Source: a virus
Taxonomy: Duplodnaviria; Caudoviricetes
DNA: 64,000 nt
IMG/VR virus record: IMGVR_UViG_3300037470_000569
Coordinates: 16,679-80,678 of that record
Reading direction: 5' to 3' (one strand)
Shown: positions 1 to 64,000 of the stretch, one piece after another
How the letters are laid out: each line of letters starts with the position of its first letter
Position numbering within the stretch: position 1 is the first letter of the stretch
Position numbers and translations under genes: made by a program
The notes under the pieces: generated by a model
Databases searched by the model: none
The model's input: the letters and a program-made list of their open reading frames with translations, nothing else
Told to the model about the DNA's origin: nothing

Positions 1-869
1 ACGTTCGGTTGATGTGCATCCCAATAGCCAGTCGGGACCGCCAGGACTGTGCTGTCTGGGTTAGTGCGGGTCACGTTGCCAGCTTGGCGGACGTAACCTG
101 GCGAACCGGACACGACCGTCGTGTCACAGTTCGCTGAGGTACCCGAATAAAGCGTTGTGATGGTCTGCGCCATGCCACGACCATCAAAGATCCATTCTCG
201 GAAGTCGCAGATCGGATCACGAGGCCAATCCGAGTCGATGTCACCAGGCCACGCCGCCTGTTGAATCGGCTCAGTCCAGAACTGACCATCACCAATTGGC
301 TTCGACGCTCTAGGACTTTTAACTAGCACGTCATGAAACTCAACTGGCGGACGACCCCGAGTCACATTCTCAATCGTGCATCGGAACGCCACCTCATCAG
401 CCTGTTGATCAGTGTCAACGTAAGGCGGCACTTGGTTATCACCGGGCTTAATCTCAAGAGCAAGCCAATCCTGCTTAGGCGATTTAAACACACGGAAGCG
501 CAACCATTCACCGTACTCCCAGGCCATGCCCATTGACACTGGCGAGTTTATATCGATGAACGAGTCAGGCGTCAGGACGTTGGTCGACCGAAACGTGCCA
601 CTAACTGAGTTGTCATAGCAACCCCAGTTAACGACTGTGCGTTGATCATCAGGCAAGTCGTCATTGTCATATGCCTGGATACCAATATGACCTGCGCCGA
701 CGCTGATACCAGATGCATCTAGGAAATCGACCTGTTGAGCCCAGTAGTAAAGCAGGACATCACCCCAGCCCTTAGCATGAATTGGCGGGCCCTGTACAGG
801 ACGAATGTCAATACCGATCTCGTCAACTGCATCACGCCTCCGAGTGCCGGGCACGGCATAGATGGCCAT
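1..869 (-). CDS. Virion structural/minor tail protein, partial (runs off left edge)
   Basis: Translated by hand: ATG at 869 overlaps the TAA of the upstream gene; frame MAIYAVPGTRRRDAVDEIG... stays open to position 1; lies in the tail module. Confidence 0.6.
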   Translation of the reverse strand, partial: MAIYAVPGTRRRDAVDEIGIDIRPVQGPPIHAKGWGDVLLYYWAQQVDFLDASGISVGAGHIGIQAYDNDDLPDDQRTVVNWGCYDNSVSGTFRSTNVLTPDSFIDINSPVSMGMAWEYGEWLRFRVFKSPKQDWLALEIKPGDNQVPPYVDTDQQADEVAFRCTIENVTRGRPPVEFHDVLVKSPRASKPIGDGQFWTEPIQQAAWPGDIDSDWPRDPICDFREWIFDGRGMAQTITTLYSGTSANCDTTVVSGSPGYVRQAGNVTRTNPDSTVLAVPTGYWDAHQPN

Positions 870-2344
870 TAGGCGGGGATCTCCACACCCACCCGGTGGA
901 TACCCAGCGTGCGAGCTGTCGCGTTGATCGTACGCAGGGAGGCTGTCGCTCGCATATACGTCGTAGCCCCAGGAATCGATGCAGCACCCGAGACGTCGAT
1001 CATCGGCCCGGAGCCCGTGCCAGCTGTCAGGTTGAATATCTGGCCGAATGGGTAACCGCCGCCAGGTCTCACGAAAACATAAAAGTCATAGACATTATTC
1101 TGCACGAGCGCCACGCCACTATCAAGAATGGCTTCCGTCGTCCCATTCTTCACGGTCATGAAGAAATTAGTCTGGGTCTTTCCACCATTAACATTGATCC
1201 GCTGGAATCCGTGACGGTGGCCAGCAGGATCATCCGCTCCAACACTGGTCGTGCCAGTCTGGTCGGTGAGACCGAGAAAGATGCGAGAGCCGGTGGATGC
1301 GCCGGAGTTGTTATAGGAGGCGTCCTCGAATGTGACCCGAGCGTGGTAGTAGTAGCCACACCAGGGCAAGACACTATCGCCACGGATCCATAGTAAGTTC
1401 GTAGAGAACACCGAGAAATCGGAGCCTGCTGTCGCGGCTGTTGACAGCTTAGTACGGAACCCCAGGATCGATGTTGGCGTGGGATGAGAGACGGTCGGTG
1501 TAGATGTCCCTGAGATAGTGCTCGGTGCCCACGATGAAAGCATGCAGCTAGATAGGGTCGTCCCTGTATTGGGAGTGGCCATCCACAGGTTCTCAGGACC
1601 GGTGATCATTGATCCAAGATACATTTCACGGTCATATGACCTGACGGCCAAGACCGGGCGGTAACCTAACCAGCGGGCATAGAACTTTAGGTGATCATCC
1701 TCAGCGAACGCGGCGGGCGTAGAGAACTGCGCTTGCAACGCTATCGCGCCAGAGCCGTCATCGGGGTAAAGCTCGAAGCCGCCCATCTGAGTGATGGGAT
1801 CTGAACCCGTATCAAGATGAGTGTCGGAGTGATCGGTGGAGGCGTATTCGCCGCCGTGTAGGTGATTACCAGCCGCGGCAGTCGTCGAAGTTGTTCCCAG
1901 CTCGGGTGTACGATTGATAAGCTGCCGCTTATCAACAATGTTCGCCGCGGTAATCGATGTGGCTGTCGCCGGGATGTAGACAACGCACAGCACAGTGCTC
2001 GACGCAGGGATCGCCGGAAACTCAGGCGCTGCTGCCGCGGTGCCAGCCACAATGGCGAGAGTCCCGCCTATATTAGTCTTAACGAGATCGAAACGATTCA
2101 GAGTGGCGTGTGCCGCTCCCGGTGTGACCGTCGCTCCAGTGATCGCTACGGGGGTAGAAGTGCCGACGTGAACTGAACCTGATGCAACCGCAACTCCGAG
2201 CGTAACACCCGAACTCGCGGGCGTACATACGCACCCGGACACGACCCCAAACGCATTGGCTGCGGCCGAGATAATGTCGAAATCAACACTGTCAGGTTCG
2301 GCCTGAGTAGGCCACGTAGCCCCACTCGTGTTCGGAATCGGCAT
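869..2344 (-). CDS. Minor tail / tail fibre-like protein (491 aa)
   Basis: A/T/G/S-rich beta-type composition, AAAGNHLH collar-like motif, tail-module context. Confidence 0.6.
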   Translation of the reverse strand: MPIPNTSGATWPTQAEPDSVDFDIISAAANAFGVVSGCVCTPASSGVTLGVAVASGSVHVGTSTPVAITGATVTPGAAHATLNRFDLVKTNIGGTLAIVAGTAAAAPEFPAIPASSTVLCVVYIPATATSITAANIVDKRQLINRTPELGTTSTTAAAGNHLHGGEYASTDHSDTHLDTGSDPITQMGGFELYPDDGSGAIALQAQFSTPAAFAEDDHLKFYARWLGYRPVLAVRSYDREMYLGSMITGPENLWMATPNTGTTLSSCMLSSWAPSTISGTSTPTVSHPTPTSILGFRTKLSTAATAGSDFSVFSTNLLWIRGDSVLPWCGYYYHARVTFEDASYNNSGASTGSRIFLGLTDQTGTTSVGADDPAGHRHGFQRINVNGGKTQTNFFMTVKNGTTEAILDSGVALVQNNVYDFYVFVRPGGGYPFGQIFNLTAGTGSGPMIDVSGAASIPGATTYMRATASLRTINATARTLGIHRVGVEIPA

Positions 2345-2356
2345 GAATCATTCCTA

Positions 2357-2758
2357 TCAGGCCGCGACGGGCGTGATCGCGAATGAGTGTGCCGTGAGCG
2401 TGAGCGTGTCACCCGTGTTCATAGTCTTCGGGACCGTGAGTGCAAACGAGTAGTAGAAGTTGCCAACCGTCAGCGCATCCCACACCGAGATGTAACCGAC
2501 GACCTCGCCATTCGTACCTGCCCATGAAGCCCACACCGGGAACGTGGCCACGATGGCCTTCACACCAGCTGCGGCTGCGCCCCAAGCAAGGACTACACGG
2601 GTGGTGACGCTCGACGGGTTGCTGGTGCCAGCCGCACCGGGATCGCCGGTGTTAGTATGCAACGCCGCGTATGTGTTCGCGGTCGCGGTGAACGTCGTAC
2701 CAGACAAGACGTTCAAGACCTTGTTGATGAAGTTAACGGGGTGAAGACCTGTGGCCAC
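2357..2758 (-). CDS. Small minor tail protein
   Basis: YAALHTNTGDPG...WDALTVGNF motif typical of actinophage small tail proteins. Confidence 0.6.
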   Translation of the reverse strand: MATGLHPVNFINKVLNVLSGTTFTATANTYAALHTNTGDPGAAGTSNPSSVTTRVVLAWGAAAAGVKAIVATFPVWASWAGTNGEVVGYISVWDALTVGNFYYSFALTVPKTMNTGDTLTLTAHSFAITPVAA

Positions 2759-2767
2759 AACCGCTCC

Positions 2768-3058
2768 TTACGATGATTGATGTGTTTCGAGTGCGGCCGC
2801 GACGTCGGGCGGCATACCAAATAGGTCAACAAGCTGGCTGGCCAAGGAGATGACCTTCTCCTGATCAATCTCGCATACATCAGCCCATTCACATGCGGAC
2901 GGCATGGCAGCGGCATACGCCTCGTAGAATTTGAAGGCGAGTGCTTCCGCATACTGACCGAGCGGTCCACGTTCAAGACCGATAGATCCGATGATCTCGC
3001 ACTTATATTCGACACCATCTGTGCCGGTGAAGAACGTTGTGCTAATCACATCACTCAT
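2768..3058 (-). CDS. Hypothetical protein (start reassigned to ATG 3058)
   Basis: TGATG coupling with the upstream stop. Confidence 0.55.
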   Translation of the reverse strand: MSDVISTTFFTGTDGVEYKCEIIGSIGLERGPLGQYAEALAFKFYEAYAAAMPSACEWADVCEIDQEKVISLASQLVDLFGMPPDVAAALETHQSS

Positions 3059-3405
3059 CAAACGCCTCCCTGCTGGAGAGTTGAATCCAATACGAATCGC
3101 CCCTTCACCCACGTACGTGTCTCACCACTATCCACTCGATCAAGTTCCCAGCGTCCACTGAAACTTGTCGCCCAAGCAGGCACAAGTAGTGGATTCCCTG
3201 TATCTAGTTGTAAGACCACCGGTGTACCATTGGGTGGCGTGACAGTGAAGAGCGCGACAGGTTCACCCTGGCACTGACCTTCCCAGAGATAACCTATCCA
3301 TGTACCCGACTCAAATGCCAGTGGTACCGTGACCTCGATGGTGACGAGATCGCCAGGTTCAGCGAAGATGTTTACCGTGGGCGCGAGTAGATCAAGCGTG
3401 CTCAC
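3058..3405 (-). CDS. Hypothetical virion protein (beta-sandwich-like)
   Basis: Coupled ORF in the structural operon; C-terminal TWVKGRF pattern. Confidence 0.5.
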   Translation of the reverse strand: MSTLDLLAPTVNIFAEPGDLVTIEVTVPLAFESGTWIGYLWEGQCQGEPVALFTVTPPNGTPVVLQLDTGNPLLVPAWATSFSGRWELDRVDSGETRTWVKGRFVLDSTLQQGGV

Positions 3406-4145
3406 GACTGCAACCTCGGGAGCGTCACATCAGGTGAATAGATCCGTGCACGGTCCTGGATCTTCCCTGGGTTATATGTCCTAATGAAGAGATCGGGAAT
3501 TGTGAGACCAGTCAAGCCTTCAGTGTCGCGTGTCATCGTCACACCGCGGCGTGTCACCGACACCGTCTTGAAGGGCAGTGCACAGTCTTCCCCACACATT
3601 TGCTTCATGATCTCAACGCCGAGGATACCCACCGCAAGCTTCCCTAAGTCAGTGAGCTCCGGACCAAATGACGCTGTGATCGACCAAACGCCCACTCCCC
3701 CCGTAACAGCCCAACTCTGACAGATGGGCCACTCGGCGCCAATCCGCACAAGCCGTACACCGTCGTAGAGCACCCAGTCATCTTCGTTGAGTACGATGTT
3801 ATCAACGGTGACGTACATGATGCGTGCGAACTCAGGCAGCAGAACTTCACTCGTGTTCGTACATGAACATACGTTTGCGCCACAGACACCACATGCGACG
3901 TTCAGCCACACACCATTGTAGAGACCCGGATGGGGCCAGCCATTGTCCAGTGCCCGATCGTCGTACGACGCGCACTCAGCACGACACGGTCGCACCGTTA
4001 CGGGGCAGTTGCCGAACTGTCTACCGGTCGCGCCCCAAAGGACCTCGGAGGCTGCTAAGAATGCCGCACCGGTGACCACGGGACTGTACCCGCAGATATC
4101 CGTACACAGCGTCGCCGGCCAGGGTGCGCATAGGTTCTCATACAA
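3402..4145 (-). CDS. Head-to-tail adaptor
   Basis: LWGATGRQFGNCPVTVRPC and C-terminal CALP..VSVTRRGV motifs as in actinophage adaptors. Confidence 0.65.
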   Translation of the reverse strand: MYENLCAPWPATLCTDICGYSPVVTGAAFLAASEVLWGATGRQFGNCPVTVRPCRAECASYDDRALDNGWPHPGLYNGVWLNVACGVCGANVCSCTNTSEVLLPEFARIMYVTVDNIVLNEDDWVLYDGVRLVRIGAEWPICQSWAVTGGVGVWSITASFGPELTDLGKLAVGILGVEIMKQMCGEDCALPFKTVSVTRRGVTMTRDTEGLTGLTIPDLFIRTYNPGKIQDRARIYSPDVTLPRLQS

Positions 4146-4161
4146 GAGCGCCCTCCCTGGC

Positions 4162-4824
4162 TTACGTGAGTGTTACTGCTCCACAGCCGGTCAGGGCGGG
4201 CAGAGCCTTGGAGACGATGTTGAACCCGTAGTGCGCATTCACAGGAACTGCGCTAATCCAGTCGTCACTCGTTGGACCGGCACCCCACGACGCGTGCGCT
4301 CTCTGGGTAGTCGCCATGAGAGACCATTCGAGGGCGTTATCCTCGATGGTGAAGTCGTTGAACCGACCGGCGTAGAGGTTGGGCCACGCCCAATAAGCAG
4401 ATGCAGGAATTGCACTCGAACATGCATTACCCGAGACGTTCTGCCAAACTTCCAGAGAGAAGTGTTGAGTGACGGTACCTTCGGTAACCCAGAAGCCAGT
4501 GCCAGTCGCAGGTGCACCGGTCGTGATCACGGTCGCTCCCGTGATGAGGTTCACGACATCCGGATCGATCGAGCAGAACTGGATGGTGAGGCTCGAGCGC
4601 TTATACTGATCAGGGCCACGCTCATTGACGCAGTATCCACCAGCCGCGTTCCGCACCTCATACTCGGTGCCATCCTCGTAGTCGTGGCTCACCTCGACCT
4701 GAACGAAACCGTCCGTGACGACAAGACCGCCGGCACCAGTCACCGGTACACCGCACTCAGTCAGGCGGGTGATTCGCATCCGAGTGCCCTGGATGGGGGC
4801 CGCGCAGAGAGTCGGTGCTGCCAC
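4162..4824 (-). CDS. Major tail protein
   Basis: GTRMRITRLTECGVPV...DGFVQVEVS...RNAAGGYCV pattern; follows the capsid genes. Confidence 0.7.
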   Translation of the reverse strand: MAAPTLCAAPIQGTRMRITRLTECGVPVTGAGGLVVTDGFVQVEVSHDYEDGTEYEVRNAAGGYCVNERGPDQYKRSSLTIQFCSIDPDVVNLITGATVITTGAPATGTGFWVTEGTVTQHFSLEVWQNVSGNACSSAIPASAYWAWPNLYAGRFNDFTIEDNALEWSLMATTQRAHASWGAGPTSDDWISAVPVNAHYGFNIVSKALPALTGCGAVTLT

Positions 4825-4834
4825 TGGTTATCTC

Positions 4835-5722
4835 CTAGTTCTCATTGAACGTACCCGCACTTTGACCACCGAGACTAATGAGAATAGCCAGGTGACAACA
4901 GTCCCAGTCGATCACATAAGTACGTTCCGCGACGACGATGACATCGTTCTTTGCTCGGTCGACGATCTCGGCATTCGTCGTACCTCTGACTTCGACAGGA
5001 CCTCGCCGCACCTGCACGGCGCCCGTCGCATACACCCAGCGACTTGCGGTGGGTTGCGACCCATCAGGTCCGGTGCCGGGATAGCCGTCACCGGACACCA
5101 CCATGTGATTGGACGGCGACCGCAGTCGACCACCCTCTCGCCGGAGTAAGCCATATGCTTCCCAGGAAGCAACGATCGAATTCGGTGCGTGGATAACTCC
5201 CTCGGCGCCGTAGCACCAGCCGAGAGCTTCCTCCAGTCGAGCAAGACCTTCGACTGGATCAACCGTGGCGCCACCGGAGACGACGACCGAAGCCGCCGTC
5301 TGCTCGATGACGCCGTCAGCACCGATGATGGCGGCGTTAGCAGCGAGGTGTGGAGTCGTTCCGAATGCACCAGTCCAGAACTCGCGCTCGACGGCGCGAC
5401 CCTCACCGTTGATCAGACCTTGTGTGGCATAATTCTGCGCATCATTGATGTATCCCGGTGGACCGCACACCGGCAATGAGTACACCGTGAAGGGCATTGC
5501 GCCTCTGACGCTCAAAGCGTCGATGCGTACCTTGTCGCCGGTACCCGTGATCGCGCAGCTTGCGGTGGTGACCGTTGCTGGAGCGCAGGTCCCGACCTCG
5601 AACCTGACGCCCATTTGCCAGTGTGGGTCTGTCTCGGTCTGAAGCTGTGCGACTGAAAGCAGACCGTAGGGAGTCGTGACACGCGTCGGCCGGGTGACGA
5701 TCGGTCGTGCGGCTGAGATCAC
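4835..5722 (-). CDS. Major capsid pentamer-type protein
   Basis: PYGLLSVA N-terminus, VEREFWTG, VVAERTYVI; directly after the capsid hexamer gene; RBS GAAGGGAG. Confidence 0.7.
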   Translation of the reverse strand: MISAARPIVTRPTRVTTPYGLLSVAQLQTETDPHWQMGVRFEVGTCAPATVTTASCAITGTGDKVRIDALSVRGAMPFTVYSLPVCGPPGYINDAQNYATQGLINGEGRAVEREFWTGAFGTTPHLAANAAIIGADGVIEQTAASVVVSGGATVDPVEGLARLEEALGWCYGAEGVIHAPNSIVASWEAYGLLRREGGRLRSPSNHMVVSGDGYPGTGPDGSQPTASRWVYATGAVQVRRGPVEVRGTTNAEIVDRAKNDVIVVAERTYVIDWDCCHLAILISLGGQSAGTFNEN

Positions 5723-5770
5723 GTGTCACGCTCCCTTCAGGTTCATCACGGGCTTGGTCAACCGCTACGA

Positions 5771-7471
5771 TCAGGGGCCGGTGTTGGCGCAGGTAAGGCT
5801 GGCCGCACCGGTCATACCACTGGCGCAGAAGTCGAGGGTGACCAACCGGGACTGGTGTCCGATCATCGCCGTCAACTTACACTCCTCGGTCCAGGCCGCG
5901 GTGTGGTCGTTCTTGGCGTTGAGCGCGGAGTCCCGCACAACGCCGAGGTTCAGGTCGAGGCCCATACCGACGACCCAGGTACCTGCGGCGTAGATGAGGA
6001 ACTGCACGAAGTTCGGCCACTGGGTGCGCGGCGTGATCTGACCGAGCTGATCGCCCGAACCGAGCTGCCAGTCGCTGACGTACTGGACCCGCACGTAACG
6101 CGCATCGAACCAAGCGTTCATCTGGGCGTCGGTAACGGCCATCATGTTCTCGACGCCGGTGCGCTTAGCGAGATCCGAGCGAATCGCTTCCTTCGCCCAG
6201 CGGGGGAGCACGACCTCGAGGATCTCGTTATCACACATCCGGAACCGCTCGCGGTAGTCGGCGGCCTGCAGTCCGATGGCACCGAGCAGACCCGATGCGA
6301 GCGGGACGTCAGTACCAGTGACAGTAACCGAGGTCGAACCCGCGACGATGTCGGCAATGATCCGCTGATTCATGATGTGCTCATGAGCATTCATCACGAG
6401 CCGGAGGTAGTTGGAGATCATCTCCGGGTAAGCCGACTCAGTCAGGTTGCCAGCGGTGATGCAGAGACCGTGACACGCGAGCCGCAGCTCATTGAACGAC
6501 GGGCACGGAACTCGAACGCAAGGCTTGGTGCCAGCGCCCGTGACGGCGAGAATGTCATCGCCTTCGGTCCAGAGCCAGATGTCATCCAGTGCATCGGCGA
6601 TCGTCGGCGACGTAGGCCACCGAATGCCACCGCGAGTCACGCCGACGGTCGGCACGTCGATGATGCCGTCGCCGCAGGCGATGTTGAAGAAGTCGTAGAT
6701 GATCGTGCTGGGTGCACACCAGCCGCCGGCGGCGACGAGGTTCTGCGGATCGGCCGCACGATGCATCACGTCCCAGATCTGCTCCGGAGCGGTCTCCCGG
6801 TCGAGGACGAGCGGGTACTCCTTGCGAATCGTAGCGACGGTGGTGTAGCCCGACGGCATCGCCAGCGTGTTCGCCCGACGGTGCACCGCATCGGTGAGGT
6901 AGTCCAGCGTCTCGAGCTGGCGACCCGCGGCGTACATCGGCACGTCGGGAGCGGTGACAACCTGAGCAGTCGGATAGTTGAGCCCGATGCCAGGGTCCGG
7001 AGCTCGCCGAGCAACCTCACTAAGCGGAACATTGAGGCGCTTCCGCTTCACGACCAGCGCACCAGTCCGAGTCTGTCCAGCGCCGGCGGACGCCGTGACC
7101 GGCACAGGCTCGGGCACCACCTCAGGCTCGGGCTCCGGTGCCGGCTCGGGCTCGGGCACCTCGACGGCGGCGGTCTCGACACGCACGCCCATCGACTGGA
7201 GTTGAGCATCGAGCTCGGCTGCTTCAGCAGCCAGTGCCTCGTTCTCTTCGTCGCGTCGCTTCGTCTCGACGTTGACGCGTTCGATCGCGGCAGTGATCGT
7301 GCGCAGCTCGGTGACCTTGTCGGCCGAGAGCGCGCCCTCACTGCGAATGGCATCGAAGGTACGCAGGAGCTCGGAGCCCAGCGTCTCGAGGTCACCGTCA
7401 GTCAAGGACGTCAGGTTCTCGGGGACGACCAGGTTCTCATCGCCTCCCGAGGCTTGCGTTTCAGGCTCCAT
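5771..7471 (-). CDS. Major capsid (hexamer) protein with N-terminal coiled-coil
   Basis: LVAAGGWCAPS..YDFF, DVPTVGVTRGGIRWPTSP; N-terminal helical scaffold region plus PE-rich linker. Confidence 0.85.
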   Translation of the reverse strand: MEPETQASGGDENLVVPENLTSLTDGDLETLGSELLRTFDAIRSEGALSADKVTELRTITAAIERVNVETKRRDEENEALAAEAAELDAQLQSMGVRVETAAVEVPEPEPAPEPEPEVVPEPVPVTASAGAGQTRTGALVVKRKRLNVPLSEVARRAPDPGIGLNYPTAQVVTAPDVPMYAAGRQLETLDYLTDAVHRRANTLAMPSGYTTVATIRKEYPLVLDRETAPEQIWDVMHRAADPQNLVAAGGWCAPSTIIYDFFNIACGDGIIDVPTVGVTRGGIRWPTSPTIADALDDIWLWTEGDDILAVTGAGTKPCVRVPCPSFNELRLACHGLCITAGNLTESAYPEMISNYLRLVMNAHEHIMNQRIIADIVAGSTSVTVTGTDVPLASGLLGAIGLQAADYRERFRMCDNEILEVVLPRWAKEAIRSDLAKRTGVENMMAVTDAQMNAWFDARYVRVQYVSDWQLGSGDQLGQITPRTQWPNFVQFLIYAAGTWVVGMGLDLNLGVVRDSALNAKNDHTAAWTEECKLTAMIGHQSRLVTLDFCASGMTGAASLTCANTGP

Positions 7472-7679
7472 GGTTCCTCACGTGGTGATCGGGTTCTACA
7501 CCGTCCGATCCCTCGAGCCGTGAGGTTCACCTCTCGCTCTCACGCGGACTATATCTACGCGTGACTGTCGCGGTTGGATCTCTGACCGCGCCGACACTCG
7601 GTGCCGGTTGCTCAGGCGAATAGTACCACCGGTCTGTGCAGCCGTCGACACTCCAGGACAGATTCTTCCAAGGATCCTG

Positions 7680-7708
7680 TTGACTACGAACCCGAGATGT
7701 TGTAATAT
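7680..7708 (+). promoter_or_regulatory. Sigma70/SigA-type promoter
   Basis: TTGACT-N17-TAATAT upstream of 7742. Confidence 0.7.
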
Positions 7709-7741
7709 GTTCATAACAATTGAGACGAAACTGAGGATGAG

Positions 7742-8167
7742 ATGGACGCTAAGACGGCGATCGAGACCATCAACGATGACATCGTGTATAAGCCCGGGTG
7801 GATGATCACCGCGGAACCATACACGCAAGCTACGCCGCGCATCGTCGTTCACTTCGAGTTCAATACCTGGAACTCGAATCGTGAGTACTTCCAGGAGGGC
7901 ACCACCCGACTGCGGGAGGCTCGCATCCGCGTGGCTCACACGCTTGCGGTCAGCGATCTCAAGACGACTGAAGACCTGATGTTCGAACTGCTCATGCTGA
8001 TCCTCGACACCGAGACTCACGAAGCGCGAGAGTTTCTCCGTCTCAAGTCAGCTGAGTTCAACGCCCCGTTCCACCCTCACCGTCTGATGGAGATGCACGG
8101 TTTCGGCGAGCGCACGGGCGCAGGTCTCCAGAGCTTCATCCACGACCTCCACTACGGAGCGGTGTAA
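7742..8167 (+). CDS. Conserved phage hypothetical protein
   Basis: Promoter plus RBS; HEAREF...PFHPH motif. Confidence 0.7.
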   Translation: MDAKTAIETINDDIVYKPGWMITAEPYTQATPRIVVHFEFNTWNSNREYFQEGTTRLREARIRVAHTLAVSDLKTTEDLMFELLMLILDTETHEAREFLRLKSAEFNAPFHPHRLMEMHGFGERTGAGLQSFIHDLHYGAV

Positions 8168-8190
8168 GCGGAATCTTTCGTGAGAACTTA

Positions 8191-8219
8191 TTGACTCGAT
8201 CATCACTTCCTGTTAGAAT
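8191..8219 (+). promoter_or_regulatory. SigA-type promoter (repeated cassette)
   Basis: TTGACT-N17-TAGAAT followed by GTTCTTAGAAGGTTGAT. Confidence 0.8.
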
Positions 8220-8256
8220 GTTCTTAGAAGGTTGATCGAGGAACCCAGGAGCTAAG

Positions 8257-8403
8257 ATGAACGCCAAGCCCGACGCCAAACCCAGCACCGTCGTTGTTTA
8301 CGCCCTCGACCGGGACGAGTCTGACTGCTGCGAGGCCCTGACCCCCGGATGCCCCGTCAACCACACCAAGTCCCCCCGCGACGCAGGTTGTGAGACATGG
8401 TGA
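8257..8403 (+). CDS. Small Cys-rich hypothetical protein (48 aa)
   Basis: RBS AGGAG, ATG 8257, GTGA coupling to the next gene. Confidence 0.6.
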   Translation: MNAKPDAKPSTVVVYALDRDESDCCEALTPGCPVNHTKSPRDAGCETW

Positions 8404-8651
8404 CTTATGCGAAGTGCAGGTTTGGTGCGGATGTCGCACACTGCGAGCTTTGCGGTTCGACCGACCGTGAAGATCTCACGACCGGTGACCAGGGGTACAC
8501 CGCCTGTTGCAACGAGCCTGTGCGCTATGGGCGTTGTGACCAGGAGCATGACGTCAGGAACATGGGTTCACCCGCTAAGAACTTTGGGCGACCACGCCCA
8601 GAGCTCTGCCCTCACGGTGAGTATTGGAAATTCTGTGAAGGGACACACTAA
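8400..8651 (+). CDS. Cys-rich hypothetical protein
   Basis: CELCG, CC and CPH motifs; coupled to both neighbours. Confidence 0.6.
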   Translation: MTYAKCRFGADVAHCELCGSTDREDLTTGDQGYTACCNEPVRYGRCDQEHDVRNMGSPAKNFGRPRPELCPHGEYWKFCEGTH

Positions 8652-8785
8652 TGGACATCAGCGACTGGACAACCTGTGAGATGTACGGTCACCGGTTCCT
8701 CAACACCGAAGGCGAAGCGCCTAAACCCGGTGAGTGTGGGCACTGCGCCGACTGCGACGAAGACAACGGCGAGTGTGATGACTGA
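8651..8785 (+). CDS. Small acidic Cys-rich protein (44 aa)
   Basis: MDISDWTTCEMYGH...CADCDE; TAATG and TGATG coupling. Confidence 0.55.
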   Translation: MDISDWTTCEMYGHRFLNTEGEAPKPGECGHCADCDEDNGECDD

Positions 8786-8940
8786 TGAGTATCACGTTCC
8801 GCATCGGCCGCGATGGGTTGGCGCACGCCTGCCCAACTGGCTGGGTCACCGCTCTTTGTGGCATCCAGTGCACCACGACAACAACCACCGGCGTTCCTCA
8901 CGAACGCTGCATGCAACTAGCTGTGGAGCAGGCAATATGA
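8785..8940 (+). CDS. Small hypothetical protein (51 aa)
   Basis: Coupled on both sides. Confidence 0.5.
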   Translation: MSITFRIGRDGLAHACPTGWVTALCGIQCTTTTTTGVPHERCMQLAVEQAI

Positions 8941-9131
8941 AGCTAAGGTTCTGGCAACGAGACACCCGACCGTACGCCGTGATTACGTGGTGTGAAGAGC
9001 ATCAAGCGTGGCACTTCCGTCCGGTCGATCCAATCGGAACACTCGCGGAGTCGGTTCACGAGTTGAAGTATAATCACATCCTCGATGCGGTGAAGGCCGC
9101 CGACAGCGCCGGCTATCGACTCGTCGCTTAG
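8937..9131 (+). CDS. Hypothetical protein (64 aa, start reassigned)
   Basis: ATGA overlap at 8937; MKLRFWQRD... Confidence 0.55.
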   Translation: MKLRFWQRDTRPYAVITWCEEHQAWHFRPVDPIGTLAESVHELKYNHILDAVKAADSAGYRLVA

Positions 9132-9134
9132 CTC

Positions 9135-9344
9135 ATGAGAGTCACCTCGAGAGGTGCTAAGTTCGAGGTCCTGCTTTATCGGAAGCGTCACCGACTCTTC
9201 AAGCGTTGTGTAGTGAAGTCACGCTATGCTGCGAAGCAGCTCCGAGCGGAGTGGGAAGAGAAGTACGACCACACCTATACGGTCGAGGTGCATAAGATCA
9301 TTCCAGTGAAGGAGACAACCAGTGAAAAACATCAAGAAGTCTAA
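9135..9344 (+). CDS. Basic hypothetical protein
   Basis: ORF track; operon continuity. Confidence 0.55.
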   Translation: MRVTSRGAKFEVLLYRKRHRLFKRCVVKSRYAAKQLRAEWEEKYDHTYTVEVHKIIPVKETTSEKHQEV

Positions 9345-9435
9345 GAAGCGTCTCGAGGCACGTGTCAAAGCCTACGAGTCTCTGAAGGCCGATGATGGCT
9401 ACCGCAAGCCAGGCAGCCTGAAGAAAGTTCACTAG
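9322..9435 (+). CDS. Small basic protein (37 aa)
   Basis: GTG after GGAG; MKNIKKSKKRLEARVKAY... Confidence 0.45.
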   Translation: MKNIKKSKKRLEARVKAYESLKADDGYRKPGSLKKVH

Positions 9436-9534
9436 GATCGCGTCACCATCCCCGACACCGTCGTCGGGCGCGGAGGTATAGGGCCGGACCGAGCAGCGTC
9501 GCTCGGCCGGCACCTGCCTCATTAAAGAGAGGAG

Positions 9535-9712
9535 ATGTACATGGAGACACCCTACTGCGATCGACACCATCACATTTGCGTATCAAGCTCGTCTCTACGA
9601 GCTCTGGGGCTACGACAGTTATCACGCATCAAATAAGCTCGAGGGTGAGCAGATCATCGCCGCGATGCGTGAACTTCACGGCATCGAGCTCGAAGACCCA
9701 TGGAGTAACTGA
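9535..9712 (+). pseudogene. Small gene apparently interrupted by a +1 frameshift near 9550
   Basis: RBS and ATG are in one frame; the protein-like body is in the +1 frame and ends TGATG-coupled to 9712. Confidence 0.4.
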
Positions 9713-9912
9713 TGAATGCGACCAAGTTCTGCGTGACCTGCGAGAAGCTCACTGATCATCAGACACATCGACACCGTGAGGCGCTCGCCGAGCGCCAGCA
9801 CACACCCTCGCAGTGCCCTGTGCTACACGTCGACGATGACGACGAGGACATGACCGCGAACGACATGTTCGAGGCGCTCGGTAGTTCATTCCGAATCGAC
9901 GACACCACGTGA
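9712..9912 (+). CDS. Hypothetical protein
   Basis: CxxC...H motif; coupled to neighbours. Confidence 0.55.
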   Translation: MNATKFCVTCEKLTDHQTHRHREALAERQHTPSQCPVLHVDDDDEDMTANDMFEALGSSFRIDDTT

Positions 9913-10127
9913 CACGACAACCCCGCTTCTACCGTCACGAAGACGCTTGGTGGATTCGCGGACCACTCAAAGAGCTCGAGGGTCGTCAGATTGTGATAGT
10001 GCGGCGGAAGGATAACACGCTCATCGAGGTCGAGGTCGATCCGGAAACGCTCACACCGCTCGACCCAGAGGTCCGTACCCAGTGGGATGGTCGAAAGCCG
10101 CACATCGTGAAGCCCAAGTTCTTGTGA
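9909..10127 (+). CDS. Hypothetical protein
   Basis: GTGA coupling. Confidence 0.55.
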   Translation: MTRQPRFYRHEDAWWIRGPLKELEGRQIVIVRRKDNTLIEVEVDPETLTPLDPEVRTQWDGRKPHIVKPKFL

Positions 10128-10134
10128 GAACTTG

Positions 10135-10163
10135 TTGCATCGAGTCCTCGTTCCTGTTAGAAT
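10135..10163 (+). promoter_or_regulatory. SigA-type promoter (repeated cassette)
   Basis: TTGCAT-N17-TAGAAT then GTTCTTACAAGGTTGAT. Confidence 0.75.
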
Positions 10164-10201
10164 GTTCTTACAAGGTTGATTGAACAACTGGAGGACACGA
10201 G

Positions 10202-10748
10202 ATGCGACCGATGACTGAGAAGCAGTTCAACTTCGTCTCGAAGCTGATCGCCGACCGCGAGCCCAACTTCGACGGGGTCGATGGCACGGTGTTCGAGCGG
10301 TACATGGACATCCTGGACGGGAGCAAGTTCATCTCCTCGCAGGAGGCCAGCTCGGTGATCGACTGGCTGTTGACTCAGCCGAAGAAGGCACCGAAGGTCA
10401 CTGAGGGCGCCTCGACCGCAGTCCTGGAGCCCGGAGTCTACGTCCTGGGCGATCACATCGTCAAGCTCCAGTCGAACAAGGCCAAAGACGAACTGCTACA
10501 CCCTCCGCTGGACGGTGATCAACGGCGAGCGGCTGGTTGAGACCGGCGAGCACGTCAACGGCGAGTGGGTTTACGAGCCCGACCTCAAGGGCCAGCTGCG
10601 GCCGGAACACCGCATGACGATGGAGGAGGCCAAGGCGTTCGGCATCACATACGGCCGGTGCGCCAAGTGCAGCCGCAAGCTCAAGGCCGCGAAGTCGGTC
10701 GAGGCTGCGATCGGCCCGGTCTGCGGTAAGTTCTTCACCCTGGTGTGA
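10202..10748 (+). pseudogene. DUF6011-like Zn-ribbon protein split by a +1 frameshift at about 10484
   Basis: Track ORFs 10202-10540 and 10515-10748 join if one A of GCCAAAG is removed; C-terminal CAKCSRKL...S...IGPVC. Confidence 0.65.
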
Positions 10749-10765
10749 AGCCCAAAAGTAGCGTG

Positions 10766-10790
10766 GAGCCCCCAGCACGGGGGCTCTTTC
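10766..10790 (+). terminator. Intrinsic terminator
   Basis: GAGCCCCC-AGCAC-GGGGGCTC-TTTC. Confidence 0.65.
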
Positions 10791-10815
10791 GCATTGAAGA
10801 ATCTTTCACTTCGAG

Positions 10816-10844
10816 TTGACTCGAGTCCTGACTTGTGATAGAAT
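10816..10844 (+). promoter_or_regulatory. SigA-type promoter (repeated cassette)
   Basis: TTGACT-N17-TAGAAT then GTATCTACAAGGTTGAT. Confidence 0.8.
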
Positions 10845-10880
10845 GTATCTACAAGGTTGATTAAACAAAGGAGCTAGGAC

Positions 10881-11297
10881 ATGCCCGCAACGCGCACCGA
10901 GACCTCGGCCATTCTCAAGGACGGCACGCTCGTCGACATCCTCATGATCCAACGAGCCTATCCCCGGTCGGGTGAGCAGAAAGACTTCGCGAAGGCCACT
11001 CGCGTGTACGTCGACGAGGTCGGCAAGACGATCCTGGACAACCTCCGCGACCGTTTCGGTCGGCCGACGAAGACGTACAAGGCCGCAGTCACCGAGGCCT
11101 TGCAGCACGTCAACATGACGGGCTTCAAGGTGTGCTGGAGCCAGCGCGCCGGTTGCTCTTGCGGCTGCTCACCGGGCTTCATCCTCCGTGACGCCGATAA
11201 CCACGTCGTCCGCCACACCGTCGAAGGTCGTCCGGTCGACGTCTACGTGAAGATCAATAAGGGCGCGCTCGGCGAATCTAAGTCACGGGAGCTGTGA
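10881..11297 (+). CDS. Conserved phage hypothetical protein
   Basis: WSQRAGCSCGCSPGFI motif; promoter plus RBS. Confidence 0.7.
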   Translation: MPATRTETSAILKDGTLVDILMIQRAYPRSGEQKDFAKATRVYVDEVGKTILDNLRDRFGRPTKTYKAAVTEALQHVNMTGFKVCWSQRAGCSCGCSPGFILRDADNHVVRHTVEGRPVDVYVKINKGALGESKSREL

Positions 11298-11461
11298 TGA
11301 CCGTCAAAGTAACGTTCACCGCAACACTTGAGAACCACGAGCACGCCGATGATGAGACGTTTGTATCGGAGTTGCGTATTGGCTGGGACGGCGCTCACAT
11401 CGATGTCGATGATATCCTCGCCGACTCAACGTCACTCGAGGTTGAATTTGAAGTCGAGTAG
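11297..11461 (+). CDS. Small acidic protein (54 aa)
   Basis: TGATG coupling. Confidence 0.5.
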   Translation: MTVKVTFTATLENHEHADDETFVSELRIGWDGAHIDVDDILADSTSLEVEFEVE

Positions 11462-11470
11462 ACTAGGTCC

Positions 11471-11543
11471 TGCGGGGTAGAGCAGATGGCAGCTCGACAG
11501 CCTCATAAGCTGTAGGTCCTGGGTTCGAGTCCCAGTCCCGCAA
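11471..11543 (+). tRNA. tRNA with CAT anticodon (Met-type)
   Basis: Full cloverleaf: TGCGGGG/TCCCGCA, D GAGC/GCTC, anticodon arm ACAGC-CTCATAA-GCTGT, T arm CTGGG-TTCGAGT-CCCAG; no encoded CCA. Confidence 0.9.
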
Positions 11544-11549
11544 CTCACT

Positions 11550-11590
11550 TACCTTCGCGAAGGTATCGTTCGCGACGTTTCTTCTTTAAG
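11550..11590. terminator. Palindrome/terminator at the convergence of the two transcription blocks
   Basis: 16-bp perfect palindrome TACCTTCGCGAAGGTA followed by a T-rich tract. Confidence 0.45.
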
Positions 11591-11604
11591 CAGATGCTAC
11601 AGAC

Positions 11605-12174
11605 TTACCAGCGGGAGGGAAGACCTGCAGTGTTTCCGCTATTATGATACCAGTTCCATGTGATCTCATTCACGTGGTGGAACTTAGCACCCAAATTCGA
11701 CATCTGCATCCAGAAGTTGAAGTCCTCGCCGCTGCAACCCGCACCTTCCAGTGGGGCGGGGAAGTGGCATTTCTGAGCGATCTCATTTCGCACCAACGCC
11801 GTGATCGGGAAGGTGTGTGGCGTGGTGTGGTTCCACTGCAGACCTCGATTGCACGCGATTGGGTCGCTGCCACCGATGACCTGGAACCAAGGCCAGACGA
11901 CATCAGCGCCGGTCTCTTCGGCGGTTGCCAGCAGAGTCGCCACGTGATGAGGTAGCAGCTCGTCGTCGTCGTCGGCGAAGGCTACCCACTCGGTCTGCGC
12001 CTGCCGCAGCGCCCGCGTCCTCGTTGGTCCAGCCCCGTCCTTGTCGTGGTCTAGGGCTACCGACACCGAATAGATCGGGTGCGTCTGGACCGCTGCAGAG
12101 GCGAGCAGCCGACCCAACAACTGAGCACGTGGCGGAATCGACGGCGTGACGAGCGTGATCCCGGTAACCTTCAC
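11605..12174 (-). CDS. Glycosyltransferase, GT2/GT-A (start reassigned to GTG 12174)
   Basis: WVAFADDDD DxD motif, GEDFNFW; GTGA overlap. Confidence 0.85.
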   Translation of the reverse strand: MKVTGITLVTPSIPPRAQLLGRLLASAAVQTHPIYSVSVALDHDKDGAGPTRTRALRQAQTEWVAFADDDDELLPHHVATLLATAEETGADVVWPWFQVIGGSDPIACNRGLQWNHTTPHTFPITALVRNEIAQKCHFPAPLEGAGCSGEDFNFWMQMSNLGAKFHHVNEITWNWYHNSGNTAGLPSRW

Positions 12175-12827
12175 GTGACACGCTCTTTCTCTTTCCAGGA
12201 CTGACCCGCCGTCGAACCAGCGTGGTGGTGACACTGCCACGTGCGCTCGGGGTGGTGGACGAACTTACAACCGATGCGCAGGAGTCGCAGGTGTCCGCCC
12301 CAGTCCTCGCAGTCCGCCTTTGGCCACTCCGGCGTACCCGGATTGGGGTAGCCACCGGACCGCTCCAGCAACCCGCGACGGACGACCGTAGTGATCGGTA
12401 TGAACGAGTATTGGCGGAAGTGCGCTTCCTGCTCCCGCTCGAACGGTACCCCTAGGGGGTGGACCAACTGACCGTCCTTCATGGTCGCGAGAGCGTCAGG
12501 ACGACTGGGGGTCCACTCGCTCCAGCCAACGTGTTCGAACCAGGAGTACACCAATCCAGCCTGCTTCTCGACGAGCGTATCCACACACGCCTCGAGATGT
12601 TGTGGCAGGAACTCGTCATCATCGTCGAGGAACGCGACGACATCGGTCGACGCTGCTCGCCACGCAGCATTTCGCGTCGGTGCAGCACCGTGACCCTTCT
12701 TATCCAGCATCACGATGACTTCATCGGGTAAACACGTCTGCTCCTCGACCGACGCGATGGCGCGGCCGAGGAGCGTCTCCCGACCTGGAATAGTCGGGAT
12801 GCAGACGGTGACGGACGGTCGGGTCAC
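12171..12827 (-). CDS. Glycosyltransferase, GT2/GT-A
   Basis: VTVCIPT, RNAAWRAA, AFLDDDD, CEDWG. Confidence 0.85.
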   Translation of the reverse strand: MTRPSVTVCIPTIPGRETLLGRAIASVEEQTCLPDEVIVMLDKKGHGAAPTRNAAWRAASTDVVAFLDDDDEFLPQHLEACVDTLVEKQAGLVYSWFEHVGWSEWTPSRPDALATMKDGQLVHPLGVPFEREQEAHFRQYSFIPITTVVRRGLLERSGGYPNPGTPEWPKADCEDWGGHLRLLRIGCKFVHHPERTWQCHHHAGSTAGQSWKEKERVT

Positions 12828-13075
12828 AACACCGACGGGGAATCAACTGGGCCGACGGGACCTGAGAGAAGGCTGGTTAGGAATGATAGCGCTGTGGCGC
12901 CGAGAGCCAGACCCATGGTCGCCTTGAGGTCAACCTCGAAGAGGTTGAACACCCCATCACCGACACCCCAGACCAAGATGACGGCTTGTGCGAAACTTTT
13001 CACAGCACGATCCAGGGTGGCACGCCAGAAGGCGCGGCCATAGGTGTTGTACCCAGGACCAGAAGCTTCAGTCAT
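12824..13075 (-). CDS. Holin, r1t-type
   Basis: FWRATLDRAVKSFAQ, two TM segments, C-terminal GPVDSPS. Confidence 0.75.
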   Translation of the reverse strand: MTEASGPGYNTYGRAFWRATLDRAVKSFAQAVILVWGVGDGVFNLFEVDLKATMGLALGATALSFLTSLLSGPVGPVDSPSVL

Positions 13076-13084
13076 AACATCCTC

Positions 13085-13252
13085 CTAGTTCGTCACCGCT
13101 CTAGTGGTGACGGTCTTTCGTCCGGCGATGAGCCAGTGCACCAGCCAGACCGGGCTCCACAACCCACACGTCACGCAAGTTAGCGTGATATGTACGGTCG
13201 TAGCTGAACTGGTCAACCCGGACTTACTGACCGTTCGTACGACACCGGTCAT
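13085..13252 (-). CDS. Small membrane protein (55 aa)
   Basis: HITLTCVTCGLWSPVWLVHW hydrophobic motif; RBS GAGGA. Confidence 0.5.
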   Translation of the reverse strand: MTGVVRTVSKSGLTSSATTVHITLTCVTCGLWSPVWLVHWLIAGRKTVTTRAVTN

Positions 13253-13312
13253 AGCTGATCATCCTCCTCAAGTAGTCATTCACACTTCTTAAGAGGATTG
13301 TACCACTGGAGG

Positions 13313-13963
13313 TCATCGGTGTGTGGCGAGCCACCGCTCACCATCGCGACCCGCCGCTGCTTGGGTCCAAGGTGACTTACCGATCGTCGTTGAAACGTGA
13401 TGCTCAACGCCAAGACCATGAAGCATACCTACGCGCTTACCAGCTGCGTTCGTCTTCCAGATCAGGTCGTCGTCACCGTACCAGATCTCATACTGCTCAT
13501 CGACGCCAACCCAGTCACTGGATCGGGCGACGAACGCCCACGCGGAGAAGCGGTAGCGATTGCCGGCCTGATGACTGACCGGGGAGACGCTAAAGGGAGG
13601 CTGGTTAACCGCTGAAGTCCCTGCGACACCTAGCAGCGCGTAGTCTGGATGTCCGTCCAGCGCGTCGTGGAGCGAGATCTCGAAGCCATCAGGGATCACG
13701 ATGTCATCGTTGAGAACCAGGCAGTATGCGCCAGCTTCGCTAGCCCGCCGAACACCTTCGTTCCACTCATAGTAGATGTTCTTCCCGGGGCGGTGATACA
13801 CGTAAACGTTCTTATGAGCTTCGTACACGCCTACGTGATCAGGCACTTCCGGCGAATTCACATAGAGCTCGACGATCGGTATCTTGTGTCTCAGGTACTC
13901 AACGAGACCATCAAGATCCTGTGAGAGTCCGATGGTCGGGATACACGCATGAATCAGTGGCAC
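13313..13963 (-). CDS. Glycosyltransferase, GT2-like (start reassigned to GTG 13963)
   Basis: WNEGV, LVLNDDI, IWYGDDDL. Confidence 0.8.
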   Translation of the reverse strand: MPLIHACIPTIGLSQDLDGLVEYLRHKIPIVELYVNSPEVPDHVGVYEAHKNVYVYHRPGKNIYYEWNEGVRRASEAGAYCLVLNDDIVIPDGFEISLHDALDGHPDYALLGVAGTSAVNQPPFSVSPVSHQAGNRYRFSAWAFVARSSDWVGVDEQYEIWYGDDDLIWKTNAAGKRVGMLHGLGVEHHVSTTIGKSPWTQAAAGRDGERWLATHR

Positions 13964-13964
13964 A

Positions 13965-14654
13965 TCAAGTTCCGTCAACGTGAGGATGTAGCGTGACGAA
14001 GTCGTTGATGAGCAACTGCCCCGGTAGGTCACGCGGTCGATCGTTGTGATCACGCCAGACGACTGCTTGCGAGACCTGATCTTGATTCGTCCAGCGTACC
14101 TGCTCGGCGAGCCATGCATGCCCGATGTACTCGCGTGTTGGACTCCAGCGGGGATACACGATGAAGCCGGTCGCCCACAATCCCCAATGCTCAGGGTGCT
14201 CGAGTTTGCGGTAATAAGCAGCTTGATCAGCAACCGGCTGCGTGTGGTACTTCAGAAGCGGCACTGAGAAGTAAGCCTCGGTGTAGATGCAGTCCCGTGC
14301 TGGATGAGTGAACTGCCAGACAGAGTCTGGGTCAGTGGCGTCAGTGGCCACCACATCGAGCAACCGCGCGATTGCGTGCTCATCCTTAAGCACGAATGAA
14401 CCATCCATCCAAACAATGAAATCACGGTCAATGTCAACCCAACGCCACGGATCAACCTTCGGGATCTTCGCCGCAAGCCTCGGGTGCATCAGATCCCCAC
14501 GAGGCTGGAGCTCAACCTGCCATGTCGGTGTGCTGTGCAGATGCGGGTTATCTGTCACGCATACGAACTCGACGCCGTGCATGCTGAGCTGCGGAGGCTG
14601 TTCCTTCAGCCCATCATAGTCACCGAAGATGCCGGTAAGAACAGTGACCTTCAC
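13965..14654 (-). CDS. DUF616/TOD1-MUCI70-like glycosyltransferase
   Basis: TGIFGDYD, FVCVTD, AKIPK, WMDGS, HPARDCIY.EA, DQVS. Confidence 0.75.
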   Translation of the reverse strand: MKVTVLTGIFGDYDGLKEQPPQLSMHGVEFVCVTDNPHLHSTPTWQVELQPRGDLMHPRLAAKIPKVDPWRWVDIDRDFIVWMDGSFVLKDEHAIARLLDVVATDATDPDSVWQFTHPARDCIYTEAYFSVPLLKYHTQPVADQAAYYRKLEHPEHWGLWATGFIVYPRWSPTREYIGHAWLAEQVRWTNQDQVSQAVVWRDHNDRPRDLPGQLLINDFVTLHPHVDGT

Positions 14655-15478
14655 CGGTAGCTCTCCACCGCCGCGACAAACAGATCATGATCGAACACAG
14701 GGTGCCACCCACCCAGGAGGTCCCAACCCTCGCCAGCAGCAACGTCCTGACCAGTCGACCGCAAACGCTCACCCTTGCGGCGAGGTAAGTGCTGGATGTC
14801 AGAGCGTCCGCCCGTGATGTGAATGACATCACGTGCGATCTCCAAGACAGTCTGCACGTAACCTGTCCCGGCATCGAAGACCTGGCCATCACCGAACTTC
14901 ATCGCCGCGACGAGCATACGAGCGACGTCATCGACGTGCACGAGGTCAACGTGCAGAGTGCCACTACCCCATACCGGCAGTGACTCACCCAGCCAACCCT
15001 TCGTCGCGAACGAAGGAACGATCTTAGTGGGATGATCACCACCATAAGCTTGCCCAGGGCCGTACGCGTTATAAGCCCGAACGTAGCTTACGTGGAGGTC
15101 ACCACTGTGACGGTAAGCCTCGCTGGTATCCATCGCACAGGCCTTCGTCGCGGCATACAGTGAAGGATTCACGCGCGGCATCGTGATCTGCGTAAGACCC
15201 ACACCGTGCTTCACACAAGCGGTCGTGACGTGCAGACTACCCAACACGTTGACCTGAAACGCACGTTCCGCTTGGTCCAGCAACTCATGCGTGCCAAGCA
15301 GTCCCGCAAGATGTATGACGTGATCAACACCGCCCACAGCATCATACACCAGCGGTGTGTCGGTGACATCGCTACCACTCGTGCGATCGAACGTGAACGC
15401 CTCGTGTCCCTCGAGTCGCAGCCGATCGATCGTGGCACGACCAATCCAGCCACTACCACCGGTAATGAGGACTCTCAC
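14651..15478 (-). CDS. NAD-dependent epimerase/dehydratase (extended SDR)
   Basis: TGGSGWIG, HLAG, YAATK, NAYGPGQ. Confidence 0.9.
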   Translation of the reverse strand: MRVLITGGSGWIGRATIDRLRLEGHEAFTFDRTSGSDVTDTPLVYDAVGGVDHVIHLAGLLGTHELLDQAERAFQVNVLGSLHVTTACVKHGVGLTQITMPRVNPSLYAATKACAMDTSEAYRHSGDLHVSYVRAYNAYGPGQAYGGDHPTKIVPSFATKGWLGESLPVWGSGTLHVDLVHVDDVARMLVAAMKFGDGQVFDAGTGYVQTVLEIARDVIHITGGRSDIQHLPRRKGERLRSTGQDVAAGEGWDLLGGWHPVFDHDLFVAAVESYR

Positions 15479-15795
15479 AGCGCTTCTGATTTCTTGAGGT
15501 TAAGCATCGACACGACGGCCGGGTGATCAACTCGATGAGGACCGGCATCAGGGTCGCCAGCAGCGTGAGCCTGACGCCAGGCGTCGAACTTATCGGCCAG
15601 ATCGAATAGGTCGCTGACGTACTCCGAATCCATGCCCTCGACCCGTGAAGCAGTGGCCAGGGCTCGGATGGCGTGTGGCACTGCAGGGTCGGCAGCGCCG
15701 AGGACGAGCCACGGCCACTCGGGCATTGTGGCATCGCGACGTAGCACCAAATACTTATTCTTACGCTCATCATTGATCTGCCAGACACCACTCAC
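15475..15795 (-). CDS. Conserved phage hypothetical protein
   Basis: KYLVLRRD..PEWPW.VLGA.DP...GDPD pattern; coupled. Confidence 0.65.
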   Translation of the reverse strand: MSGVWQINDERKNKYLVLRRDATMPEWPWLVLGAADPAVPHAIRALATASRVEGMDSEYVSDLFDLADKFDAWRQAHAAGDPDAGPHRVDHPAVVSMLNLKKSEAL

Positions 15796-16373
15796 GTTCG
15801 CCGCTCCATTCGATAGATCCGCTCCACTCCATATGCGCTCGCCGTCTCGAGATCTTCAAATGAAAAGACAATGTCTGGAGTGAATCGCTCGACGATGTCT
15901 TCGTGTCGGAACGAAATGTCCGGTACACCGATCTCTTCGCTGAACGCGATCTCATGCGTCACATCAGCCATTGGAGTGAACAGTAGCAGGACCATGCGAT
16001 GAGTGAAGGACTGGACCGCATTATCCAGCACCTTCACCCAATCGCGATTGTGCTCAAGCACGAAACGCATGAAGAGGCCCGACACATTGCTACGGTAGTG
16101 CACGAGGTCGACAACCTCATCGGCGAATGGTGACGCCGAACCATCAAGTCCTCGGTATCGATCAGGCCGGACGAAGTTACGCATCCAGCCCATGCCACAA
16201 CCCCAGTCCTTGATGAGATCACAGTTGGCGAGCCACTCAGCGCCGAGTCGATACGTGTCGGTAGCAGCGTAAGCCGAGGTACCCGTAATGAAACCATCTC
16301 GCCCGAGCTTCAGCCACTCAGGCAGATCGCGGTACCACTCGTCCCAGCGTCCGGCGTTGCTCATAAGAGCCAC
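15792..16373 (-). CDS. Class I SAM-dependent methyltransferase
   Basis: DWGCGMG motif I, GLDGS, FVLEH. Confidence 0.75.
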   Translation of the reverse strand: MALMSNAGRWDEWYRDLPEWLKLGRDGFITGTSAYAATDTYRLGAEWLANCDLIKDWGCGMGWMRNFVRPDRYRGLDGSASPFADEVVDLVHYRSNVSGLFMRFVLEHNRDWVKVLDNAVQSFTHRMVLLLFTPMADVTHEIAFSEEIGVPDISFRHEDIVERFTPDIVFSFEDLETASAYGVERIYRMERRT

Positions 16374-16916
16374 TCAGAAGTAAACCTCCGTGAGTCCATT
16401 GTTATGTAGAAACACCTGATGCGGTAGGTCCCCGAGCAGCTCATTCACCGCACGCCGCACAGGAAACGACGGCTGACTCTGCGGGATGTGATGATTGAAC
16501 CACTCCACGTTCGTGTCGTGGAAGATCATCGCACCACCCTCACGTACACGCGGCCGGAAGAGTTCAATCTCCGCTCGTGTCTGGAGATATTCATGTGTCG
16601 TGTCGATGAAGATGATGTCAGCCTGCTCAGGCAGCGCCGCAAGCACGTGCTCATCAGTGTCGTAGCCCTCGAGGAACGTCCAGCGATCGAGTGGAACACC
16701 ATTCCACAATCGCACAGGATCAACCGACCACAAGTGACCGTCAGTCTGCTCCAGTGCATGAAGGAACGCCGCTGTCGATGCGCCATAACGAACACCCAGC
16801 TCGATGACCGTCTTCGCCTCGAGCTTCTGCACGACATGAACGAGCTCGGTGAGGTGCTCGTTGATATCCGACGGTGTGGCAACTGCTGCTTCATAGAGTT
16901 GCTGATATATGCCCAC
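16374..16916 (-). CDS. Class I SAM methyltransferase (Methyltransf_24-like)
   Basis: IELGVRYGAST, DIIFIDTTHEY, IFHD. Confidence 0.8.
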   Translation of the reverse strand: MGIYQQLYEAAVATPSDINEHLTELVHVVQKLEAKTVIELGVRYGASTAAFLHALEQTDGHLWSVDPVRLWNGVPLDRWTFLEGYDTDEHVLAALPEQADIIFIDTTHEYLQTRAEIELFRPRVREGGAMIFHDTNVEWFNHHIPQSQPSFPVRRAVNELLGDLPHQVFLHNNGLTEVYF

Positions 16917-16918
16917 GC

Positions 16919-17119
16919 TTATTCGCTCGCTGGAGGAAGTGGAGCGTCAAATCCCGATGTGAGTGGACGAACTGCATTTCGCACGATGATTTCAGTGCGG
17001 TACTCGGTAGCATCAGGTAACGTGGTTGTGAAGATGATCTCCGACTCGGCAATCTTCGACTCATGCACTGCTTCGACGAGCGCATAAAGCGCCACCATTG
17101 GATCGAACGTCACATGCAC
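16919..17119 (-). CDS. Hypothetical protein
   Basis: Operon continuity. Confidence 0.5.
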   Translation of the reverse strand: MHVTFDPMVALYALVEAVHESKIAESEIIFTTTLPDATEYRTEIIVRNAVRPLTSGFDAPLPPASE

Positions 17120-17120
17120 C

Positions 17121-17321
17121 TTACTTCATTGCAGTTGTCGTAGTCATCGTCCCATTGACGGACCTGCGATGGATCGCCGCGAGTCCATAGTCGGAGAACG
17201 TCTTGACCTCACCCTCCGGCGACGTCACGATGTACTCCGGCCGACTTGTCCCGGCAGCCAATGACTCAGCTTGCTGTTGATTCGCGACCACCCGACTCTG
17301 TCCACATGATCCACATGCCAT
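17121..17321 (-). CDS. Small protein typical after the capsid protease (MACGSCG...)
   Basis: TGATG coupling at 17321. Confidence 0.6.
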   Translation of the reverse strand: MACGSCGQSRVVANQQQAESLAAGTSRPEYIVTSPEGEVKTFSDYGLAAIHRRSVNGTMTTTTAMK

Positions 17322-18958
17322 CAAACACTCTCCTTTGCAATCGCTCGACGTACAACGATCGTACCAGGAGGATAGGGTCCGTTCACAACAGACACCAGCT
17401 CGGAAGTTGCCACTCCTGCCGCAACGAGTGCTGTCCACGGTCCATCTTCCGTCGCGGCAGCCGCTCGCATACGTGGCACCGGGAATCCAGGGACGTTCAC
17501 CGCGAGCACAGCGACCAGTCGCAGCTTTCCGGCGATAACTCTCCAGTCACCCGAAAGCGAAGCACCGCGTAGCTCACGCAGTTGCTCCTCATTCACTCGC
17601 GGTCGGAGCGCACCCGCGATCCAGATGCCGTGCGCATCCTCACCGACATTGATGTCGGCCGCACCGTGATTCGTGTCGTCGTAATGCTCGGCAGCTGGGA
17701 CCGCACCCAGTTGGGTCGAGGCATGTCCGATGCCGAACGTGATCGTACCAACCGAGACGCTCTCATCCTCGCGAGTTCGCAATTCGTGGCGGAGGAAGAA
17801 GGCATGTTCCCGCTCCTTCGGTGGAGTGATGCACCGATGAGGGAATGTCGTGTGACATGTTCCCCAGAGCGCGAGGTGCCCAAACACCTGACCCTCATCA
17901 GTAATCGTGAATGGCACCGCTTGCTTGAAGTTTGGGTCGGCGAACCAGTCGGCCGGCGGGTAGATGGGAATGCCGGCCGAGGTCAGCGCTTCACGGTCAG
18001 TCACAGTGTTCTCCGAATCGGTCTCAGCAGCGGTGAGCACGAGTGGATCACCAGCTGCAACCAGTGACTCGGTTTGAGGATCGCCAATGAGCTCAAGTCG
18101 ACCCTCCACCAGGGCAGGCAGACGGCACAGTGTCACGCCTCGAATGCGACCCTCGTGGTACACCTTCTTCTCAGGTGCACTCATCATCAACGACGGAACC
18201 CTGCCATCTTCATCCGCCGTCGCTACGACCGGCTCATCAGGGAAGATGATCTCGACTTTCCCCACCGAGTCGACGTCAACTGAGAGACCACCAGCATACC
18301 CACCTTTTACCTGCCGCACCACCTCGCGGCCATGCTCCGAACCCATGTCGATGACGCCCCATGCTCGGATCGCCGTCGTGCCGTCGTCCTTATACTCACG
18401 CTCGATGATGTCAACACGACCGACCGTTACGGCTTCCTCATGCTGCGGCTTATCCTTGGGCTGCCAGCCCAGAGTGATGAGGCTCGCCGCTGGCTCTTCC
18501 CATGACAGTGAGTCAACCGCAAACTGACGACCATCACCCGTGTCACTGCCCTCGACGACAAGCACTCCGGTCCAGGGTTGAATGGAGTGATTATTTCCCG
18601 CTTCTTCACCATCCATCATCATGGCAAGGTGCTTCGGTACGCACTTACCATTGAGCATCCGCTGTCCATCCGGACACTCATTCTCCTTGAGCCGCTTATC
18701 GGCTGGAGTACCAGATGAAGGATCACCACCCAGGTACACTTCATCGAGACTTGCGTGAGTGTTCGCGGCGAACCGAGTCGTCAGTTCACTGGCGGCCTTG
18801 GTGACCGCCTCCTCTTGAGCGTAGAGAGCGGCCATTTGACTGTCGGCGGCTTCTTCTGAGGGATGACAACCCTCAACATCATTTGAGCCGTCCTTCACGA
18901 CCGCCCAAGAACGGGAGGTCGGACAATCAGCGTGGTTCTGCTCGGTGTGCCAGGGCAC
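17321..18958 (-). CDS. Capsid maturation protease
   Basis: WTGVLVVEG.DTGDGR, GHLALWGTCH, LSGDWR, AVNVPGFP motifs of actinophage proteases. Confidence 0.8.
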   Translation of the reverse strand: MPWHTEQNHADCPTSRSWAVVKDGSNDVEGCHPSEEAADSQMAALYAQEEAVTKAASELTTRFAANTHASLDEVYLGGDPSSGTPADKRLKENECPDGQRMLNGKCVPKHLAMMMDGEEAGNNHSIQPWTGVLVVEGSDTGDGRQFAVDSLSWEEPAASLITLGWQPKDKPQHEEAVTVGRVDIIEREYKDDGTTAIRAWGVIDMGSEHGREVVRQVKGGYAGGLSVDVDSVGKVEIIFPDEPVVATADEDGRVPSLMMSAPEKKVYHEGRIRGVTLCRLPALVEGRLELIGDPQTESLVAAGDPLVLTAAETDSENTVTDREALTSAGIPIYPPADWFADPNFKQAVPFTITDEGQVFGHLALWGTCHTTFPHRCITPPKEREHAFFLRHELRTREDESVSVGTITFGIGHASTQLGAVPAAEHYDDTNHGAADINVGEDAHGIWIAGALRPRVNEEQLRELRGASLSGDWRVIAGKLRLVAVLAVNVPGFPVPRMRAAAATEDGPWTALVAAGVATSELVSVVNGPYPPGTIVVRRAIAKESV

Positions 18959-19016
18959 TAGGAGACCTCCCGGCTAGTCCTAGCCCTGACTATACTCGAT
19001 GAGCAGCTGGTGTGGT

Positions 19017-19220
19017 CTACACGCCGCCACTTACGAGGACACTCTCAACGAGATCCTCATCTGTCGCAGTCGATGCAGCCTGCTGAATAGCGTCTTCGAT
19101 CTCCAAGACACGCTGCGCTTCAGCCTTCTGATCGGTCACGATCTCGAACTGAGAGTCGCCGATACGGTCGCGGGCAGCAGCTGCCCCATCACTTGGAACT
19201 GTATCACTCACTGGTGTCAT
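19017..19220 (-). CDS. Small acidic protein downstream of MuF-ART
   Basis: ORF track; position. Confidence 0.5.
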   Translation of the reverse strand: MTPVSDTVPSDGAAAARDRIGDSQFEIVTDQKAEAQRVLEIEDAIQQAASTATDEDLVESVLVSGGV

Positions 19221-19268
19221 CTTTCGGCTAAAGATTTCCTATACTTACTACGTATTCTATCAAGAATC

Positions 19269-22200
19269 TTAGATCATATCAAACTGAAGGATTCCATCCT
19301 CGCTCTTCCCGATGAATTTCAGCTGGGTGTTGCGCGGAAAGATCAGTTCATTCTCGTAATCCGTACCGGCGATCGTCGTCTTGCCCGCCGGTATAGCGAT
19401 CTCAATGCGACGACCGCTCGACCCGAAGCTGTTGCCCGTCATTTTCGATGTGGACGTCGACATGAAGCCATGCTCTGTAATCGTCTCACCCGGCTTAAGC
19501 TTCCCCAGATCACTCGCGTATCTGCCCTTAACGCCGCGGTTTACGAAGAGCGTTTCATTGTTCTTCTTGCCATATACCGAGAATGCCTCATCCATTTTCT
19601 TAATATTTCGAGCAGTCGTCGGTGAAGCTACTTCCTGACCACGTGCAGCCCTATTCATCGGTGTGTAGCCCGAGCCGGTGTATGCTTTATGCGCCCTCAA
19701 CACAGCATCATTCGGCTTAGCTTTGTAGTCACTCTCAATCTGACTACGTGACGACTTACGAAGCATGTCCGCGTTCTTCAACGCTGTCTTACGTGTCAGT
19801 GAGTTCGGCTGCCGAATGCTCGCCGGTATACTGGATGCCACACCAGGTACGTTACTGTGCAGCCCGGGAACAGCACTAGAGACGCCGCCACCACCAGTCT
19901 TAACACCTCCGGAAGATCCGGGTGCACTCGCATTGTGACGTGTCGCTACCTTGTACTTCAGATAGTTCGTCTTCTTCTTATGCTGCTCCGGAGTAAGAAC
20001 ACCTTCCTTTAGCTGTGCATCGAGAAAGAACTGCTGCTTCGCTTCATCAACGTTATAATGTTCATCTTTAACTTTACCCGCTGTGAGCTTCTTCTTCGGA
20101 GTTGCTCCGACGCTACTGGGTCCGCTGCTCGAAGAAGGAGTACTTGGTCTATTAAGCTTATTCTTCTTTATGATGAATGCACTGCCATCCTCAAGCTCAA
20201 CCATGACCGAATCATCGGACGCCGTCCCGATGACCTTTCCCTTTGAGCCTGAAGATGTCGTAATCTTATCACCCGTCTTAAACTCGGGACCCTTTGACTT
20301 CGACTCACCTCCTCCCACACCTTTCTTAGTAAGCACCTGCTTACCATAAAGGACAGTACCCTTATCCGTCTTAACCTTGACGAAGTTACCGTGCTCACTT
20401 ACAATCTCACCTTCAGCACCACCAGGAAGACCGACCTTATCACCAGTCTTAAGACCAGGACTCTTCGCCGCAGCGTGCTCGCTCGGGGACAACCCACCCA
20501 AAGATGATGGCTTGGTGTCAGGTGCCTTCTTCGACTTAACCTTCGGCTTCCCCGGACCCTCGCCTCCAGCACCACCAGACTTATTAATGCGCTTAGAAGC
20601 CTTCACCTTGACATAATAAGTCTTATACTTATACTCTTTCTCACTGATGGCGCCATTCGCGTACTGCCCCTCGATGTCCTTGAGCTCGGCAGCCTCGGAC
20701 GCGTTCAGTCGCTTAGTGTCAACCTTCCCAGGTGCAAGCTTCTTCTTACCCGAGCTCTGAGCGGAAGCCCCACCACCACCGCCGCCGCCGCTCTTAGGTG
20801 CGAACTTACCTTGTGAATCACGCACATAGCGATCGAACATAACGAGAGGATTAGCTGACGACGTTAGCGTGTCAAAGTGCCAGGTAATTGCACACCGGCA
20901 GTTCACGCGAGTATGAGCGGAAGCATCGGGATCGCCAGGGTAATCCAGCTTCTCGCCGTCCACCGTGAACTTACCATCCAGTGGTACCGTCTGCCCGTCA
21001 GCGACACGGTGCTCCAGTCGGGTTCGCTTATCTCGAGTCGAGTTGTGGACTACAATACCGTTCGCTACATACCAGCCGCACTCGGTCGTAAGGTCATATA
21101 CATCATGCCAGCCCGCATCGATCTTAACAATGTCGACGATCTCATCAAGCAATATCTGAGTGGAGAAAGTTGCTTGAGTATCGGACGAAGATTGGGTGTT
21201 AACAGTGGTGTCGTTGCTCGGCATCTCCGTGAAGCTGGGATCACTCTTCGATCTCGCTCTGATATGCAGCGATTGACGATTGATAAGCTCGATGATACTA
21301 AGCGTAGTGAGATTGCGCGTAAGGGTGTTGCTACTCGAGCGACCAATGGAACCCTCAAATTGACTCTGGAGCAGAGACGACGACGCGCTCAGATTAAAGA
21401 GAGTCTCGAGTTCAATATCGGTAAGTACGAACAACTCATCGCTACTTGGCTGCGTGAACGGGGCTTGCAGCCTCGAACGCAGGTCGCCGTTGAGTTCTAC
21501 AACCTCGACCTCGCACTCGATAGGCTTGACATCGAGATCCACCACAGTGCTCATCATCCGTCGACTCGAGAGACCGTCCGTCGCCGTACGAAACACCTCA
21601 TCGATTTGGGGTGGTTCGTTCTCTACATCTGGGTTAAGCCCGAAATCGGTTACATTCGTGGTGATGTTCACGCCGTCCAGGGAGTGAGTACTGATATAGT
21701 GGACGAGATAATCAGATGTGCTGAGATCTCGAGCGCTGATCCAACCACGCGTGGTCAATATCGGGTGATTCGGGGTAACGGTGAGGATGTCACGCGAGGT
21801 CTGAATACGTATCAGTACTCCCGGCCCACGTCGTCGTTTCACGACCTCGAGTGGTTGCGGTGACCATACTTTCGTATCACCAGTGACACAAAGCCATGTC
21901 TTCTTACTGGGCTGTGCTTCAGGTGGCAGCAGCCGAACCTGCTGAAGCGCTCCAGCATTCGACGCCCCGATGACCTCTGTGCGAGCGATCATCGTGGCTC
22001 GAGCGTTCGTCGTCTCCAGCACATCCTTCACTCGAGCCGATAGCTGCGGAATCGACTCACCGCTCTGCATACCCACGATCAACTCATCGCGGGTCCGCAG
22101 CCACATATCATTACCGACGCCGACGAGTTGGTTCTCCACCCGCGTGAGGTAAGCGTGAGCAATCGGTTGCTCCGCACTCCACAACACAGGTGCACGAACA

Positions 22201-23117
22201 GAAACTTCCTGAAGAACGCGGTCGGCGGTCTTCCGCATCACCGCTTCGAGCTCGGGTATGATCGCGTTCTTTACTTCGAGACGCCACGCTCGCTCGATGA
22301 GAACGAGTTCATCCAGTGTCACTGATGCCGGGAAGATCGGCGCAATTGGTGTACTGGGTGGAGGCAATCCTTCAGGTAGCGGCTCAGTAGCAGCGGCAGT
22401 CAGTGATTCAGTGTTAACCGGCGGTAGGTTGTTACCCCGCATTAAAGGGTAATCGACTGACACCCCACCAAGCGCGAACCTGATGCGATCAAACTCGATG
22501 GATCCCTCAAGCTCCACCGCTTCATCGATGAAGTACTTAAGGTGCTCAACATCGTCGTATGCGAGACACATGTGAGCGACCCAGGGTAGGTGTTGCTGAG
22601 GCATCCCCCAAGCGCACTTCACCGCGACCTGCGTGATGATGTCCTGGATGCGTTCATGTGCGAGCTCAATGCTCGCACCGCCGATTGCCAAGTTCAGACT
22701 TGGTTCATCGGTGGCATTCCAGATACTCGCGCCAAACACCTGCCCCTCATACCACTCGCTGCTCTCAGTACTTAACTTCAATGCCCGGTGAAGTTCAGCT
22801 TGTACTTCACCCGGAATATCATCTGAGTTGCCAAGATAAGCAAGCGTGACGTGTAGTGAATCGGGTGATTCACCGACATTCTCATCGCCGATCGCCCAGC
22901 GCTCAGAATCGACTGGAACGAGTGCGATCATCGCTCCGGTGTGCGGCTCACCGGTCGTCGAGTCGATCTGTGGAGGACCTTCAACTCCAGCCGCCGTCAG
23001 TGCTTGAGTAGTACCTACACGTACCGCTCGACGCAACGCCTGCGAGACCAGCCGGTCGAGGCGTTCAATGAGTGTGTCTTGTTCTTCCTCAGTGAGACTT
23101 ACATCAACACTCGGCAC
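19269..23117 (-). CDS. MuF-family minor head protein fusion: 2H phosphoesterase + MuF (intein-interrupted) + repeats + ADP-ribosyltransferase
   Basis: LHVTL and AHMCL (2H); RATMIARTE, KTWL|STRDKRTRLEH, NCRC (MuF); NRGV, FMSTS, ENE (ART R-S-E). Confidence 0.85.
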   Translation of the reverse strand: MPSVDVSLTEEEQDTLIERLDRLVSQALRRAVRVGTTQALTAAGVEGPPQIDSTTGEPHTGAMIALVPVDSERWAIGDENVGESPDSLHVTLAYLGNSDDIPGEVQAELHRALKLSTESSEWYEGQVFGASIWNATDEPSLNLAIGGASIELAHERIQDIITQVAVKCAWGMPQQHLPWVAHMCLAYDDVEHLKYFIDEAVELEGSIEFDRIRFALGGVSVDYPLMRGNNLPPVNTESLTAAATEPLPEGLPPPSTPIAPIFPASVTLDELVLIERAWRLEVKNAIIPELEAVMRKTADRVLQEVSVRAPVLWSAEQPIAHAYLTRVENQLVGVGNDMWLRTRDELIVGMQSGESIPQLSARVKDVLETTNARATMIARTEVIGASNAGALQQVRLLPPEAQPSKKTWLCVTGDTKVWSPQPLEVVKRRRGPGVLIRIQTSRDILTVTPNHPILTTRGWISARDLSTSDYLVHYISTHSLDGVNITTNVTDFGLNPDVENEPPQIDEVFRTATDGLSSRRMMSTVVDLDVKPIECEVEVVELNGDLRSRLQAPFTQPSSDELFVLTDIELETLFNLSASSSLLQSQFEGSIGRSSSNTLTRNLTTLSIIELINRQSLHIRARSKSDPSFTEMPSNDTTVNTQSSSDTQATFSTQILLDEIVDIVKIDAGWHDVYDLTTECGWYVANGIVVHNSTRDKRTRLEHRVADGQTVPLDGKFTVDGEKLDYPGDPDASAHTRVNCRCAITWHFDTLTSSANPLVMFDRYVRDSQGKFAPKSGGGGGGGASAQSSGKKKLAPGKVDTKRLNASEAAELKDIEGQYANGAISEKEYKYKTYYVKVKASKRINKSGGAGGEGPGKPKVKSKKAPDTKPSSLGGLSPSEHAAAKSPGLKTGDKVGLPGGAEGEIVSEHGNFVKVKTDKGTVLYGKQVLTKKGVGGGESKSKGPEFKTGDKITTSSGSKGKVIGTASDDSVMVELEDGSAFIIKKNKLNRPSTPSSSSGPSSVGATPKKKLTAGKVKDEHYNVDEAKQQFFLDAQLKEGVLTPEQHKKKTNYLKYKVATRHNASAPGSSGGVKTGGGGVSSAVPGLHSNVPGVASSIPASIRQPNSLTRKTALKNADMLRKSSRSQIESDYKAKPNDAVLRAHKAYTGSGYTPMNRAARGQEVASPTTARNIKKMDEAFSVYGKKNNETLFVNRGVKGRYASDLGKLKPGETITEHGFMSTSTSKMTGNSFGSSGRRIEIAIPAGKTTIAGTDYENELIFPRNTQLKFIGKSEDGILQFDMI
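21042..21890 (-). mobile_element. Class 1 intein (283 aa) in the MuF domain
   Basis: C1-VTGDT, block B TPNH, VYDLTT...VVHN, +1 Ser; removal restores KTWLSTRD. Confidence 0.9.
21105..21863 (+). CDS. HTH + DUF559/Vsr-like endonuclease, antisense and nested inside the intein
   Basis: N-terminal YLSGESCLSIGRRLGV HTH; EQLIATWL..GL.PRTQV.V.FY.LDL..D.EIH...LGWFVLYIW nuclease pattern. Confidence 0.8.
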   Translation: MPARIDLNNVDDLIKQYLSGESCLSIGRRLGVNSGVVARHLREAGITLRSRSDMQRLTIDKLDDTKRSEIARKGVATRATNGTLKLTLEQRRRRAQIKESLEFNIGKYEQLIATWLRERGLQPRTQVAVEFYNLDLALDRLDIEIHHSAHHPSTRETVRRRTKHLIDLGWFVLYIWVKPEIGYIRGDVHAVQGVSTDIVDEIIRCAEISSADPTTRGQYRVIRGNGEDVTRGLNTYQYSRPTSSFHDLEWLR

Positions 23118-24906
23118 AATCGACCTCGCCAGTCAGCAGACGCTGGAGGCTCGCACGATCGTATTCAGTCTCAGTATCAAGTAGGACGCGACAGTACTGC
23201 CCAAGATAACGCACGGTCAACACTGGATCATAACCCACTTCACCCAGCGTCGACAGCGCATGTGAGAACACTCCATCCAGTGGGTCGGTTCGACTTCCAC
23301 CCTTCAAGCGGTTACGTCCAACCTCGAGTGCTCGCTTGACGTGACCCTCAAGAACAAGCAGTCGTGGGTCAAGACTCAAATTCTCAGGTGCGGATTCCTC
23401 ATCCGGGTCATCGAATGTATCAGGCGGACCCTCGTCAGGATTCTCATCAGCAGGATCAGCTTCTTCACCATTCCCAGATGGAGCCGGTGATTCTGACACT
23501 GGGTCGATGACCTCAAGCTTGAGACCTAGACCCTCCATCGCCGCAGGAGCAAGCTGGGCATTCGAGAGCAACTTCTTATAAGCCCACGACGCTAGTTCTT
23601 CATCAGTGGGCATGTCCGACTCGGCGAACCCAAGCGTGCGACGAACCGAGTCTCCACCGATCTCGCCTCGATCATAGAGATCGAGCGTATGCTTCGTCTT
23701 ATCAGGTCTGACGACAAGATCAGACGTGTCAGCCCAGATGACAATGCCCTCGGTATCGACACCCTGTGCCTCGAGCACTGGGTGTAGATATCCTCGTGTT
23801 AGGTCAGCGGTGAGCAGCTCCAGCATCGGGCGGGCGTGTACTGAAATCGCCGACTCTTCGATCTGCCAGGCATTCCAGTGACTGGTGTCGCCCATACCGA
23901 GGATGATCTCAGCGGGAATATCCAGTGCCGTGGCAACTCGACGTTGTGCTGAGATGCGCATGTCGAGTGAACGGTCGCTGAGATCGGTCGACCAGTTCAA
24001 CAGCTTGAACTTATCGACGTGCTCAGCGGGAACCTCAACGGGAATAGGCACGATCTGTTCAGCAGTGCCAGGATTCTGCACCGCCCGCATCATGACCTGC
24101 ATGACCTCGGTGACGAACGGGTGCTGCCCCGAGTTGGGTGAACCCGGCGTTGGGGCCGGTGCTGTTGGGAAGGTAGCTTCCTGCGGAAACACGAGTAGTC
24201 CAGCACCAGCGACGCGTGACACAAGTGTCGCATCAATGTACTGGTTAATGCGACGAAGTTCTCTCAACGGACCAATCGCTGCATGAGCTGGGGAGTCGGG
24301 ACGCCAGAACCAGCGGGGATGGGGTCGCCAGAACTTGACGACCATCGTCTGATCAGGCGGAAGGATTGCCCACTGCCCCTCGTCATACTGGAGCTCATAC
24401 ACCGGAGCGCTGACCGGAGTCGCCGGCGACTTGAGTCGGATGACATCCGAGCTGATGACTCCCCAGTTCGACCCCAGATGTGTCAGGTCCGCGAGACCTT
24501 CAGAGCCGACCAGATACCCCAGTCCGGGTACCGAAAGCTGTACAGTGAACGACCACAGCAGTTGTGACTGCCCACCGATGCCACCGGCGAGTTCCTCAAC
24601 CGCATCCGCAGCCGGGCCATCATCCAGCACCTCGGGTTCAGTATCACCCGTGATGATTCGTGCCGCACGCAAGCGCGCTTGTGAGAGGAGGTTCGCCATC
24701 CAGTTCACGCCAAACTTCAGCGCTTCACCATCAGGACCGTCGTAAAAGCTCCACGCTTCGTTCTGCCAATCAACCCGTTGTCTCGAAGGATCATCGAGTC
24801 GGGTACCCTGGAGTGGTCGTGATGCGGCGATCAGTGAACCATCACGACTGGCGATGCGCGAACCTTCGGGCCCTGGGAGGATGACCACGTGTGGATCAAG
24901 CGTCAC
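23104..24906 (-). CDS. Portal protein
   Basis: WQNEAWSFYD, WRPHPR, DSP...LRELRRI, SRVAGAGLL; follows terminase. Confidence 0.85.
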   Translation of the reverse strand: MTLDPHVVILPGPEGSRIASRDGSLIAASRPLQGTRLDDPSRQRVDWQNEAWSFYDGPDGEALKFGVNWMANLLSQARLRAARIITGDTEPEVLDDGPAADAVEELAGGIGGQSQLLWSFTVQLSVPGLGYLVGSEGLADLTHLGSNWGVISSDVIRLKSPATPVSAPVYELQYDEGQWAILPPDQTMVVKFWRPHPRWFWRPDSPAHAAIGPLRELRRINQYIDATLVSRVAGAGLLVFPQEATFPTAPAPTPGSPNSGQHPFVTEVMQVMMRAVQNPGTAEQIVPIPVEVPAEHVDKFKLLNWSTDLSDRSLDMRISAQRRVATALDIPAEIILGMGDTSHWNAWQIEESAISVHARPMLELLTADLTRGYLHPVLEAQGVDTEGIVIWADTSDLVVRPDKTKHTLDLYDRGEIGGDSVRRTLGFAESDMPTDEELASWAYKKLLSNAQLAPAAMEGLGLKLEVIDPVSESPAPSGNGEEADPADENPDEGPPDTFDDPDEESAPENLSLDPRLLVLEGHVKRALEVGRNRLKGGSRTDPLDGVFSHALSTLGEVGYDPVLTVRYLGQYCRVLLDTETEYDRASLQRLLTGEVDCAEC

Positions 24907-25223
24907 GAGACAACCCGCTGTGCAAAGCGTGTGCGCACCCAGTGGATGAATTGATATATCTCACCGAACATACCAACGACGAATGCATCCGCAAAGATAA
25001 GCAGCACTGGTGCGCGCAATTCCACATTAAAGACCAACGACCACAGCACAACTCCCGCCGACACCCACATGCCAGTGCACCACCAACACGCAAGCAGATA
25101 CCTAATCGTCGTGCCTGCGTGCGTTAGGACACGTTCTCGTACCCATTCGACCGGCGGTAGCTGTGACTCGATGACAACGTAAGTGAGGTAGGCCGCACTC
25201 AGTGCCGTGAGCAGCTCTCTCAA
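24903..25223 (-). CDS. DUF1360-like membrane protein
   Basis: LLACWWCTGMW; between TerL and portal. Confidence 0.7.
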   Translation of the reverse strand: MRELLTALSAAYLTYVVIESQLPPVEWVRERVLTHAGTTIRYLLACWWCTGMWVSAGVVLWSLVFNVELRAPVLLIFADAFVVGMFGEIYQFIHWVRTRFAQRVVS

Positions 25224-26776
25224 CTTGAGACTCCTCGCTCTCTAAGCAGCGATTCTAGCAGTGCAACTTCATCGACTGCAGCGTCCCGTGGAATGGCGTC
25301 ATCCAGTGACGCGGTGCGTGCGGGCAGGTGCACCTCAAACAGGTCTCCCTCCCAGTATGCCATGAGCAGCGCGTCCGCACGATCCGGGCTTCGACCCAGG
25401 CGTGCGTTGACGAGCATCTTAGGTTCGATCTTGATGCGGCCACGCGAGTCGATGATATCATAGTGCGACTCTGTCAGTTCCTGAAGGACCTCATCACTGA
25501 TTTCCCATAGGTCCCAGCGCTGAGTTCTCGCAAGTTCACGCCCGTTCCAGTGCATCTCAGCACGCTTATTGAGGAACCGTACCCGGTTACGTTGCGTAGG
25601 TGCCTCAGCAGCATTGAACGGTATCACGACCGCTGCGTGAAGTGTGTCAGGCATCGTCGGTTCGTGGAACCGGGATAGCTCGCGGAGTCGACCATACACC
25701 CCCCAGCCGAGGCCGATCACATCAATGATCAAGCGTTCGGTCTCCCACTCGTTGAGGACCTCAGCGAGTTGCCCCACCAGCTTCATCGGGTCAGACTCAT
25801 TCCACGTCCGCTCACGACCAGCTCGCGGACCGATACGTTCACGAAGCACCGTGAGGTCTCCACCGCCACCAACATCCAGGCCGGCGCATCGTGCACCCGC
25901 GGCCGGAAGCTCAATGAATCGACAGGCACTAGCCCAGGAGAATGGAATGACGCCTACATCGGCGTCCGTCGGGAATTGACCTTTGATCTTCGATGTGAAG
26001 AGTGCCGAGCCTTCGCCCCACGCCAGCTTCTTCTCCTCAACCCACACCGGTGAGATGAGCGACTCCGACACAAGGTCTGACACCGGCTCACCTGTGAAGT
26101 TCGGTGTATGTTCGGCGCCGATGTGAATGACTCTCCAGCCTGAGCCGGGGCGACATACTCGAGCGAACTCGCCATGTGCGTTGTCCGGGTTGCCAATGGC
26201 AAGGATTCGCGAATGCTCATTGGCCGTGAGTGTTGAGCCAGCATCCCAAAGAGTCTTCTTCACACCGCACGCTTCATCCAGAATCACGAGGACATAGCGC
26301 GCGTGGATACCCTGGAACGCCTCCTCGGCGTAGTCCGCCGGCTTTCGGCCCAGGGCGATTAGCTCATTACCGACATACCACTCAGTGAGGTTCATGCGAC
26401 CGATGAGCTCTCCACGCACATGGAGTCGGTTCATCTCCCGCCAGAGAATGGCACGAACCTGAGTGTTCGTCGGGGCGGTCGTGACAACGAACGCTTCACC
26501 GATCGGATGAGTGGCGATCCACCACACTGCAGTCGAAGCGGCAGTCATCGACTTTCCGGCTTCGTGACATGAATGAACCGCCGTCTCCCGGTTGTCACGC
26601 ACCGATTCGATGATCTCGCACTGCTTCGACCAAAGTTGAATGTTCAACTTCTCATCGCACCAGCGGGCCGGATCTCGACGATACACCGCGTCCGGCGGTT
26701 GAAGCATGTCGAGAGCTTCGGCGAAGGCATCCTGAATCAGGTCGCCGTCATCGCCTTCGTCCCACAAACTCCTCAC
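25220..26776 (-). CDS. Terminase large subunit
   Basis: Walker A HSCHEAGKS, Walker B ILDEA, GNP, nuclease GLDVG and SPDRADA. Confidence 0.9.
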   Translation of the reverse strand: MRSLWDEGDDGDLIQDAFAEALDMLQPPDAVYRRDPARWCDEKLNIQLWSKQCEIIESVRDNRETAVHSCHEAGKSMTAASTAVWWIATHPIGEAFVVTTAPTNTQVRAILWREMNRLHVRGELIGRMNLTEWYVGNELIALGRKPADYAEEAFQGIHARYVLVILDEACGVKKTLWDAGSTLTANEHSRILAIGNPDNAHGEFARVCRPGSGWRVIHIGAEHTPNFTGEPVSDLVSESLISPVWVEEKKLAWGEGSALFTSKIKGQFPTDADVGVIPFSWASACRFIELPAAGARCAGLDVGGGGDLTVLRERIGPRAGRERTWNESDPMKLVGQLAEVLNEWETERLIIDVIGLGWGVYGRLRELSRFHEPTMPDTLHAAVVIPFNAAEAPTQRNRVRFLNKRAEMHWNGRELARTQRWDLWEISDEVLQELTESHYDIIDSRGRIKIEPKMLVNARLGRSPDRADALLMAYWEGDLFEVHLPARTASLDDAIPRDAAVDEVALLESLLRERGVSS

Positions 26777-26785
26777 ATATGTATT

Positions 26786-26968
26786 CTACAGGTGAGGTGA
26801 AAAGATCGGTGTAAACCGAGAGTTAGGTGGATAAAGGCGATTCCACGGTTGTGACGTAAAGAACCACTTATTACCTACAGAACGAGGAGACCACAACCAC
26901 CCGTGGAACTTCAACACAGTCGTCTCATGAGCTTCAACATCGAACTCGCGGGCTTCGTTGTACGTCAC
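26786..26968 (-). CDS. Hypothetical protein
   Basis: GTGA coupling. Confidence 0.5.
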   Translation of the reverse strand: MTYNEAREFDVEAHETTVLKFHGWLWSPRSVGNKWFFTSQPWNRLYPPNSRFTPIFSPHL

Positions 26969-27201
26969 TTAGACCGATTCTTAGGACGTTGCCGACGTGC
27001 TCCCGCATCAGTCATCTTATTCTGCTCAGTTCTTGCCCTCTCAGCGTTTGCACTCTGACGAACCACGTTGGCGTTATGTTCCTTGACATTGCCCATCCGC
27101 CTGAACTCACGCACAGCATCGAGTTCTCGGATCTCAGCGAGACGATCCAAGTCTCGCTCACGCTGCGTCTTCTTCTTCTCTACTTTTCTTCGGACAACCA
27201 T
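26965..27201 (-). CDS. Basic hypothetical protein
   Basis: ORF track; operon continuity. Confidence 0.5.
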   Translation of the reverse strand: MVVRRKVEKKKTQRERDLDRLAEIRELDAVREFRRMGNVKEHNANVVRQSANAERARTEQNKMTDAGARRQRPKNRSK

Positions 27202-27494
27202 CGACTCACCGTCCTCGTCCGAATGTGGAAGATACCCTGCTTTATCCCCATCTCATCACACTCTTCTAGCCACTCACGCGCTTCAGCTTCGGGCCACGGA
27301 CCTCGATGCTGTGTGCCATCCTTAAAGAAGATAGCCCACTCAGTGTCGAGTGTCGCATCCTCAGTAAGTTGATCAATGTATGCCTCTAAGACCGCATTGA
27401 TTTCGGGAATAGTCAACACACGATTTGAAGGATTCGCTGCCGCCCGCTTTACTTTCACAGCATTGTAAAGCTGAATAGCCGATGGGGTGTTCAA
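27180..27494 (-). CDS. Hypothetical protein
   Basis: ORF track. Confidence 0.5.
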   Translation of the reverse strand: MNTPSAIQLYNAVKVKRAAANPSNRVLTIPEINAVLEAYIDQLTEDATLDTEWAIFFKDGTQHRGPWPEAEAREWLEECDEMGIKQGIFHIRTRTVSRWLSEEK

Positions 27495-27501
27495 AGCTCC
27501 A

Positions 27502-27888
27502 TCACCATTTCCTGTGTGTCAATCGGTAGAAGAATCCCTGCTCTGCACGGTGTGCATTATGCTCGTTCTTCGCGTGCTGCTCCAGGGTACGGAAACCACC
27601 TTGCACAACCTGTGAACGAAACGCTTGCTCACGTTGCTGCTGAAGCCGACTCGTCTGGTAATAGTTCACTCGCTGAGCATATGCATCAGCCTCACGGTTC
27701 TGTCGCTGAACCTCCTGTGCGACTTGTGCGGCATATGAAATCTGCTGACTGATGGCGTGCTGGACATGAGCACGATGTATGTCATCGGCGTTTGCTCGAG
27801 CGTGCGCAGCAAGGTGTGGCTGATTCTGTGCGACACGTGTTTGGGCTGCTTGATCACGGTGCCACTGGGTGAGCTCATCAGGCGTCAC
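27502..27888 (-). CDS. Q/H/A-rich hypothetical protein
   Basis: ORF track. Confidence 0.55.
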   Translation of the reverse strand: MTPDELTQWHRDQAAQTRVAQNQPHLAAHARANADDIHRAHVQHAISQQISYAAQVAQEVQRQNREADAYAQRVNYYQTSRLQQQREQAFRSQVVQGGFRTLEQHAKNEHNAHRAEQGFFYRLTHRKW

Positions 27889-27905
27889 AAGTATGCTCTC
27901 CTTAC

Positions 27906-28073
27906 TTACGACTTCCAGTACCTATATCTCCGACGTAGTGATAGCACAGCACAGCCAAACATCGAGACGCGTTGTGGACGAGAGGATGCACTTACTGTAG
28001 TGCTCGCGAAGTTCTGCCATGCGGCCGTGTCCGCAGCCCAGTCATCCTCATCCATCTGGATGTCAGTGTTCAT
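27906..28073 (-). CDS. Small hypothetical protein (55 aa)
   Basis: ATGA coupling at 28070-28073. Confidence 0.45.
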   Translation of the reverse strand: MNTDIQMDEDDWAADTAAWQNFASTTVSASSRPQRVSMFGCAVLSLRRRYRYWKS

Positions 28074-28624
28074 GTGAAGCTTCCTTCAATCGTACTGGGT
28101 ACGTGGATCCGATTCTCGAGTCCACGCCACCACCGCGCGATCTCAGCATCACTCTCAGCTCGGAAGAAGCGACCGTAGTAATCTCCCCTCGCGTCAGCGA
28201 TAAGTACTGACTCATCCGTACGCCAGCTTTCCCACTCACGCGTTTCTCGATCCTTGACGCTCTCACCCCCCACCTCACTCATGGACCAAGCAGTGAAGGC
28301 CACGACCAGAAGTAACATGGCTCTCCAGCCAACATCAGCCAGGAACCGAACCTGTCCCGCTCGGACTCTCCAGGGGCTGAGTGACACGGGTCGAACGCCC
28401 CAGATCCGCTCATGAAGACTCATCGAAGGCGTGTTCCTCGAGAAACGACGCCACAAGTTAGCGCAGAAGTTGTGCACCATGACCCACAGCTTAATCGCTC
28501 GAATCTTGAGAAACGACGGCACCGGTTCGCTCAATGGCACCGTAGGAATGGATGTAAGCTGCATGGTGTCGGTCCATGAGTGACCGAAACTCTCTTCACA
28601 CAAGAAGGATCTAACAGCCTGCAT
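28070..28624 (-). CDS. Hypothetical protein with a hydrophobic segment
   Basis: ORF track; RBS GGAGAG. Confidence 0.45.
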   Translation of the reverse strand: MQAVRSFLCEESFGHSWTDTMQLTSIPTVPLSEPVPSFLKIRAIKLWVMVHNFCANLWRRFSRNTPSMSLHERIWGVRPVSLSPWRVRAGQVRFLADVGWRAMLLLVVAFTAWSMSEVGGESVKDRETREWESWRTDESVLIADARGDYYGRFFRAESDAEIARWWRGLENRIHVPSTIEGSFT

Positions 28625-28638
28625 ACGCTCTCTCCCAG

Positions 28639-28899
28639 TTAGTCGATTGTGAGTGTCACCGCGATGTTCTTCAAAGAGAACATCCCACCACCACTCGCCA
28701 CCGTGGCATTTAGAGAAACCTCATTCATTGAACGCGGCGGCTTCGTCGGAATCGAAAGCAGCTCCACCAGTCGTTCAAACGAGCGCTTATCCAGTATGAT
28801 AGCGACGTACTGACCGTTTGACTGGACGTGACCTTGCACCGCGTGTCTAATTCGCCGCTCAGCTTGGCCATCGTCTGAGAGCTCCATGACATCAGTCAT
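28639..28899 (-). CDS. Hypothetical protein
   Basis: ATGA coupling. Confidence 0.5.
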   Translation of the reverse strand: MTDVMELSDDGQAERRIRHAVQGHVQSNGQYVAIILDKRSFERLVELLSIPTKPPRSMNEVSLNATVASGGGMFSLKNIAVTLTID

Positions 28900-29240
28900 C
28901 TATTCATCCCAACGTCGATGATGATCGTAATTGACGGAACGCGCTTGATCTCAATGCGGTCAACGCCTGCTCGAATTTGATCCGAGATCTCCCGCAGCAG
29001 CGTCATTCCAGCACCGAGACGAGTGTCGGCACTCCACGCAGCCGACACTTGGCCGAATGTGCGCATCACAATGATATCTTCCTGAGTAAACATTCGTCTT
29101 GTGCCACCACTGCCAGGCGCTCGTCGGTTTTCACCGAAGAGTCCTTGCCGACACCAATGGTCGACCTGCCGATAAGTAACTCCCGCCTCGACAGCAGCCT
29201 GCTTGCTAGATAGGCTTTCATATGTCTCATTTACTAACAC
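28896..29240 (-). CDS. MerR-like HTH DNA-binding protein
   Basis: SKQAAVEAGVTYRQVDHWCRQG...GSGGTRRMFT..DI. Confidence 0.75.
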   Translation of the reverse strand: MLVNETYESLSSKQAAVEAGVTYRQVDHWCRQGLFGENRRAPGSGGTRRMFTQEDIIVMRTFGQVSAAWSADTRLGAGMTLLREISDQIRAGVDRIEIKRVPSITIIIDVGMNR

Positions 29241-29302
29241 TTGATTTACCGTAACACGTTTGACGGATCAGAGCAATAGTAAACATGAAGAAGAACTCGG
29301 TG

Positions 29303-29788
29303 TTACATCGGGTGAGCCTCGGTCTCAGCAATCGCCGGGCCCGCGAGCTTCAGCTGTCGGTCACGATCGGCGAGTTCGGTCTGAAGATCAATGATGTCAG
29401 ACTTAAGCATAGTGATATCTTCATTGACTCTCGCTGCATCATCAGGACGACCGAGCTCAATTAAGAGTGCCATCTCAACACGAGCTCGGGATAGCTGTCC
29501 CCGAGTCTGCAACAGTGCCCGAGTCTTCTCGACCGTGAGAGCATTATTCACCAAATCGTGCACAACATCTAGTCGCACGGATGTTCGATGCGCTTCGTCA
29601 GCAATCAAAGCTTGACTCTCACGCTGAGCGATTGCTTCAGCCCTGGCGTCGGCAGCCACTTTGTCAGTGCGTGCCCAGGTCTCGTGAGCTTCATTTCGTC
29701 GCGCCCATCCTGTAATCAGAATGGCTCCGACCGTAGATGCACTGCCAATCAACGATGTGATCAATGATACCAGCACGGCGTCCGACAT
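29303..29788 (-). CDS. Membrane protein with coiled-coil, possibly lysis-related
   Basis: N-terminal TM segment, VHDLVN motif, C-terminal heptads. Confidence 0.5.
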   Translation of the reverse strand: MSDAVLVSLITSLIGSASTVGAILITGWARRNEAHETWARTDKVAADARAEAIAQRESQALIADEAHRTSVRLDVVHDLVNNALTVEKTRALLQTRGQLSRARVEMALLIELGRPDDAARVNEDITMLKSDIIDLQTELADRDRQLKLAGPAIAETEAHPM

Positions 29789-29842
29789 ACGACAACGGTA
29801 GCACGTCAAACACCGACGCTACCCCCGCTCAGTACGCCCGAG

Positions 29843-29995
29843 TCACCTTCGACTAGGGCCGTCGAGCGGTCCTGACCAGTCGATCTGCCAGTCGTGCTCG
29901 AGCCACCAGACGAAGTCGTCAAATGAGGACATGGCGATCGCACAAACCAGTATCCAAGTCCAGAACACAATCCACGCGTTCACATACACTGTCAT
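29843..29995 (-). CDS. Small Trp-rich membrane protein (50 aa)
   Basis: ATGA coupling; hydrophobic N-terminal half. Confidence 0.5.
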   Translation of the reverse strand: MTVYVNAWIVFWTWILVCAIAMSSFDDFVWWLEHDWQIDWSGPLDGPSRR

Positions 29996-30486
29996 GTCAT
30001 CCTCGGGATTTGAGGCGTCGAGCCGTTGCCGTTCGAACGGGAACTTACCGAGCGACGCAGCGACTCCAGCAACGCCTCACGCTGCCCTTCGGCGAGAGCG
30101 ACCTTGGGATCATCCAATGCCTCACGCATCGCCTCGAAGATGGTCTGCCCGTGAAGCTTCGCTAGCTGGACGTACCGTTCCGCGACGCCAACTTGCACAG
30201 CGGTCTTACACACCGCATCCAGCAACTTCCGCTCACGGTCGTAGCGCCGCAGGAGTGGGCCGTCATTCGAAGGGTAGCGGTTCCCCTCATCATCGGTGAA
30301 CCCACCTTCGAAGAGGTTATTCAACTCCGGCTCTTCGGCAATTCGCTCTCGAAGATATGCGACGTGACCCGCCCGCCACTGCACTTCGTCAAGGAGGATG
30401 CGATATGGGTTGACGTCGATGCGTCGCCCATACGTTCTTCCATCGACGCGCAATCTCGCGGCATCCCAGCCCAGGTCCGTGCTCAT
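29992..30486 (-). CDS. Terminase small subunit-like protein (helical part)
   Basis: DVNPYRILLDEV..RAGHV.YL...Y.RER...GVAERYVQLA pattern. Confidence 0.6.
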   Translation of the reverse strand: MSTDLGWDAARLRVDGRTYGRRIDVNPYRILLDEVQWRAGHVAYLRERIAEEPELNNLFEGGFTDDEGNRYPSNDGPLLRRYDRERKLLDAVCKTAVQVGVAERYVQLAKLHGQTIFEAMREALDDPKVALAEGQREALLESLRRSVSSRSNGNGSTPQIPRMT

Positions 30487-30836
30487 GATTGCGATCGTAG
30501 CCGCTCAAGGTCCTCAACCGTTCGCACGCCCAACTTACGACGGGCTGCGACCGTCATGACCTTGCGCTGCACTTGCTTCTTCGAGGTGAACGTGCGCTGT
30601 TTCCAAGCATCATCCGAGTGTCTCCAGCAATACTCTTCACCTGGGAACGCCGGCTCACGACACCGCAAGCTGCGTTCACCGTGAGTGCAACGCTCCAGTC
30701 CTGAAGCGTTCTCCCAGGGGATCGTCTCAAGTAACTGGGCATGTAATCGTAAAAGCTCCGAGGTCAGTACATCGGGACGCCTACGCCGTTTACGGACGCG
30801 GCTTGAAGCGGTGACCGGTGGTGAACCAGACATCAT
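30483..30836 (-). CDS. Zn-finger protein resembling the N-terminal HGGxSTG-like part of TerS
   Basis: RCTHG...RCREPAFPG..YCWRH; start uncertain. Confidence 0.45.
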   Translation of the reverse strand: MMSGSPPVTASSRVRKRRRRPDVLTSELLRLHAQLLETIPWENASGLERCTHGERSLRCREPAFPGEEYCWRHSDDAWKQRTFTSKKQVQRKVMTVAARRKLGVRTVEDLERLRSQS

Positions 30837-31779
30837 CGAGTGGGGTAGCGGAGCTATCGACGATGGACGGCTTGACAGGTCGATTCGGATCGATCGCTTC
30901 CAGCCAGATCAACGCCCGGAGGAGGTCAAGCTCCTCAGGACCGAGATGCATGACGTCGGTTCCTTCAACCACGAAGGCGTGACTTTGGATGCTCGCACCA
31001 GCTCCCAGAACCTCGTCAACATAGACACTTCCGGGCTTGCTACTGATGATGATCTTCTGGGTCATATCGTCTTCCTCCCGTGCGGGTTCGTCGATGTCGT
31101 CGGCCGGATGATAAGACCACCGACGGAAGTTGGGGTCGTAAATCTGATTGTGGTCGGTGTCTGGAATGACGACGCTACCGTACTCCTGATAGAGGTCCGT
31201 GAGATCCGACAGTCGACGATACGAACGGTCACCTGCGTTGAATGCGGTGCCACCCGTGCCCTGCCCAGATCCCGATCCACCTGCGGACTGCATGAAGACC
31301 TTGACTCGAGGGTCACGCCGAAACGCCTCCAGCACCCAGTACGGCCCATAGATCCCAAGTGGTCGACGGTTGGTATCGGCGATTCCCTGGAAGTACTCGC
31401 GGATGGCAGGGAGGTCGCTCTCAAGGGGGAAGCCTGGCTTAGGTCCCGAGCCATCAGGATCGCCGACATCGCCGATCGCACAGATGATCGGTTTATCATC
31501 GGGCCACCTCAGGTAGTTGGCCCACTGCTCAAAGTAGTTACCGTCCGCTCGTCCCTGAGGTCGACCTCCTCTGGGCCGATCCACCTGCCCACGCTGACCA
31601 AGCAGCGCCACCCGCACTCCAGCATCGAAGAGGTCATGCAGTTCACCCTTACCTAGGCCCTTCCAGTCATCGCCAAGGTACCGCAGGACAACGTCGTAGC
31701 CCCGGTCTCGGATGAGCTGAGGGCTCGGTCGCGCTCCGCTGTAGTCAAGCGCCTGACCGACAATCGGTCGGGTGGCCAT
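30790..31779 (-). CDS. Endolysin, DUF1906/GH25-like
   Basis: LDYSGARPS..LIRDRGY..VLRYL...ELHDL..AGV; YFQG...GIYG. Confidence 0.8.
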   Translation of the reverse strand: MATRPIVGQALDYSGARPSPQLIRDRGYDVVLRYLGDDWKGLGKGELHDLFDAGVRVALLGQRGQVDRPRGGRPQGRADGNYFEQWANYLRWPDDKPIICAIGDVGDPDGSGPKPGFPLESDLPAIREYFQGIADTNRRPLGIYGPYWVLEAFRRDPRVKVFMQSAGGSGSGQGTGGTAFNAGDRSYRRLSDLTDLYQEYGSVVIPDTDHNQIYDPNFRRWSYHPADDIDEPAREEDDMTQKIIISSKPGSVYVDEVLGAGASIQSHAFVVEGTDVMHLGPEELDLLRALIWLEAIDPNRPVKPSIVDSSATPLDDVWFTTGHRFKPRP

Positions 31780-32097
31780 ACGCGGCTCCTCTCACTTAGT
31801 CACGAGCGAATACTACCAGTGAAATGCGCATGACGACAATCGTGACGAGGGGCGCCACGGCTGTGGACGTGACGCCCCTCGCGCAAAGTGAGGCAACCAC
31901 TCATCATGCTCGCAACCTTGGGAACACGCACTCACCCGCCTTCCCCGACCGGATCATGCAGTTCAACCGACAGTGTGAGACATTGACGACAAAGACCACT
32001 CACACGAACCGACCTCAGGCTCGCCTAGTGAAGGGGAGTGACCCGTGATCGGTCCGCGGTAGCAGCGAGGCGTAGAAGCACTCGATCTGAAACCTTA

Positions 32098-32244
32098 TCA
32101 GGTCTGCTTCGCCCGATTCAGGACCTGTTCTGCGTTCTCGATTGCAGGACGATCATTGTGATGTTGATACTGAGGATCACCTACGATTCCGAGCATATCT
32201 CGAAGAGCATCTTCAAGCTCTTCAATTCGTTCCTTGTCAGACAT
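32098..32244 (-). CDS. Small hypothetical protein (MSDKERIEELEDAL...)
   Basis: Start overlaps the SprT stop. Confidence 0.5.
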   Translation of the reverse strand: MSDKERIEELEDALRDMLGIVGDPQYQHHNDRPAIENAEQVLNRAKQT

Positions 32245-33016
32245 CATCATTCCCTTTGGTGCGAATCCACAACCGACCTTGACGTTCGATGAGACCATCC
32301 CGATTGAGTCGCCACATCGAGTTGTACACGCTCTTACCGGGGTATTCCTCACCATAGACTCGCAGGTAAGCAACCTCGATTTCGGCCCGCGTGATACCAG
32401 GATCATGATCATGATTAGTCAGAAGGTGAAGCACACGCTCATCCAGTTCATTCGTGGTCGTGGTCTTAGGTTTGACCTCTTCGGTCTCCAGTGCCGCCAC
32501 CGGAAGCTGACGCTCCTGGTATGTGAATGGAACAACCATGACCTGTGCACCTACGCGCTTCCACCCAGGATGCGGTGTCGTCCCGGTGTCGATGATCTCC
32601 AATTCGCGGATGGCCTTCGAGTAGCGCCCGTGATACTTATTCACACGTGGCGCAAGCAGCAATTCAGCTCCTGGATACGCCTGGGCGAATGCCGCATCGA
32701 GGACCTCCCAGAACTCCGCACCATGTGAGATGTTCTTCTCGGGGTAACGGTAGTACGTCTCCACGTGAGCGAGTTCGTGGATGAGCGTCTCATAGACGTC
32801 GTAGCGAGTCTGCACCGAGTGCAGATTGATCTTGATGCGGTTCATCGCCTGCCACGCTGAACCCAATCGGCGAGGGCGCTTTGTGAAGATGGCGATGTCC
32901 AGTCGAGGCGGATTGATCCGCAGCTTCGGACTCCAGCACTCCAGCTTACACAACCGGCGGTACTCCGCACGGACATCCAGTCCGTCGTGCACCACGTGCT
33001 TCGTCGACATACTCAC
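32237..33016 (-). CDS. SprT-like zinc metalloprotease with C-terminal winged-helix
   Basis: IHELAH HExxH and SHGAEFW; C-terminal SVYNSMWRL..DGLIER. Confidence 0.8.
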   Translation of the reverse strand: MSMSTKHVVHDGLDVRAEYRRLCKLECWSPKLRINPPRLDIAIFTKRPRRLGSAWQAMNRIKINLHSVQTRYDVYETLIHELAHVETYYRYPEKNISHGAEFWEVLDAAFAQAYPGAELLLAPRVNKYHGRYSKAIRELEIIDTGTTPHPGWKRVGAQVMVVPFTYQERQLPVAALETEEVKPKTTTTNELDERVLHLLTNHDHDPGITRAEIEVAYLRVYGEEYPGKSVYNSMWRLNRDGLIERQGRLWIRTKGNDDV

Positions 33017-33468
33017 TTCAACCGCTCCGCTCGCCAGAGGTTCCCATCGGCATCGACGATCACCACGGCACTGCGGCCGACCATGCCGACCTCGGTGAAG
33101 CGACGCTTCGTCACAGGCTCGAGCTCAGCGACAGGCTCGCCGTCACGGGCGCTGGCAAACTCACCAACAAGCCGCGTCCCGAACTGACGTATGGTCACAT
33201 CGGCAGGACGTGACTTCGGTTTCGACACAACAGCACGAGCGGGCGGGTCGTAGCGGTACACACCCCGTGCGACTCTCGTGAATCCCGGCATGACGTTGTT
33301 CTCAAGAAGCCGATTCAGTGCACTAGCTGTCACACCTCGACCTCGACCCAGGCTTTCGGAAGCCTCACTGAGAGTGAACGTCTCACCCACGTGATCGCGA
33401 AGCCATACCACAAGTTTCTGCTGGATGGGGAACCGTTGCCGCTCCTCATCACTTGGCGTCGAAACCAT
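33013..33468 (-). CDS. Winged-helix DNA-binding protein
   Basis: FTLSEASESL...ASALNRL...RVARGVYRY. Confidence 0.65.
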   Translation of the reverse strand: MVSTPSDEERQRFPIQQKLVVWLRDHVGETFTLSEASESLGRGRGVTASALNRLLENNVMPGFTRVARGVYRYDPPARAVVSKPKSRPADVTIRQFGTRLVGEFASARDGEPVAELEPVTKRRFTEVGMVGRSAVVIVDADGNLWRAERLK

Positions 33469-33502
33469 AATGTCTCACTTTCGCATCTAAGTTGTTGAGT
33501 TC

Positions 33503-33531
33503 ATTCTATCACAAGTGATGACCTGAGTCAA
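33503..33531 (-). promoter_or_regulatory. SigA-type promoter (repeated cassette)
   Basis: TTGACT-N17-TAGAAT on the minus strand. Confidence 0.75.
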
Positions 33532-33815
33532 TCCTCGATGAGCTCGGGCTCGACGTCCCGTGTCTTCCACGTGAGTGTCTTACCCTCATCGTCCTTCTCA
33601 TTGGGAACCTGCTCACGCTCAATCTCCCACTCACCAAGGTCGAGGGAATACTTCTGCCCCCACCCTGCACACTGCGCGCAGACGCCCCCAGGCAGCTTAT
33701 CGTAAGCGGCTTCGATAGCTGCTTCCTGCTCATCATATGGACTCTCACCGTCGGGAACCTCAACCTCGACAGAAAACGATGCACCCGTCTCGAAGTGAAC
33801 GCGATACTTCTTCAT
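33528..33815 (-). CDS. Acidic hypothetical protein
   Basis: ORF track; CAQC motif. Confidence 0.6.
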   Translation of the reverse strand: MKKYRVHFETGASFSVEVEVPDGESPYDEQEAAIEAAYDKLPGGVCAQCAGWGQKYSLDLGEWEIEREQVPNEKDDEGKTLTWKTRDVEPELIED

Positions 33816-33819
33816 CTCA

Positions 33820-33984
33820 CTATCCTCTTTCTCTCATAGCCCACGATTCTTCGAACACGTCGACAACATGTTCGGCGTATGAAGCGCCTAGGACTGCCCA
33901 GCCACATCCGCACCCACTGGTGGAAGTGGCCCAGTGATAGATGATAACCTCCACTAAGCAGCGGCGCATCTCCGGGTCGATCAC
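33820..33984 (-). CDS. Small hypothetical protein
   Basis: GTGA coupling; H...SGCGCGW motif. Confidence 0.55.
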   Translation of the reverse strand: MIDPEMRRCLVEVIIYHWATSTSGCGCGWAVLGASYAEHVVDVFEESWAMRERG

Positions 33985-34229
33985 GTCCATGCGATCGTGC
34001 AGACCCCTCGGTCCTCGACCCGTGGGAAGTCATATGAACGCAGCAACTCCACGAGTCCGGGCCGCGCGGTCATGACCTTCACGACGACGCGGTCCTCCCA
34101 GGTCAATGAGCCGTAACACGTGACATCACCGACACCCTCGTCAACGAGCATGTCAGCGACGTCATCGGCAACAACCTGTGCCGCAGTAAGCCGGCGGTGG
34201 TGTAAGACGCGGTATTGGGCGCGGTTCAC
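33981..34229 (-). CDS. Hypothetical protein
   Basis: Coupled. Confidence 0.55.
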   Translation of the reverse strand: MNRAQYRVLHHRRLTAAQVVADDVADMLVDEGVGDVTCYGSLTWEDRVVVKVMTARPGLVELLRSYDFPRVEDRGVCTIAWT

Positions 34230-34423
34230 TTCGAGCTCCAGTCAATGTCGGACCTCTTCGGGACACTCATCCCGAGCGTGGCGACGATATAGCCGACCTC
34301 CCGGCGCAGTTCATACACGAGCGCGTACGCCTGGGGGTCATTCGCACGCAGGCGTTGGATGATGTCCTTCTGGATGATCACCAGCTCCTCGAGCCGATCC
34401 GCCGCTTTCTCAGCCTTCGTCAT
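34226..34423 (-). CDS. Hypothetical protein
   Basis: Coupled. Confidence 0.55.
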   Translation of the reverse strand: MTKAEKAADRLEELVIIQKDIIQRLRANDPQAYALVYELRREVGYIVATLGMSVPKRSDIDWSSK

Positions 34424-34626
34424 CGGTAGTATCCTCTCATCTCGAAGTGGTGCTCCGCAGCAGCCTCGGCGCGAGCCCCCGCCTCCGCCTCGAACAACTG
34501 CTCATCCTCAAACTTGAGGAGGAGCACGCTGTGCTCAACTGGCGTGACGATGTCAACCGCGTGGCCGTTGTGATCCAGTAACGCGATGTTGCCACTGGAA
34601 AGCACCCGATAAGCAAACGGATCCAT
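34420..34626 (-). CDS. Hypothetical protein (start reassigned)
   Basis: TGATG coupling at 34626. Confidence 0.55.
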   Translation of the reverse strand: MDPFAYRVLSSGNIALLDHNGHAVDIVTPVEHSVLLLKFEDEQLFEAEAGARAEAAAEHHFEMRGYYR

Positions 34627-34778
34627 CAGCGAGCACCCCCGCGAGCGGCGAGGCGGATAGCGACGTGGAAGGGACCAGGAGCGAGCTTGCGCTCCAGGAG
34701 GGTGTCCCACAGGATGTTCCAGACGCTCTCATCACAGGTAGCGACCCCGGGGACCTGCAGGTCGTAACGATTCTCCAT
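34626..34778 (-). CDS. Small hypothetical protein (50 aa)
   Basis: RBS GAAGGAG directly after a promoter. Confidence 0.6.
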   Translation of the reverse strand: MENRYDLQVPGVATCDESVWNILWDTLLERKLAPGPFHVAIRLAARGGAR

Positions 34779-34817
34779 GTCGAACTCCTTCGTTGCCTTG
34801 ATTAACCTTCTAAGTAC

Positions 34818-34846
34818 ATTCTAACAGGAATGATGACCTAAAGCAA
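34818..34846 (-). promoter_or_regulatory. SigA-type promoter (repeated cassette)
   Basis: TTGCTT-N17-TAGAAT then GTACTTAGAAGGTTAAT. Confidence 0.75.
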
Positions 34847-35726
34847 ACGTCTTCCCGAGAGAAACCGCCTGCTGAGCGTACTCGAGCTTCCGCCTCCAGC
34901 GCTCGGGCACCGCATCCTCGCCGTCCCGAGCTCCAAGCAGACCGCCTGCGATCGCAGCGGTGGTGTCGGCATCATCACCCTGGTTGACGATCTTGATGAG
35001 CAGATTCTCTAGGGAGTCGTCCTGGCATATCGCCCAGGCAGCGACCGTGAGCGAATCCAGAACATACCCACTGAAGCGCAACTGTGCGAATCGCAGCTTA
35101 GGCGCTTTTCGCAACACCTCCTCGACATGTGTCCCTTGGGGAAAGAGCGTGCGAACACGCCTCACAGTGATTGCTAGATCATCACCTCGAACGAGTGCGG
35201 CCGTGAGATGCGCGTAAGCGATGCAGGAATCCTCGCATCGAGGATCCGTGTGCGTGATGCCACTGACGACCCGCGCTCGCAGCGTGCGAGCTCCAGGTGC
35301 TAGCGAGATCAGGCCCGTCGGCAGCGAGCACATGAGCGAACCATTGCCGACCGATGTCTTCGTAGCGACCGCCGCTCCTGAAAGCGTCGGGTCGCCGAAC
35401 TCGGCGTAGTGCTTTAGTGCCCGCTGGGTCGTGCCGCCAACGTCCTTGGGTTCAGCATCCAGCCACGCGAGGTACGCATCCGCGAGACGCTTCAGCGAGT
35501 ATCCTCGCCTACAGACCCTGGCGTAAGTGAACATCAGGTCCGAGTCGTCGGTGCCCTGGCCGGGTCGCCAGTTCAGCACACCACCACCGGTGATGTTCCG
35601 GTGAACGCCATATGTTTTCCGAACGTTCTTCGGTGACATGAATTCCGTCGTTGCGCCTAGTGCGTCTCCGGCCGCGAAACCGAGGAGCGCGCCAGCGATG
35701 CGCGAGTCTCGTGTGATCCTTTTCAT
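34821..35726 (-). CDS. ADP-ribosylglycohydrolase (DraG/ARH family)
   Basis: GDALG, GQGTDDSD, GNGSLM, ITHTDP, GDDADTTAAIAGGLLGA. Confidence 0.92.
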   Translation of the reverse strand: MKRITRDSRIAGALLGFAAGDALGATTEFMSPKNVRKTYGVHRNITGGGVLNWRPGQGTDDSDLMFTYARVCRRGYSLKRLADAYLAWLDAEPKDVGGTTQRALKHYAEFGDPTLSGAAVATKTSVGNGSLMCSLPTGLISLAPGARTLRARVVSGITHTDPRCEDSCIAYAHLTAALVRGDDLAITVRRVRTLFPQGTHVEEVLRKAPKLRFAQLRFSGYVLDSLTVAAWAICQDDSLENLLIKIVNQGDDADTTAAIAGGLLGARDGEDAVPERWRRKLEYAQQAVSLGKTFALGHHSC

Positions 35727-35756
35727 TAGTCTGTCCTCATCTAACTTGTTAAGAAC

Positions 35757-35785
35757 ATTCTATCAGGAATGATGACACGAGTCAA
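35757..35785 (-). promoter_or_regulatory. SigA-type promoter driving the ARH gene
   Basis: TTGACT-N17-TAGAAT. Confidence 0.8.
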
Positions 35786-35811
35786 CAACCTCCTGAGAAT
35801 CTTTCCTCACG

Positions 35812-35914
35812 TGGACCTGCAGGGAATCGAACCCCGTGATCTTCCCAACCTCACGTCACGTACGTCACGCGAACGACGCTCGCCCCAGCAGGGAATCAGG
35901 ACCTACCTAGGCCC
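35812..35914 (-). ncRNA. 103-nt tRNA-Ala/tmRNA-TLD-like RNA (putative)
   Basis: Acceptor GGGCCTA/CAGGTCC-A with G3.U70, T arm CGGGG-TTCGATT-CCCTG, helix TTCCC/GGGAA. Confidence 0.5.
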
Positions 35915-35933
35915 GAGAACCTTCGTCAGTCTT

Positions 35934-36485
35934 TCACGACCACCGGATGACCCATGAAAGATAACCACATCCAAAGTGGACCGCTCGCTTCTGTCGACCG
36001 GTATGACTAGGTGGCCAAGTCTTGAGACCTAGCCCTTCCCAGCGCCAAATGATGCGTAGCTGAACATCATGTCGTCCGCCAATTCGTATGAAGTGTGCGG
36101 TCTTCTTACGACGCACAGTCGGTGTCGTCGAACCTCTCGGGTCGAGCGCTATGGCTTCCTCCAGCAAGGCGAACGCCTGGGCTCGCTTCGCATCAGCTTC
36201 CGCGAGTCGAGCGTCGAGGTTATCTCGTTTGTCCCGATACTCGGTGACCGCCTCCAGAGTTGGGGCGACACCATCCCGCTGCGACTGGCCACGCATGAAC
36301 GCGGGATCCTGCACGGTCGTGACGCCACACAACGTCATGGCCATCTCCTCCGCGATGTAGCTGTCCCCAACGGAATCTTCCACCAACACGCCATCCAGGT
36401 ACAAGGCGGCCCAGTCTCCAGCATCATGGATCTCGATGCGCCCACCCACGGTCTCAGCGCCGGGTAGTGGTTGTGTGTTACTCAT
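35934..36485 (-). CDS. Hypothetical protein
   Basis: ATGA coupling. Confidence 0.55.
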   Translation of the reverse strand: MSNTQPLPGAETVGGRIEIHDAGDWAALYLDGVLVEDSVGDSYIAEEMAMTLCGVTTVQDPAFMRGQSQRDGVAPTLEAVTEYRDKRDNLDARLAEADAKRAQAFALLEEAIALDPRGSTTPTVRRKKTAHFIRIGGRHDVQLRIIWRWEGLGLKTWPPSHTGRQKRAVHFGCGYLSWVIRWS

Positions 36486-36721
36486 CGATCTTCCTCTCGT
36501 TGCATTTCGACCTCGAGTCCCTCGCGGTCGATGATGAGCTTATCGGTCTTATCTCGCTTCAGAACTGCGTGCACCACCGAACCGGGGTACTCATGCTCGA
36601 AGATCTCCAGTGCTCGAAGGATTCCCGTCGTGAGAATGTTCACACTGAAGTTCTGATTCCAGCCACCACCTGTGGCATAAGTCTTCCAACGAGTGCCCTG
36701 GATTTCATACAGATGAATCAC
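36482..36721 (-). CDS. Hypothetical protein
   Basis: GTGA coupling. Confidence 0.55.
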   Translation of the reverse strand: MIHLYEIQGTRWKTYATGGGWNQNFSVNILTTGILRALEIFEHEYPGSVVHAVLKRDKTDKLIIDREGLEVEMQREEDR

Positions 36722-36861
36722 GAATCCATCACCTCCGTGATGACGAGGTCGATCTTATGTGCGACCGCCCAGCGCCGCGTGCGCTCGACGAACGCTTCGG
36801 TCGTCTGGTGAATCGTGACCTTGTGCCCGCCGTGATAGCTGAACCTATACCACTGCTTCAC
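36718..36861 (-). CDS. Small hypothetical protein (47 aa)
   Basis: RBS GAGGAGGG after a promoter. Confidence 0.55.
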   Translation of the reverse strand: MKQWYRFSYHGGHKVTIHQTTEAFVERTRRWAVAHKIDLVITEVMDS

Positions 36862-36896
36862 GTTTGACCCTCCTCGGTATCTAACTTGTAGTGATC

Positions 36897-36925
36897 ATTC
36901 TATCAGGAAGTCGTCGTTGAGTCTA
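36897..36925 (-). promoter_or_regulatory. SigA-type promoter (repeated cassette)
   Basis: TAGACT-N17-TAGAAT then ...CTACAAGTTAGAT. Confidence 0.65.
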
Positions 36926-37047
36926 ATCTCACGGTCTCCGACTCGTCCGGCTGAGCCAGCGGAAGATTCGCGCAGTCGTTGCTTCACCGACGCTCTCCAT
37001 AATGCCAGGTGAAGAACTCATGCATGAGAACGGTTTGAACATCCACT

Positions 37048-37194
37048 CTATGAGCAAAGTGCTTGGGTTGCGAACGCTTGTGAGACTTGTGCTGCAGTCA
37101 TTGCGTATTCAAGATTACCTTTCTTAAGCATTGCATCAGCCATTTCACTCCATTCTACGGCGCTCGATAGCATCTTCTCAATGTGCTCATTCAT
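37048..37194 (-). CDS. Small helical protein (48 aa)
   Basis: GGAGG and AGGAAG upstream; MNEHIEKMLSS... Confidence 0.45.
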   Translation of the reverse strand: MNEHIEKMLSSAVEWSEMADAMLKKGNLEYAMTAAQVSQAFATQALCS

Positions 37195-37363
37195 CTTCCT
37201 TCAACCTCCATTTTCGTCGATTTAATTCCTGGGTCCTACCGCTGAAAGAGCTCAGCAACGAGGAGAGAGAGCAAAAGTCTATAAGGGGCTCTAGAACATA
37301 CCAACGTTGTATTCGCAGTGTCCTGACTAGGGGGACGACGAGACTGCGTATATCTCTCTATTT

Positions 37364-37526
37364 CTTCGTTACTTTGTTACTAAAGACTAGAAATCAATCA
37401 GAAAAGACCAGAATACTAATCTTTTCCTCCTAGCAACGAAGTCAGTAACGAAGTCAGTAACGAAGACATCTCTTCGTTACTCCTCCGAGTCTCACCTCCG
37501 GGTTAGCAACGAACCGCTCAACGAAG
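37364..37526. repeat. Iteron-like AACGAA(G) repeats next to an AT-rich tract; candidate replication origin
   Basis: AACGAAG at 37435, 37447, 37459 (12-bp period) and 37520; inverted CTTCGTTAC at 37364 and 37472; just downstream of the primase gene. Confidence 0.6.
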
Positions 37527-37571
37527 TTGGTTGCTGGATTTCCGATCGTTTCTTTCAGTCCCTCCACTCGG

Positions 37572-40106
37572 CTATCCACCCACGATAACGCTAGTCTTTG
37601 CTGCTGCTAATCCGTGTGTGAACCGTATGCCCAAGACTCGCATACCGCCATTAATGTTCTCCTTCCGGTATCCGAGCTCCACAAGACTCCGACCGAATTG
37701 TCGAACCGTCATCTCCTCACCTCGCTCAGTACGTCCTCGCCAAGCAGTGTAGACCTCGAACAATTCTCGCAACCGAACTGCTTTACCTTGCGTCTCCTCA
37801 CCACAAATAGCGTTCCAGTTAATGAGGCAGTGCATGAATTCCCGAACGCTGGATAGCCCGGATGCCTCATCATTCAGTTCGGTGGCTGCAAATTGGAATG
37901 CAGCCGGAACTTGATCGACTCCGAGTTCATACGCTCGACGAGCACCCGCGACCAGCTGAGCGAGGATGGCTCGGTGTACGCCCTCATCAACCATCATGGA
38001 GTTGCGGACTCGGACATCCTCACGACCCAGCACTGAGTGAAGAAACGGTACGACCTTGATCCGACGTCTCAGTGCGGGGTCCGCGTGCTTAATCACCGGG
38101 TCCTCATTGCAGATTAGGTAAAGCGTGAACTCAACAGCCCGCGTAAACTCGTTCTTATAAAGATCTCGAATGGTCAGCGTACCAGCACCTGCGAGCTCCT
38201 TGAGGTGATCACCGTGCAATTCCTTGTCAGCGCCTGCCTCCTCCACCGCAACAATTCGCTTCGTGACCGCACGAACAAGGTCAGTCCGTGGCCGTTCATT
38301 GGCGTGACCCCGCAGCACCGACGCCTGTGCTTTGCCGAAGTAATTACCTAGCACCCGCTGCTCGAGCAGGTCGAAAAGCAAACCCTTACCACTGGTGGAC
38401 TCGCCCTTAATGAACACAATCATCCGGAAATCATTGCCACCAATCATCCCGGCACCCAGTAGTCTCCACAACGCTTCCCAATGGTCATCCTCGGGGAAGA
38501 ACGTCTGGCGGTAGAGATCCAGTAGGTCGTGCTGGGCGTCGGCGACATACGGCACTGCTGTCATACGTGTGATCAAATCTCGACGGTCGTGTTCGCGCAG
38601 CTCACCGGTCGTCAGGTCAAACGTGCCATTCGGAAAGTTCACCAGCAGTCGATTAGCGTCAAGCCGGTGATCATCGACGACCGCGAAGTCCTGGGCGTGC
38701 TCCAGTATCCGCTTCTGATTCGTCAGCGTCTTCAATGCTCGAACACGAGCTCGTAAGACATCGACCTCATCGCCCGGATCACCAAGACCGGATGCTATCT
38801 GCGCTCGCTGATCGATGTCATCAGTGAACCTATGAAGAACGTGACGAACAAAGAGTACGTCCTCAACCCAGTGAGTACCGTCGAAGTGATGCCAGTCACT
38901 ACGTCGCGTCCAGAGCACTTGATCATCGAAGCGCTGGGCGAACTCGAAGGCATTCGTACGATCGGTGTTATCGAGACTGAATGGCGGAGGCGGAGGTGGT
39001 GGTTCATTTGACGTCGGAGGTTCGTCACCACCACCACCTCCACTACCTTCATCATCTTCACTTCCACCTTCGATCAATCGCAGCCTCGGTCGTCCAACAG
39101 GTTCAGGCTCTGCTTCCACAGTCTGCTCTGTCTCACGCCTCGGTGTGTATTGGGGGAGATCAGTTGTGTTAAGTGATGAACCCGCCGGCTTTAGCTTCGC
39201 TTCTTCCCACTTATCAATGGCATCTTGATCAGTCCAGGGCCAGGACGCATCACTCACAGTGAAGCCACGTACTCCCTTAATCAAACAATCCAATGCCTCT
39301 TCATCACTGAAATCACGGGTACGGGCACTATGTGCTGCGCTCACTAGAGCATCGTGCTGCTCACCAGCTTCCACCGCTCCCGGCGTCAGGAACCACAACC
39401 AATCGAACTTCGTACCGAAGCCGTGATCTCCAGACCCATTACTCATACTGGCCAGCTGACCAACACGACCTTGTCGCTTACGCTCAACGAGACCTTCGAG
39501 AAACCAAGCGGGGGCTTTGGGGATCTGCCTAATGTCGTTCATAAACTCATATGAACGATTCTTTTCAGCGATATATGTTGGTGGAAGGCAGGTAAAGCCA
39601 CCGTCACCTAGGATGTCCACACCCGGGAGCCACTTAATCCATCGCTTAACGACGAGTCCCTCAGGTATGCGAAACCAGAGGTGAAAGCCTCCACTTGGTG
39701 TACGCACCAGTGGTGCATCGGGCAACTCCTGCCCATCATTCGCTCGCTCTGCTCGCCATGCTTCCCAGGAGATATCTCCTGACTGATGTTTGGTATCGAC
39801 ATCGACGATGAGAAGTCGACTTCTACTGCCGGTGATGATGCCGATGCCATTTCTCACTGAACCCCGCGGATCACCATCACCCCAGCATTTCTCAACCCAC
39901 TCCTCAGAGCATTCACCAGCCCAGGACATCATACCTGACCCACCAGGCCCAAGCAGCGCGCGTTCTGGGTGTTCCTTCGAGCTGTGGTGCATCTTAATAC
40001 CCGGCCACAGTGGAATCAATACAAGCCCGGTGCGCTGATACGCCCGGGCCCATTCTAGGTTAGAGTAAACTCCATCGCCGGATCCGTTCGAGTTCGAGCT
40101 CGCCAC
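37572..40106 (-). CDS. Prim-Pol (AEP) + D5_N + SF3 helicase, P4-family primase-helicase
   Basis: IVDVD, RTPSGGFHLWF, DILGDGG; NFPNGTFDL; GESTSGKG, VEE, ICN. Confidence 0.9.
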   Translation of the reverse strand: MASSNSNGSGDGVYSNLEWARAYQRTGLVLIPLWPGIKMHHSSKEHPERALLGPGGSGMMSWAGECSEEWVEKCWGDGDPRGSVRNGIGIITGSRSRLLIVDVDTKHQSGDISWEAWRAERANDGQELPDAPLVRTPSGGFHLWFRIPEGLVVKRWIKWLPGVDILGDGGFTCLPPTYIAEKNRSYEFMNDIRQIPKAPAWFLEGLVERKRQGRVGQLASMSNGSGDHGFGTKFDWLWFLTPGAVEAGEQHDALVSAAHSARTRDFSDEEALDCLIKGVRGFTVSDASWPWTDQDAIDKWEEAKLKPAGSSLNTTDLPQYTPRRETEQTVEAEPEPVGRPRLRLIEGGSEDDEGSGGGGGDEPPTSNEPPPPPPPFSLDNTDRTNAFEFAQRFDDQVLWTRRSDWHHFDGTHWVEDVLFVRHVLHRFTDDIDQRAQIASGLGDPGDEVDVLRARVRALKTLTNQKRILEHAQDFAVVDDHRLDANRLLVNFPNGTFDLTTGELREHDRRDLITRMTAVPYVADAQHDLLDLYRQTFFPEDDHWEALWRLLGAGMIGGNDFRMIVFIKGESTSGKGLLFDLLEQRVLGNYFGKAQASVLRGHANERPRTDLVRAVTKRIVAVEEAGADKELHGDHLKELAGAGTLTIRDLYKNEFTRAVEFTLYLICNEDPVIKHADPALRRRIKVVPFLHSVLGREDVRVRNSMMVDEGVHRAILAQLVAGARRAYELGVDQVPAAFQFAATELNDEASGLSSVREFMHCLINWNAICGEETQGKAVRLRELFEVYTAWRGRTERGEEMTVRQFGRSLVELGYRKENINGGMRVLGIRFTHGLAAAKTSVIVGG

Positions 40107-40203
40107 TAGTCACGCTCCCAGCATCCGCAATCGCGTCCGTGATTACGAGCGCAGTTTGCGCGTCGTGATGAAGTTTTACGTTCTTCAGGCGTTAAACTTT
40201 CGT

Positions 40204-40518
40204 TCAGCACCCGAATACCTGTTGGTCCTGCGTGAAGACGACTGTTCCTTCATAGACTGCTCGATCGACATCGAGATGCGCACGATGTTTCGGATCTGTT
40301 ATTCTCTCACGTTTCCATTGATACCAGCACACACGTGAACAATATGCTCCACGAGCAGTGAATTCACGATCACATGTACGACAAATCTTAATGTGTTGAT
40401 TCCAGGTAAGCCACTCATTCGGATGCTTACATTTGATGTGCATACCGAGAGGTCCCGGTGTACACATGAAATCACAGAATGGGCACTTAACCCGAATGAA
40501 GCGTCCATCGGAAGACAT
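40204..40518 (-). CDS. Zinc-finger protein
   Basis: CPFC...HIKCKH (C2H2) and CRTC...YCSRVC; RBS GGAGAG. Confidence 0.6.
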   Translation of the reverse strand: MSSDGRFIRVKCPFCDFMCTPGPLGMHIKCKHPNEWLTWNQHIKICRTCDREFTARGAYCSRVCWYQWKRERITDPKHRAHLDVDRAVYEGTVVFTQDQQVFGC

Positions 40519-41143
40519 GAGCTCTCCAGCCCAAGGCTTCGCGGTACTCCAAGCCAATAGTCAGCCCCCACGTGCTCCCACACGTAAGGCCGTGTCGTGA
40601 GTATCGATCTAGTCGACCGCTCATCGCCACGGGCCCAGGTCTCGTTCGAGCAACCTTCACTCCGTGTCCCATTAGAAGTTCAATGTGTCTACGCTGAGAC
40701 CCCAGCTGGGTCAAACCGTACGGTAGCACCTGAGTCACCGCCTCGACCGCTTCGACCACCGTTTGATAGCCACTCTCGATCCTCCTCCTTGGACCAACTA
40801 CACAGCGCTTTCTTCTTGTGCGATCAACGGCTCGACACCAGGCAACCGTGATATAGTCAACCTCGTAACCACGCAGGACCGGACGTTGCGCAACCCTCTC
40901 CCCCAGGGCGGCTCGACAAATCCCCCTCTCCCCGCCGAGCCCGCCGGCGTCCGGTCCGCGAGGACAAAGTTCTTGAGTCTGAAACCCCAAGCCGCCCGCA
41001 CGGGGTGGATGAAGAGGCAGTCGTGGAGGGTCGTCCTGGAAATTTCACGGTCTTCGAGGAAGTGAAGCGCCCCAGGATCGCGAGATCGCCGGCCCTCTAC
41101 GACGCTCAAGTCAACTCATCGAGTATCACTTTGCGGAATTTGG

Positions 41144-41172
41144 TTGACTCAACGGTACGACTCAGTTAGATT
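41144..41172 (+). promoter_or_regulatory. SigA-type promoter for the Y RNA-ro60 operon
   Basis: TTGACT-N17-TAGATT. Confidence 0.7.
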
Positions 41173-41331
41173 GACACTTGCGAAACTTTGGGTCCGATCG
41201 GTTCGGTACTCGCCCTGGCAGTTTGGGTCGCTCCTCTGTTATGAGTAAGTATTAACTGATCACAACCCACTGGGGTTTCCTTCTCTCACCGAAAGGTGCG
41301 GCTGGTTGCAACGGCTTCAGTGGGAAGTTCT

Positions 41332-41395
41332 TTGCTCGGGTCGAAGGCATTCGGTTATCGGAGAAACACCGGCCGCCACGCACTTACTCGAGTAA
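41332..41395 (+). ncRNA. Short Y RNA-like gene A (no tRNA-like domain)
   Basis: Terminal stem CTCGGGT/ACTCGAG with GTCGAAG on the 5' strand and ACTTAC on the 3' strand. Confidence 0.7.
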
Positions 41396-41403
41396 CCCTT
41401 TTG

Positions 41404-41533
41404 CAGTTGGGTCGAATGAAGTCGATTACCACTTCTAATGGGGTTGTACCGGTTCGAGTCCGGTCGGCGGGCAACCGCCCGTAGCTTAATTGGCAGAGCA
41501 CCTAAACGTCGATTTCTCAAACTTACTCAACTG
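41404..41533 (+). ncRNA. yrlA: YrlA-type Y RNA B with permuted tRNA-like domain
   Basis: CAGTTGGGT/ACTCAACTG stem with GTCGAA; T arm ACCGG-TTCGAGT-CCGGT, capped acceptor GGCGG-GCAA-CCGCC, D arm GCTT-AATTGGCA-GAGC. Confidence 0.85.
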
Positions 41534-41560
41534 ACTCTCGGGTCAATAACACAGTTCGTC

Positions 41561-41633
41561 CGCCTAGGTCGAAGCACGTCGGTTATCTCTCTTTATCAGT
41601 GAACAAACCGGCACGTACCAACTTACTTAGGCG
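41561..41633 (+). ncRNA. Short Y RNA-like gene C
   Basis: CGCCTAGGT/ACTTAGGCG stem, GTCGAAG, CGGTT/AACCG, ACTTAC. Confidence 0.7.
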
Positions 41634-41643
41634 ATCCCATCTG

Positions 41644-41776
41644 GTCTCAGGCCGAAGATTGTCGGTTACCCGGCACCGCTCATGTAGGTTCGACTCCTGC
41701 CGCTCCGACTAACATCGGGGTGTCGTCCAACGGTAGGACGGCGGTTTATATCGGCTGTCACACACTTGCCTGAGGC
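41644..41776 (+). ncRNA. yrlA: YrlA-type Y RNA D with permuted tRNA-like domain
   Basis: GTCTCAGGC/GCCTGAGGC stem with GCCGAAG; T arm GTAGG-TTCGACT-CCTGC, acceptor hairpin, D arm GTCC-AACGGTA-GGAC. Confidence 0.85.
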
Positions 41777-41824
41777 TAGAAACAACTAAGACACATAACC
41801 TCACATTTGAGGTCGAAAGGAGAT

Positions 41825-43528
41825 ATGATGACGGATCCACTCCGCAGCTTCTCAACGCGGTCCACCCCGCAGACCCGGCGCGATCCGACGCGATCTGATC
41901 AGGTTCGCAACTCAGCTGGAGGCTATGTCTTCCAGGTCGATGAGTGGTCACGCCTTCGGCGTTTCCTTGTGCTGGGTACAGATGGTGGTACTTACTACGC
42001 CACCGAGGCTGCTCTGACGCTGGAGAACGCGCAGTTCGTAGTCAAGCTCGTGAACCGCGATCGTGAGACCGGTTTGCGCGTCGTCGAGGAGTTGCGGATC
42101 GTCTCTCTCGAGAACATCGCACCTCGTCAGAAGCCGACGCTCTTCACGCTCGCGATTGCCGCTAGCGCGTCCGACGCCGTCGTGCGTCGTGCCGCACTCG
42201 ATGCGCTTCCCGAGATCTGCCGCACGGGAACGATGCTCTTCAACTTCATCGGGTACGTGCAGCAGTTCCGTGGTTGGGGTCCGTCACTTCGCAAGGCGGT
42301 TGCCCGCTGGTACACCGAGAAGCCGATCGATCGACTTGCTTTGCAGGTCGTGAAGTATCGGCAGCGTGACGGCTGGAGCCACCGTGATCTTCTACGGAAA
42401 GCTCACCCCACGACGACTGATCCGGCACGTGATGCGCTCTTTAAGTGGATCACGCATCGCAATGAATTCTGGACGACGCACGGTGACTGGACCGTCGAGA
42501 CGACGCACGGTGACTGGACCGTCGAGCTGCCCGATCTCGTGCTTGGCTTTGAGAACCTCTCACACGTCGCGTCACTGAAGCCGCGCGGAGTCGTAGCCTC
42601 GATTCAGGACTCGAATCTTCCGTGGGAGGCCGTGCCCGACGAGTATCTGCGGATGCCCGAGGTGCTGGAGGCGCTCATCCCGAACATGGGACTGACCGCC
42701 CTCACCCGGCAGTTCGGTCGCATCGCCTCAACTGGTCACATGACGCCGGGTTCCTCACTCGAGAAGCTCGTGCTGAAGCGACTCCACGTACCGAGTGCCG
42801 GCGATGAGAAGTTCATCGGTCAGTTCCTCGCGAAGAACTCGAACGCGTATGTCCAGTCACGGGTGCATCCCTTCCAGATGCTGCTCGCGATGACGACCTA
42901 CCAGGCCGGACACGGTGTGAAGGGGAAGCTCAACTGGAAGCCTACCAGTCGCATCGTAGATGCTCTGGATGCTGGTTTCTACGCCGCCTTTGGGTCTGTA
43001 CCCAAGTCCGATAAGCGGACGCTAGTGGCACTGGATGTCTCGGGTTCGATGGGCTGGGGCAACCTACTCAACACACACATCACGCCTCGAGTCGCGTCCG
43101 CCGCTATGGCGCTCATCACTCTACGCGCCAACGCCGATGTGCAGGTCACGGCATTCAGTCACAAGCTCATCCCCATCGACATCTCGCCGCGCCAGCGTCT
43201 GGATGACGTAGTGCGTAAGGTCTCAGGACTCGCGTTCGGTGGAACCGACTGTGCGCTGCCGATGGTGTATGCGCTTGAGAACAGACTTGAGATCGACACG
43301 TTCGTCGTGTACACCGACAACGAGACGTGGGCAGGTTCAGTCCATCCCGCTCAGGCACTTCGTCTGTATCGTGATAAGGTCAACCCGAACGCACGGCTCG
43401 CCGTCGTCGGTATGACCGCCACGGACTTCACGATCGCTGACCCGACCGACCCCGGCCAGTTGGACGTGGTTGGATTCGACGGTTCGGCACCGCGCGTCCT
43501 CCAGGACTTTAGCGAGGGCGTGCTATAA
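41825..43528 (+). CDS. rsr: Ro60/Rsr RNA-binding protein (TROVE + vWA)
   Basis: NSAGGYVF, RFLVLGTDGGTYY, KYRQRDGWSHRDLLRKAHP, MIDAS DVSGSM, TDNETW, VVGFD. Confidence 0.95.
   Translation: MMTDPLRSFSTRSTPQTRRDPTRSDQVRNSAGGYVFQVDEWSRLRRFLVLGTDGGTYYATEAALTLENAQFVVKLVNRDRETGLRVVEELRIVSLENIAPRQKPTLFTLAIAASASDAVVRRAALDALPEICRTGTMLFNFIGYVQQFRGWGPSLRKAVARWYTEKPIDRLALQVVKYRQRDGWSHRDLLRKAHPTTTDPARDALFKWITHRNEFWTTHGDWTVETTHGDWTVELPDLVLGFENLSHVASLKPRGVVASIQDSNLPWEAVPDEYLRMPEVLEALIPNMGLTALTRQFGRIASTGHMTPGSSLEKLVLKRLHVPSAGDEKFIGQFLAKNSNAYVQSRVHPFQMLLAMTTYQAGHGVKGKLNWKPTSRIVDALDAGFYAAFGSVPKSDKRTLVALDVSGSMGWGNLLNTHITPRVASAAMALITLRANADVQVTAFSHKLIPIDISPRQRLDDVVRKVSGLAFGGTDCALPMVYALENRLEIDTFVVYTDNETWAGSVHPAQALRLYRDKVNPNARLAVVGMTATDFTIADPTDPGQLDVVGFDGSAPRVLQDFSEGVL
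42473..42526 (+). repeat. Perfect 27-bp tandem duplication inside ro60
   Basis: ACGACGCACGGTGACTGGACCGTCGAG twice, encoding TTHGDWTVE twice. Confidence 0.9.
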
Positions 43529-43547
43529 GAAAAGAAGTAGAGTTCAC

Positions 43548-43739
43548 GGGCGTCTCTGCGGAAGGGAAGGCAGAAGACAACTTGGTGTCATAGGCTGTTG
43601 AACTGTCCTAACCGAAAGGCTAACTCGTCAGACCCGAGGGACGCTGAGGTAAGTGAATCCCGGGTATACACGGGAAGGGTAGCGGGGAGACTAAGCCAAG
43701 TTAATGGTTCCGTCGGTTCGAGTCCGGCGACGCCCACTA
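43548..43739 (+). ncRNA. 189-nt tRNA-shaped RNA with an insertion of about 108 nt in place of the anticodon loop
   Basis: GGGCGTC/GACGCCC-A, D-like TCTGC/GCAGA, AACTTGGT/GCCAAGTT, T arm GTCGG-TTCGAGT-CCGGC. Confidence 0.75.
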
Positions 43740-44195
43740 AAGAAACCTAGGAACCCTAGGCATGTGATACGTATCGTCGGACACTGTAGTGGCCACTATT
43801 GTTCGAAGCGTGTCCTTTACCGGGGTTGTGAGTCGTGTAGCAGGTAAGAGTCGGAAGTGTGAAGCTGCATAGCTTCCGATCGCTCACTCGATCGCAAGTT
43901 GAAGTTTTAAGATCTCGAGAGTTGATTACACACTTTACAACCCAAATAAGCACTCCCACGGAGCACGACTCTGGATGAGTGATGAGGGATTGTGAGTATG
44001 CTATGTAGCTTTATCCGACGAGTGTGGTGGCTTGGGCCCACCTCGAGGAGCGTGCACCGAGCCGTTGAGAGTCCTTCATCTTTCGGAGAGGTGAGGGACT
44101 CTCCGGCCGGTGCTGTTGCAACTGAGAGAAACACAACGGTGTAGACTACGACTAACACAACACGTTCGATACTCCATCTCAACAGAGGGAACACC

Positions 44196-44786
44196 GTGAG
44201 AGAGCATACTTACAGTCAAGATTGGGTCCTGCGCGATTACGACTTCGATCGGCATCTCATGAAGATGGTGTCGTTCCACGGTCATAAGATCGGTTCAGCA
44301 TCCAGTTGCGCATCCGAGCACGATCATGAAGCCGGTCGGACCGCACAACGCGGCGAGCGTTGCTCGGCATGTCGTTGGCTCGAGGTTCGCATCTACGTCG
44401 ACGAGAACGCTCGTAAGAGTCGTGCTCGTGAGTCCGGTGTCGAAGGTGGTGGTTACGTCCTCGAGACAATCGGTCGTTCGGTCGTCGACGGGGAACATGA
44501 TCGTTACCGCACCCGGATGTTCCATGATCCATTCCTCATCATTGCCAAGCTGACGAAGCGGATCCAGGACTCGACGTTCTTGCCGATCGTTGCTCAGGAA
44601 GCGCTGGAGGAAGCAGCTGAGCGTGATGAAGCGTTGGCCAAACTCCTCGAGACGTTGAGCTACGGGCCACATGAGGTTCGCTACTCCGATGCACGTGATG
44701 CGGAAGCTCACTCAGTGATCGAAGACTCCGACGATGAAGTCGACGAGTACAATCTCGTGGATCCCAAGCTCGGTCGCGTGAGTTAA
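44196..44786 (+). CDS. Conserved phage hypothetical protein
   Basis: CSACRWLEVRIY motif; RBS GAGGG. Confidence 0.65.
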   Translation: MREHTYSQDWVLRDYDFDRHLMKMVSFHGHKIGSASSCASEHDHEAGRTAQRGERCSACRWLEVRIYVDENARKSRARESGVEGGGYVLETIGRSVVDGEHDRYRTRMFHDPFLIIAKLTKRIQDSTFLPIVAQEALEEAAERDEALAKLLETLSYGPHEVRYSDARDAEAHSVIEDSDDEVDEYNLVDPKLGRVS

Positions 44787-44796
44787 GACCCGGAAC

Positions 44797-45123
44797 ATGC
44801 TTGAAGGCATGGGTCCGGATCAACCGATAATCATCGCCGAGAACGGCGCGGGGCAGAGTGATATTCCATATCGTATGGATCTTCTCGATGCACGCGCATT
44901 GATGGCTGCAGCTCAGGTGCTACACACAGGTGCTGAGAAGTATGGCGCAGGTAACTGGCGCGATCTTCCCATACGTGATCACTTGAATCATATGCTTGCT
45001 CACGCATTTGCTTACCTTGCAGGCGATGATCAAGATGATCATCTATCGCATGTGCTGTGTCGTGCACTGTTTGCGCTAGGATGTGAACTAGATGGGAAAA
45101 AACTTGAGTTAGAAAGCGAATGA
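44797..45123 (+). CDS. DUF5664 dATP/dGTP diphosphohydrolase-like (MazG-fold)
   Basis: RMDLLD, LHTGAEKYGAGNWR, DHL.H..C...F. Confidence 0.8.
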   Translation: MLEGMGPDQPIIIAENGAGQSDIPYRMDLLDARALMAAAQVLHTGAEKYGAGNWRDLPIRDHLNHMLAHAFAYLAGDDQDDHLSHVLCRALFALGCELDGKKLELESE

Positions 45124-45126
45124 AAT

Positions 45127-45447
45127 ATGAGGGTTGCGGACGTCGAAGTCGGTGACTACATTCTCATACCTTTCACTGTGCGTGCGAGTTTACCACCCAA
45201 TCGCACACCACGTGTCGAGGGTTGGCATCAAGTTCAAGTCATCGAAGTCAGATCTCATGGTCGTCTATTCGTTGAAGAAGCGCATTGGGTGTATGCACAG
45301 CCAACTTCCAGAGAACTCGAAGTCTATAGCAGGTATACCAACTGGATCTTAAGTGCGCCTAAGAAGGCCGTGTACTCGCCGCTCCGATATGAAGTTGCTT
45401 CACGTAGTTGCCGACCGTGTTTATGTGCTACGGTTTCAGTAGCTTAG
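45127..45447 (+). CDS. Hypothetical protein
   Basis: ORF track. Confidence 0.45.
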   Translation: MRVADVEVGDYILIPFTVRASLPPNRTPRVEGWHQVQVIEVRSHGRLFVEEAHWVYAQPTSRELEVYSRYTNWILSAPKKAVYSPLRYEVASRSCRPCLCATVSVA

Positions 45448-45474
45448 ACATTAAAGAAACTAGGAGTTGAGCAA

Positions 45475-45576
45475 ATGTTCGGATGGATTATCATCACCGC
45501 GATCATCTGCTACACCGCTTATCGAATCGCCGAATTGCGATTCGAGTATTGCCTCCGCAGTCAAAGAAGAAGATGA
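45475..45576 (+). CDS. Small membrane peptide (33 aa)
   Basis: RBS AGGAG; one TM segment. Confidence 0.45.
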   Translation: MFGWIIITAIICYTAYRIAELRFEYCLRSQRRR

Positions 45577-45591
45577 TCCCAAGGAGCTAGG

Positions 45592-45957
45592 ATGAATTGT
45601 CATAAGATTCTGCAGTGTGCCGCAGCAGCGACCTTCGCCGGAACCATGCTGGTCAGTTGCGGCTCGAGCGTCGACTCGTGGGAGCAGGTGACTGTCACGA
45701 GCAAGGAGCGGACCTGCTTCAAGTCGAACGATTGTCGGTACATGGTGTACACCGACAAGGAGAACTTCGAGATCACCGACCAGTGGAACGGTCGGAAGAA
45801 CTCGAGTGACGTCTATGGAAAGCTTCAGGTCAACAAGACCTACCGCTTCCACGTCATTGGCTACCGAGATCCGAATCGGACGAAGTTCCGTAACATCGTC
45901 GAGATCAACGAGGTCACCACGAGCACACTGTCTGGTGTGACGATCACGTCGAGGTAA
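45592..45957 (+). CDS. Putative lipoprotein
   Basis: Lipobox LVSC; RBS AAGGAG. Confidence 0.65.
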   Translation: MNCHKILQCAAAATFAGTMLVSCGSSVDSWEQVTVTSKERTCFKSNDCRYMVYTDKENFEITDQWNGRKNSSDVYGKLQVNKTYRFHVIGYRDPNRTKFRNIVEINEVTTSTLSGVTITSR

Positions 45958-45959
45958 TC

Positions 45960-46169
45960 ATGAAAATTTCACTGAGCGTCGACGGGAAAGTGTACGTCCA
46001 CATTCGTGAGACCTATCCGCGTGAGTCTAAGTACTACCGCTGGCTGATTCACGGACTCACTCAGCCGGGTTGGACTCGTAATAACGTCGGTTTCGCCTGG
46101 ACAAAGAAGGGAGCGATTCGAGCAGCAAAACGAGTCGCTCGCATAGCTGGAGTCGAGGTTCAGAGTTGA
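45960..46169 (+). CDS. Hypothetical protein
   Basis: Operon continuity. Confidence 0.55.
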   Translation: MKISLSVDGKVYVHIRETYPRESKYYRWLIHGLTQPGWTRNNVGFAWTKKGAIRAAKRVARIAGVEVQS

Positions 46170-47134
46170 GCTTATTCGTTGAAGTCGACGACATGCGGTT
46201 CGGTTATCGTGACCTCATTGATCGGGTCATACGTCACGGTAGCTGGACGAACCCGCGTGGTCGACGGACGCTCGAACTTTCTGATGTCTGCATCGCACTC
46301 CAGCAACCGACACACTCGGTGCCGATCGGAATTGGACGCAAGCTCAACCTTGCGGTCGCGTCCGCCGAATTTATCCAACTGCTGGGTGGCTACTCGGATG
46401 TGCACCAGTTAACAGCGATCCAGCCGCGATTCCTCGAGTTCACCGACGCTGGACGACTTCGTGGAGCATACGGTCCTCGACTTCGAACACAGTTACGACA
46501 GGTCGTGCGCCTGTTGCAGCGAGACCCCGCGTCTCGCCAAGCGGTTGTGAACCTGTGGCGCCATGACGAGCTGGAGACATCCAGTAGTGACGTTCCGTGT
46601 ACGCTCTCGCTCGGGTTTACGATCCGTGATGATGTACTGGATGCTCGTGTGACAATGAGAAGTTCCGACCTGTGGCTCGGAATCCCTTATGACTTTGCCC
46701 AGTTCACGGCACTCCAGCGTACTCTGGCTGCTGTGCTGAACGTTGGTGTTGGGTCATACACGCATACATCATGGTCACTTCATCTTTATGAAGAGCATCT
46801 CGAACTCGCTTCGCAGCTCACTACGCCGACTGACTGGTATGACTCGATGCCACCAGTCACCCTCGGCGTACCAATGATCGTAACTGAGCAGACTCCGGCC
46901 GACCTGGTTTGGCTCGCTACAGCAGATCACGCGCGTCGATTGGGGCTTAACCAACTGGAACCCGAGCAGGTGACTGCGGGCTCTCTGGTGCACCTGAAGC
47001 GGCTCTATCGGTACCAACCGGACCGCCGTTTCTGTTCGTGGTGTCACTATACATACTTACCATCCGAGTCTAAACATCCCAATGAGTGTCACGAGTGCTA
47101 TAAGCCACCAGTGTTTCATCGGGGTGGAGCATGA
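46166..47134 (+). CDS. Thymidylate synthase-fold enzyme, probably a dCMP hydroxymethylase/methylase
   Basis: AYGPRL, SRQAV, DVPCT, MRSSD, HLY; PYD (Asp) at the position of the ThyA PFN Asn. Confidence 0.85.
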   Translation: MSLFVEVDDMRFGYRDLIDRVIRHGSWTNPRGRRTLELSDVCIALQQPTHSVPIGIGRKLNLAVASAEFIQLLGGYSDVHQLTAIQPRFLEFTDAGRLRGAYGPRLRTQLRQVVRLLQRDPASRQAVVNLWRHDELETSSSDVPCTLSLGFTIRDDVLDARVTMRSSDLWLGIPYDFAQFTALQRTLAAVLNVGVGSYTHTSWSLHLYEEHLELASQLTTPTDWYDSMPPVTLGVPMIVTEQTPADLVWLATADHARRLGLNQLEPEQVTAGSLVHLKRLYRYQPDRRFCSWCHYTYLPSESKHPNECHECYKPPVFHRGGA

Positions 47135-47622
47135 CACTTTATCGTACTTCATGGGATGATACGTGGCTTGCAATTGCGCACTCGATTGCTCGACGTAGTC
47201 GCTGCACTCGTGGTCAGATCGGTGCAGTGGTTGTCGACCCACGCAACCGAGTCGTTGCGGTTGGGTACACGGGACCACCCGCGGGTTATCCCAATGAAGG
47301 TCCATGTAGCGACTTCTGTGAGCGTGCGCAGTATGGGCCACGCGCCGATACACTCAAGTCATATTCTGATTGCACAAGCATTCATGCGGAGCAGAACGCT
47401 TTACTCGTATGCGATCGAACAGATCGAGTTGGTGGTACGATCTACACCACAAGCGATGTATGCTGGGCTTGTGCGAAGATGATTGCCAACTCGGGACTCG
47501 CACGTGTGGTCGTCCAAGTCACGTACTCGGATCATCGTGATCCTGAGAAGTCATATGGCTTACTTGAAGATTGCGGTCTTGAAGTTAAGCTCGTGAAGGA
47601 GATTCGTGCCGGCACTGGATGA
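47131..47622 (+). CDS. dCMP deaminase
   Basis: SRCTRGQIGAV, HAEQNA, CWAC. Confidence 0.9.
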   Translation: MTLYRTSWDDTWLAIAHSIARRSRCTRGQIGAVVVDPRNRVVAVGYTGPPAGYPNEGPCSDFCERAQYGPRADTLKSYSDCTSIHAEQNALLVCDRTDRVGGTIYTTSDVCWACAKMIANSGLARVVVQVTYSDHRDPEKSYGLLEDCGLEVKLVKEIRAGTG

Positions 47623-49384
47623 CGTCAAGGTCACGAAGGTCGACACGTTCGCAGATGCTGAGCGTTGCATCCAGTGGTTAACCGACCTGGGTAATGGTGT
47701 TCTTGCCATAGACACCGAGACCACGGGTTTGAGACCACATGAGCACCACATCAGACTCGGGCAGCTCGGGGATGATAAGCAGGCGTGGGTGTTTGAGTGT
47801 GAGGGCAACCGGTCATGGGCCGGATTCTTCGTCGAGCTCATCAAGAAGTTCACAGGAACGCTTGTCGGGCATAATCTGAAATACGATGAGCGTGTCATTC
47901 GTAAGTGGTTGAACGTTCAACTTCCTCTCGAGCGTTGTCACGACACAATGCTGATGTCCAGGGTCGTAGAACCCACTCGCTCGGCAGCACTGAAGCGCCT
48001 CAGCTCGCAGTTGGTCGATCCCCGTGCAGCTGTACTGCAGTCTCAGCTAGATGATGCCATGAAGACCTCAGGTTTCGGCTGGGATACCGTTCCCTTGAGT
48101 TTCGAGATGTACTGGATGTATGCCGGCATTGACTGTGTACTCACTCGGCAGGTGTATGATATCCTCCACCCACGTACCATGGCTGAGGCTCCACGCGCTT
48201 ATGAGCTCGAGCTCGCTGTGTCGTCGGTTTGTGGGAAGATGGAAGATCACGGCATTCGCGTCGACACCGCACGTGCTGAGCAGAAGCACGATGAGCTGCT
48301 CAAGTACGTCGATGAACTCGCCACATACTGTCAGACGTACTACAACGTGCACCCTGGGAAGAACAAAGACGTCATTGAGTACCTCACCAACCAGGGGATC
48401 ACGTTCACAACCCTGACGAAGGGTGGTTCGATCGCGCTAGATGCTGAGGTGCTGGATGGCATTGATCACCCGCTCGCGAACCTCGTGCTCCAGCGTCGCA
48501 AAGCACAGAAGGTTGCTCGCACGTACTTGCGGCACTTCTTCGAGGATGTGGATGAGGATGATAGACTTCATCCGAGTGTAAATTTCGTGGCTGCGGAAAC
48601 CGGTCGCATGTCAATGAGCTCGCCAAACATGCAGAACCTCCCTCGTACAGACACGAATGAGCTTGCACAGCTCGTGCGATCTTGTGTTATCCCCGCGCCC
48701 GATCATACACTCGTATTCGCTGACTTCTCGCAGATTGAGTTCCGTCTCTTTGCTTCACTGAGTGAAGATCAAGATCTCATTCACGCATTCGATGCTGATG
48801 ACTTTTTCACTGAGATGGCTCGGGGGATCTTTAATGATCCGAACATTCAAAAGAAGGACCCCCGTCGACAAATCACTAAAAATGCAATGTATGCAACGAT
48901 CTATGGAGCAGGTGATAAGAAGTTCGCATGGACCGCGGGTATTAGTCTCTCTGAGGCGAAAGAGTTCATGGCACTTCTCAATCTTCGATTCCCAGCGATT
49001 AAGCAGCTCCAGCGTCGAATCACCGGTGAAGGCGAGCGTAACCTTCGTGAGACCGGCACGGCATCAGTGATGGGACCACTCTTTGGTCGTCGGTTCTCGA
49101 TCGATGACGATAAGATCTACAAGCTCGTCAATTTCATGGTGCAGGGAAGTGCGGCACAGGTCTTGAAATTGAAGTTGATCCAGCTCGCACAAGCGGGGTT
49201 ACAAGAATACTTAGTCATTCCTGTACATGACGAAGTTATCCTCGAAGTCCCCGACGGAATACTTCACGACGTCGTTCATACGGTGAGTGGCATCATGAAC
49301 GATAGTACGATGTTCGCGGTGCCGCTTGAGTCAGAGATCACGATCGGTAGTTCGTGGGGAACTAAGAGAGCTTATGCCCGCTAG
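47606..49384 (+). CDS. polA: DNA polymerase family A (3'-5' exonuclease + polymerase)
   Basis: IDTETTG, GHNLKYD, ETGRMS, DFSQIE, KNAMYATIYG, VHDE. Confidence 0.95.
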   Translation: MPALDDVKVTKVDTFADAERCIQWLTDLGNGVLAIDTETTGLRPHEHHIRLGQLGDDKQAWVFECEGNRSWAGFFVELIKKFTGTLVGHNLKYDERVIRKWLNVQLPLERCHDTMLMSRVVEPTRSAALKRLSSQLVDPRAAVLQSQLDDAMKTSGFGWDTVPLSFEMYWMYAGIDCVLTRQVYDILHPRTMAEAPRAYELELAVSSVCGKMEDHGIRVDTARAEQKHDELLKYVDELATYCQTYYNVHPGKNKDVIEYLTNQGITFTTLTKGGSIALDAEVLDGIDHPLANLVLQRRKAQKVARTYLRHFFEDVDEDDRLHPSVNFVAAETGRMSMSSPNMQNLPRTDTNELAQLVRSCVIPAPDHTLVFADFSQIEFRLFASLSEDQDLIHAFDADDFFTEMARGIFNDPNIQKKDPRRQITKNAMYATIYGAGDKKFAWTAGISLSEAKEFMALLNLRFPAIKQLQRRITGEGERNLRETGTASVMGPLFGRRFSIDDDKIYKLVNFMVQGSAAQVLKLKLIQLAQAGLQEYLVIPVHDEVILEVPDGILHDVVHTVSGIMNDSTMFAVPLESEITIGSSWGTKRAYAR

Positions 49385-49386
49385 AT

Positions 49387-49896
49387 ATGTGGAACTTGCG
49401 CTTTGAGCGCTACGGTCCTGCCCCCTGGATGTGTGGTTATTGCGATACGTTAATTCACCAATTTGGGAAAGATTCCGATGACGGACAAGTTCATCACATC
49501 GACGGTGATCATGAAAACGACGAACCAAGTAACTTAGCAATCATACATTGTGCTTGTCATACGAAGTTGCATCGTATCGGCTACAAGCATACTCAAGAAA
49601 CTCGCGATAAGATCGCAAATGCACATAAGGGTATATCTAAGTCACCCGAGCACATCGCTGCAATCAAAGCAAATCACGTGGGTATGTTAGGAAAGACACA
49701 ATCACCTGAAACACGTGAGAAGCAGTCAGCTGCACATCGCGGACGACCTAAGTCTGCTGAACATCGCGTACGTCTTTCTGAAGCAGCAAAGAATGAGCAA
49801 CGCTTTGAGTGTCCTTATTGTGATGCTGTGATGCGGAAACCTAATCTTGTACAGCACGTCAAAGCTAGACATGCACAAGATATCATCTCTCAATGA
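49387..49896 (+). CDS. HNH endonuclease with NUMOD3-like repeats
   Basis: VHHIDGDHENDEPSNL...CH; HTQETRDKI, SPETREKQS. Confidence 0.85.
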   Translation: MWNLRFERYGPAPWMCGYCDTLIHQFGKDSDDGQVHHIDGDHENDEPSNLAIIHCACHTKLHRIGYKHTQETRDKIANAHKGISKSPEHIAAIKANHVGMLGKTQSPETREKQSAAHRGRPKSAEHRVRLSEAAKNEQRFECPYCDAVMRKPNLVQHVKARHAQDIISQ

Positions 49897-49927
49897 ATTA
49901 CACTTGAACCTGATAAGGTAGACGTAG

Positions 49928-50422
49928 ATGATTGAGACACTGGTAACAACAGCTACACGTCCTAAGATCGTGATTGGTGTTGACCCGGGTACGAATACGG
50001 GTGTTGTGGTTTGGGACAATGAGAAACACTGTGTCCTCGCGCATATCGTCGATAAGCCGCAAGCAGTGTATGCTGCTCTTATTTCGACCACGCAAAGCAT
50101 GATTCATCAAGGCGTTCGACCCGTGTTGGTGATCGAACGGTTGGATCTCTCACAAGACACACTGCGAAAGACGCGTGCCGGTATCGACGATCTCATTCAC
50201 ATACTTGGCGCTACGTGGGCACTCGCTACATTCTTCAATCTCGAATATCACGAGGTTGGGCGATCTGACACGAAGAACTTCGCACATGACGAAGCACTCC
50301 AGCGTCGAGGCCTTTGGCTCGAGTCACGACATACCCGTGATGCATTGCGAGCTGTGATCACGTGGCTCGCAAGTCACGATAACGAATTCGCTAAGCGCTG
50401 GGCATTCACAGAAGACAACTGA
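49928..50422 (+). CDS. RuvC-like Holliday junction resolvase
   Basis: IGVDPGTNTG, VIE, HTRDA. Confidence 0.8.
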   Translation: MIETLVTTATRPKIVIGVDPGTNTGVVVWDNEKHCVLAHIVDKPQAVYAALISTTQSMIHQGVRPVLVIERLDLSQDTLRKTRAGIDDLIHILGATWALATFFNLEYHEVGRSDTKNFAHDEALQRRGLWLESRHTRDALRAVITWLASHDNEFAKRWAFTEDN

Positions 50423-50436
50423 GATGAGGAATTACG

Positions 50437-50766
50437 ATGACAACGAAGCAGCATGTCCTGACGTATCCGTGTCGAGGCACGCGCCACTGGATGGAGCAGG
50501 TCCCACGACCCGTTGACTGGGTCATGCCCGGTACGGATTACTGGCACGGTGCATGGGCAATCCTACACCTACGTTGTGCACGATGCCAGACCGAGCGGCA
50601 CATCGCACTCGACTACAACGGGTACATCCTCGCTGATAAGTACGATCACAGACCGCCGGGCTACAATCTGAAGAGTGGTGAAGCGCCGGCCAGAGAGCAG
50701 GTGCGTCTATGGTTGCTCGAAGACACACGTGACCGAAAGAAGCGGCGATTGAAGTCAGTGAAATAA
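50437..50766 (+). CDS. Hypothetical protein
   Basis: RBS GAGG; CARC..ERH motif. Confidence 0.6.
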   Translation: MTTKQHVLTYPCRGTRHWMEQVPRPVDWVMPGTDYWHGAWAILHLRCARCQTERHIALDYNGYILADKYDHRPPGYNLKSGEAPAREQVRLWLLEDTRDRKKRRLKSVK

Positions 50767-50768
50767 TC

Positions 50769-52601
50769 TTGGCACACGCCGATCACACAGCCGAACAAAT
50801 CACATTGCGAACTGATTGGACCGAGAAGGACCTCGCATCACAGGTACCTGGTCTGAACTATCGGTCGAGCGATGACTTGTGGTCAGGCCCTGCGACGTGG
50901 GGTGTGTTCGTTGCTCTGTGTGGAATCTTCCAGGGTACGAAGCAAGATGGCTCACCACGACTGACGCTCAGCCCTGAGCTTCACGCTTGGTATGTCGAAC
51001 GCTGGAGCTGGTACGCCGCATCGATCGACTTCCGTGACCGATTGACGTATGACGGCACGGGTCAGTTCGACCCGCGTCTCTATGATTTCCAGCGGGCGAG
51101 CGTTGCATATCACAACATCGTCAACACGGGTACAATTGGTACGATAGATACATCAGAAATGGGGACAGGCAAAAGTTGTATCACGCTTTCCACACTTCGA
51201 TATTGGGGTCTTGAAGATTCTCTTCCGGGTATTGTCATTTGCCCGAACTCAGTAAAGCATGTTTGGAATCATGAAGCTGCAATGTGGTTCCCTGACGCTA
51301 CTCCATACGTCATCGAAGGCTCAGCACTCCAGCGTCGTCAGCAATTTGCTGAGGCGCTCAAGGATCCGACCGCACTCGTGATACTGAACTTCGAGGCCGC
51401 GAAGATTCACTCGCGACTCGCTCCTTATGGTTCAGTCCGACTGACACGCTGCCGGGCGTGTGGTGGTGGTCACGATTCGACAGTGACTGCGGCTCGCTGT
51501 CAGGTGCATGACAAGGAACTTCAGAAGTTCAGCTTCAAGTCAGTGATCATCGACGAAGCTCACAAGATGAAGAATCCGCAAAGCCAGCAGACCCGAGCGT
51601 GCTGGGCAGTCCAGCATCAACCTAGCGTGAAGCATCGCATCTCGCTAACTGGCACGCCAATCGCCAACCATGTCGGCGACCTCTGGTCTCTACTTCACGG
51701 TGTTGCGCCCGATGACTTTGCTGTGAAGACGAAGTTCATCGATCGCTACGCGTTGATCGCGTGGAACCCCCAGGCAACACTGGACATCGTTGGTGTACGA
51801 CCCGACACACGCGGCGAGTTCGACCAGATCGTCGCACCTCGCTTCCGCCGAGTACTGAAGGCACAAGTGTTGACACAGCTTCCACCCAAGGTCCGCGAGA
51901 CACGACATGCACCCCTCACTCCGACGCAGCGGAAGCTCTATAAGCAGATGGAGAAGGATCTCCTCGTCACGTTCGAGGACAACGACGACGTTCTGATCGC
52001 ACCAAATAACCTAACGAAGGCTACCCGACTACTCCAGTTTGCATCGGCCAGCTGTACACTCGACGATGCTGGTCGGGTGTTACTCACAGCACCCAGCGCT
52101 AAGCTTGACGTTCTCGAAGAAATCCTCGGTGAGCTGGAGGGTAAGCAGATCGTGGTCTGCGCACTCTCACGACAGCTTATCGAGCTCGCGGCTGAACGTC
52201 TGACGAAGCTGGGTGTGTCACATCGTCTCGTGACGGGTAAGATCTCAGAGTACGATCGCGCCGATAACGTAAAGCTCTTCCAGGACGGTCACGTCCGCGT
52301 GCTACTCTTCACACTCGGCGCTGGAGGTACGGGCATCACGCTCACGGCAGCTGATACGATTGTGTTTCTCCAACGCTCGTGGTCACCGATCGATAACCGT
52401 CAAGCCGAAGATCGCGTGCACCGCATCGGATCAGAGCGGCACGAGACGGTCACTATCATTGACATCGTCGCACCTGGTACGATCGAGATCCGACAACTCG
52501 AGAGCCTAAGACGTAAGCTCGATCAGCTCGAAGACATCGTGCATGACCGCGAAGCCCTACTTCGAACGCAGACACTTCCCGAGATAGAGGACATCACATG
52601 A
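50769..52601 (+). CDS. SNF2-family helicase
   Basis: EMGTGKS, DEAH, LTGTP, QAEDRVHRIG. Confidence 0.92.
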   Translation: MAHADHTAEQITLRTDWTEKDLASQVPGLNYRSSDDLWSGPATWGVFVALCGIFQGTKQDGSPRLTLSPELHAWYVERWSWYAASIDFRDRLTYDGTGQFDPRLYDFQRASVAYHNIVNTGTIGTIDTSEMGTGKSCITLSTLRYWGLEDSLPGIVICPNSVKHVWNHEAAMWFPDATPYVIEGSALQRRQQFAEALKDPTALVILNFEAAKIHSRLAPYGSVRLTRCRACGGGHDSTVTAARCQVHDKELQKFSFKSVIIDEAHKMKNPQSQQTRACWAVQHQPSVKHRISLTGTPIANHVGDLWSLLHGVAPDDFAVKTKFIDRYALIAWNPQATLDIVGVRPDTRGEFDQIVAPRFRRVLKAQVLTQLPPKVRETRHAPLTPTQRKLYKQMEKDLLVTFEDNDDVLIAPNNLTKATRLLQFASASCTLDDAGRVLLTAPSAKLDVLEEILGELEGKQIVVCALSRQLIELAAERLTKLGVSHRLVTGKISEYDRADNVKLFQDGHVRVLLFTLGAGGTGITLTAADTIVFLQRSWSPIDNRQAEDRVHRIGSERHETVTIIDIVAPGTIEIRQLESLRRKLDQLEDIVHDREALLRTQTLPEIEDIT

Positions 52602-52693
52602 ATGTCGATTGGCCCATAGCTATTGTACTCACCGTGCTGATCTTGACACTCGGCACGATCGCACTAGCCCTCATCATGAACCCGAAGAAGTAG
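52598..52693 (+). CDS. Small membrane peptide (31 aa)
   Basis: RBS GAGG; ATGA coupling. Confidence 0.5.
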   Translation: MNVDWPIAIVLTVLILTLGTIALALIMNPKK

Positions 52694-52701
52694 GGAGTTC
52701 T

Positions 52702-54246
52702 ATGTCTGACTTCACCGGTGAGCAGGTGCTCGCGGTGCGTAAGAGTCTCAAGTTGAGCCGTGAGAAGTTTGCCGCTCAAGTCGGACTCACTCCCGCGAAG
52801 CTACACAACATCGAAACCGGCAAGCGCGCCATGCGCCCTGAGGAACGCGCAGCACTTGCGGTGGTCATGACCGGTGACCGCATCGCACTGGCACCCGATC
52901 CACTTCCTAAAGTACCGAGTGTCGCACAGACATTCCCCGTCGGTACCAACGGCACCTTCATCTATCTCGATGAAATCGACGGCGTTGATGATACGCTGTG
53001 GTTGGACATTCTCAATCATCCGAACTTCGGTGATACGAGTGCGCTACTCCAGCAACCCGAGGTGATCACCGAGCTGGAGGCCGAGCGAACTCATGCCGCA
53101 CGTGTCGCCGAGCTCGTTCAACATCTCTCACCGACGTCAATCGAGGCGCGTGCGGTACTCGTTGGATCACTCACACCAGAGCTGTGGCAAGTGGCAAGTG
53201 ATCAAGATGCTCGTATTGGTGTCGCAGGTCTTTACACCGAAGATGGCCAGCGGCGGATTACGAACTCCGAGCTGCAGACATTCAAACATTGCCGACGTAA
53301 GTGGTGGTTGGGTTGGTATCGAGGCCTTGCACCACGTGCTCAGTCACAGACTGGACCGCTCGCAATTGGCACGCGCATTCACGAAGCGTTGGCCGCGTAC
53401 TATGTACCCGGCTGGCAAGGTACTCGTCCCGAGCAGGCACTGGAGGACGCGCTACTCCGCGACGAAACGACGCTCATTGGGCAGCTTGCTGAGTTCGAAG
53501 CAGACCCGGCTACCCAGCGTTTGCTCGACTTTAAGAAGGAAGCTGACCTCGCACGTGCGATGATCGAGGGTTATGTCCAGTGGATCTCTGAGACTGGTGC
53601 CGATCAAGGGTATGCGGTGATTCAGTCAGAGCGTACACTCACGACGAGCATCGAGACTCCCAGCGATGACACGCCTAACATTCAACTAGGCGGGACAGTC
53701 GACGTTCAGCTCCAGCGTGAGCATGACGACGCTGTGCTTTGGATGGATCATAAGACGACACAGAGCTTCGGACAGCTCACACGTATGCTCCTATGGGATG
53801 AGCAGATGCAGCACTACCACGTGTTAGAGGAGGGAAACCGACCAGAAGTCGTCGCGGACGACATCGCTGACGGTGTACCATTGGTCGACGGTGCTCTCTA
53901 CAACATGCTCCGCAAGGTCAAGCGGACAGCTACTGCTAAGCCGCCGTTCTACGAGCGTGTCGAGGTTCGGCACAATCCTCACCAGGTCAGCAACTTCAAG
54001 CGGCGACTCGTGGGTGAGACACTGCAGGTCATGCAGGTCGAACGTTCACTTCAGGAGGGCGTCGGACACCAACTTGCTGTGTATCCCAGCCCAAGTACTC
54101 GGTGTCTTTGGGGCTGTGAATTCAGTGCAGTGTGTCCGAGCTTCGACGATAATTCACGTGCCGAGGATTTTGTGAAAGATCACTTTGTCACGCTTAACCC
54201 ACTTCGTCGTTATGATGATCGCGTGAGCATGAATGAAGAAAGTTGA
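52702..54246 (+). CDS. XRE-HTH fused to a Cas4-like PD-(D/E)xK exonuclease
   Basis: LSREKFAAQVGLTPAKLHNIETG; CRRKWW, GTRIHEAL, GTVD..WMDHKT, Q..HY, C.WGCEF..VC. Confidence 0.85.
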   Translation: MSDFTGEQVLAVRKSLKLSREKFAAQVGLTPAKLHNIETGKRAMRPEERAALAVVMTGDRIALAPDPLPKVPSVAQTFPVGTNGTFIYLDEIDGVDDTLWLDILNHPNFGDTSALLQQPEVITELEAERTHAARVAELVQHLSPTSIEARAVLVGSLTPELWQVASDQDARIGVAGLYTEDGQRRITNSELQTFKHCRRKWWLGWYRGLAPRAQSQTGPLAIGTRIHEALAAYYVPGWQGTRPEQALEDALLRDETTLIGQLAEFEADPATQRLLDFKKEADLARAMIEGYVQWISETGADQGYAVIQSERTLTTSIETPSDDTPNIQLGGTVDVQLQREHDDAVLWMDHKTTQSFGQLTRMLLWDEQMQHYHVLEEGNRPEVVADDIADGVPLVDGALYNMLRKVKRTATAKPPFYERVEVRHNPHQVSNFKRRLVGETLQVMQVERSLQEGVGHQLAVYPSPSTRCLWGCEFSAVCPSFDDNSRAEDFVKDHFVTLNPLRRYDDRVSMNEES

Positions 54247-54643
54247 TCCTCGACGTCGACGTCACGTTAAGTATCTTATCGTTAAAGCAATAAAAAGTGG
54301 GGATCTCATCCCCGCTGACCAATGTGAGATGTGTGGTGCGCCACCACCACGTAATCGTCGTCTTGACGGTCATCATCATAACGGTTATGATGATGATCAC
54401 GTACTTGATGTCCAATGGCTTTGTCGTCGATGTCATGCATCGATTGAGGGCCACTATGGTGGGAGTGCGCGGAATGAATGGACACAAGAACGTCGAGTTG
54501 AAGCAGCGCGTAAAGCAGGTCTTGCGTCAGGTCGTGATGGGCGATCCCGTAGTGAAATCGCAAAAGCAGCGAGCATAGAAGGTCAAAAGAAGATAACACA
54601 CGATGCGCTTGGCCGATTTCAATCTGCGAACCTGATAGATTAA
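54233..54643 (+). CDS. HNH-type endonuclease
   Basis: CEMCG...GHH..GY...DVQWLCRRCH. Confidence 0.75.
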   Translation: MKKVDPRRRRHVKYLIVKAIKSGDLIPADQCEMCGAPPPRNRRLDGHHHNGYDDDHVLDVQWLCRRCHASIEGHYGGSARNEWTQERRVEAARKAGLASGRDGRSRSEIAKAASIEGQKKITHDALGRFQSANLID

Positions 54644-54675
54644 GACCACCACGTTCGAAAGGGTTCACACTACTT

Positions 54676-55455
54676 GTGACCGTACCTCTTTCAATACTCA
54701 TTCACGCGTTCTCGAAGGTCGGTAAGACCACGCTCGCGGGAACGTGTCCTCCGCCTGTTCTCTTCTTCGATGCTGAAGGTCGAACGCGGTTTCTTCCCAG
54801 TGCAAGCAACGTGACGGCAATGTACGGACGACCCGTGCGCCTCACACACTGGGTACCTAGTGGACCACCGCCTCTCTACGATGGGACGTGGGATATCTGC
54901 GTTGTCCAGTGTAATGACTGGATAACGGTTGAGAGAGCGTATCAATGGCTCACACAAGGGCAGCATCATTTCCAGTCGCTCGTGGTCGACTCAATCACCG
55001 AGATCCAGCGGCGTTGTCGTGAAGCGCTTGAGAATACCGGCGGCTTCGAGCATTGGGGCGCACTTCTCGAGCGCATGTCACGGATCATTCGTGGTCTCCG
55101 TGACCTAACACTTCACCCTCTTCGTCCACTAGCTGTCGTGATGTTCATTGCCGAGACACGGCAGCGCGGTGACAGTGGTAAGTGGAAACCTTCAATGCAA
55201 GGGCAGATTGAGACCGCTTTGCCCTACTGGATGGACGTCATCGGGTATCTTTACAAAGAGAACACGATGGATGCACATGGGCAGCCAACCGGACCCGAGG
55301 TTCGAAAGCTGCTCATCACACAACACCCTCTTTATGAAGCGGGTGAAGCAGTACAGGGCGTCTTAGGCGACGTCATCCTCGACCCGAACGTCTATGTGAT
55401 GCATCAGACGTTGAATCAAGCCTTCGGGCTCAGCACACATGGAGAACCGACTTGA
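54676..55455 (+). CDS. AAA_24/Sak4-like ATPase recombinase
   Basis: SKVGKT, FFDAEG, VVDSITE, IGYL. Confidence 0.8.
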   Translation: MTVPLSILIHAFSKVGKTTLAGTCPPPVLFFDAEGRTRFLPSASNVTAMYGRPVRLTHWVPSGPPPLYDGTWDICVVQCNDWITVERAYQWLTQGQHHFQSLVVDSITEIQRRCREALENTGGFEHWGALLERMSRIIRGLRDLTLHPLRPLAVVMFIAETRQRGDSGKWKPSMQGQIETALPYWMDVIGYLYKENTMDAHGQPTGPEVRKLLITQHPLYEAGEAVQGVLGDVILDPNVYVMHQTLNQAFGLSTHGEPT

Positions 55456-56321
55456 CCGTCATCAACTTCCAGCAGGCGCTCGCCCAAGCGAGTACCGTCA
55501 GTTTCGACCCGCTGCCCGACGGCACTTACGACCTCGTCTGCACCGAGACGAAGCCGACGGACAGCTCTACCGGAAAGCCCATGATCCGCACGAAGTACCG
55601 CGTGGAGACTGGACCGCACGCGGGCAAGACGGTGTTCAATCAGTATGTGTTCTCGCCCGATAGCCCGACCGCACTGGCGATCTTCTTCCGACACATGGCG
55701 TTTCACGGTCTCGACACGCAGTTCTTCAACGGACAGCCAGCGTGGGAGCAGGTCGCCGCGACGTTGGTGAACCGACGGGTGCGCATGGAGCTCGGTACCC
55801 GGATGTGGCAGGGTCAGCCGCGCAACGAGGTCAATAACGTCATGCCGCCCGATGCCCAGGCCGCCGGTCAAATGGCTATGCAACCCGGTCCCGTCGGCGC
55901 ACCGGCCGTTGCGCCTCCCACTATGATTGCTCCGATCGTTCCCAGCCCAATGGCAGCTCCTGCCCCAGCACCGATGCCGGTGATGCCTGCTCCGACGATG
56001 CCGCCTCCGATCGCCCCTGGTCCCGTGGCGCCGCCCATGCCTCAGGTTCCTGCGCCAGCTCCGATGCCGGCTCCGGCTCCAGTCGCACCAGCCCCGATCG
56101 CTCCTGCTCCCGTGGCTACTCCCGTGGCTCCGACTCCTGTGGCTCCGGCCGCTCCGGCGGCTCCTCCCGGTTGGGCGTTCGTCAATGGTCAGTGGGTTCC
56201 CGAGACTCCGGCGCCGGCCCCGCAAGGCCCGGTCACACCTCCGACGCAGGCATTCGAGCAGCCGTACACTCCGCCGGCTGAGGCCCCTCAGGTGCCGCCC
56301 CCGCCACCCATCCCCAGCTAG
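55452..56321 (+). CDS. DUF669-type ssDNA-binding protein with Pro/Ala-rich tail
   Basis: FDPLPDGTY...STGKPMI...GPHAGKTVF; follows the Sak4-like gene. Confidence 0.8.
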   Translation: MTVINFQQALAQASTVSFDPLPDGTYDLVCTETKPTDSSTGKPMIRTKYRVETGPHAGKTVFNQYVFSPDSPTALAIFFRHMAFHGLDTQFFNGQPAWEQVAATLVNRRVRMELGTRMWQGQPRNEVNNVMPPDAQAAGQMAMQPGPVGAPAVAPPTMIAPIVPSPMAAPAPAPMPVMPAPTMPPPIAPGPVAPPMPQVPAPAPMPAPAPVAPAPIAPAPVATPVAPTPVAPAAPAAPPGWAFVNGQWVPETPAPAPQGPVTPPTQAFEQPYTPPAEAPQVPPPPPIPS

Positions 56322-56362
56322 GATATAGGCGACAAACCCCCGATCACAGGAGATCGAACTCA

Positions 56363-56770
56363 ATGACCATTCGTAGGTTCGCTGCGCTGGCGTTCACTGC
56401 TGCTTTCACCTTTGCTGGTATCTTCATGCTTTCCAGTGGTGAGCCGGCAGGTGCATGTCAGTATGGCTGCCAGCCCACAACGACATGTGCACCGACGACC
56501 ACTACCACGACTGTCCCGGCATCGACCAGTACGACGGCGCCTCCGACAACTGTGACGGTGCCGTCGACGATCGTCGTTCCTATCACTGTGCCTGTCCCTA
56601 TCACCGTCCCTGTTCCCGTGTTCGTCCCTGTGACGGTCCCCGTCGAAACTCCTCAGGTCGAGACCGCTGACGTCAACGTGACTCAGTTCGTGGAGAACCC
56701 GACGACCGTGATCGAACGTCGAGTGTCGGTACCCGTCGCCGTGACGGCTACACCGCGATTCACCGGCTGA
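56363..56770 (+). CDS. Secreted Thr/Pro/Val-rich protein
   Basis: Signal peptide; PITVPV repeats; ends TPRFTG. Confidence 0.65.
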   Translation: MTIRRFAALAFTAAFTFAGIFMLSSGEPAGACQYGCQPTTTCAPTTTTTTVPASTSTTAPPTTVTVPSTIVVPITVPVPITVPVPVFVPVTVPVETPQVETADVNVTQFVENPTTVIERRVSVPVAVTATPRFTG

Positions 56771-56785
56771 TCGAAGGAGTACATC

Positions 56786-58117
56786 TTGCGAGTGGGGTAT
56801 TGCAAGCTTGGGCGTAGCATGCCCCTCGACCCGAGCGCTTGGGGAGTAGTAGGCGGAGATGATGAACCACCGCTGCTCCTCAAGACGCTCGCGCTCGCTC
56901 ATCCCGAAGTTGAGTGGGTGATCATAGGTCGAAACTCGGGTGAAAAGCCCATGGACGTTGGACTCCCCAGTAACGTCACCAACCCCTGGGTAGACATCCT
57001 ACCCAATCTGAAGGCCGACCTTCGTCAAGCGAAAAGCACACTTGAAAAGATCGCAATCTACGACCAATATACACTTGACCTCTTTCGCAACGTCGATGAA
57101 CTCGTGATTTGGACGGGTCAGCACGGTACAAGCAATTCACCAATTCCGAAGGTTGGAGCGGGTTGGGATGATGTCACCCAGCCACAAGAGGCATTTGTCA
57201 ACTACGCTTCATACGCGGTGAGAGGTATCAACGCCTTCCGTCAGATTGACCCACTGAGCCGTGAAGAGATCTGGCTCTGTCCCGATCCTCGCAACTACCT
57301 CAAGTGTCGTGATCTGAAGTGGCCACCGTTGCACCCGGTACTGGGTCAGTTCGACTTCACTCGGACCGATAAGCACGAGCGCTACACCGACACGCGGTCG
57401 CCCGAGGAATGCGGGTTCAGCGACGCCGTGACGAAAGTCGATGGCAACGTTTGGACCGCGCATCACGAGTACATCTACTCACAGCTCGAGATTTGCGGCA
57501 TCCTTCCTGAGCACGTGAACGCCGAGTTCTCTGGCGACTTCTACGGTCGTCGACAATTCGGTCTATTCATTAATGAAGCTCGGTCGTATGTGAAGCACAA
57601 TCGACTAGATGCACTTACTCAGTTCGTGCTGCCGCTCCAGCCCGACTTCATTCACGGGAAGTGGACACCCGCGTCACAGGAGACGATCACAACTCTCGGT
57701 GGTCCAGTCATCCAGCCCGCTCCTGCCGAAGCATATTACGACCTACTCCGCAGCGTGAAGTGTACCTTCACAACGCCATCCAGTGGCTCAGGTTGGGCAA
57801 CGACGAAGCCATGGCAATCTTTCGCTACGGGAACCATCTGCTTCTTTCATCCTGAGTATGATACGCAGGGGCATATCATTCCGACAAAGGATCAGGTGGA
57901 AGCCTGGGAGTCCAGCGTCGGAATCGATGACGAGCGCATTCATCTCGCTAAGTGGTTGCGGGTTGATTCACCTGATGAACTTCGAAAGAAGGTCGACGCT
58001 GTGTCATCCAGTCCCGATACGTGGGCGTGGTTGGCAACGACGCAGCGCAGACTATACGATAAAGCTTGCAATGAACGACGCATAATCAAGCTGATCGAAG
58101 AGAGGCTGCGCCTGTGA
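56786..58117 (+). CDS. GT-B glycosyltransferase, T4 beta-glucosyltransferase-like (candidate DNA GT)
   Basis: C-terminal TKPWQSFATGTICFFHPEYDTQGHII...VDSPDELRKKV resembles T4 BGT as recalled from memory. Confidence 0.65.
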   Translation: MRVGYCKLGRSMPLDPSAWGVVGGDDEPPLLLKTLALAHPEVEWVIIGRNSGEKPMDVGLPSNVTNPWVDILPNLKADLRQAKSTLEKIAIYDQYTLDLFRNVDELVIWTGQHGTSNSPIPKVGAGWDDVTQPQEAFVNYASYAVRGINAFRQIDPLSREEIWLCPDPRNYLKCRDLKWPPLHPVLGQFDFTRTDKHERYTDTRSPEECGFSDAVTKVDGNVWTAHHEYIYSQLEICGILPEHVNAEFSGDFYGRRQFGLFINEARSYVKHNRLDALTQFVLPLQPDFIHGKWTPASQETITTLGGPVIQPAPAEAYYDLLRSVKCTFTTPSSGSGWATTKPWQSFATGTICFFHPEYDTQGHIIPTKDQVEAWESSVGIDDERIHLAKWLRVDSPDELRKKVDAVSSSPDTWAWLATTQRRLYDKACNERRIIKLIEERLRL

Positions 58118-59160
58118 TAGATAAGAAGGTCGCACTCATCACGACCACCATCAACGTTCCCACCGTACTGGAACGGTACGTGATTGACTGGAAGCGCGAC
58201 TCCGACGAAGATCTCGAGATCATTGTGGCCGGCGATGTTCAAACCCCGACTGAGGCTCAGGAGTACGTCGAAGAGACGCTCGACGGCGCATACATCGGTA
58301 TTAACACGCCAAACGCGACGCGTTGGCGAAGCCATGATGTTATCGGTCTTCGCTCAATTCAGCGCCGCAACCTCGCTCTACTTCACGCCATTTCAATCGG
58401 CGCTGATGTGATCATCACGGTTGACGACGATAACTCGCCGAGCGAGCACTATGTGCGACGCATGCTTGATGAGTTGTATTGCGCGCGTCAATCTTTGTGG
58501 ACTTCACCTAACGGTTGGTTCAACCCGGGCGGTCTACTCAGCCCGCCAACCTGGGCTCGTGGCTTCCCAATTCATGAGCGATCGACTACACCAGGCGTGA
58601 TGCTCGGTGTTCGTGGGCCGACTGATGTTGATTCAGTTGCGGTGGTCAATGGTTTAACCACCGGTGATCCTGATGTTGACGCATTCGAGCGACTTGCGAA
58701 TAAGCCATGGGCGACACACGTGATGGCTAGTCAGAACATGGTGCTCAATGCTGGCACATGGGCACCGATCAATACGCAGAACACGGGATTCGTACGCATC
58801 GTCGCGCCACTCTTTCAGGTCATGTGCGGTGTCGGTCGGTACGATGATATCCTCGCATCGTACGTTGCTCGTGCTGTGTTTGATTCATTTCACGTGCATG
58901 TCAGCTATGGTCACCCGACGACGCACTCGGTGCGCAATGAGCACAACCTCATCACCGATCTCGAACGTGAGCTGTTCGGTTACCGAATCACACTCGAGTT
59001 CTGCGAGCGACTACGCTCGGCGACGATGGTCGGTAGTGTCGTCAACCGACTTGCTGATGCATATGAACTCGTGAGAGATCTGCTGCCAGCTCATACCCAA
59101 GATGCGAATGATGTGTGGATTGACGACGTCAACACCGCACTCAAAGAGGGAGATCATTGA
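58114..59160 (+). CDS. RGP/STELLO-like GT-A protein (NDP-sugar mutase-like)
   Basis: ITTTINVP, RRNL.LL.A, TVDDDN, GDPDVDA, NTQNT, GRYDDI. Confidence 0.7.
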   Translation: MIDKKVALITTTINVPTVLERYVIDWKRDSDEDLEIIVAGDVQTPTEAQEYVEETLDGAYIGINTPNATRWRSHDVIGLRSIQRRNLALLHAISIGADVIITVDDDNSPSEHYVRRMLDELYCARQSLWTSPNGWFNPGGLLSPPTWARGFPIHERSTTPGVMLGVRGPTDVDSVAVVNGLTTGDPDVDAFERLANKPWATHVMASQNMVLNAGTWAPINTQNTGFVRIVAPLFQVMCGVGRYDDILASYVARAVFDSFHVHVSYGHPTTHSVRNEHNLITDLERELFGYRITLEFCERLRSATMVGSVVNRLADAYELVRDLLPAHTQDANDVWIDDVNTALKEGDH

Positions 59161-60173
59161 TGACCAAACGCAATGTTCTTGTGACCGGAGCCGGTGGATT
59201 CATCGGCGGTCACCTCGTGAAGCGACTGCTTGCGGAGGGTGATTACGTCACAGCAGTCGACATCAAGGGCCTCGACCAGTGGCACCAGGTGCATGAAGTG
59301 GGGAACGTCGACTACTTCGATCTAAGCAGCATAAGCACAGCACTTAAGCTGCAGGAGTATCGCTTCGACGAGGTGTTCCAGCTTGCTGCTGATATGGGCG
59401 GTATGGGCTTCATCGAGACCAACAAACTCGAGTGTATGCTCACAGTGCTGACGACGACGAACGTGCTCATGTTGGCCAATGTGGCAGGTTGGGGTCGAGT
59501 CACATACGCCTCCAGTGCATGTGTATATCCCGGGTACATGCAGAACGACCCGATGAATATGAGTTCTCAGCGCTGGATGCTCGCCGAGGGTGATGCTTAT
59601 CCGGCCGATCCCGAGGATGGGTATGGCTGGGAAAAGCTCTTCGGTGAGCGGATGCACCGACATTTCCGTGAGGATCGCAACCTCGATACTCGTGTGGTAC
59701 GGTTTCACAATGTCTACGGACCACATGGTTCCTGGACAGGTGGACGTGAGAAGGCGCCCGCCGCGTTGTGTCGGAAAGTTGCGCACGCCAAGCTCACCGG
59801 CACCACCGAGGTTGAGGTCTGGGGCGATGGTACTCAACTTCGTTCGTTCTGCTACGTCGACGACGCGGTCGAAGGCATGCTCCGAGTCGGTCGTGGCGCT
59901 TACGTTGATGCAGTGAACGTCGGCAGTGCAGAGCTCGTGTCAGTCAATGATCTGCTCGATGTGATCACATTCATCGCTGACTATGATGTCTCGCCGAAGT
60001 ACATCCCGGGACCACTCGGCGTCAAGGGTCGCTCCAGTGATAACACGCTCATCAAGGAGCTATACGGCTGGGAGCCGTCGATCCCCTTCACCAACGGCAT
60101 GCGAAAGACGTACGACTGGGTCGAAGAGCAGGTCCAGCGTGAACTCGAACTTGGAGGAGAACGACTGCGATGA
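59160..60173 (+). CDS. GDP-mannose 3,5-epimerase-like SDR
   Basis: GAGGFIG, LAADMGGMGFI, SSACVYP, YGWEKL, GGREKAPAALCRK. Confidence 0.85.
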   Translation: MTKRNVLVTGAGGFIGGHLVKRLLAEGDYVTAVDIKGLDQWHQVHEVGNVDYFDLSSISTALKLQEYRFDEVFQLAADMGGMGFIETNKLECMLTVLTTTNVLMLANVAGWGRVTYASSACVYPGYMQNDPMNMSSQRWMLAEGDAYPADPEDGYGWEKLFGERMHRHFREDRNLDTRVVRFHNVYGPHGSWTGGREKAPAALCRKVAHAKLTGTTEVEVWGDGTQLRSFCYVDDAVEGMLRVGRGAYVDAVNVGSAELVSVNDLLDVITFIADYDVSPKYIPGPLGVKGRSSDNTLIKELYGWEPSIPFTNGMRKTYDWVEEQVQRELELGGERLR

Positions 60174-60652
60174 GTGACCATTGGTCTTGGCTCGGATCAA
60201 CCCGAGAGCTTCAAGAGCAATACTTCAACGTTGACTACGATGAGTTCAAACGGAATGGTCTGAAGCTCGCCGACTACTTTCGCGTCCAGGCACTCTCAAT
60301 CAACTGTGAAGTGATTGAGTTCCTCGATGAGGTCAACTGGAAGCCGTGGTCTGACGACGCACCAGGTGATGTTCCCGACCGTGATGCGGCTGTCAGCGAG
60401 TTGATCGACGCCGCGCACTTCCTCGCCAATCTCGCCTGTGTGCTTGGTGTCACTGACGAGGAGTGGGAAGCGAAGTACCAGGCGAAGCAGGAACGTAACC
60501 GCGAACGTCAGCGGAGCGGTGAGTACACCCGTGCGAAGTACAAGTGTCCCAAGTGCGCTCGCGAGCTTGATCGACCAGGTGCGGTGCAGCCGAAAGACAA
60601 TGAGTTCATTTGCAATGGCTGTGGTACGCAGGTTGAAGTCCTGAGCGCCTAG
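60170..60652 (+). CDS. All-alpha dUTPase/dCTPase (MazG-like)
   Basis: E..EFLDEVNWKPW, ELIDAAHF, Y..K..RN.ERQ. Confidence 0.8.
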   Translation: MSDHWSWLGSTRELQEQYFNVDYDEFKRNGLKLADYFRVQALSINCEVIEFLDEVNWKPWSDDAPGDVPDRDAAVSELIDAAHFLANLACVLGVTDEEWEAKYQAKQERNRERQRSGEYTRAKYKCPKCARELDRPGAVQPKDNEFICNGCGTQVEVLSA

Positions 60653-60664
60653 TAGAACTACTCC

Positions 60665-61861
60665 GTGACACTTCGCGCAGTGGACGTCATGGGGTTCGCC
60701 GGGGGTTTCACTCTCGGTACCGTCCAGGCAGGCTTCAAGCTTGTCGGAAAGCGAGAACTGAAGGGTGCCTTCGGTGGACCGAATTGTCTGGCGAATCGAC
60801 ACCTATTGGGTGACGACTGGGAACTACAAGAGGGCGACGAAACTACCTGGGACCCTGTAGATGCAGAGTACATATTCGGAAACCCGCCTTGCTCAGGGTT
60901 CTCGCTTATGTCTCGCAGTGACTTCCGAGGCGTCGACTCACCAGCCAATAAATGCATGTGGTCACTAGTCAGCTACGCCGCTCGAGTGCGTCCGTACGTG
61001 ATCGCATTCGAGTCCGTTCAGCAGGCATACACCGGTGGTCGGCCGCTGATGCAGTCGCTCGTCCAGTGGCTCCGTGAAGCTACTGGTCTCGACTATCACT
61101 TGTGGCACGTCAAGCACAACAACCTCGCGCTTGGAGGCTGTGCCGAACGGCGACGCTACTTCTTCGTCGCATCACGGATTCCATTCGGCGTCGAACGACC
61201 GCGACTCCGTAGCACTCCGACCCTCTGGGATGCGATCGGGGACCTCGAGTCATCCTCAGTCACCTGGGAACGGCAGCCGTATCGGACTGGACCCAGTCGC
61301 TGGGCGACTCCGTTGCGGGACGATTCGGGGTCCTTTGATGGTCACGCCATTCGGATCACTCCGGAGTTCCGGCGTGCCATGGATCTGCTTCCGATTGCCG
61401 GACCCTGGGCTCACCGTGAGAGCATTTCAGATGTCGCGAAGCGCTACCATAACCTCACGGGAACGCTTCCACCGTCTTGGGAGTACCGTCGAGAGAAGCT
61501 GCTTAACAACGACTTTCACCTGGGCTTTCATCAGCTCGTACGCTGGGACCCGACGAAACACGCTCGCGTCATCACGGGCGGCGCGCTCCAGCTAGTACTT
61601 CACCCGTACCTCGACCGCACGCTCACGCATCGCGAGGCAGCTCGCATCATGGGATACCCTGATAACTGGAACGTCTACTCACTCCGCAAGTACTCTCAAC
61701 TTCAAGCGACCTGGGGGAAAGGGATACCTTGTGGTAGTGGTCGCTGGCTTTCTTCATGGGTAAGACGCTCACTGCTCGGATCACCCGGGGAACTCACTGG
61801 TGAGGTGATTGGCGATCGCGAGCGACTGATCGACCTGACGAAGGTTGAACTCACTACCTAG
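60665..61861 (+). CDS. DNA cytosine-C5 methyltransferase
   Basis: FAGG, GNPPCSGFS, ESV, R.R.FFV, LTHREAARIMGYPD. Confidence 0.8.
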   Translation: MTLRAVDVMGFAGGFTLGTVQAGFKLVGKRELKGAFGGPNCLANRHLLGDDWELQEGDETTWDPVDAEYIFGNPPCSGFSLMSRSDFRGVDSPANKCMWSLVSYAARVRPYVIAFESVQQAYTGGRPLMQSLVQWLREATGLDYHLWHVKHNNLALGGCAERRRYFFVASRIPFGVERPRLRSTPTLWDAIGDLESSSVTWERQPYRTGPSRWATPLRDDSGSFDGHAIRITPEFRRAMDLLPIAGPWAHRESISDVAKRYHNLTGTLPPSWEYRREKLLNNDFHLGFHQLVRWDPTKHARVITGGALQLVLHPYLDRTLTHREAARIMGYPDNWNVYSLRKYSQLQATWGKGIPCGSGRWLSSWVRRSLLGSPGELTGEVIGDRERLIDLTKVELTT

Positions 61862-61910
61862 ATCTTGATACAGTTGAGATCCGTTACCCAACACCTCCGA
61901 GAGGACAGAC

Positions 61911-62222
61911 GTGACCGTGACCGACACCCCCACCCCCGAGGCTCCCGCCGGCCCATTCGTCGAGAACACCCGACGTTCCATCGATGTGATCGAACGTGAC
62001 CGCATGATCGCCAAGTCAATCGCCGTCAGCGAAGAGGGTAAGTTCACTGTGGACGCCCTCGCCGAGCGCCTTGGCCTCAAGCGCAATGCGACCTACGCAT
62101 CCATCGTGAACCTCAAGCGTCGGGAGTTCGTCGCCAAGGAGCGCACTGACTCCCGCACGCCCATCTGGTTCCTCACGGAGCTCGGTCGGCAGTACGTCGA
62201 GCAGCTTCCTCCCGCCAGCTGA
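61911..62222 (+). CDS. Winged-helix protein
   Basis: FTVDALAERLGL...YASIVNLKR...WFLTELG. Confidence 0.7.
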   Translation: MTVTDTPTPEAPAGPFVENTRRSIDVIERDRMIAKSIAVSEEGKFTVDALAERLGLKRNATYASIVNLKRREFVAKERTDSRTPIWFLTELGRQYVEQLPPAS

Positions 62223-62228
62223 GACCGC

Positions 62229-62275
62229 CCGCCGACGGGAGGACGTGACATCTACTCACGCCTCCCGGTCGGTGG
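62229..62275 (+). terminator. Long GC hairpin, terminator-like, abutting the next promoter
   Basis: CCGCCGACGGGAGG..CGTGA/TCACG..CCTCCCGGTCGGTGG. Confidence 0.55.
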
Positions 62276-62304
62276 TTGACAGTGATCCCAACTTATGATA
62301 CAAT
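62276..62304 (+). promoter_or_regulatory. Near-consensus SigA promoter with extended -10
   Basis: TTGACA-N17-TACAAT with TGn. Confidence 0.85.
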
Positions 62305-62337
62305 GTTCACAACAAGTTCGATCTTGAGGAGTGGTGG

Positions 62338-62496
62338 ATGACACTCGGAATATCTTTCGGCAGTCTGTTAGGGTTCGTCATCGGTTCGGGCATCGTCAAC
62401 CTGATTCTGCAGATTCGGTTCAATCGGGACATACGTAAGCAAGATACCGGTTGCCCTTGCTCTATGTGTCGATTCACTTATGGGCCACTTCGATGA
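62338..62496 (+). CDS. Small membrane protein with CPCSMC
   Basis: RBS GAGGAG; coupled. Confidence 0.55.
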   Translation: MTLGISFGSLLGFVIGSGIVNLILQIRFNRDIRKQDTGCPCSMCRFTYGPLR

Positions 62497-62747
62497 CACC
62501 GGAGGAAGCTAATCGGTTCGAGAAAGCAGTTCGATTCGCGACGGCCTTGAAGAGTGCCGACGCCCTCGAGGTTCCAGCGGCACTGGTCGCACTCGAGAAG
62601 ACAGGTGATGTTGGTATACACCTTGTTGATGTCTGTTGGTGGGTTCTTGCTGGTACTGTGTCGCGTAGCACAGGGCATACTGAAACCGCACCAACAACCA
62701 GTCGTGAGCAGATCGTTCGCTTGTGTGAGGTCTGGCAATCGCCGTGA
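62493..62747 (+). CDS. Hypothetical protein
   Basis: ATGA coupling. Confidence 0.55.
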   Translation: MTPEEANRFEKAVRFATALKSADALEVPAALVALEKTGDVGIHLVDVCWWVLAGTVSRSTGHTETAPTTSREQIVRLCEVWQSP

Positions 62748-62923
62748 TGAGCTTCGACGTCGGTGAGCTCGTAGATACTGAGACGGGGAAGCGGTTTGAT
62801 GCGTGTGAGGCGACTCGGACGTTCAAGCGAGATCCCGAGCGCTGGAGCACCCCATGGCCTCAGCACGACCCAGGAGATCCGCTCATGCGGCTCGTATGTA
62901 CTGATGGGCCGTGGTGGCGATGA
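62747..62923 (+). CDS. Small hypothetical protein
   Basis: Coupled on both sides. Confidence 0.5.
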   Translation: MSFDVGELVDTETGKRFDACEATRTFKRDPERWSTPWPQHDPGDPLMRLVCTDGPWWR

Positions 62924-63357
62924 CTGAAGAGCGTACCTTCACCGGTGAGGAGCTGCGGAAACTTCGTGAGGACCTGGGATGGTCACGCAAGCTTCTCTCC
63001 GAGCAGACGGGTCTGACCCAGTCCGCCATCAATGCGCTTGAGCGGCATAGGCCGCCGACCGCAACGGAGCATCGGATCATCACCACAGCGCTACTCGACA
63101 CGCTCGATGACACAGCGTCTGTGACACCTGAAGTGATTGCCGACGGAGTGACCCGCGCGCAATCGTGGAATGGTATGAACCGTGGTGACCCGGTCAGAGT
63201 GCAAGGGCAGAGCGGAACATTTCGTTTCGTCTATCATCACGTTGACCCGACCCAGGAGTACATCGAGGTTTACGGACCAACCTTCTCTAAGAAGAAGAAC
63301 CCTCGAGCTCCAGCACGTCGAAGTTTCGATAAGAGTCGGGTGAGGAGAGTTAAGTGA
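62920..63357 (+). CDS. XRE-family HTH protein with a C-terminal SH3-like domain
   Basis: LRKLREDLGWSRKLLSEQTGLTQSAINALE. Confidence 0.75.
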   Translation: MTEERTFTGEELRKLREDLGWSRKLLSEQTGLTQSAINALERHRPPTATEHRIITTALLDTLDDTASVTPEVIADGVTRAQSWNGMNRGDPVRVQGQSGTFRFVYHHVDPTQEYIEVYGPTFSKKKNPRAPARRSFDKSRVRRVK

Positions 63358-63384
63358 GACCACTAAGAATGAGGAGAAAGTAAC

Positions 63385-63612
63385 ATGGCTGAGCGACAAG
63401 CGTTGCATGCGTACCTGAGTGAGCAGTCTCACGAAGCGTGGCATACGTTCTCGGAAGAGAATGGGGTTTCAGTGACGGGGCTCCTGGAGTCACTCGGCCA
63501 TCAGCTGGCTGAGGAGATTGAGGCCGCGGGCGATGCGGCCGATATCCGCGGGGCCTGGGTCAAGCAGGGGCGGAAGGTCGACACCCAGCGTCGTCGTCGA
63601 GGAGGTACGTGA
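63385..63612 (+). CDS. Ribbon-helix-helix-like small protein
   Basis: QALHAYL (strand), helix, GVSVTGLLE. Confidence 0.5.
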   Translation: MAERQALHAYLSEQSHEAWHTFSEENGVSVTGLLESLGHQLAEEIEAAGDAADIRGAWVKQGRKVDTQRRRRGGT

Positions 63613-63613
63613 T

Positions 63614-63973
63614 ATGTCAGGCGACTTCGAACCGAATGGCGCCGGCACGTGGAATCCCTCAGCCAGGACTTCACCACATGACGAAGTGTATGGCGGATCA
63701 GTCGCGGGGATGATTCCCAAGACGGTATCTACCGGTCACGCCCCCTGGACCGGCTGGGCGAACGCTCCCGGTAGCGTTGCCGTCGAGAAGGCCCAGGCGC
63801 TCACCGCGATCGGTCTCCTACGAAAGCTTCTTCGAGAAGGTGTGATGCAGACGGATGGCTGGGTTGGTCCATTTCATCGTGAACTGACTGACGACGAGCA
63901 CGAACTGCTCGAGCTTCTCAGCTCAACCCTTCGACACCCGGCTACGACAGAGGACGGACGTGATGACCGTTGA
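63614..63973 (+). CDS. Hypothetical protein (start reassigned)
   Basis: RBS GGAGG before ATG 63614. Confidence 0.55.
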   Translation: MSGDFEPNGAGTWNPSARTSPHDEVYGGSVAGMIPKTVSTGHAPWTGWANAPGSVAVEKAQALTAIGLLRKLLREGVMQTDGWVGPFHRELTDDEHELLELLSSTLRHPATTEDGRDDR

Positions 63974-64000
63974 TCCCGACGCCACACCCCAAGAGTGGGT

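Follow-up and report, generated by a model that had tools for sequence, protein, structure and literature searches.

The MuF/ADP-ribosyltransferase gene of this uncultivated virus probably carries a mobile intein organised as a two-strand module, in which the splicing element would be supplied by the minus strand and a putative homing endonuclease by the complementary plus strand, with splicing, antisense expression, target cleavage and homing as its predicted activities. The window (the whole 64,000-nucleotide stretch analysed here) comes from an 80.7-kb IMG/VR record, and its minus strand holds the host gene (19269..23117), which by its Pfam domains encodes a 1282-aa precursor of a MuF-like head-morphogenesis protein with a C-terminal ADP-ribosyltransferase. 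The Phage_Mu_F match (4.1e-11) is split in two, with one stretch on each side of the intein, and ADPrib_exo_Tox (1.4e-12) is found at residues 1125–1267; a portal-like gene (23104–24906) adjoins upstream. An Rv2525c-like glycoside hydrolase domain at 30790–31779 hints at an actinobacterial host, and relatives also occur in proteobacterial phages.

The intein (283 aa; 21042..21890, minus strand) was assigned to class 1 from its hallmarks and profile matches. It is inserted at KKTWL|STRD, which is "site A" of MuF and is also occupied in a further locus, L019, and in Mycobacterium phage Sejanus. A preliminary description of this DNA had called it a real intein with intact splicing blocks, and this reading held: the hallmarks are all present (C1, block B T39-P-N-H42, H282-N283 and Ser+1), and C1, T39, P40, H42 and N283 are invariant across 22 intein homologues. 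Intein_splicing (PF14890), at 40.3 bits, exceeded its cut-off of 35.8, as did TIGR01443 (intein C-terminus), which matched residues 263–283 at 16.7 bits against 15.6, while TIGR01445 (intein N-terminus), at 22.0 bits, fell slightly under its cut-off of 24.5. Given the intact blocks and the interruption of a conserved MuF motif, the intein is expected to undergo protein splicing, which would leave a 999-aa MuF-ART product. Structure modelling and conservation placed blocks A and B in a beta-rich N-terminal splicing lobe (residues 1–69; 21684..21890, minus strand; pLDDT 77–96), with TPNH at 21765–21776, and blocks F and G (HDVYDL ... NGIVVHN) in a C-terminal splicing region (residues 245–283; 21042..21158, minus strand; pLDDT 87–95) that carries the TIGR01443 match. 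The middle (residues 134–242; 21165..21491, minus strand) appears to be a read-through linker without a confident fold of its own. A Pfam search of this part returned no domain; its pLDDT was below 50 throughout, which is partly a depth effect, as only 22 aligned sequences were available for the intein compared with 92 for the nuclease.

On re-reading the sequence, we recovered the 252-aa plus-strand ORF (P0001) exactly as first described, running from an ATG at 21105 to a TGA at 21863 (21105..21863, plus strand), entirely within the intein and with both frames free of stops. Its predicted product combines an N-terminal helix-turn-helix DNA-binding module (residues ~9–55; 21129..21269, plus strand) with a Vsr-like PD-(D/E)XK nuclease core (residues ~103–224; 21411..21776, plus strand). 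The model is confident (pLDDT 88.6, pTM 0.72), and its best fold matches are Vsr and I-Bth0305I. Within the core, N133 and D135 (21507–21509) are family-invariant and E144 (21534–21536) is near-invariant, followed by H146, H150 and P152; in a profile-level alignment, D135 and E144 fall on the corresponding D and E of 3hrl. The Pfam scores lie under the gathering thresholds for MTES_1575 (PF18741, 30.2 bits against 38.2), DUF559 (PF04480, 13.6 bits against 20.6) and likewise HTH_58, and we therefore consider the protein a distant superfamily relative rather than a formal MTES_1575 or DUF559 member. Taken with the fold, the recurrent layout and the frame-specific selection described below, these Pfam hints bear out the earlier suggestion of an antisense helix-turn-helix protein with a Vsr/DUF559-like nuclease.

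The two coding frames face each other exactly codon to codon, such that nuclease residue j pairs with intein residue 263-j. The overlap extends to conserved motifs, as first proposed: the nuclease segment QYRVIRG, in its last beta-strand, is the reverse complement of the codons for intein block B TPNHPIL (21756..21776, read on both strands), and each motif is conserved in its own family and lies in a confidently modelled strand. As codon-opposite frames are often open in GC-rich genomes, the plus-strand ORF might in principle be a chance product of codon bias, whose conservation merely mirrors that of the intein protein. There are other long antisense ORF pairs in the window, the conserved QYRVIRG does mirror block B, and openness alone has a P of about 0.002. 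The codons that become stops when read backwards (TTA, CTA and TCA) account for 2.4% of codons across the exteins and 15 other window genes; the 332-codon open stretch has none, against an expected 6–8 (P about 0.002 to 0.0003). TCA is the most frequent Ser codon elsewhere in the window, yet it is unused across the nuclease ORF, as are TTA and CTA. Since runs without these codons reach as many as 205 codons among the 15 other genes, antisense openness on its own is moderately unusual, and the case for a real antisense gene is made by homology, fold and selection instead.

Selection was assessed in two ways. First, following a check that the preliminary description had proposed, we estimated dN/dS in both frames for eight Guernseyvirinae loci, mostly Jerseyvirus, in which the intein occupies a different MuF site from that in the window. 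For these, the intein middle gave 1.13 when read as intein and 0.12 when read as nuclease (chi-square p 3e-14), and the exteins gave 0.09–0.13 in the sense frame. Second, the window was compared with its site-A relatives, where the same middle codons are 32–43% identical in the nuclease frame and 18–24% in the intein frame. The relation does not extend to the N-lobe codons, at which the intein frame is conserved at least as well as the nuclease frame (39–52% against 30–41% identity in three of the four comparisons). The nuclease frame is thus under purifying selection in the relatives and is the better conserved of the two in the window's own lineage. Together with the higher model confidence of the nuclease than of the intein middle (pLDDT 88.6 against <50, with the difference in alignment depth noted above) and the independent matches of the plus-frame protein to solved nucleases by fold and by profile, these results refute a chance ORF, to which we assign almost no credence.

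The arrangement is widespread. The nuclease family comprises at least 1883 cluster representatives (50% identity clusters) at E<=1e-3, or 911 at E<=1e-10, with members in phages of both Actinobacteria and Proteobacteria; the module was present in Salmonella, Escherichia, Pseudomonas, Aggregatibacter, Klebsiella and Pantoea phages and in hundreds of IMG/VR contigs, and one MuF gene contains two such inteins. At each locus examined, the nuclease gene lies within an intein, with the same register and an open host frame: this was found in 24/24 loci, in 80/80 IMG/VR loci and in three further loci (107/107 overall). Two long family members, P0008 and P0048, are free-standing according to their gene calls; we rejected this status, as both lie antisense within MuF inteins. 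The nuclease matched 102 GenBank phage records, and all 18 matches inspected lie opposite MuF or another head gene, while none of those 18 records names it. Gene calling on some metagenome contigs retains the nuclease at the expense of the MuF gene. For annotation, the consequence is that either the antisense nuclease is overlooked or the MuF gene is lost in its place.

Vsr-like superfamily nucleases are also known to sit between the split-intein halves of fractured genes, and gene callers at times report the nuclease but not the MuF frame, so we considered whether the host gene is really fractured, with a split intein. We rejected this reading, which has practically no chance of being correct: the MuF-ART frame is a single uninterrupted run of 1282 codons, with no internal stop or restart signal in the sense direction, and the MuF frame continues through the nuclease gene in 107/107 loci despite neutral amino-acid change, a pattern that calls for selection for read-through. 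A same-strand, out-of-frame layout of the ShiLan type was also considered and rejected.

The nuclease gene appears to carry its own expression signals, written into the reverse complement of blocks F and G. Its ATG is the reverse complement of a block F His codon, and a Shine-Dalgarno-like AAGG (21090..21093, plus strand; 11 nt upstream of the ATG) is that of the block F Asp-Leu codons. The relatives have GAGG or GGAGG 8 nt upstream of the nuclease start, and the window has the weaker CTT/AAGG variant. Across 32 loci, CTC encodes the block F Leu in 28 (background 25%, p 1e-13), and 28 use CAT for the His (background 35%, p 2e-9). The -10-like TACAAT box attributed to the GIVVHN codons was confirmed (21051..21056, plus strand), as the reverse complement of the block G Ile-Val codons, with 48 bases between box and ATG. 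Hexamers matching TATAAT at 5 or more of 6 positions are enriched at this place, starting 48–57 nt upstream in 11/32 loci against a background of 1.4%, and Jerseyviruses have TGcTATAAT there. The window box has no -35 match, and a consensus promoter scan did not call the TACAAT site. That scan did give one plus-strand promoter-like site, at 20608–20635, which we did not count because it was within the expectation from shuffled sequence, as was a terminator-like hairpin at 21594–21613.

These features could be accounted for as follows. The minus strand would encode the MuF-ART precursor, in which only the splicing lobes of the intein are kept as folded protein; the lobes would be joined by an unconstrained read-through linker of ~175 residues, which need only maintain a stop-free frame for the precursor to be produced and subsequently spliced. 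Codon opposite codon, the complementary plus strand would encode the 252-aa helix-turn-helix and Vsr-like nuclease, probably from its own ATG, Shine-Dalgarno and -10-like box. By analogy with I-Bth0305I, the nuclease may recognise and cut intein-free MuF alleles at KTWL|STRD; repair of the break by recombination would copy the intein, and with it the nuclease gene, into the cut allele. Antisense transcription might conceivably also modulate MuF-ART expression, as first proposed. We hold it about equally balanced whether, beyond this, the nuclease has since ancient times been the obligate and co-evolved partner of a single intein lineage, rather than a free-standing gene captured now and then, with signals in the F/G reverse complement kept by synonymous-codon selection, so that the whole forms a single bidirectional mobile unit. 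In all, ~750 bases specify two proteins on opposite strands, with ~35 codons at which both products are folded and conserved, and the element is among the cleaner examples that a DNA virus offers of natural antisense dual coding.

Mobility was examined through presence and absence in the Jerseyvirus relatives, where the intein, at the different MuF site noted above, is found in 58/391 related MuF genes; the remaining genes that were sampled are mostly precisely intein-free, including the allele of S104, with exteins that show 98% identity. For the window virus, no close relative, either with or without the intein, was found by megablast of 20800–22100 against phages or by IMG/VR scans with P0001 and the N-extein. 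The searches thus gave no related intein-free allele that might indicate recent movement, and the window nuclease could be a recently inactivated relic in a fixed, vertically inherited intein, with an open frame that has not yet decayed; several VSR-type inteins do look vertically inherited (bioRxiv 10.1101/2025.01.02.630785), and the weak Shine-Dalgarno variant and missing -35 would fit. We find this very improbable, however, as the ORF is undisrupted, has the whole length typical of the family, folds confidently, retains all of the invariant family residues (Y17, R49, N133 and D135) and still avoids all three stop-mirror codons. In addition, its frame is better conserved than the intein frame against the 32–43%-identical relatives, a divergence much too deep for an unselected frame to have survived.

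It is unlikely, though with more to be said for it, that the antisense protein is selected for something other than homing, such as a repressor-like DNA-binder, an anti-host or superinfection-exclusion nuclease, or a Vsr-like repair nickase, lodged where the linker in a packed late operon tolerates a second gene. Homing cleavage is assigned by analogy, by fold the protein comes nearest to the repair enzyme Vsr, the type of N-terminal helix-turn-helix is also found in regulators, and the Pfam family scores are under their cut-offs. We nevertheless favour the homing module, and its expression, cleavage and homing are directly testable because carriers can be grown in the laboratory (Jerseyvirus phages, Salmonella phage sidste, Escherichia phage Snoke and Gordonia phage Vivi2).

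The two-strand layout supports the view of intein origins in which the splicing domain comes first and the endonuclease invades later. Several known systems share parts of it. I-Bth0305I is an "EDxHD" Vsr-like homing endonuclease encoded on the sense strand in a group I intron, which binds DNA via NUMOD (Taylor et al, 2011, PMC3239194). The window nuclease shares the Vsr-like core but has an HTH_58-type helix-turn-helix instead of NUMOD motifs; its candidate counterparts of the EDxHD residues (Vsr D51, H64/N, H69 and D97) are D135, E144, H146 and H150. Fractured genes, in which a free-standing Vsr-like or GIY-YIG endonuclease gene lies between the halves of a split intein (Dassa et al, 2009, PMC2677866), likewise have a separately translated Vsr-like endonuclease gene within the intein region of a phage-type gene, but theirs comprise two ORFs and a split intein, whereas the host frame in the window is unbroken and the endonuclease is on the other strand. 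For inteins, anti-sense LAGLIDADG endonuclease genes have been described (Gorbalenya, 1998; Gogarten et al, 2002; both as cited in bioRxiv 10.1101/2025.01.02.630785), and antisense homing-endonuclease genes are known from nuclear group I introns (PMC9548176). As in the window, the endonuclease lies opposite the self-splicing element that it mobilises, but the nucleases are of the LAGLIDADG or His-Cys box type rather than Vsr-like, and the strand opposite in the intron systems is not also protein-coding. The ShiLan domain, an HNH endonuclease concealed out of frame within the DNA methylase of an actinophage (Arsenault et al, 2025, PMC11855218), similarly combines an insertion read through in the host frame with a nuclease from another frame of the same DNA; unlike the window, it uses the same strand, an HNH nuclease and no detectable intein splicing domain. 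Kelley et al (2016, mBio) make no mention of MuF, capsid, antisense, opposite, reverse or free-standing.

The closest precedent is the account of anti-sense VSR-like endonucleases in actinophage minor-capsid inteins by Gosselin, Arsenault and Gogarten (bioRxiv 10.1101/2025.01.02.630785, version of 20 Oct 2025), which shares the complete antisense endonuclease ORF in a MuF-gene intein, the continuous host frame and the Vsr-like fold. Since the layout is already in this preprint, the initial caution that it was rare rather than certainly new was well placed, and the window is a further example with added detail, rather than a new kind. Their survey covers PhagesDB actinophages only, whereas the element described here sits at the W|S-T-x-D site in an uncultivated virus. 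The main text of the preprint has nothing on promoters, ribosome-binding sites or start codons and does not mention Salmonella; what our analysis adds to it is the wider phage range, the frame-specific dN/dS, the embedded start signals and the points concerning a possible obligate partner, which that main text lacks.

The virus record comprises 80,678 bases, is rated 99% complete in IMG/VR and carries a single copy of the element. Its MuF host ORF, identified from the ORF and its Pfam matches, occupies 1282 codons of the minus strand (19269-23117), with Phage_Mu_F matched in two parts on either side of an intein splicing domain, and with an ADP-ribosyltransferase domain at the C-terminus (PF03496, 1.4e-12). 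The intein (21042-21890, minus strand) has 283 residues, starting at Cys1, carrying block B as T39-P-N-H42 and ending in NGIVVHN before Ser+1, so the host protein across the junction reads KKTWL|STRD. The preliminary description of intact splicing blocks was borne out, as Cys1, TPNH and HN|S are all present and the scores for PF14890 and TIGR01443 exceed the curated cut-offs (that for TIGR01445 is slightly too low). The host protein is of unusual length. Its N-terminal region gives a faint 2'-5' RNA ligase-like match (E 0.061), and several Gly/Lys/Ser-rich linkers contain repeated small 'KTGDK...V' modules with weak YajC and SH3-like profile matches; the protein may be an ejected one of the MuF-toxin type.

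The nuclease ORF (252 codons, plus strand, ATG at 21105 to TGA at 21863) lies entirely within the intein, and the ORF read-out agrees with the earlier account that both frames are free of stops. The two are exactly codon-opposite, intein residue 263-j facing nuclease residue j. Two further earlier observations could be read directly from the sequence, namely that nuclease QYRVIRG is the mirror of block B TPNHPIL and TACAAT (21051-21056) that of the Ile-Val codons in block G. In this register, TTA, CTA or TCA on one strand is a stop on the other. These triplets account for 2.4% of codons across the exteins and 15 other window genes, and the 332-codon open stretch contains none where 6-8 are expected (P ~0.002 to 0.0003); the nuclease ORF encodes 26 Leu and 16 Ser without using them, TCA being the most frequent Ser codon elsewhere in the window. 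Openness by itself is only moderately unusual. ORFs of 613 aa (5723-7564, plus) and 566 aa (5771-7471, minus) also overlap almost completely, neither with a Pfam match. Further long antisense pairs, each with a Pfam domain on one strand only, occur at 30790-31779 (minus; Rv2525c-like glycoside hydrolase, 9.5e-9) and 55452-56321 (plus; DUF669, 1.3e-4), and the partner ORFs opposite these two genes are probably codon-bias artefacts. The Rv2525c-like domain is characteristic of lysins in actinophages, which hints that the window virus has an actinobacterial host.

Selection was assessed by frame and region (Nei-Gojobori) in an indel-free alignment of the 1860-base MuF gene from 8 Guernseyvirinae phages, mostly Jerseyvirus. 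In the exteins, dN/dS was 0.09-0.13 in the sense frame and ~1.3-1.6 in the antisense frame, and the order reversed in the intein middle, at 1.13 for sense vs 0.12 for the nuclease. The N-terminal splicing lobe gave 0.43 in the sense frame and 0.56 in the nuclease frame, and the 21 intein codons beyond the nuclease gene, where an antisense value is not applicable, gave 0.02. Variation in the Jerseyvirus-group alignment peaked at sense position 3 in the exteins, and in the intein middle the peak moved to sense position 1, equivalent to antisense position 3 (chi-square p 3e-14 for the shift). For the window lineage, in which neither megablast against phages nor IMG/VR scans with the nuclease and N-extein found close kin, we compared identical aligned codons with 4 relatives carrying an insertion at the same MuF site. 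Opposite the intein middle, identity was 32-43% in the nuclease frame vs 18-24% in the intein frame, while in the N-terminal splicing lobe the intein frame was the more conserved in 3/4 comparisons (39-52% vs 30-41%). These ratios and identities mark the intein middle as a read-through linker, its sequence set by the nuclease gene, and ~35 codons around block B encode two folded proteins simultaneously.

Pfam gave the nuclease sub-threshold matches to MTES_1575 (5e-7), HTH_58 (1.3e-4) and DUF559 (0.064), and exhaustive HMMER searching returned a family of 1883 cluster representatives at E<=1e-3 (911 at E<=1e-10). An AlphaFold2 model built from an alignment of 92 family representatives (mean pLDDT 88.6, pTM 0.72) places a helix-turn-helix at the N-terminus, followed by a helical linker and an alpha/beta core. 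Among solved structures, Vsr and I-Bth0305I match the fold best. The solved structure 3hrl is also matched by the family profile at sequence level (2e-4), its acidic residues aligning with the family-invariant D135 and near-invariant E144. Confidence in the intein model is confined to residues 1-69 and 245-283, with pLDDT <50 at 134-242, a low value to be read with the caveat that its 22 homologues form a shallower alignment.

The nuclease was found by tblastn in 102 GenBank phage records, with hosts including Salmonella, Gordonia, Pseudomonas, Mycobacterium, Escherichia, Aggregatibacter, Vibrio, Klebsiella, Pantoea and Rhodococcus. In 18/18 records inspected the match lay opposite a MuF or other head-morphogenesis gene, and 0/18 named the nuclease. 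Escherichia phage Snoke (2435-3064) has an annotated intein and no listed nuclease gene, and its mat_peptide coordinates (630 nt) do not fit the 273 residues that its own note gives for the intein; in Salmonella phage vB_StyS-sam, a 133-aa 'hypothetical protein' (2730-3131, plus) is a fragment of the nuclease frame. One peptide pattern yielded 363 confirmed relatives in IMG/VR. The codon-opposite register was stop-free in all 80 loci fetched, and the other two registers averaged 12 and 7 stops; the surrounding host frames were open over 310-1212 codons. Longer family members that gene calls present as free-standing genes were ruled out as such, being antisense within MuF inteins. Layout and register were common to 107/107 loci examined.

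Two MuF insertion sites are used, each seen empty in phages occupied at the other. Site A (W-x|S/C-T-x-D-x-x-T-R) is occupied in the window, Sejanus and the related loci L019, L105 and L107; site B (H-x-N|C-R-C) is occupied in Jerseyviruses, most Gordonia phages, a Pseudomonas phage, Aaphi23 and most IMG/VR loci, and its NCRC motif is uninterrupted downstream in the window. The MuF gene of L105 (1849-6519, minus strand of a 134-kb metagenome contig) has inteins at both sites, each with its own nuclease paralogue (3001-4185 and 4243-5391, plus); the gene caller annotated both nucleases and missed the 1557-codon host frame.

In most loci, the nuclease gene starts on the reverse complement of the block F His codon (HVY-D/N-L), and a GAGG/GGAGG 8 nt upstream is that of the Asp/Asn-Leu codons. 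Start signals were counted over 32 distinct loci. The His codon is CAT in 28/32 loci vs 35% in surrounding sense frames (p 2e-9), and the Leu codon CTC in 28/32 vs a 25% background (p 1e-13). TATAAT-like hexamers (>=5/6) occur 21-80 nt upstream in 19/32 loci vs 7% of background windows, and at the block G position, which reads TGcTATAAT in Jerseyviruses, in 11/32 vs 1.4%. These signals provide a comparative argument for nuclease expression. The window has weaker versions (AAGG at 11-nt spacing; TACAAT without a -35), and a consensus promoter scan of it did not call the TACAAT site.

The intein was present in 58 of the 391 phage records matching the Jerseyvirus MuF gene. In rows sampled through the remainder of the ranking, the majority of the other records matched in two pieces ~1,043 bases apart, which is, as read from the alignments, the precise absence of the 819-base intein, and the exteins of one intein-less allele were 98% identical to those of an intein-bearing one. 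Such a sporadic pattern in Jerseyvirus-group relatives is what homing or precise loss would predict. Across MuF codons 244-516 of eight Jerseyvirus-group loci (L002, L005, L009-L014), the intein is less diverged than its flanking exteins (best-position diversity 0.1-0.3 vs 0.35-0.5), which fits a recent spread among host genes.

The preliminary reading of an intein with an antisense nuclease gene thus stands as an observation, and its interpretation is supported by frame-specific selection, fold and the 107/107 layout. Both the intein and the antisense nuclease gene are real, the latter under selection, and the nuclease is most likely the homing endonuclease of its intein. This kind of element has already been described in the PhagesDB survey of Gosselin, Arsenault and Gogarten (bioRxiv 10.1101/2025.01.02.630785), who refer to anti-sense LAGLIDADG inteins published in 1998 and 2002, and the window is a further example. 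The main text of the preprint is silent on promoters, ribosome-binding sites and start codons, and a search of it found no mention of Salmonella. Its Discussion includes Gordonia phages Angelicage (spelled Angelicase), Affeca and Keitabear in cluster 47, among endonuclease VII-like HEN inteins; in our analysis, their MuF genes also carry an antisense Vsr-like ORF. Three features may extend the preprint's account: the spread of the element beyond actinophages, an apparently obligate association of nuclease with intein, and start signals that mirror intein blocks F and G. Related layouts are known from fractured genes with split inteins, from I-Bth0305I, which is encoded in an intron, from the ShiLan HNH insertion, which lies on the same strand, and from the antisense endonuclease genes of nuclear group I introns.

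What the first reader, a model, noticed from the sequence alone, without database searches (positions are those of the whole stretch)
43548..43739. Unassigned 189-nt tRNA-shaped RNA directly downstream of ro60
Seen: a perfect 7-bp acceptor GGGCGTC/GACGCCC followed by A-CTA, a D-like hairpin TCTGC/GCAGA, a canonical T arm, and an 8-bp anticodon-position stem AACTTGGT/GCCAAGTT. That stem encloses about 108 nt of structured insert: GTCC/GGAC closing a CC-GAAA-GG and a CTCG/CGAG hairpin, and CGCTG/TAGCG closing TCCCG/CGGGA. It lacks G3.U70 and a tag ORF, so it is not tmRNA, and it is not permuted, so it is not YrlA. No simple splice gives a canonical anticodon loop. Two segments (GGGACGCTGAGGTAAG and GAAGG...GAGACTA) echo group I intron Q/R motifs, but the P7 partner, P8 and P9 are absent. 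Inference: a new tRNA-scaffolded ncRNA class or an intron relic working with Ro60.
Basis: partly seen in the sequence, partly recalled or inferred. Interest (0 to 1): 0.85.

Follow-up and report, generated by a model that had tools for sequence, protein, structure and literature searches.

The report
tRNA-derived phage RNA with large insert
Just after this uncultured phage's Ro60 gene lies a real, conserved gene for a 189-base RNA built on a valine-tRNA frame whose anticodon loop is replaced by a folded ~105-base insert. It fits no catalogued RNA family. Its tie to Ro60 is weaker than it looks, because the only related phage keeps it 14 kb away from Ro60.

Summary
Window 43548-43736 has a perfect 7-bp acceptor stem, a canonical T arm, a D-like hairpin and a long helix at the anticodon position that encloses about 108 nt.

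It matches no Rfam family even at E<=10. ARAGORN calls no tRNA, intron-bearing tRNA or tmRNA.

One true homologue exists, in the closest relative phage (G001, 69% identity). All 28 modelled pairs are kept there, and nine of them changed on both sides. Homology stops 11 nt upstream and 4 nt downstream, and there are two 1-nt indels. So this is a discrete, structured, non-coding RNA gene.

The acceptor and T arm match a bacterial tRNA-Val. The insert sits at tRNA position 37/38. The "anticodon" differs between the two phages (GUC vs GGC), so it does not decode.

In G001 the gene is 14 kb from ro60, in a divergent operon, directly upstream of an Rv2179c-like 3'-5' exoribonuclease. Fifty other Ro60 phage records lack it.

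It is also not one of the tRNA-shaped Y RNAs that I found beside ro60 in about 14 of 71 other phages. This scan had already found those on other DNA. The candidate lacks their Ro60 docking helix.

Verdict: a new, narrow tRNA-scaffold RNA family. Its function is unknown and its Ro60 partnership is unproven.

The parts
43537..43547 (+). conserved 5' leader (GT-A/T-GAGTTCA-N)
   Evidence: 9 of 11 identical to G001, whereas the flank further upstream is 4 of 27. In G001 it overlaps the stop codon of an unrelated ORF.
43548..43554 (+). acceptor stem, 5' strand (GGGCGTC)
   Evidence: Perfect 7 bp with 43729-35. Identical in G001. Same as a bacterial tRNA-Val(UAC) acceptor.
43555..43574 (+). D-like hairpin abutting the acceptor (stem 43555-58/43571-74, loop with GGG)
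   Evidence: 4 pairs kept in G001, one changed on both sides (T:A to G:C). The fifth pair, C59:G70, is broken in G001.
43580..43586 (+). anticodon-position helix, 5' strand
   Evidence: 7 bp kept in G001 with 3 double compensatory changes. Resembles the tRNA-Val anticodon stem ACUGG/CCAGU.
43587..43590 (+). anticodon-like G-N-C-A (tRNA positions 34-37)
   Evidence: GUC in G000 and GGC in G001. N35 co-varies with the loop of hairpin 2 (43663-65), which suggests a 3-bp pseudoknot (inference).
43591..43694 (+). insert body replacing the rest of the anticodon loop
   Evidence: It contains two supported hairpins, two conserved single-stranded blocks and a variable linker at 43639-57.
43589..43618 (+). 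conserved block CATAGGCTGTT-S-AAC-Y-GTCCTA..CGAAAG
   Evidence: Near-invariant between the two phages. CGAAAG is a perfect GNCGAANG in G001 and one letter off in G000, but it is not set in a helix.
43624..43638 (+). hairpin 1 (CTCG/CGAG)
   Evidence: The stem is kept in G001 (CTCGG/CCGAG) around a loop of different sequence and length.
43658..43675 (+). hairpin 2 (TCCCG-8 nt-CGGGA)
   Evidence: G001 has CGTCC/GGACG: 4 of 5 pairs changed on both sides and all remain paired.
43676..43692 (+). conserved block AGGGTAGCGGGGAGACT
   Evidence: 17 of 17 identical in G001. No conserved partner strand was found.
43695..43701 (+). anticodon-position helix, 3' strand
   Evidence: Pairs with 43580-86.
43712..43728 (+). 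T arm (5-bp stem, loop TTCGAGT)
   Evidence: Canonical. It is the only part of the candidate recognised by the tRNA-shaped Y RNA model R1 (13.4 bits). U.G becomes G.U in G001.
43729..43739 (+). acceptor 3' strand, discriminator A, trailer CTA (no encoded CCA)
   Evidence: ACTA is identical in G001.
41807..43528 (+). ro60 (context, not shown to be a partner)
   Evidence: Pfam TROVE 8e-35 and vWA_Ro60 1e-63. Its stop codon is 19 nt before the RNA.
41332..41772 (+). array of Y-RNA-like units upstream of ro60 (context)
   Evidence: Rfam YrlA below threshold at 41419-41518 (33.4 bits) and 41659-41764 (24.6 bits). Docking motifs are visible.

Best explanation
Shown:
- This is a stand-alone gene for a structured small RNA that evolved from a tRNA-Val-type gene.
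- It keeps the acceptor/T-arm minihelix and a D-like hairpin.
- Its anticodon loop is interrupted after position 37 by about 105 nt that fold into at least two hairpins and carry two strongly conserved single-stranded blocks.
- It cannot decode. The anticodon-like triplet differs between the two known copies while the acceptor is identical, and the core junctions are enlarged.

Inferred:
- The RNA is cut out of a polycistronic phage transcript by the host's tRNA end-processing enzymes: RNase P at G43548, then 3' trimming and CCA addition after A43736.
- The tRNA frame serves as a processing and stability handle. The insert is the working part, and most likely binds a protein of RNA surveillance or decay.

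In this phage the RNA is co-transcribed with ro60. In the relative it is co-transcribed with a 3'-5' exoribonuclease. Which protein it binds, if any, is not known.
For: Structure and conservation:
- The homologue G001:58258-58449(-) was found by BLAST and aligned.
- 28 of 28 modelled pairs are kept, 9 with changes on both sides, against 0-1 in slid controls.
- Paired and unpaired columns diverge equally: 38/56 and 94/136 identical. Pairing, not sequence, is what is preserved.
- Homology is confined to -11..+192, with two 1-nt indels. That excludes coding.

tRNA-Val origin:
- The T arm plus acceptor 3' strand exactly match a tRNA-Val(UAC) in genome contigs, and the anticodon stems are similar.

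Genomic setting:
- In both phages the gene is packed between same-strand ORFs: 19 nt after the ro60 stop here; 7 nt after one ORF and 22 nt before the next in G001.
- A promoter-like site at 41144 has no + strand terminator before the RNA.
- The G001 neighbour is an Rv2179c-type 3'-5' exoribonuclease (PDB 4oke E 5.6e-10, phrog_2259 5e-25).

Precedent:
Against: - Only two copies are known, so the fold of the insert is only partly resolved and covariation rests on a single pair of sequences.
- I picked the helices after seeing both sequences.
- There are no expression, end-mapping or binding data.
- MFE z-score is only -1.2.
- The D hairpin leaves no U8/N9 linker, and the junction strands are 5 and 10 nt. 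A tRNA-like L-shape, and hence RNase P and CCA-enzyme recognition, is assumed rather than shown.
- The two genomic contexts may be simply free intergenic slots.
Confidence: 0.6

Rival explanations
1. It is a Ro60 partner RNA, a divergent tRNA-shaped Y RNA. The tRNA frame is the effector module. The anticodon arm or the insert docks on Ro60 through a non-canonical site, for example the conserved CGAAAG.
For: - It shares an operon with ro60 and four Y-like units in this phage.
- Both phages that carry it encode Ro60, while the terminase relatives G003 and G004 have neither.
- tRNA-shaped Y RNAs with the same overall wiring lie beside ro60 in about 14 of 71 other phage contigs.
- G001 carries a perfect GNCGAANG (GACGAAAG) in the insert.
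- Ro60 is said to contact mainly that strand (PMC4201824).
Against: - In G001 it lies 14 kb from ro60 in a divergent operon.
- It is absent from whole records of 50 other Ro60 phages.
- Model R1 of the tRNA-shaped Y family aligns only its T arm, and Rfam YrlA gives no hit at E<=10.
- It has no bulged docking helix. The alternative UUGG/CCGA pairing is contradicted by covariation that supports UUGG/CCAA.
- G001's own Y units use GNCGGAG while the element keeps CGAAAG.
- A 7-letter motif in 108 nt is expected by chance about 1 time in 5 (my estimate).
Confidence: 0.22
2. It is only a processing signal. A tRNA-like 'punctuation' element recruits RNase P and RNase Z to cut the polycistronic mRNA, and the insert is a passenger.
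For: It is packed tightly between ORFs in both phages. The acceptor and T arm are the most conserved parts.
Against: The insert's hairpins are maintained by compensatory changes, and two blocks of 17-23 nt are nearly invariant. That is unnecessary for a mere cleavage signal. An ordinary tRNA or a minihelix would do.
Confidence: 0.08
3. It is an intron-bearing tRNA. The 105-nt insert at 37/38 is spliced out to give a working tRNA.
For: The insert sits exactly after a G-U-G-N-C-A stretch that reads as positions 32-37 with U33 and A37, inside a tRNA-Val-like frame.
Against: - The anticodon would be GUC (Asp) here and GGC (Ala) in G001, on an identical Val-type acceptor with A73 and G3:C70.
- Positions 32 and 38 would pair.
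- The 26-region and the variable region are enlarged to 5 and 10 nt.
- ARAGORN with introns allowed finds nothing.
Confidence: 0.04
4. It is a miniature tmRNA-like RNA. The frame GCU GUU GAA CUG UCC UAA (43594-43611), opened just after a UAG, would be a short tag.
For: The stop is kept as UAA here and UAG in G001, and the frame starts with an Ala codon.
Against: - G3:C70 instead of G3.U70.
- The three differences are two radical replacements (E to Q, L to P) plus the stop change, with no synonymous change.
- There is no pseudoknot before the resume codon.
- ARAGORN tmRNA mode and Rfam find nothing.
Confidence: 0.03
5. It is a decaying tRNA pseudogene or a chance fold.
For: The family is tiny, MFE z is -1.2, and the core departs from canonical tRNA.
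Against: All 18 substitutions in paired columns are compensatory. The element has moved between genomic sites as a sharply bounded unit and remains intact in both phages.
Confidence: 0.03

Closest known systems
tRNA-shaped (native-topology) Y RNAs beside phage ro60. I found no description in the papers I could search. This scan found them earlier on other DNA, and I re-derived them independently here (alignment A1, model R1).
   Same: Same end-to-end order as a tRNA, with free acceptor ends, a canonical T arm and an extension at the anticodon position. Encoded on the ro60 strand next to ro60 in this phage.
   Different: - Those RNAs are 97-146 nt and carry a loop-closed Ro60 docking helix (CUUGCCC-loop-GGGCCGAA) plus GUUAUC before the T arm.
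- They have a canonical D arm, and the Rfam tRNA model scores them 40-53 bits.
- The candidate has none of these. Its insert is about 105 nt, and R1 aligns only its T arm.
YrlA, the bacterial and actinophage Y RNA (Rfam RF02553; Chen et al. 2014, PMC4201824; Wang et al. 2018, 10.1101/312249)
   Same: A tRNA mimic without an anticodon loop, with the anticodon stem prolonged into another module. A 7-bp acceptor is compatible with RNase P and CCA addition, as in M. smegmatis YrlA. Two weak YrlA-type units lie upstream of the same ro60.
   Different: YrlA is circularly permuted: its ends lie in the Ro-binding stem and its acceptor is closed by a loop. It also carries GNCGAAN0-1G in that stem. The candidate has tRNA order and open acceptor ends, and RF02553 gives no match at E<=10.
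tmRNA tRNA-like domain
   Same: An acceptor/T-arm minihelix whose two halves are separated by a long structured insert closed by a helix at the anticodon side.
   Different: No G3.U70, no credible tag frame, no pseudoknot series, and a stemmed D-like hairpin. Not called by ARAGORN or Rfam.
Bacterial tRNA genes with group I introns in the anticodon loop (tRNA-Leu UAA, tRNA-Ile of Azoarcus; my own knowledge)
   Same: A tRNA frame interrupted within the anticodon loop.
   Different: Natural group I introns are about 200 nt or more and have a P3-P9 core. Here the insert is about 105 nt with no core and no Rfam match, and the exons do not make a consistent tRNA.

Membership tests
tRNA (RF00005 / ARAGORN) | Cloverleaf recognised by the covariance model or ARAGORN, with a 5-bp anticodon stem and a 7-nt loop | tested here: not met
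   No RF00005 hit at E<=10 on 43400-44000. ARAGORN finds nothing, even with introns of 0-300 nt allowed.
tRNA (RF00005 / ARAGORN) | 7-bp acceptor stem contiguous with a canonical T arm, plus a discriminator base | tested here: met
   Identical to a tRNA-Val(UAC) 3' half.
tRNA (RF00005 / ARAGORN) | An anticodon consistent with the rest of the molecule across homologues | tested here: not met
   GUC versus GGC on an identical acceptor.
YrlA (RF02553) | Permuted order: Ro stem 5' strand, T arm, loop-closed acceptor, D arm, Ro stem 3' strand | tested here: not met
   The order here is acceptor 5', D, helix, T, acceptor 3'. RF02553 gives no hit at E<=10, although it does hit 41419-41518 and 41659-41764.
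YrlA (RF02553) | GNCGAAN0-1G motif in the terminal bulged helix | tested here: inconclusive
   GACGAAAG in G001 and ACCGAAAG here. It is not in a conserved helix, and the possible partner UUGG pairs elsewhere by covariation.
YrlA (RF02553) | Encoded within a few kb of ro60 | tested here: inconclusive
   19 nt from ro60 here. 14 kb away and in a divergent operon in G001.
   With filters off, only the T arm aligns (13.4 bits). Family members score 58-110 bits.
   The candidate's helix is a plain duplex (ACUUGGU/GCCAAGU here, GUCUGGU/GCCAGAC in G001).
tmRNA | G3.U70 alanine identity, resume codon with a tag ORF, pseudoknots | tested here: not met
   G3:C70. The 5-codon frame shows no coding constraint. 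ARAGORN -m and Rfam find nothing.
Group I intron in a tRNA | Conserved P3-P9 catalytic core, usually 200 nt or more | tested here: not met
   The insert is 105-108 nt. There is no Intron_gpI hit at E<=10. The 'Q-like' segment is not conserved in G001.

The most novel reading that the evidence does not exclude
The RNA founds a new class of phage tRNA-scaffold RNAs that plug into host RNA-decay machinery independently of the canonical Ro60 docking helix. The tRNA frame would give it tRNA-like processing and a CCA end. The conserved insert would recruit, gate or inhibit a 3'-5' exoribonuclease: the phage's own Rv2179c-type enzyme in G001, and a Ro60-associated nuclease in G000.
Probability: 0.15. 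Interest if true: 0.8.

Novelty: new variant of a known kind. Interest (0 to 1): 0.5.

Why it matters
Phage and bacterial tRNA mimics (tmRNA, YrlA, the tRNA-shaped Y RNAs) show that the tRNA fold is reused as a handle for other jobs. This RNA is a further, independent case: a tRNA-Val frame carries a conserved 105-nt module and moves as a unit between operons of related phages.

If its partner proves to be Ro60 or an exoribonuclease, it would widen the ways in which phages are known to steer RNA surveillance. If not, it is still a clean, testable example of how a tRNA gene turns into a new small RNA.

It also warns against inferring a partnership from adjacency in one genome.

Tried and rejected
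Searches for a known family:
- Rfam at gathering threshold and at E<=10 found nothing on the element.
- ARAGORN in tRNA, intron, tmRNA and relaxed modes gave only junk at -ps80.

Searches for more homologues:
- nhmmer against 71 Ro60 loci found none.
- blastn 'distant' against GenBank phages matched only the ro60 part of the query.
- Four exact-block patterns over viral contigs, one over metagenome contigs (58) and one over genome contigs (64) returned only G001's own contig.
- Model R2 found nothing in 71 loci plus the window, terminase relatives G002-G006 (57), four GenBank Ro60 phages (78), 16 loci with distant homologues of the G001 exoribonuclease (100) and 50 whole Ro60 phage records (107).
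- I did not run R2 over the whole records behind loci L054-L073.

Readings rejected:
- 'Unpermuted YrlA': the ACUUGG...CCAAG helix looked like a docking helix, but covariation shows a plain duplex and R1 does not align it.
- A docking helix UUGG/CCGA formed with the CGAAAG block: not kept in G001.
- Leader AGUUCA pairing with UGAACU in the insert: not kept in G001.
- Hammerhead-like CUGA/GAAA order: wrong order, and not conserved.
- Similarity to RNase P RNA: recalled from memory only, so not used.

The stem-comparison script was too noisy to resolve the rest of the insert.

Full report
SETTING. The window is bases 16679-80678 of an 80.7-kb, about 99% complete IMG/VR virus record, G000. The ORF at 41807-43528 is a Ro60 protein (Pfam TROVE 8e-35, vWA_Ro60 1e-63). 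Its nearest cultured relatives are Ro60 proteins of Gordonia, Microbacterium, Mycobacterium and Streptomyces phages, at about 45% identity. A WhiB gene in the sister phage also points to an actinobacterial host. Upstream of ro60 lies an array of Y-RNA-like units. Two of them give sub-threshold Rfam YrlA matches, at 41419-41518 (33.4 bits) and 41659-41764 (24.6 bits). This agrees with notes by other readers of this scan.

THE OBSERVATION. A simple descriptor (T arm directly followed by a strand that closes a 7-bp acceptor 90-450 nt upstream) hits the window once, here. It hits reversed control sequence once in 0.54 Mb. Catalogue tools do not recognise the element. There is no Rfam match even at E<=10 and no ARAGORN call in any mode. 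The MFE is not unusual (z = -1.2).

A TRUE HOMOLOGUE. The closest relative is phage G001 (81.6 kb, direct terminal repeats, complete; Ro60 66% and terminase 77% identical). It carries the element at 58258-58449 on the minus strand. The alignment shows 69% identity within the element and 9/11 in an 11-nt leader. Identity drops to random levels beyond (4/27 upstream, 14/41 downstream). Two 1-nt indels rule out a protein-coding reading.

I modelled 28 base pairs. All are kept in both phages, and nine changed on both sides:
- three of seven pairs in the anticodon-position helix;
- four of five in hairpin 43658-75 (TCCCG/CGGGA becomes CGTCC/GGACG);
- one in the D stem;
- U.G to G.U in the T stem.

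Sliding the partners by 1-3 columns gives 0-1 such pairs. Paired and unpaired columns have diverged equally (38/56 vs 94/136 identical). Selection has therefore acted on pairing. Hairpin CTCG/CGAG is kept around a different loop. Caveat: this rests on two sequences, and I chose the helices after seeing both.

ORIGIN AND ANATOMY. The T arm plus acceptor 3' strand occur exactly in a bacterial tRNA-Val(UAC). That tRNA's acceptor 5' strand and anticodon stem (ACUGG/CCAGU) also resemble the candidate's (ACUUGG/CCAAGU). In tRNA numbering the sequence after the stem reads G32-U33-G34-N35-C36-A37. About 105 nt follow (43591-43695), then C38. So the insert sits at the 37/38 position of a tRNA-Val-like frame.

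The triplet is GUC here and GGC in G001, on an identical acceptor with A73 and G3:C70. The 26-region and the variable region are enlarged to 5 and 10 nt. The molecule is therefore not a decoding tRNA, spliced or not. N35 co-varies with the loop of hairpin 2 (43587-89 with 43663-65: GUC/GGU becomes GGC/GCC). This hints at a 3-bp pseudoknot, which I offer only as a hypothesis. Two blocks are nearly invariant and have no conserved partner: 43589-43618 (ending in CGAAAG) and 43676-92.

IS IT A Ro60 PARTNER? In favour:
- A promoter-like site at 41144, with no + strand terminator before the RNA, puts it in the same transcript as the Y array and ro60.
- Both phages that carry it have Ro60, while two more distant terminase relatives have neither.

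Against:
- In G001 the gene lies 14 kb from ro60, in the divergent operon upstream of WhiB and the terminase. It sits 7 nt after an unrelated ORF and 22 nt before an Rv2179c-type 3'-5' exoribonuclease.
- G000 lacks that nuclease.
- Model R2 of the element finds nothing in 71 Ro60 loci, four GenBank Ro60 phages, 50 whole Ro60 phage records, or 16 loci with distant homologues of the nuclease.
- Exact-block scans of viral, metagenome and genome collections return only G001's contig.

The element is thus a narrow, mobile gene that is tied to neither neighbour.

COMPARISON WITH tRNA-SHAPED Y RNAs. The same descriptor gave 41 hits in the 71 Ro60 loci, nearly all on the ro60 strand. The Rfam tRNA model scores many of them 40-53 bits despite 28-65-nt inserts at the anticodon loop. 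Their inserts carry the Y-RNA docking helix in inverted order, closed by a loop (CUUGCCC-loop-GGGCCGAA), followed by GUUAUC before the T arm.

An 18-sequence alignment shows abundant compensatory change in the acceptor, T and docking helices. Model R1 finds members scoring 58 bits or more in about 14 of 71 contigs. These are circular permutations of published YrlA. The papers I could read describe only the permuted form (PMC4201824; 10.1101/312249). This scan had already reported the layout on other DNA.

The candidate shares the wiring but not the defining parts. With filters off, R1 aligns only its T arm (13.4 bits). Its helix is a plain duplex with no bulged C. The tempting alternative pairing of UUGG with the CGAAAG block is contradicted by covariation. 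G001's own Y units use GNCGGAG while the element keeps CGAAAG. I therefore do not file it in that family.

MOST LIKELY MECHANISM. Shown: this is a conserved, structured, non-coding, tRNA-Val-derived RNA gene. Inferred: it is released from polycistronic transcripts by RNase P and 3' processing with CCA addition, as demonstrated for the 7-bp acceptor of M. smegmatis YrlA. The tRNA frame would act as a processing and stability handle, and the insert as a protein-binding module. Both neighbourhoods concern RNA 3'-end surveillance (Ro60 here, a DEDD exoribonuclease in G001). That is suggestive, but n = 2.

My odds:
- a stand-alone tRNA-scaffold RNA with an unidentified partner: 0.6;
- a divergent Ro60 partner: about 0.2;
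- a processing signal only: about 0.1;
- an intron-bearing tRNA, a mini-tmRNA, or decay/chance: a few percent each.

As a result, contigs with the closest homologues of the G001 nuclease could not be inspected. No expression or biochemical data exist for this uncultured phage.

Noticed in passing
L064 2317-2673; L006 2361-2621; L011 270-528; L012 2293-2416 and 2754-2851; L014 4793-5126; L028 5607-5940; L019, L020, L031, L034, L047, L049, L050, L073: tRNA-shaped Y RNAs occur beside phage ro60 in about 14 of 71 viral contigs. They have free acceptor ends, canonical D and T arms, and a loop-closed Ro60 docking helix plus GUUAUC in place of the anticodon loop. The Rfam tRNA model calls them tRNAs with 28-65-nt inserts. 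I did not find this layout in the YrlA papers I could read, but this scan reported it earlier on other DNA.
   Followed up: yes
L087 1747-1825 (Mycobacterium phage prophiGD43A-5, MW584167.1): The annotated 'tRNA-Thr (tgt)' overlaps the 5' half of a permuted YrlA-type unit, within an array of at least four such units upstream of ro60. It is probably a mis-annotation.
   Followed up: partly
L050 2822-2885: A simple phage Y-RNA-like unit (GGGCCGGAG...GGUUAUC...CAACUUGCCCG) passes the gathering score of the nematode stem-bulge RNA family RF01656 (38.5 vs 38 bits).
   Followed up: no
L074 873-1478 (-) = G001: A 201-aa Rv2179c-type 3'-5' exoribonuclease (PDB 4oke E 5.6e-10) lies directly downstream of the G001 copy of the RNA, followed by WhiB and the terminase. 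G000 has no homologue.
   Followed up: partly
L038 1676-1855 and L073 2650-2831: Two other ~180-nt elements have a T arm and a 7-bp acceptor closing long inserts, near ro60 of large phages. Neither R1 nor R2 matches them. Their nature is unknown.
   Followed up: no
window 43745-43761: A palindromic hairpin ACCTAGG-AAC-CCTAGG(C) sits 9 nt after the RNA. It scores as a terminator for the minus strand (T-run) and may also end the ro60 operon.
   Followed up: no
window 35812-35914 (-): The 'mini tmRNA-like' element noted by another reader has no full-length counterpart in G001, only 22-32-nt BLAST fragments.
   Followed up: partly
L086 and L089 (Gordonia phages GMA2 and Sixama): In these phages ro60 is followed directly by a cluster of 11-12 tRNA genes on the same strand. 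tRNA-type genes downstream of phage ro60 are therefore common and do not by themselves show a partnership.
   Followed up: no

Follow-up and report, generated by a model that had tools for sequence, protein, structure and literature searches.

Gene organization and conservation

The replication region of an uncultured, 99%-complete phage genome of 80,678 bp (81 kb), whose host probably belongs to the actinobacteria, encodes a thymidylate synthase (TS) homolog along with glycosyltransferase (GT) and nucleotide-sugar genes (Table 1), which raises the question of whether cytosine in this DNA is replaced by a glycosylated derivative and, if so, with which sugar. The answer that we favor, with slightly better than even confidence and on computational evidence alone, is that some or all of the cytosine is converted to 5-hydroxymethylcytosine (5hmC) before replication and then glycosylated on the DNA with a donor made by the phage itself. 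The predicted product is 5hmC bearing L-galactose, probably L-galactofuranose. A sequence-only reading of the window (the entire 64,000-nucleotide stretch analyzed) had proposed glycosylated hmC, or another 5-substituted cytosine, and named T4 gp42, T4 beta-glucosyltransferase (BGT) and T4 gp56 as the proteins for comparison; all three comparisons came out as predicted. What that reading observed is confirmed and its interpretation is supported, with qualifications that concern the kinase, the C5-methyltransferase and the DNA acceptor.

Table 1. Predicted genes of the array (positions in the window)
Position	Strand	Predicted product	Support
44797..45123	+	108-aa protein, N-terminal domain of dATP/dGTP diphosphohydrolases	PF18909 1e-18
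46166..47134	+	TS-fold enzyme, predicted dCMP hydroxymethylase (T4 gp42-like)	PF00303 1e-27
47131..47622	+	dCMP deaminase	PF00383 7e-17; 4-nt overlap with TS gene
47606..49384	+	Family A DNA polymerase with 3'-5' exonuclease	PF00476 1e-64, PF01612 3e-17
56786..58117	+	443-aa GT-B glycosyltransferase, closest to T4 BGT; predicted DNA (5hmC) glycosyltransferase	Structural model
58114..59160	+	GT75 (RGP-type) NDP-sugar pyranose/furanose mutase homolog, nearest MtdL	phmmer vs MtdL 1e-29
59157..60173	+	GDP-mannose 3,5-epimerase (GME)	PDB 8sg0 8e-87, 2c59 3e-86
60170..60652	+	All-alpha dimeric d(C/U)TPase-family NTP pyrophosphatase, C-terminal zinc ribbon (T4 gp56-like)	PF08761 4e-9
60665..61861	+	C5-cytosine DNA methyltransferase, end of array, conserved	PF00145 1e-15

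All the genes named in the sequence-only reading lie where it placed them, on the plus strand. The GT, GT75, GME and NTP pyrophosphatase genes overlap successively by 4 nt and form a unit inside the replication module; the TS and deaminase genes overlap in the same manner. However, the TS gene is located 9.6 kb upstream of the GT gene, with replication genes (PolA, SNF2, PD-(D/E)XK, AAA_24 and DUF669) in between, so that the "one tightly coupled block" described earlier holds for the four-gene unit but not for TS plus GT. The cassette is kept in the same order in 17 viral loci, at identities down to 40%, and is represented by about 700 metagenomic proteins; the gene order recurs in one further contig.

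No marked avoidance of restriction-type palindromes was seen in counts over the 80,678-bp genome, in accord with the earlier impression by eye: CTCGAG is found at 72 sites (observed/expected ratio, O/E, 1.13), GTCGAC at 62 (0.95) and GATC at 592 (0.95). The O/E of 4-bp palindromes ranges from 0.71 to 1.12, and the median for 6-bp palindromes is 0.91, against 1.00 (SD 0.21) for all hexamers. This lack of avoidance counts in favor of modified DNA.

The thymidylate synthase homolog

The TS homolog, which carries a C-terminal CxxC...CxxC extension, contains MRSSDLWLGIPYD, and PDB alignments bear out the earlier observation that its Asp takes the place of the Asn in the ThyA PFN motif. Among PDB entries, the CMP hydroxymethylase MilA matches best (2e-18), and comparison of the TS family with T4 gp42 by hhalign gives 96.5%. 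Invariant among the eight family members are the catalytic Cys (C145), D142 (equivalent to ThyA L143), D168 (D169) and D176 (N177). The N177 and L143 equivalents are likewise both Asp in T4 gp42, and the combination of these two residues with a retained D169 is the same as in gp42 and MilA. Under the residue rules stated by Lee et al. (NAR 2026; PMC13326640), Asp at N177 would specify dCMP as the substrate and Asp at L143 a hydroxymethyl product; the signatures are evident in the phage protein, whereas the activity is inferred. Because D169 is kept, the protein lacks the 5-hydroxy-dCMP synthase signature.

The donor sugar

The epimerase matches plant GDP-mannose 3,5-epimerase at 8e-87, compared to only 1e-22 for the next SDR family, and equivalents of S143, C145, Y174, K178, N203, K217, R243 and R306 are all present (residue roles as in PMC8787198). 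Among these are Arg306 and the acid-base pair of Cys and Lys, which set GME apart from GalE and GMER. What had been called "GME-like" is thus a genuine GDP-mannose 3,5-epimerase in which none of the named catalytic residues is missing. The adjacent "RGP/STELLO-like" protein can be assigned more specifically as a GT75 mutase homolog nearest to MtdL, the enzyme that converts GDP-L-galactopyranose to the furanose (PMC9937993). The family profile aligns with MtdL over the full length (3.7e-55) and with plant UDP-arabinopyranose mutase (1.5e-6), and many of the homologs have precomputed Pfam RGP or STELLO matches. The phage protein keeps the DDD motif and the equivalents of MtdL R159, D195, Q229, R257, D260, R289 and H292. 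The position of MtdL S86, which the MtdL authors tied to nucleotide choice and which is Ser in the GDP-specific MtdL, is occupied by Ser in all six GT75 copies paired with a GME-type epimerase but in only one of the nine paired with the 4-epimerase type, a pattern that speaks for a coupling between the two enzymes. Together, the two phage enzymes are predicted to make GDP-L-galactose, a donor of a rare sugar, probably in the furanose form, which strengthens the earlier guess of a self-supplied sugar other than glucose.

The mutase step itself is uncertain. MtdL D87 is replaced by Ile or Thr in 19 of 19 phage copies and, as aligned, H287 by Gln or Ser; in MtdL, D87N and D87S abolish mutase activity and H287 binds Mn, and loss of the equivalent of H287 accompanies inactivity in AtRGP5. 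From the alignments, the absence of both residues is counted against a mutase function of this clade. It is possible, albeit unlikely, that the base is 5hmC but the GT75 homolog is a second, GT-A-type glycosyltransferase or a self-glycosylating protein, in which case the DNA would carry no furanoside but L-galactopyranosyl- or L-gulosyl-hmC, perhaps as a disaccharide. GT75 proteins indeed have the GT-A fold, a DXD motif and glycosyl-transfer activity of their own, and four relatives retain GT and GT75 without an epimerase. Nevertheless, the DDD motif, the proposed nucleophile R159 and the other six residues listed above are all invariant, the characterized bacterial relatives are exclusively mutases, and in the biology known so far, it is this mutase with which GDP-L-galactose is naturally paired.

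The GT-B glycosyltransferase and its acceptor

Although no sequence-family match was found for the first protein of the unit, its AF2 model (pLDDT 83.4, pTM 0.84) adopts the GT-B fold that had been assigned to it. T4 BGT is the top PDB match in two independent structure searches, Foldseek (8.6e-8; BGT holds five of the seven top ranks) and VIA-align (Z 22.0, rmsd 3.6, 311 of 333 residues, 3 Z over the next fold), and a "DNA beta-glucosyltransferase" is at rank 2 among the viral models of BFVD (1.9e-19). A weak sequence match to BGT, close to the C-terminus of the latter, points the same way. That the acceptor is 5hmC in DNA and the donor is the phage-made sugar is inferred from the modeled fold, and nothing shows a DNA acceptor. 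Several observations count against a DNA glycosyltransferase: hhalign with BGT yields a probability of only 63% (E 7e-5, over a K-P-W-E / R-V-W-E stretch); the protein is acidic (pI 5.6, versus 9.05 for T4 BGT); and GT-B folds are common.

It is conceivable, but rather improbable, that the GT, GT75 and epimerase do not act on DNA at all and instead glycosylate the virion or the host envelope or form an auxiliary metabolic module, with the TS homolog, deaminase and NTPase remodeling nucleotide pools or yielding unglycosylated hmC. The acidity of the GT is compatible with this possibility, synteny could merely reflect a collinear phage family, and in cultured cyanophages, GT75 and GME-like genes belong to surface-polysaccharide-type islands without any link to DNA. 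Synechococcus phage S-T4 encodes a GT75 homolog (34% identity, 2e-32) in a heptose/cytidylyltransferase/glycosyltransferase island, and GME-like epimerases of about 41% identity are found in 37 cyanophage records. However, the closest solved and predicted structures of the GT are DNA glucosyltransferases, not envelope enzymes, and the unit is translationally coupled to the gp56-like NTPase within the replication module rather than located among structural or lysis genes. Furthermore, a second, separate sugar cluster (GT2/SDR at 12171-15478) could provide for glycans of the surface or the virion, and the Thr/Pro-rich protein encoded just upstream of the sugar unit is not conserved in relatives.

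Nucleotide metabolism, polymerase and methyltransferase

The NTPase contains NWKPW and SELIDAAHF, the motifs recognized in the sequence-only reading, and matches Pfam dUTPase_2 and the phrog_18650 dUTPase (2e-18). Its family aligns with T4 gp56 dCTPase (hhalign 98.5%, E 3e-15) through a shared C-terminal RQxxGY motif, and the family profile matches the C. jejuni dUTPase as well (1.9e-11). The closest isolate homologs of the family A polymerase, which would need to use the modified dNTP as a substrate, come from actinobacteriophages (about 35% identity). No other gene of the array is as well conserved as that of the C5-methyltransferase, which the earlier reading did not discuss: motifs I (FAGGF), IV (NPPCSGFS), VI (FESV), VIII (RxRYF), IX and X do not vary among 15 homologs (51-77% identity), so that the activity is apparently intact. 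Its conservation argues against full cytosine replacement, which would leave the enzyme without a substrate, and how its role fits with hmC is unexplained.

The deaminase gene follows the TS gene in all relatives checked, and the two are translationally coupled in every relative. This pairing could be taken to mean that 5hm-dCMP is deaminated to 5hm-dUMP, the glycosylated base being hydroxymethyluracil (hmU; base-J-like) and cytosine being left for the C5-methyltransferase, the retention of which would thereby be explained; moreover, dUTPases are just as near to the NTPase family. We find this very doubtful given that we know of no precedent for hmU via deamination of 5hm-dCMP, that hmU phages use Asn-type dUMP hydroxymethylases whereas the present TS homolog has the cytosine-specifying Asp, and that T4, too, combines a dCMP deaminase with hmC. 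An ordinary thymidylate synthase, with the deaminase and dUTPase serving dTTP supply and no base replacement, is hardly credible: TS, deaminase and dUTPase are a frequent phage trio, this is the sole TS-fold gene of the genome and ThyX was not found there, but the Asp residues at the N177 and L143 positions are family-invariant and every NCBIfam equivalog model for thymidylate synthase falls far short of its cut-off (e.g., 74 bits vs 327).

The formation of 5hm-dCTP from 5hm-dCMP is unaccounted for in this genome, which counts against the favored pathway. The lack of a recognizable dNMP kinase, noted earlier for the window, extends to the whole 99%-complete genome: neither contains a PF02223 match, the only P-loop ORFs of the genome are AAA_24 and one SprT-like protein, with no recognizable nucleotide kinase, and no homolog of the relatives' kinase was found in this genome. 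In 11 of 11 relatives with a readable region, the TS gene is immediately preceded by a thymidylate-kinase-like P-loop gene, the same placement as in published cytosine-hypermodifying phages, which counts in favor of the pathway; by gene order against the nearest relative (L024), this position is taken here by the ORF for the 108-aa protein and the next small ORF.

The proposed pathway and known systems

In the favored pathway, the gp56-like pyrophosphatase would convert dCTP (and dUTP) to the monophosphate (its base preference is inferred, whereas fold and family are established), and the TS homolog, judging by its signatures, would hydroxymethylate dCMP, while dUMP from the deaminase would feed the host thymidylate synthase. 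In the weakest step, 5hm-dCMP would be phosphorylated by a kinase that is not phage-encoded and so is probably the host's; incorporation by the phage PolA would follow. GDP-L-galactose would be supplied via the phage GME and probably converted to GDP-L-galactofuranose by the GT75 homolog, as by MtdL, if that protein is active. Finally, the BGT-like enzyme, of modeled fold but inferred acceptor and donor, would move the sugar to the 5-hydroxymethyl group. No TET/JBP enzyme was found in the genome, and therefore the post-replicative route to hmC is unavailable.

As in the T4 glucosyl-hmC pathway, a dCMP deaminase is present, and hmC would be made before replication and then glycosylated on DNA. 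Unlike T4, the actinophage-like phage has no gp1-type or other dNMP kinase, has a family A polymerase and a C5-methyltransferase where T4 has Dam, and would use a GDP-L-sugar of its own making instead of host UDP-glucose; its GT (443 aa) is only about 12-14% identical to BGT. RB69, DLP3 and RL38JI, which make arabinosyl- or galactosyl-5-hydroxycytosine, similarly employ a TS homolog acting on dCMP, GT-B DNA glycosyltransferases, a phage-encoded furanose nucleotide-sugar (established for RB69 and DLP3, proposed for RL38JI) and a thymidylate-kinase-like gene beside the TS gene, which in the present case is seen only in relatives (PMC13326640). However, their TS homologs carry D169N and make 5-hydroxy-dCMP, unlike the present enzyme with its retained D169 and hydroxymethylase signature, and their donors are UDP-Araf (isomerase/kinase/uridylyltransferase) or UDP-Galf (flavin UDP-galactopyranose mutase), not a GDP-sugar from GME and a metal-dependent GT75 enzyme (PMC13326640). 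The predicted GT75 step is that of the A201A antibiotic sugar pathway, where MtdL serves an actinomycete small-molecule natural product rather than DNA (PMC9937993); the phage would obtain GDP-L-galactose via its own GME, and its GT75 clade lacks MtdL D87 and H287. In phage C5-MT/5mYOX (TET)/GT clusters (bioRxiv 10.1101/2023.12.21.572611), an adjacent nucleotide-sugar epimerase likewise provides the donor of the DNA GT and a C5-methyltransferase adjoins the GT; in contrast, the phage analyzed here has no TET/JBP-type dioxygenase, and hmC would arise in the nucleotide pool via the TS homolog.

Altogether, this phage encodes remote counterparts of the three T4 enzymes for sugar-coated hmC (gp42, gp56 and BGT). 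In relatives, the epimerase is swapped for the 4-epimerase type or is absent and, therefore, the family probably puts different sugars on the same scaffold; the DNA of the present phage may bear a base modification that has not yet been described.

Gene array and genome setting

The record that carries the array, an 80,678-bp IMG/VR virus, is rated 99% complete, and from position 44196 onward its plus strand is an unbroken run of early and replication genes that continues up to the window's end (see the table). The consecutive genes for the glycosyltransferase (GT), the GT75 protein, the epimerase and the NTPase overlap by 4 nt, and the same holds for the genes of the thymidylate synthase (TS) homolog and the deaminase. 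A megablast search with the 15.7-kb region yielded no match among isolated phages, and in public sequencing runs the stretch is present in only two sediment metagenomes, as assembled contigs only.

Genes of the plus-strand array and additional features of the genome (window positions unless stated otherwise)
Feature	Position	Strand	Remark
108-aa protein, dATP/dGTP-diphosphohydrolase N-domain		+	before the TS-fold gene
Position of the relatives' kinase	44797-45447		corresponds to L024:1124-2439 in the nearest relative
Small ORF (106 aa) in the kinase position	45127-45447
TS-fold gene	46166-47134	+
C-terminal tail of the TS homolog	47030-47134		CxxC...CxxC
dCMP deaminase		+	after the TS-fold gene
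Family A polymerase		+	after the deaminase
HNH endonuclease	49387-49896	+	after the polymerase
RuvC-like resolvase		+
SNF2 helicase		+
PD-(D/E)XK nuclease		+
Second HNH endonuclease	54233-54643	+	after the PD-(D/E)XK nuclease
AAA_24 ATPase		+
DUF669 SSB-like protein		+
Thr/Pro-rich 135-aa membrane protein	56363-56770	+	directly before the GT
GT, 443 aa	56786-58117	+
GT75 protein	58114-59160	+
Epimerase	59157-60173	+
NTPase	60170-60652	+
C-terminal tail of the NTPase	60540-60652		CxxC...CxxC
C5-cytosine methyltransferase	60665-61861	+
Ro60/TROVE protein with vWA domain	41807-43528		PF25045 1e-63, PF05731 8e-35
ADP-ribosylglycohydrolase	34821-35726	-	PF03747 1e-62
Second sugar cluster	12171-15478	-	GT2 glycosyltransferase (218 aa), unassigned 306-aa protein, extended-SDR epimerase/dehydratase (275 aa)
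DUF932 protein	L002:525-1652 (genome 525-1652)		before the window; PF06067 2e-30

The two HNH-type endonuclease genes interrupt the replication genes at positions that are not kept among the relatives (a single weak HNH match occurs elsewhere in one related locus, L003) and are probably mobile. The 135-aa protein encoded directly before the GT combines an N-terminal hydrophobic segment with a long, mucin-like region rich in Thr, Pro and Val; because it is absent from the relatives, one of which (L021) has a gene for a 99-aa MazG-like protein in its place, it was set aside as a possible acceptor for the GT. The gene for a DUF932 protein extends the plus-strand array across the ends of the record, and in L021 the same gene comes after the methyltransferase. 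A Ro60/TROVE protein with a vWA domain and, among the minus-strand genes, an ADP-ribosylglycohydrolase are encoded as well. Also on the minus strand is a second sugar cluster, a candidate for a role in glycosylation of the virion or envelope; homologs of its GT2 glycosyltransferase are found in four relatives, a few kb beyond the methyltransferase, and its 306-aa protein in two of these.

The predicted modified base: TS homolog and NTPase

The sequence-only reading had named motifs of a T4-like cytosine modification pathway in this array, all of which are present, and had proposed comparing the TS homolog, the NTPase and the GT with T4 gp42, gp56 and the beta-glucosyltransferase (BGT), respectively. 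Each of these comparisons turned out positive, the one with BGT at the level of structure.

The TS homolog adopts the thymidylate synthase fold (PF00303, 1e-27), and its closest match in the PDB is the CMP hydroxymethylase MilA (2e-18), with ordinary thymidylate synthases at 1e-14 or weaker. In an alignment of this protein with seven homologs from related viral contigs, the catalytic cysteine (C145 in a P-C-T motif, ThyA C146) is invariant, and so are three aspartates. These are D142, at the position of ThyA L143, which is also Asp in T4 gp42; D168 of the M-R-S-S-D motif, which corresponds to ThyA D169; and D176 of G-I-P-Y-D, which occupies the position of ThyA N177 and pairs with the Asp of MilA and that of T4 gp42. 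Profile comparison places the same residues opposite T4 gp42 with a probability of 96.5%. According to Lee et al. (NAR 2026, PMC13326640), who use ThyA numbering, cytosine is selected by the N177D replacement, a hydroxymethyl instead of a methyl product goes along with an acidic residue at L143, and the recently discovered 5-hydroxy-dCMP synthases are recognized by D169N. The last signature, Asn at D169 as in RB69 gp48, is lacking in the TS homolog. Given the cysteine, the residues at L143, D169 and N177 and the alignment with gp42, the predicted product is therefore 5-hydroxymethyl-dCMP, not dTMP, 5-methyl-dCMP or 5-hydroxy-dCMP. The folate-dependent activity is inferred, and the protein is quite likely a dCMP hydroxymethylase. 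It is the only TS-fold protein encoded in the genome, in which neither a second TS-fold gene nor ThyX was detected.

The NTPase displays the core features of the all-alpha NTP pyrophosphatases, namely the acidic metal-binding motifs and W-K-x-W, along with a PF08761 match, and E47, E50, E54, W57, K58, W60, E77 and D80 are invariant in its family. The family profile aligns with the T4 gp56 dCTPase/dUTPase through the C-terminal R-Q-x-x-G-Y (hhalign, 98.5%, E 3e-15) and with the solved dimeric dUTPases at 1.9e-11. By sequence, the protein belongs to the dimeric d(C/U)TPase family, and a preference for dCTP or dUTP cannot be read from its sequence. Both the NTPase and the TS homolog end in zinc-ribbon-like CxxC...CxxC tails. 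This tail is conserved in the NTPase family (C126, C129 and C148 are invariant) and is unique to this phage among the eight aligned TS homologs.

The BGT-like glycosyltransferase

The GT could be placed through structure prediction only, as searches of Pfam, PHROGs, NCBIfam and the PDB, including phmmer against the PDB, gave no match. The AlphaFold2 model, built on 17 homologs, is confident (pLDDT 83, pTM 0.84), and two independent structure searches put it closest to BGT. In the Foldseek search of the PDB, T4 BGT is the top match (8.6e-8) and accounts for five of the first seven ranks; in VIA-align, BGT again comes first (Z 22.0, rmsd 3.6 Å, 311/333 residues), followed by the next fold at 19.1, with the T4 alpha-GT (16.8) and the glycosyltransferase of phage HY126 (16.3) scoring lower. 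When the model is compared with predicted viral structures, a protein named 'DNA beta-glucosyltransferase' ranks second (1.9e-19). The hhalign comparison of the GT family with BGT is weak (63%, E 7e-5) and covers only about 70 C-terminal columns, in which an invariant K-P-W-(E/Q) lies opposite R-V-W-E of BGT, a stretch that we take to include UDP-contacting residues. On the strength of the model, the assignment of the GT-B fold is solid. The DNA acceptor, and with it the probable role of the GT as a DNA-directed transferase, is inferred from the fold neighbor and the genomic context. Its net charge is uninformative as a proxy for DNA binding: unlike BGT, this GT is acidic (pI 5.6), and values across the family span 5.6-9.1. 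There is no cultured model for this protein; the single tblastn match in isolated phages is in an unannotated Pseudoalteromonas phage, with 24.5% identity.

The predicted donor sugar

The epimerase is by far most similar to the solved GDP-mannose 3,5-epimerases (GM35E), at 8e-87 as against 1e-22 for any other SDR. Equivalents of S143, Y174, K178, C145, K217, R306, N203 and R243 are all in place; as an extended SDR, the protein thus has the S/Y/K triad together with the acidifying Arg and the acid/base pair of Cys and Lys expected of GM35E. The residues that separate GM35E from GalE and from GDP-fucose synthase (GMER), that is, the C145/K217 pair and R306, are kept; in the alternative SDR of the relatives, the positions of the pair are taken by Ala and Gln.

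The closest characterized relative of the GT75 protein is MtdL, the GDP-L-galactose mutase of the A201A pathway. The protein alone matches MtdL at 1e-29, and the family profile does so at 3.7e-55 over the full length, compared to 1.5e-6 for plant UDP-arabinopyranose mutase; many of the homologs have precomputed RGP or STELLO Pfam matches. Two hallmarks of GT75 mutases, the DXD motif of the GT-A core and a conserved arginine that becomes auto-glycosylated, are represented by the invariant DDD (104-106) and R149 in R-G-F-P. In MtdL numbering, the DDD motif, R159, D195, Q229, R257, D260 and R289 are invariant in the phage clade, and the equivalent of H292, which like R257 and R289 binds phosphate, is kept in all copies but one. 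Since MtdL converts GDP-L-galactopyranose to GDP-L-galactofuranose (PMC9937993), the assigned product of the epimerase is the known substrate of the nearest characterized relative of the GT75 protein.

The mutase assignment is nonetheless in real doubt. The set of three aspartates of MtdL (D87, D195 and D260) is incomplete in the 19 phage copies, in which D87 is replaced by Ile or, in three copies, by Thr, and both D87N and D87S abolished MtdL activity. In the column of the Mn-coordinating H287, most relatives have Gln and this phage has Ser, directly preceded by a His; a local shift of the alignment is possible. These differences leave room for a rival explanation, namely that the GT75 protein, for all the MtdL residues that it retains, is a second transferase and not a mutase. 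An L-galactose-derived donor is favored with a somewhat better than even chance, and the furanose form of the sugar is more tentative, falling short of even.

Variation among relatives and the probable host

A pattern scan of IMG/VR recovered 17 loci with a GT homolog (39-73% identity), all with the same gene order: SNF2, PD-(D/E)XK, AAA_24, (DUF669), GT and GT75 in either order, (SDR), NTPase and methyltransferase. Where the flank is long enough, the TS homolog, deaminase and PolA are encoded upstream. A large protein collection contains 712 homologs of the GT and 720 of the GT75 protein; among the matches listed, essentially all are unnamed metagenome proteins, and their longest contigs are phage-sized (mostly 55-106 kb). 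The SDR slot is variable: the GM35E type, with its Cys and Lys, occurs in six genomes, this one included; in nine, a GalE/MoeE5-like 4-epimerase type carries Ala and Gln instead; and four lack an SDR. The authors of the MtdL study linked the position of S86 to nucleotide choice. Its equivalent is Ser in all six GT75 copies that are linked to the GM35E type compared to only one of the nine linked to the 4-epimerase type; given the small sample of related sequences, this is only a hint that the GT75 protein may act on the product of the epimerase.

The contig comes from a sediment metagenome. By polymerase, the nearest isolated phages are actinobacteriophages, at about 35% identity, and one relative encodes WhiB, a host marker that is absent from this genome. 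An actinobacterial host is an inference. In actinobacteria, GDP-mannose is produced abundantly for the envelope, in keeping with its proposed role as the precursor.

The missing kinase, the methyltransferase and other misfits

In all 11 readable relatives, the nearest included, a thymidylate-kinase-type P-loop protein of roughly 310 aa is encoded directly upstream of the TS gene, the arrangement also seen in published cytosine-hypermodifying phages; the C-terminal third of this kinase has no Pfam match. In this phage, the kinase position is occupied by the 108-aa PF18909 protein and a small ORF without kinase features. The sequence-only reading had recognized no dNMP kinase in the window, and this extends to the whole genome, where none was detected by PF02223, by a Walker-A scan of all ORFs, or by tblastn with the kinases of distant and nearest relatives. 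The step may fall to a host kinase or to an unrecognized protein, or else this phage has an impaired pathway.

No gene of the array is better conserved than that of the methyltransferase (51-77% identity), whose motifs I, IV (Pro-Cys), VI, VIII, IX and X are invariant in 15 homologs, although motif VI reads E-S-V, not E-N-V, and motif IV P-C-S, not P-C-Q. Five of the 15 aligned proteins (L007, L011, L012, L017 and L018, or six loci counting L013, a duplicate of L012) are extended at the C-terminus by about 110-155 aa that match no Pfam family. Since a C5-methyltransferase cannot act on 5-substituted cytosine, its retention argues for partial replacement of cytosine or for some other role of the enzyme. 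No TET-type enzyme that would connect it to hydroxymethylcytosine is present: the genome has no PF12851 match for a TET/JBP-type dioxygenase even at E <= 1, and so lacks this component of the post-replicative clusters of methyltransferase, TET/5mYOX and GT.

The sequence-only impression that CTCGAG, GTCGAC and GATC sites are abundant is borne out by the counts (72, 62 and 592, respectively), each within about 13% of the Markov expectation, and palindromes as a whole show hardly any depletion. The counts would fit protected DNA, for which they are only weak evidence. Furthermore, cyanophage S-T4 encodes a GT75 homolog within a polysaccharide-type sugar island, and GM35E-like genes are common in cyanophages, so that such phage enzymes need not concern DNA. 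The acidity of the GT, which sets it apart from BGT, is a further misfit.

Novelty and implications

Altogether, the original observation is confirmed, and its interpretation is backed by every available in silico test but remains unproven; for the whole chain of the pathway as stated, the chance appears to be only modestly above even. The broader proposal, that this phage lineage decorates 5-hydroxymethylcytosine with L-galactofuranose and that relatives vary the sugar merely through exchange of the epimerase, upstream of a mutase and a transferase that stay conserved, is speculative and rather doubtful.

Earlier publications already cover three elements of the concept: modified cytosine that derives from TS homologs in combination with GT-B transferases, donor supply by partner epimerases (bioRxiv 10.1101/2023.12.21.572611), and phage-made furanose donors, including the UDP-galactofuranose proposed for RL38JI. 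In the full-text literature on phages, searches for GT75 and for arabinopyranose mutase returned nothing that appears to tie GT75 to DNA modification, and a search that paired GDP-mannose 3,5-epimerase with phage DNA modification gave no paper containing the epimerase term. The novelty lies in the occurrence of a pathway of the gp42/gp56/BGT type in another phage lineage, and in its donor, predicted to derive from GDP-L-galactose. Should the broader proposal on L-galactofuranose be true, DNA modification would gain its first L-sugar, its first GDP-linked donor and its first case of a metal-dependent GT75 mutase.

Glycosylated cytosines are a main route by which phages escape restriction enzymes, CRISPR nucleases and modification-dependent defenses, and each new sugar alters which defenses are effective and which enzymes used in the laboratory can read or cut the DNA. 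The missing kinase and the retained methyltransferase pose puzzles over the completeness of base replacement. If confirmed, these findings would carry the T4 paradigm over to phages from soil and sediment whose hosts are probably actinobacteria, bring an L-hexofuranose into the range of known DNA chemistries and give GT75 a role beyond plant cell walls and antibiotic biosynthesis. With about 700 metagenomic homologs and a variable epimerase slot, the family thus offers a natural series for the co-evolution of donor supply and transferase specificity.
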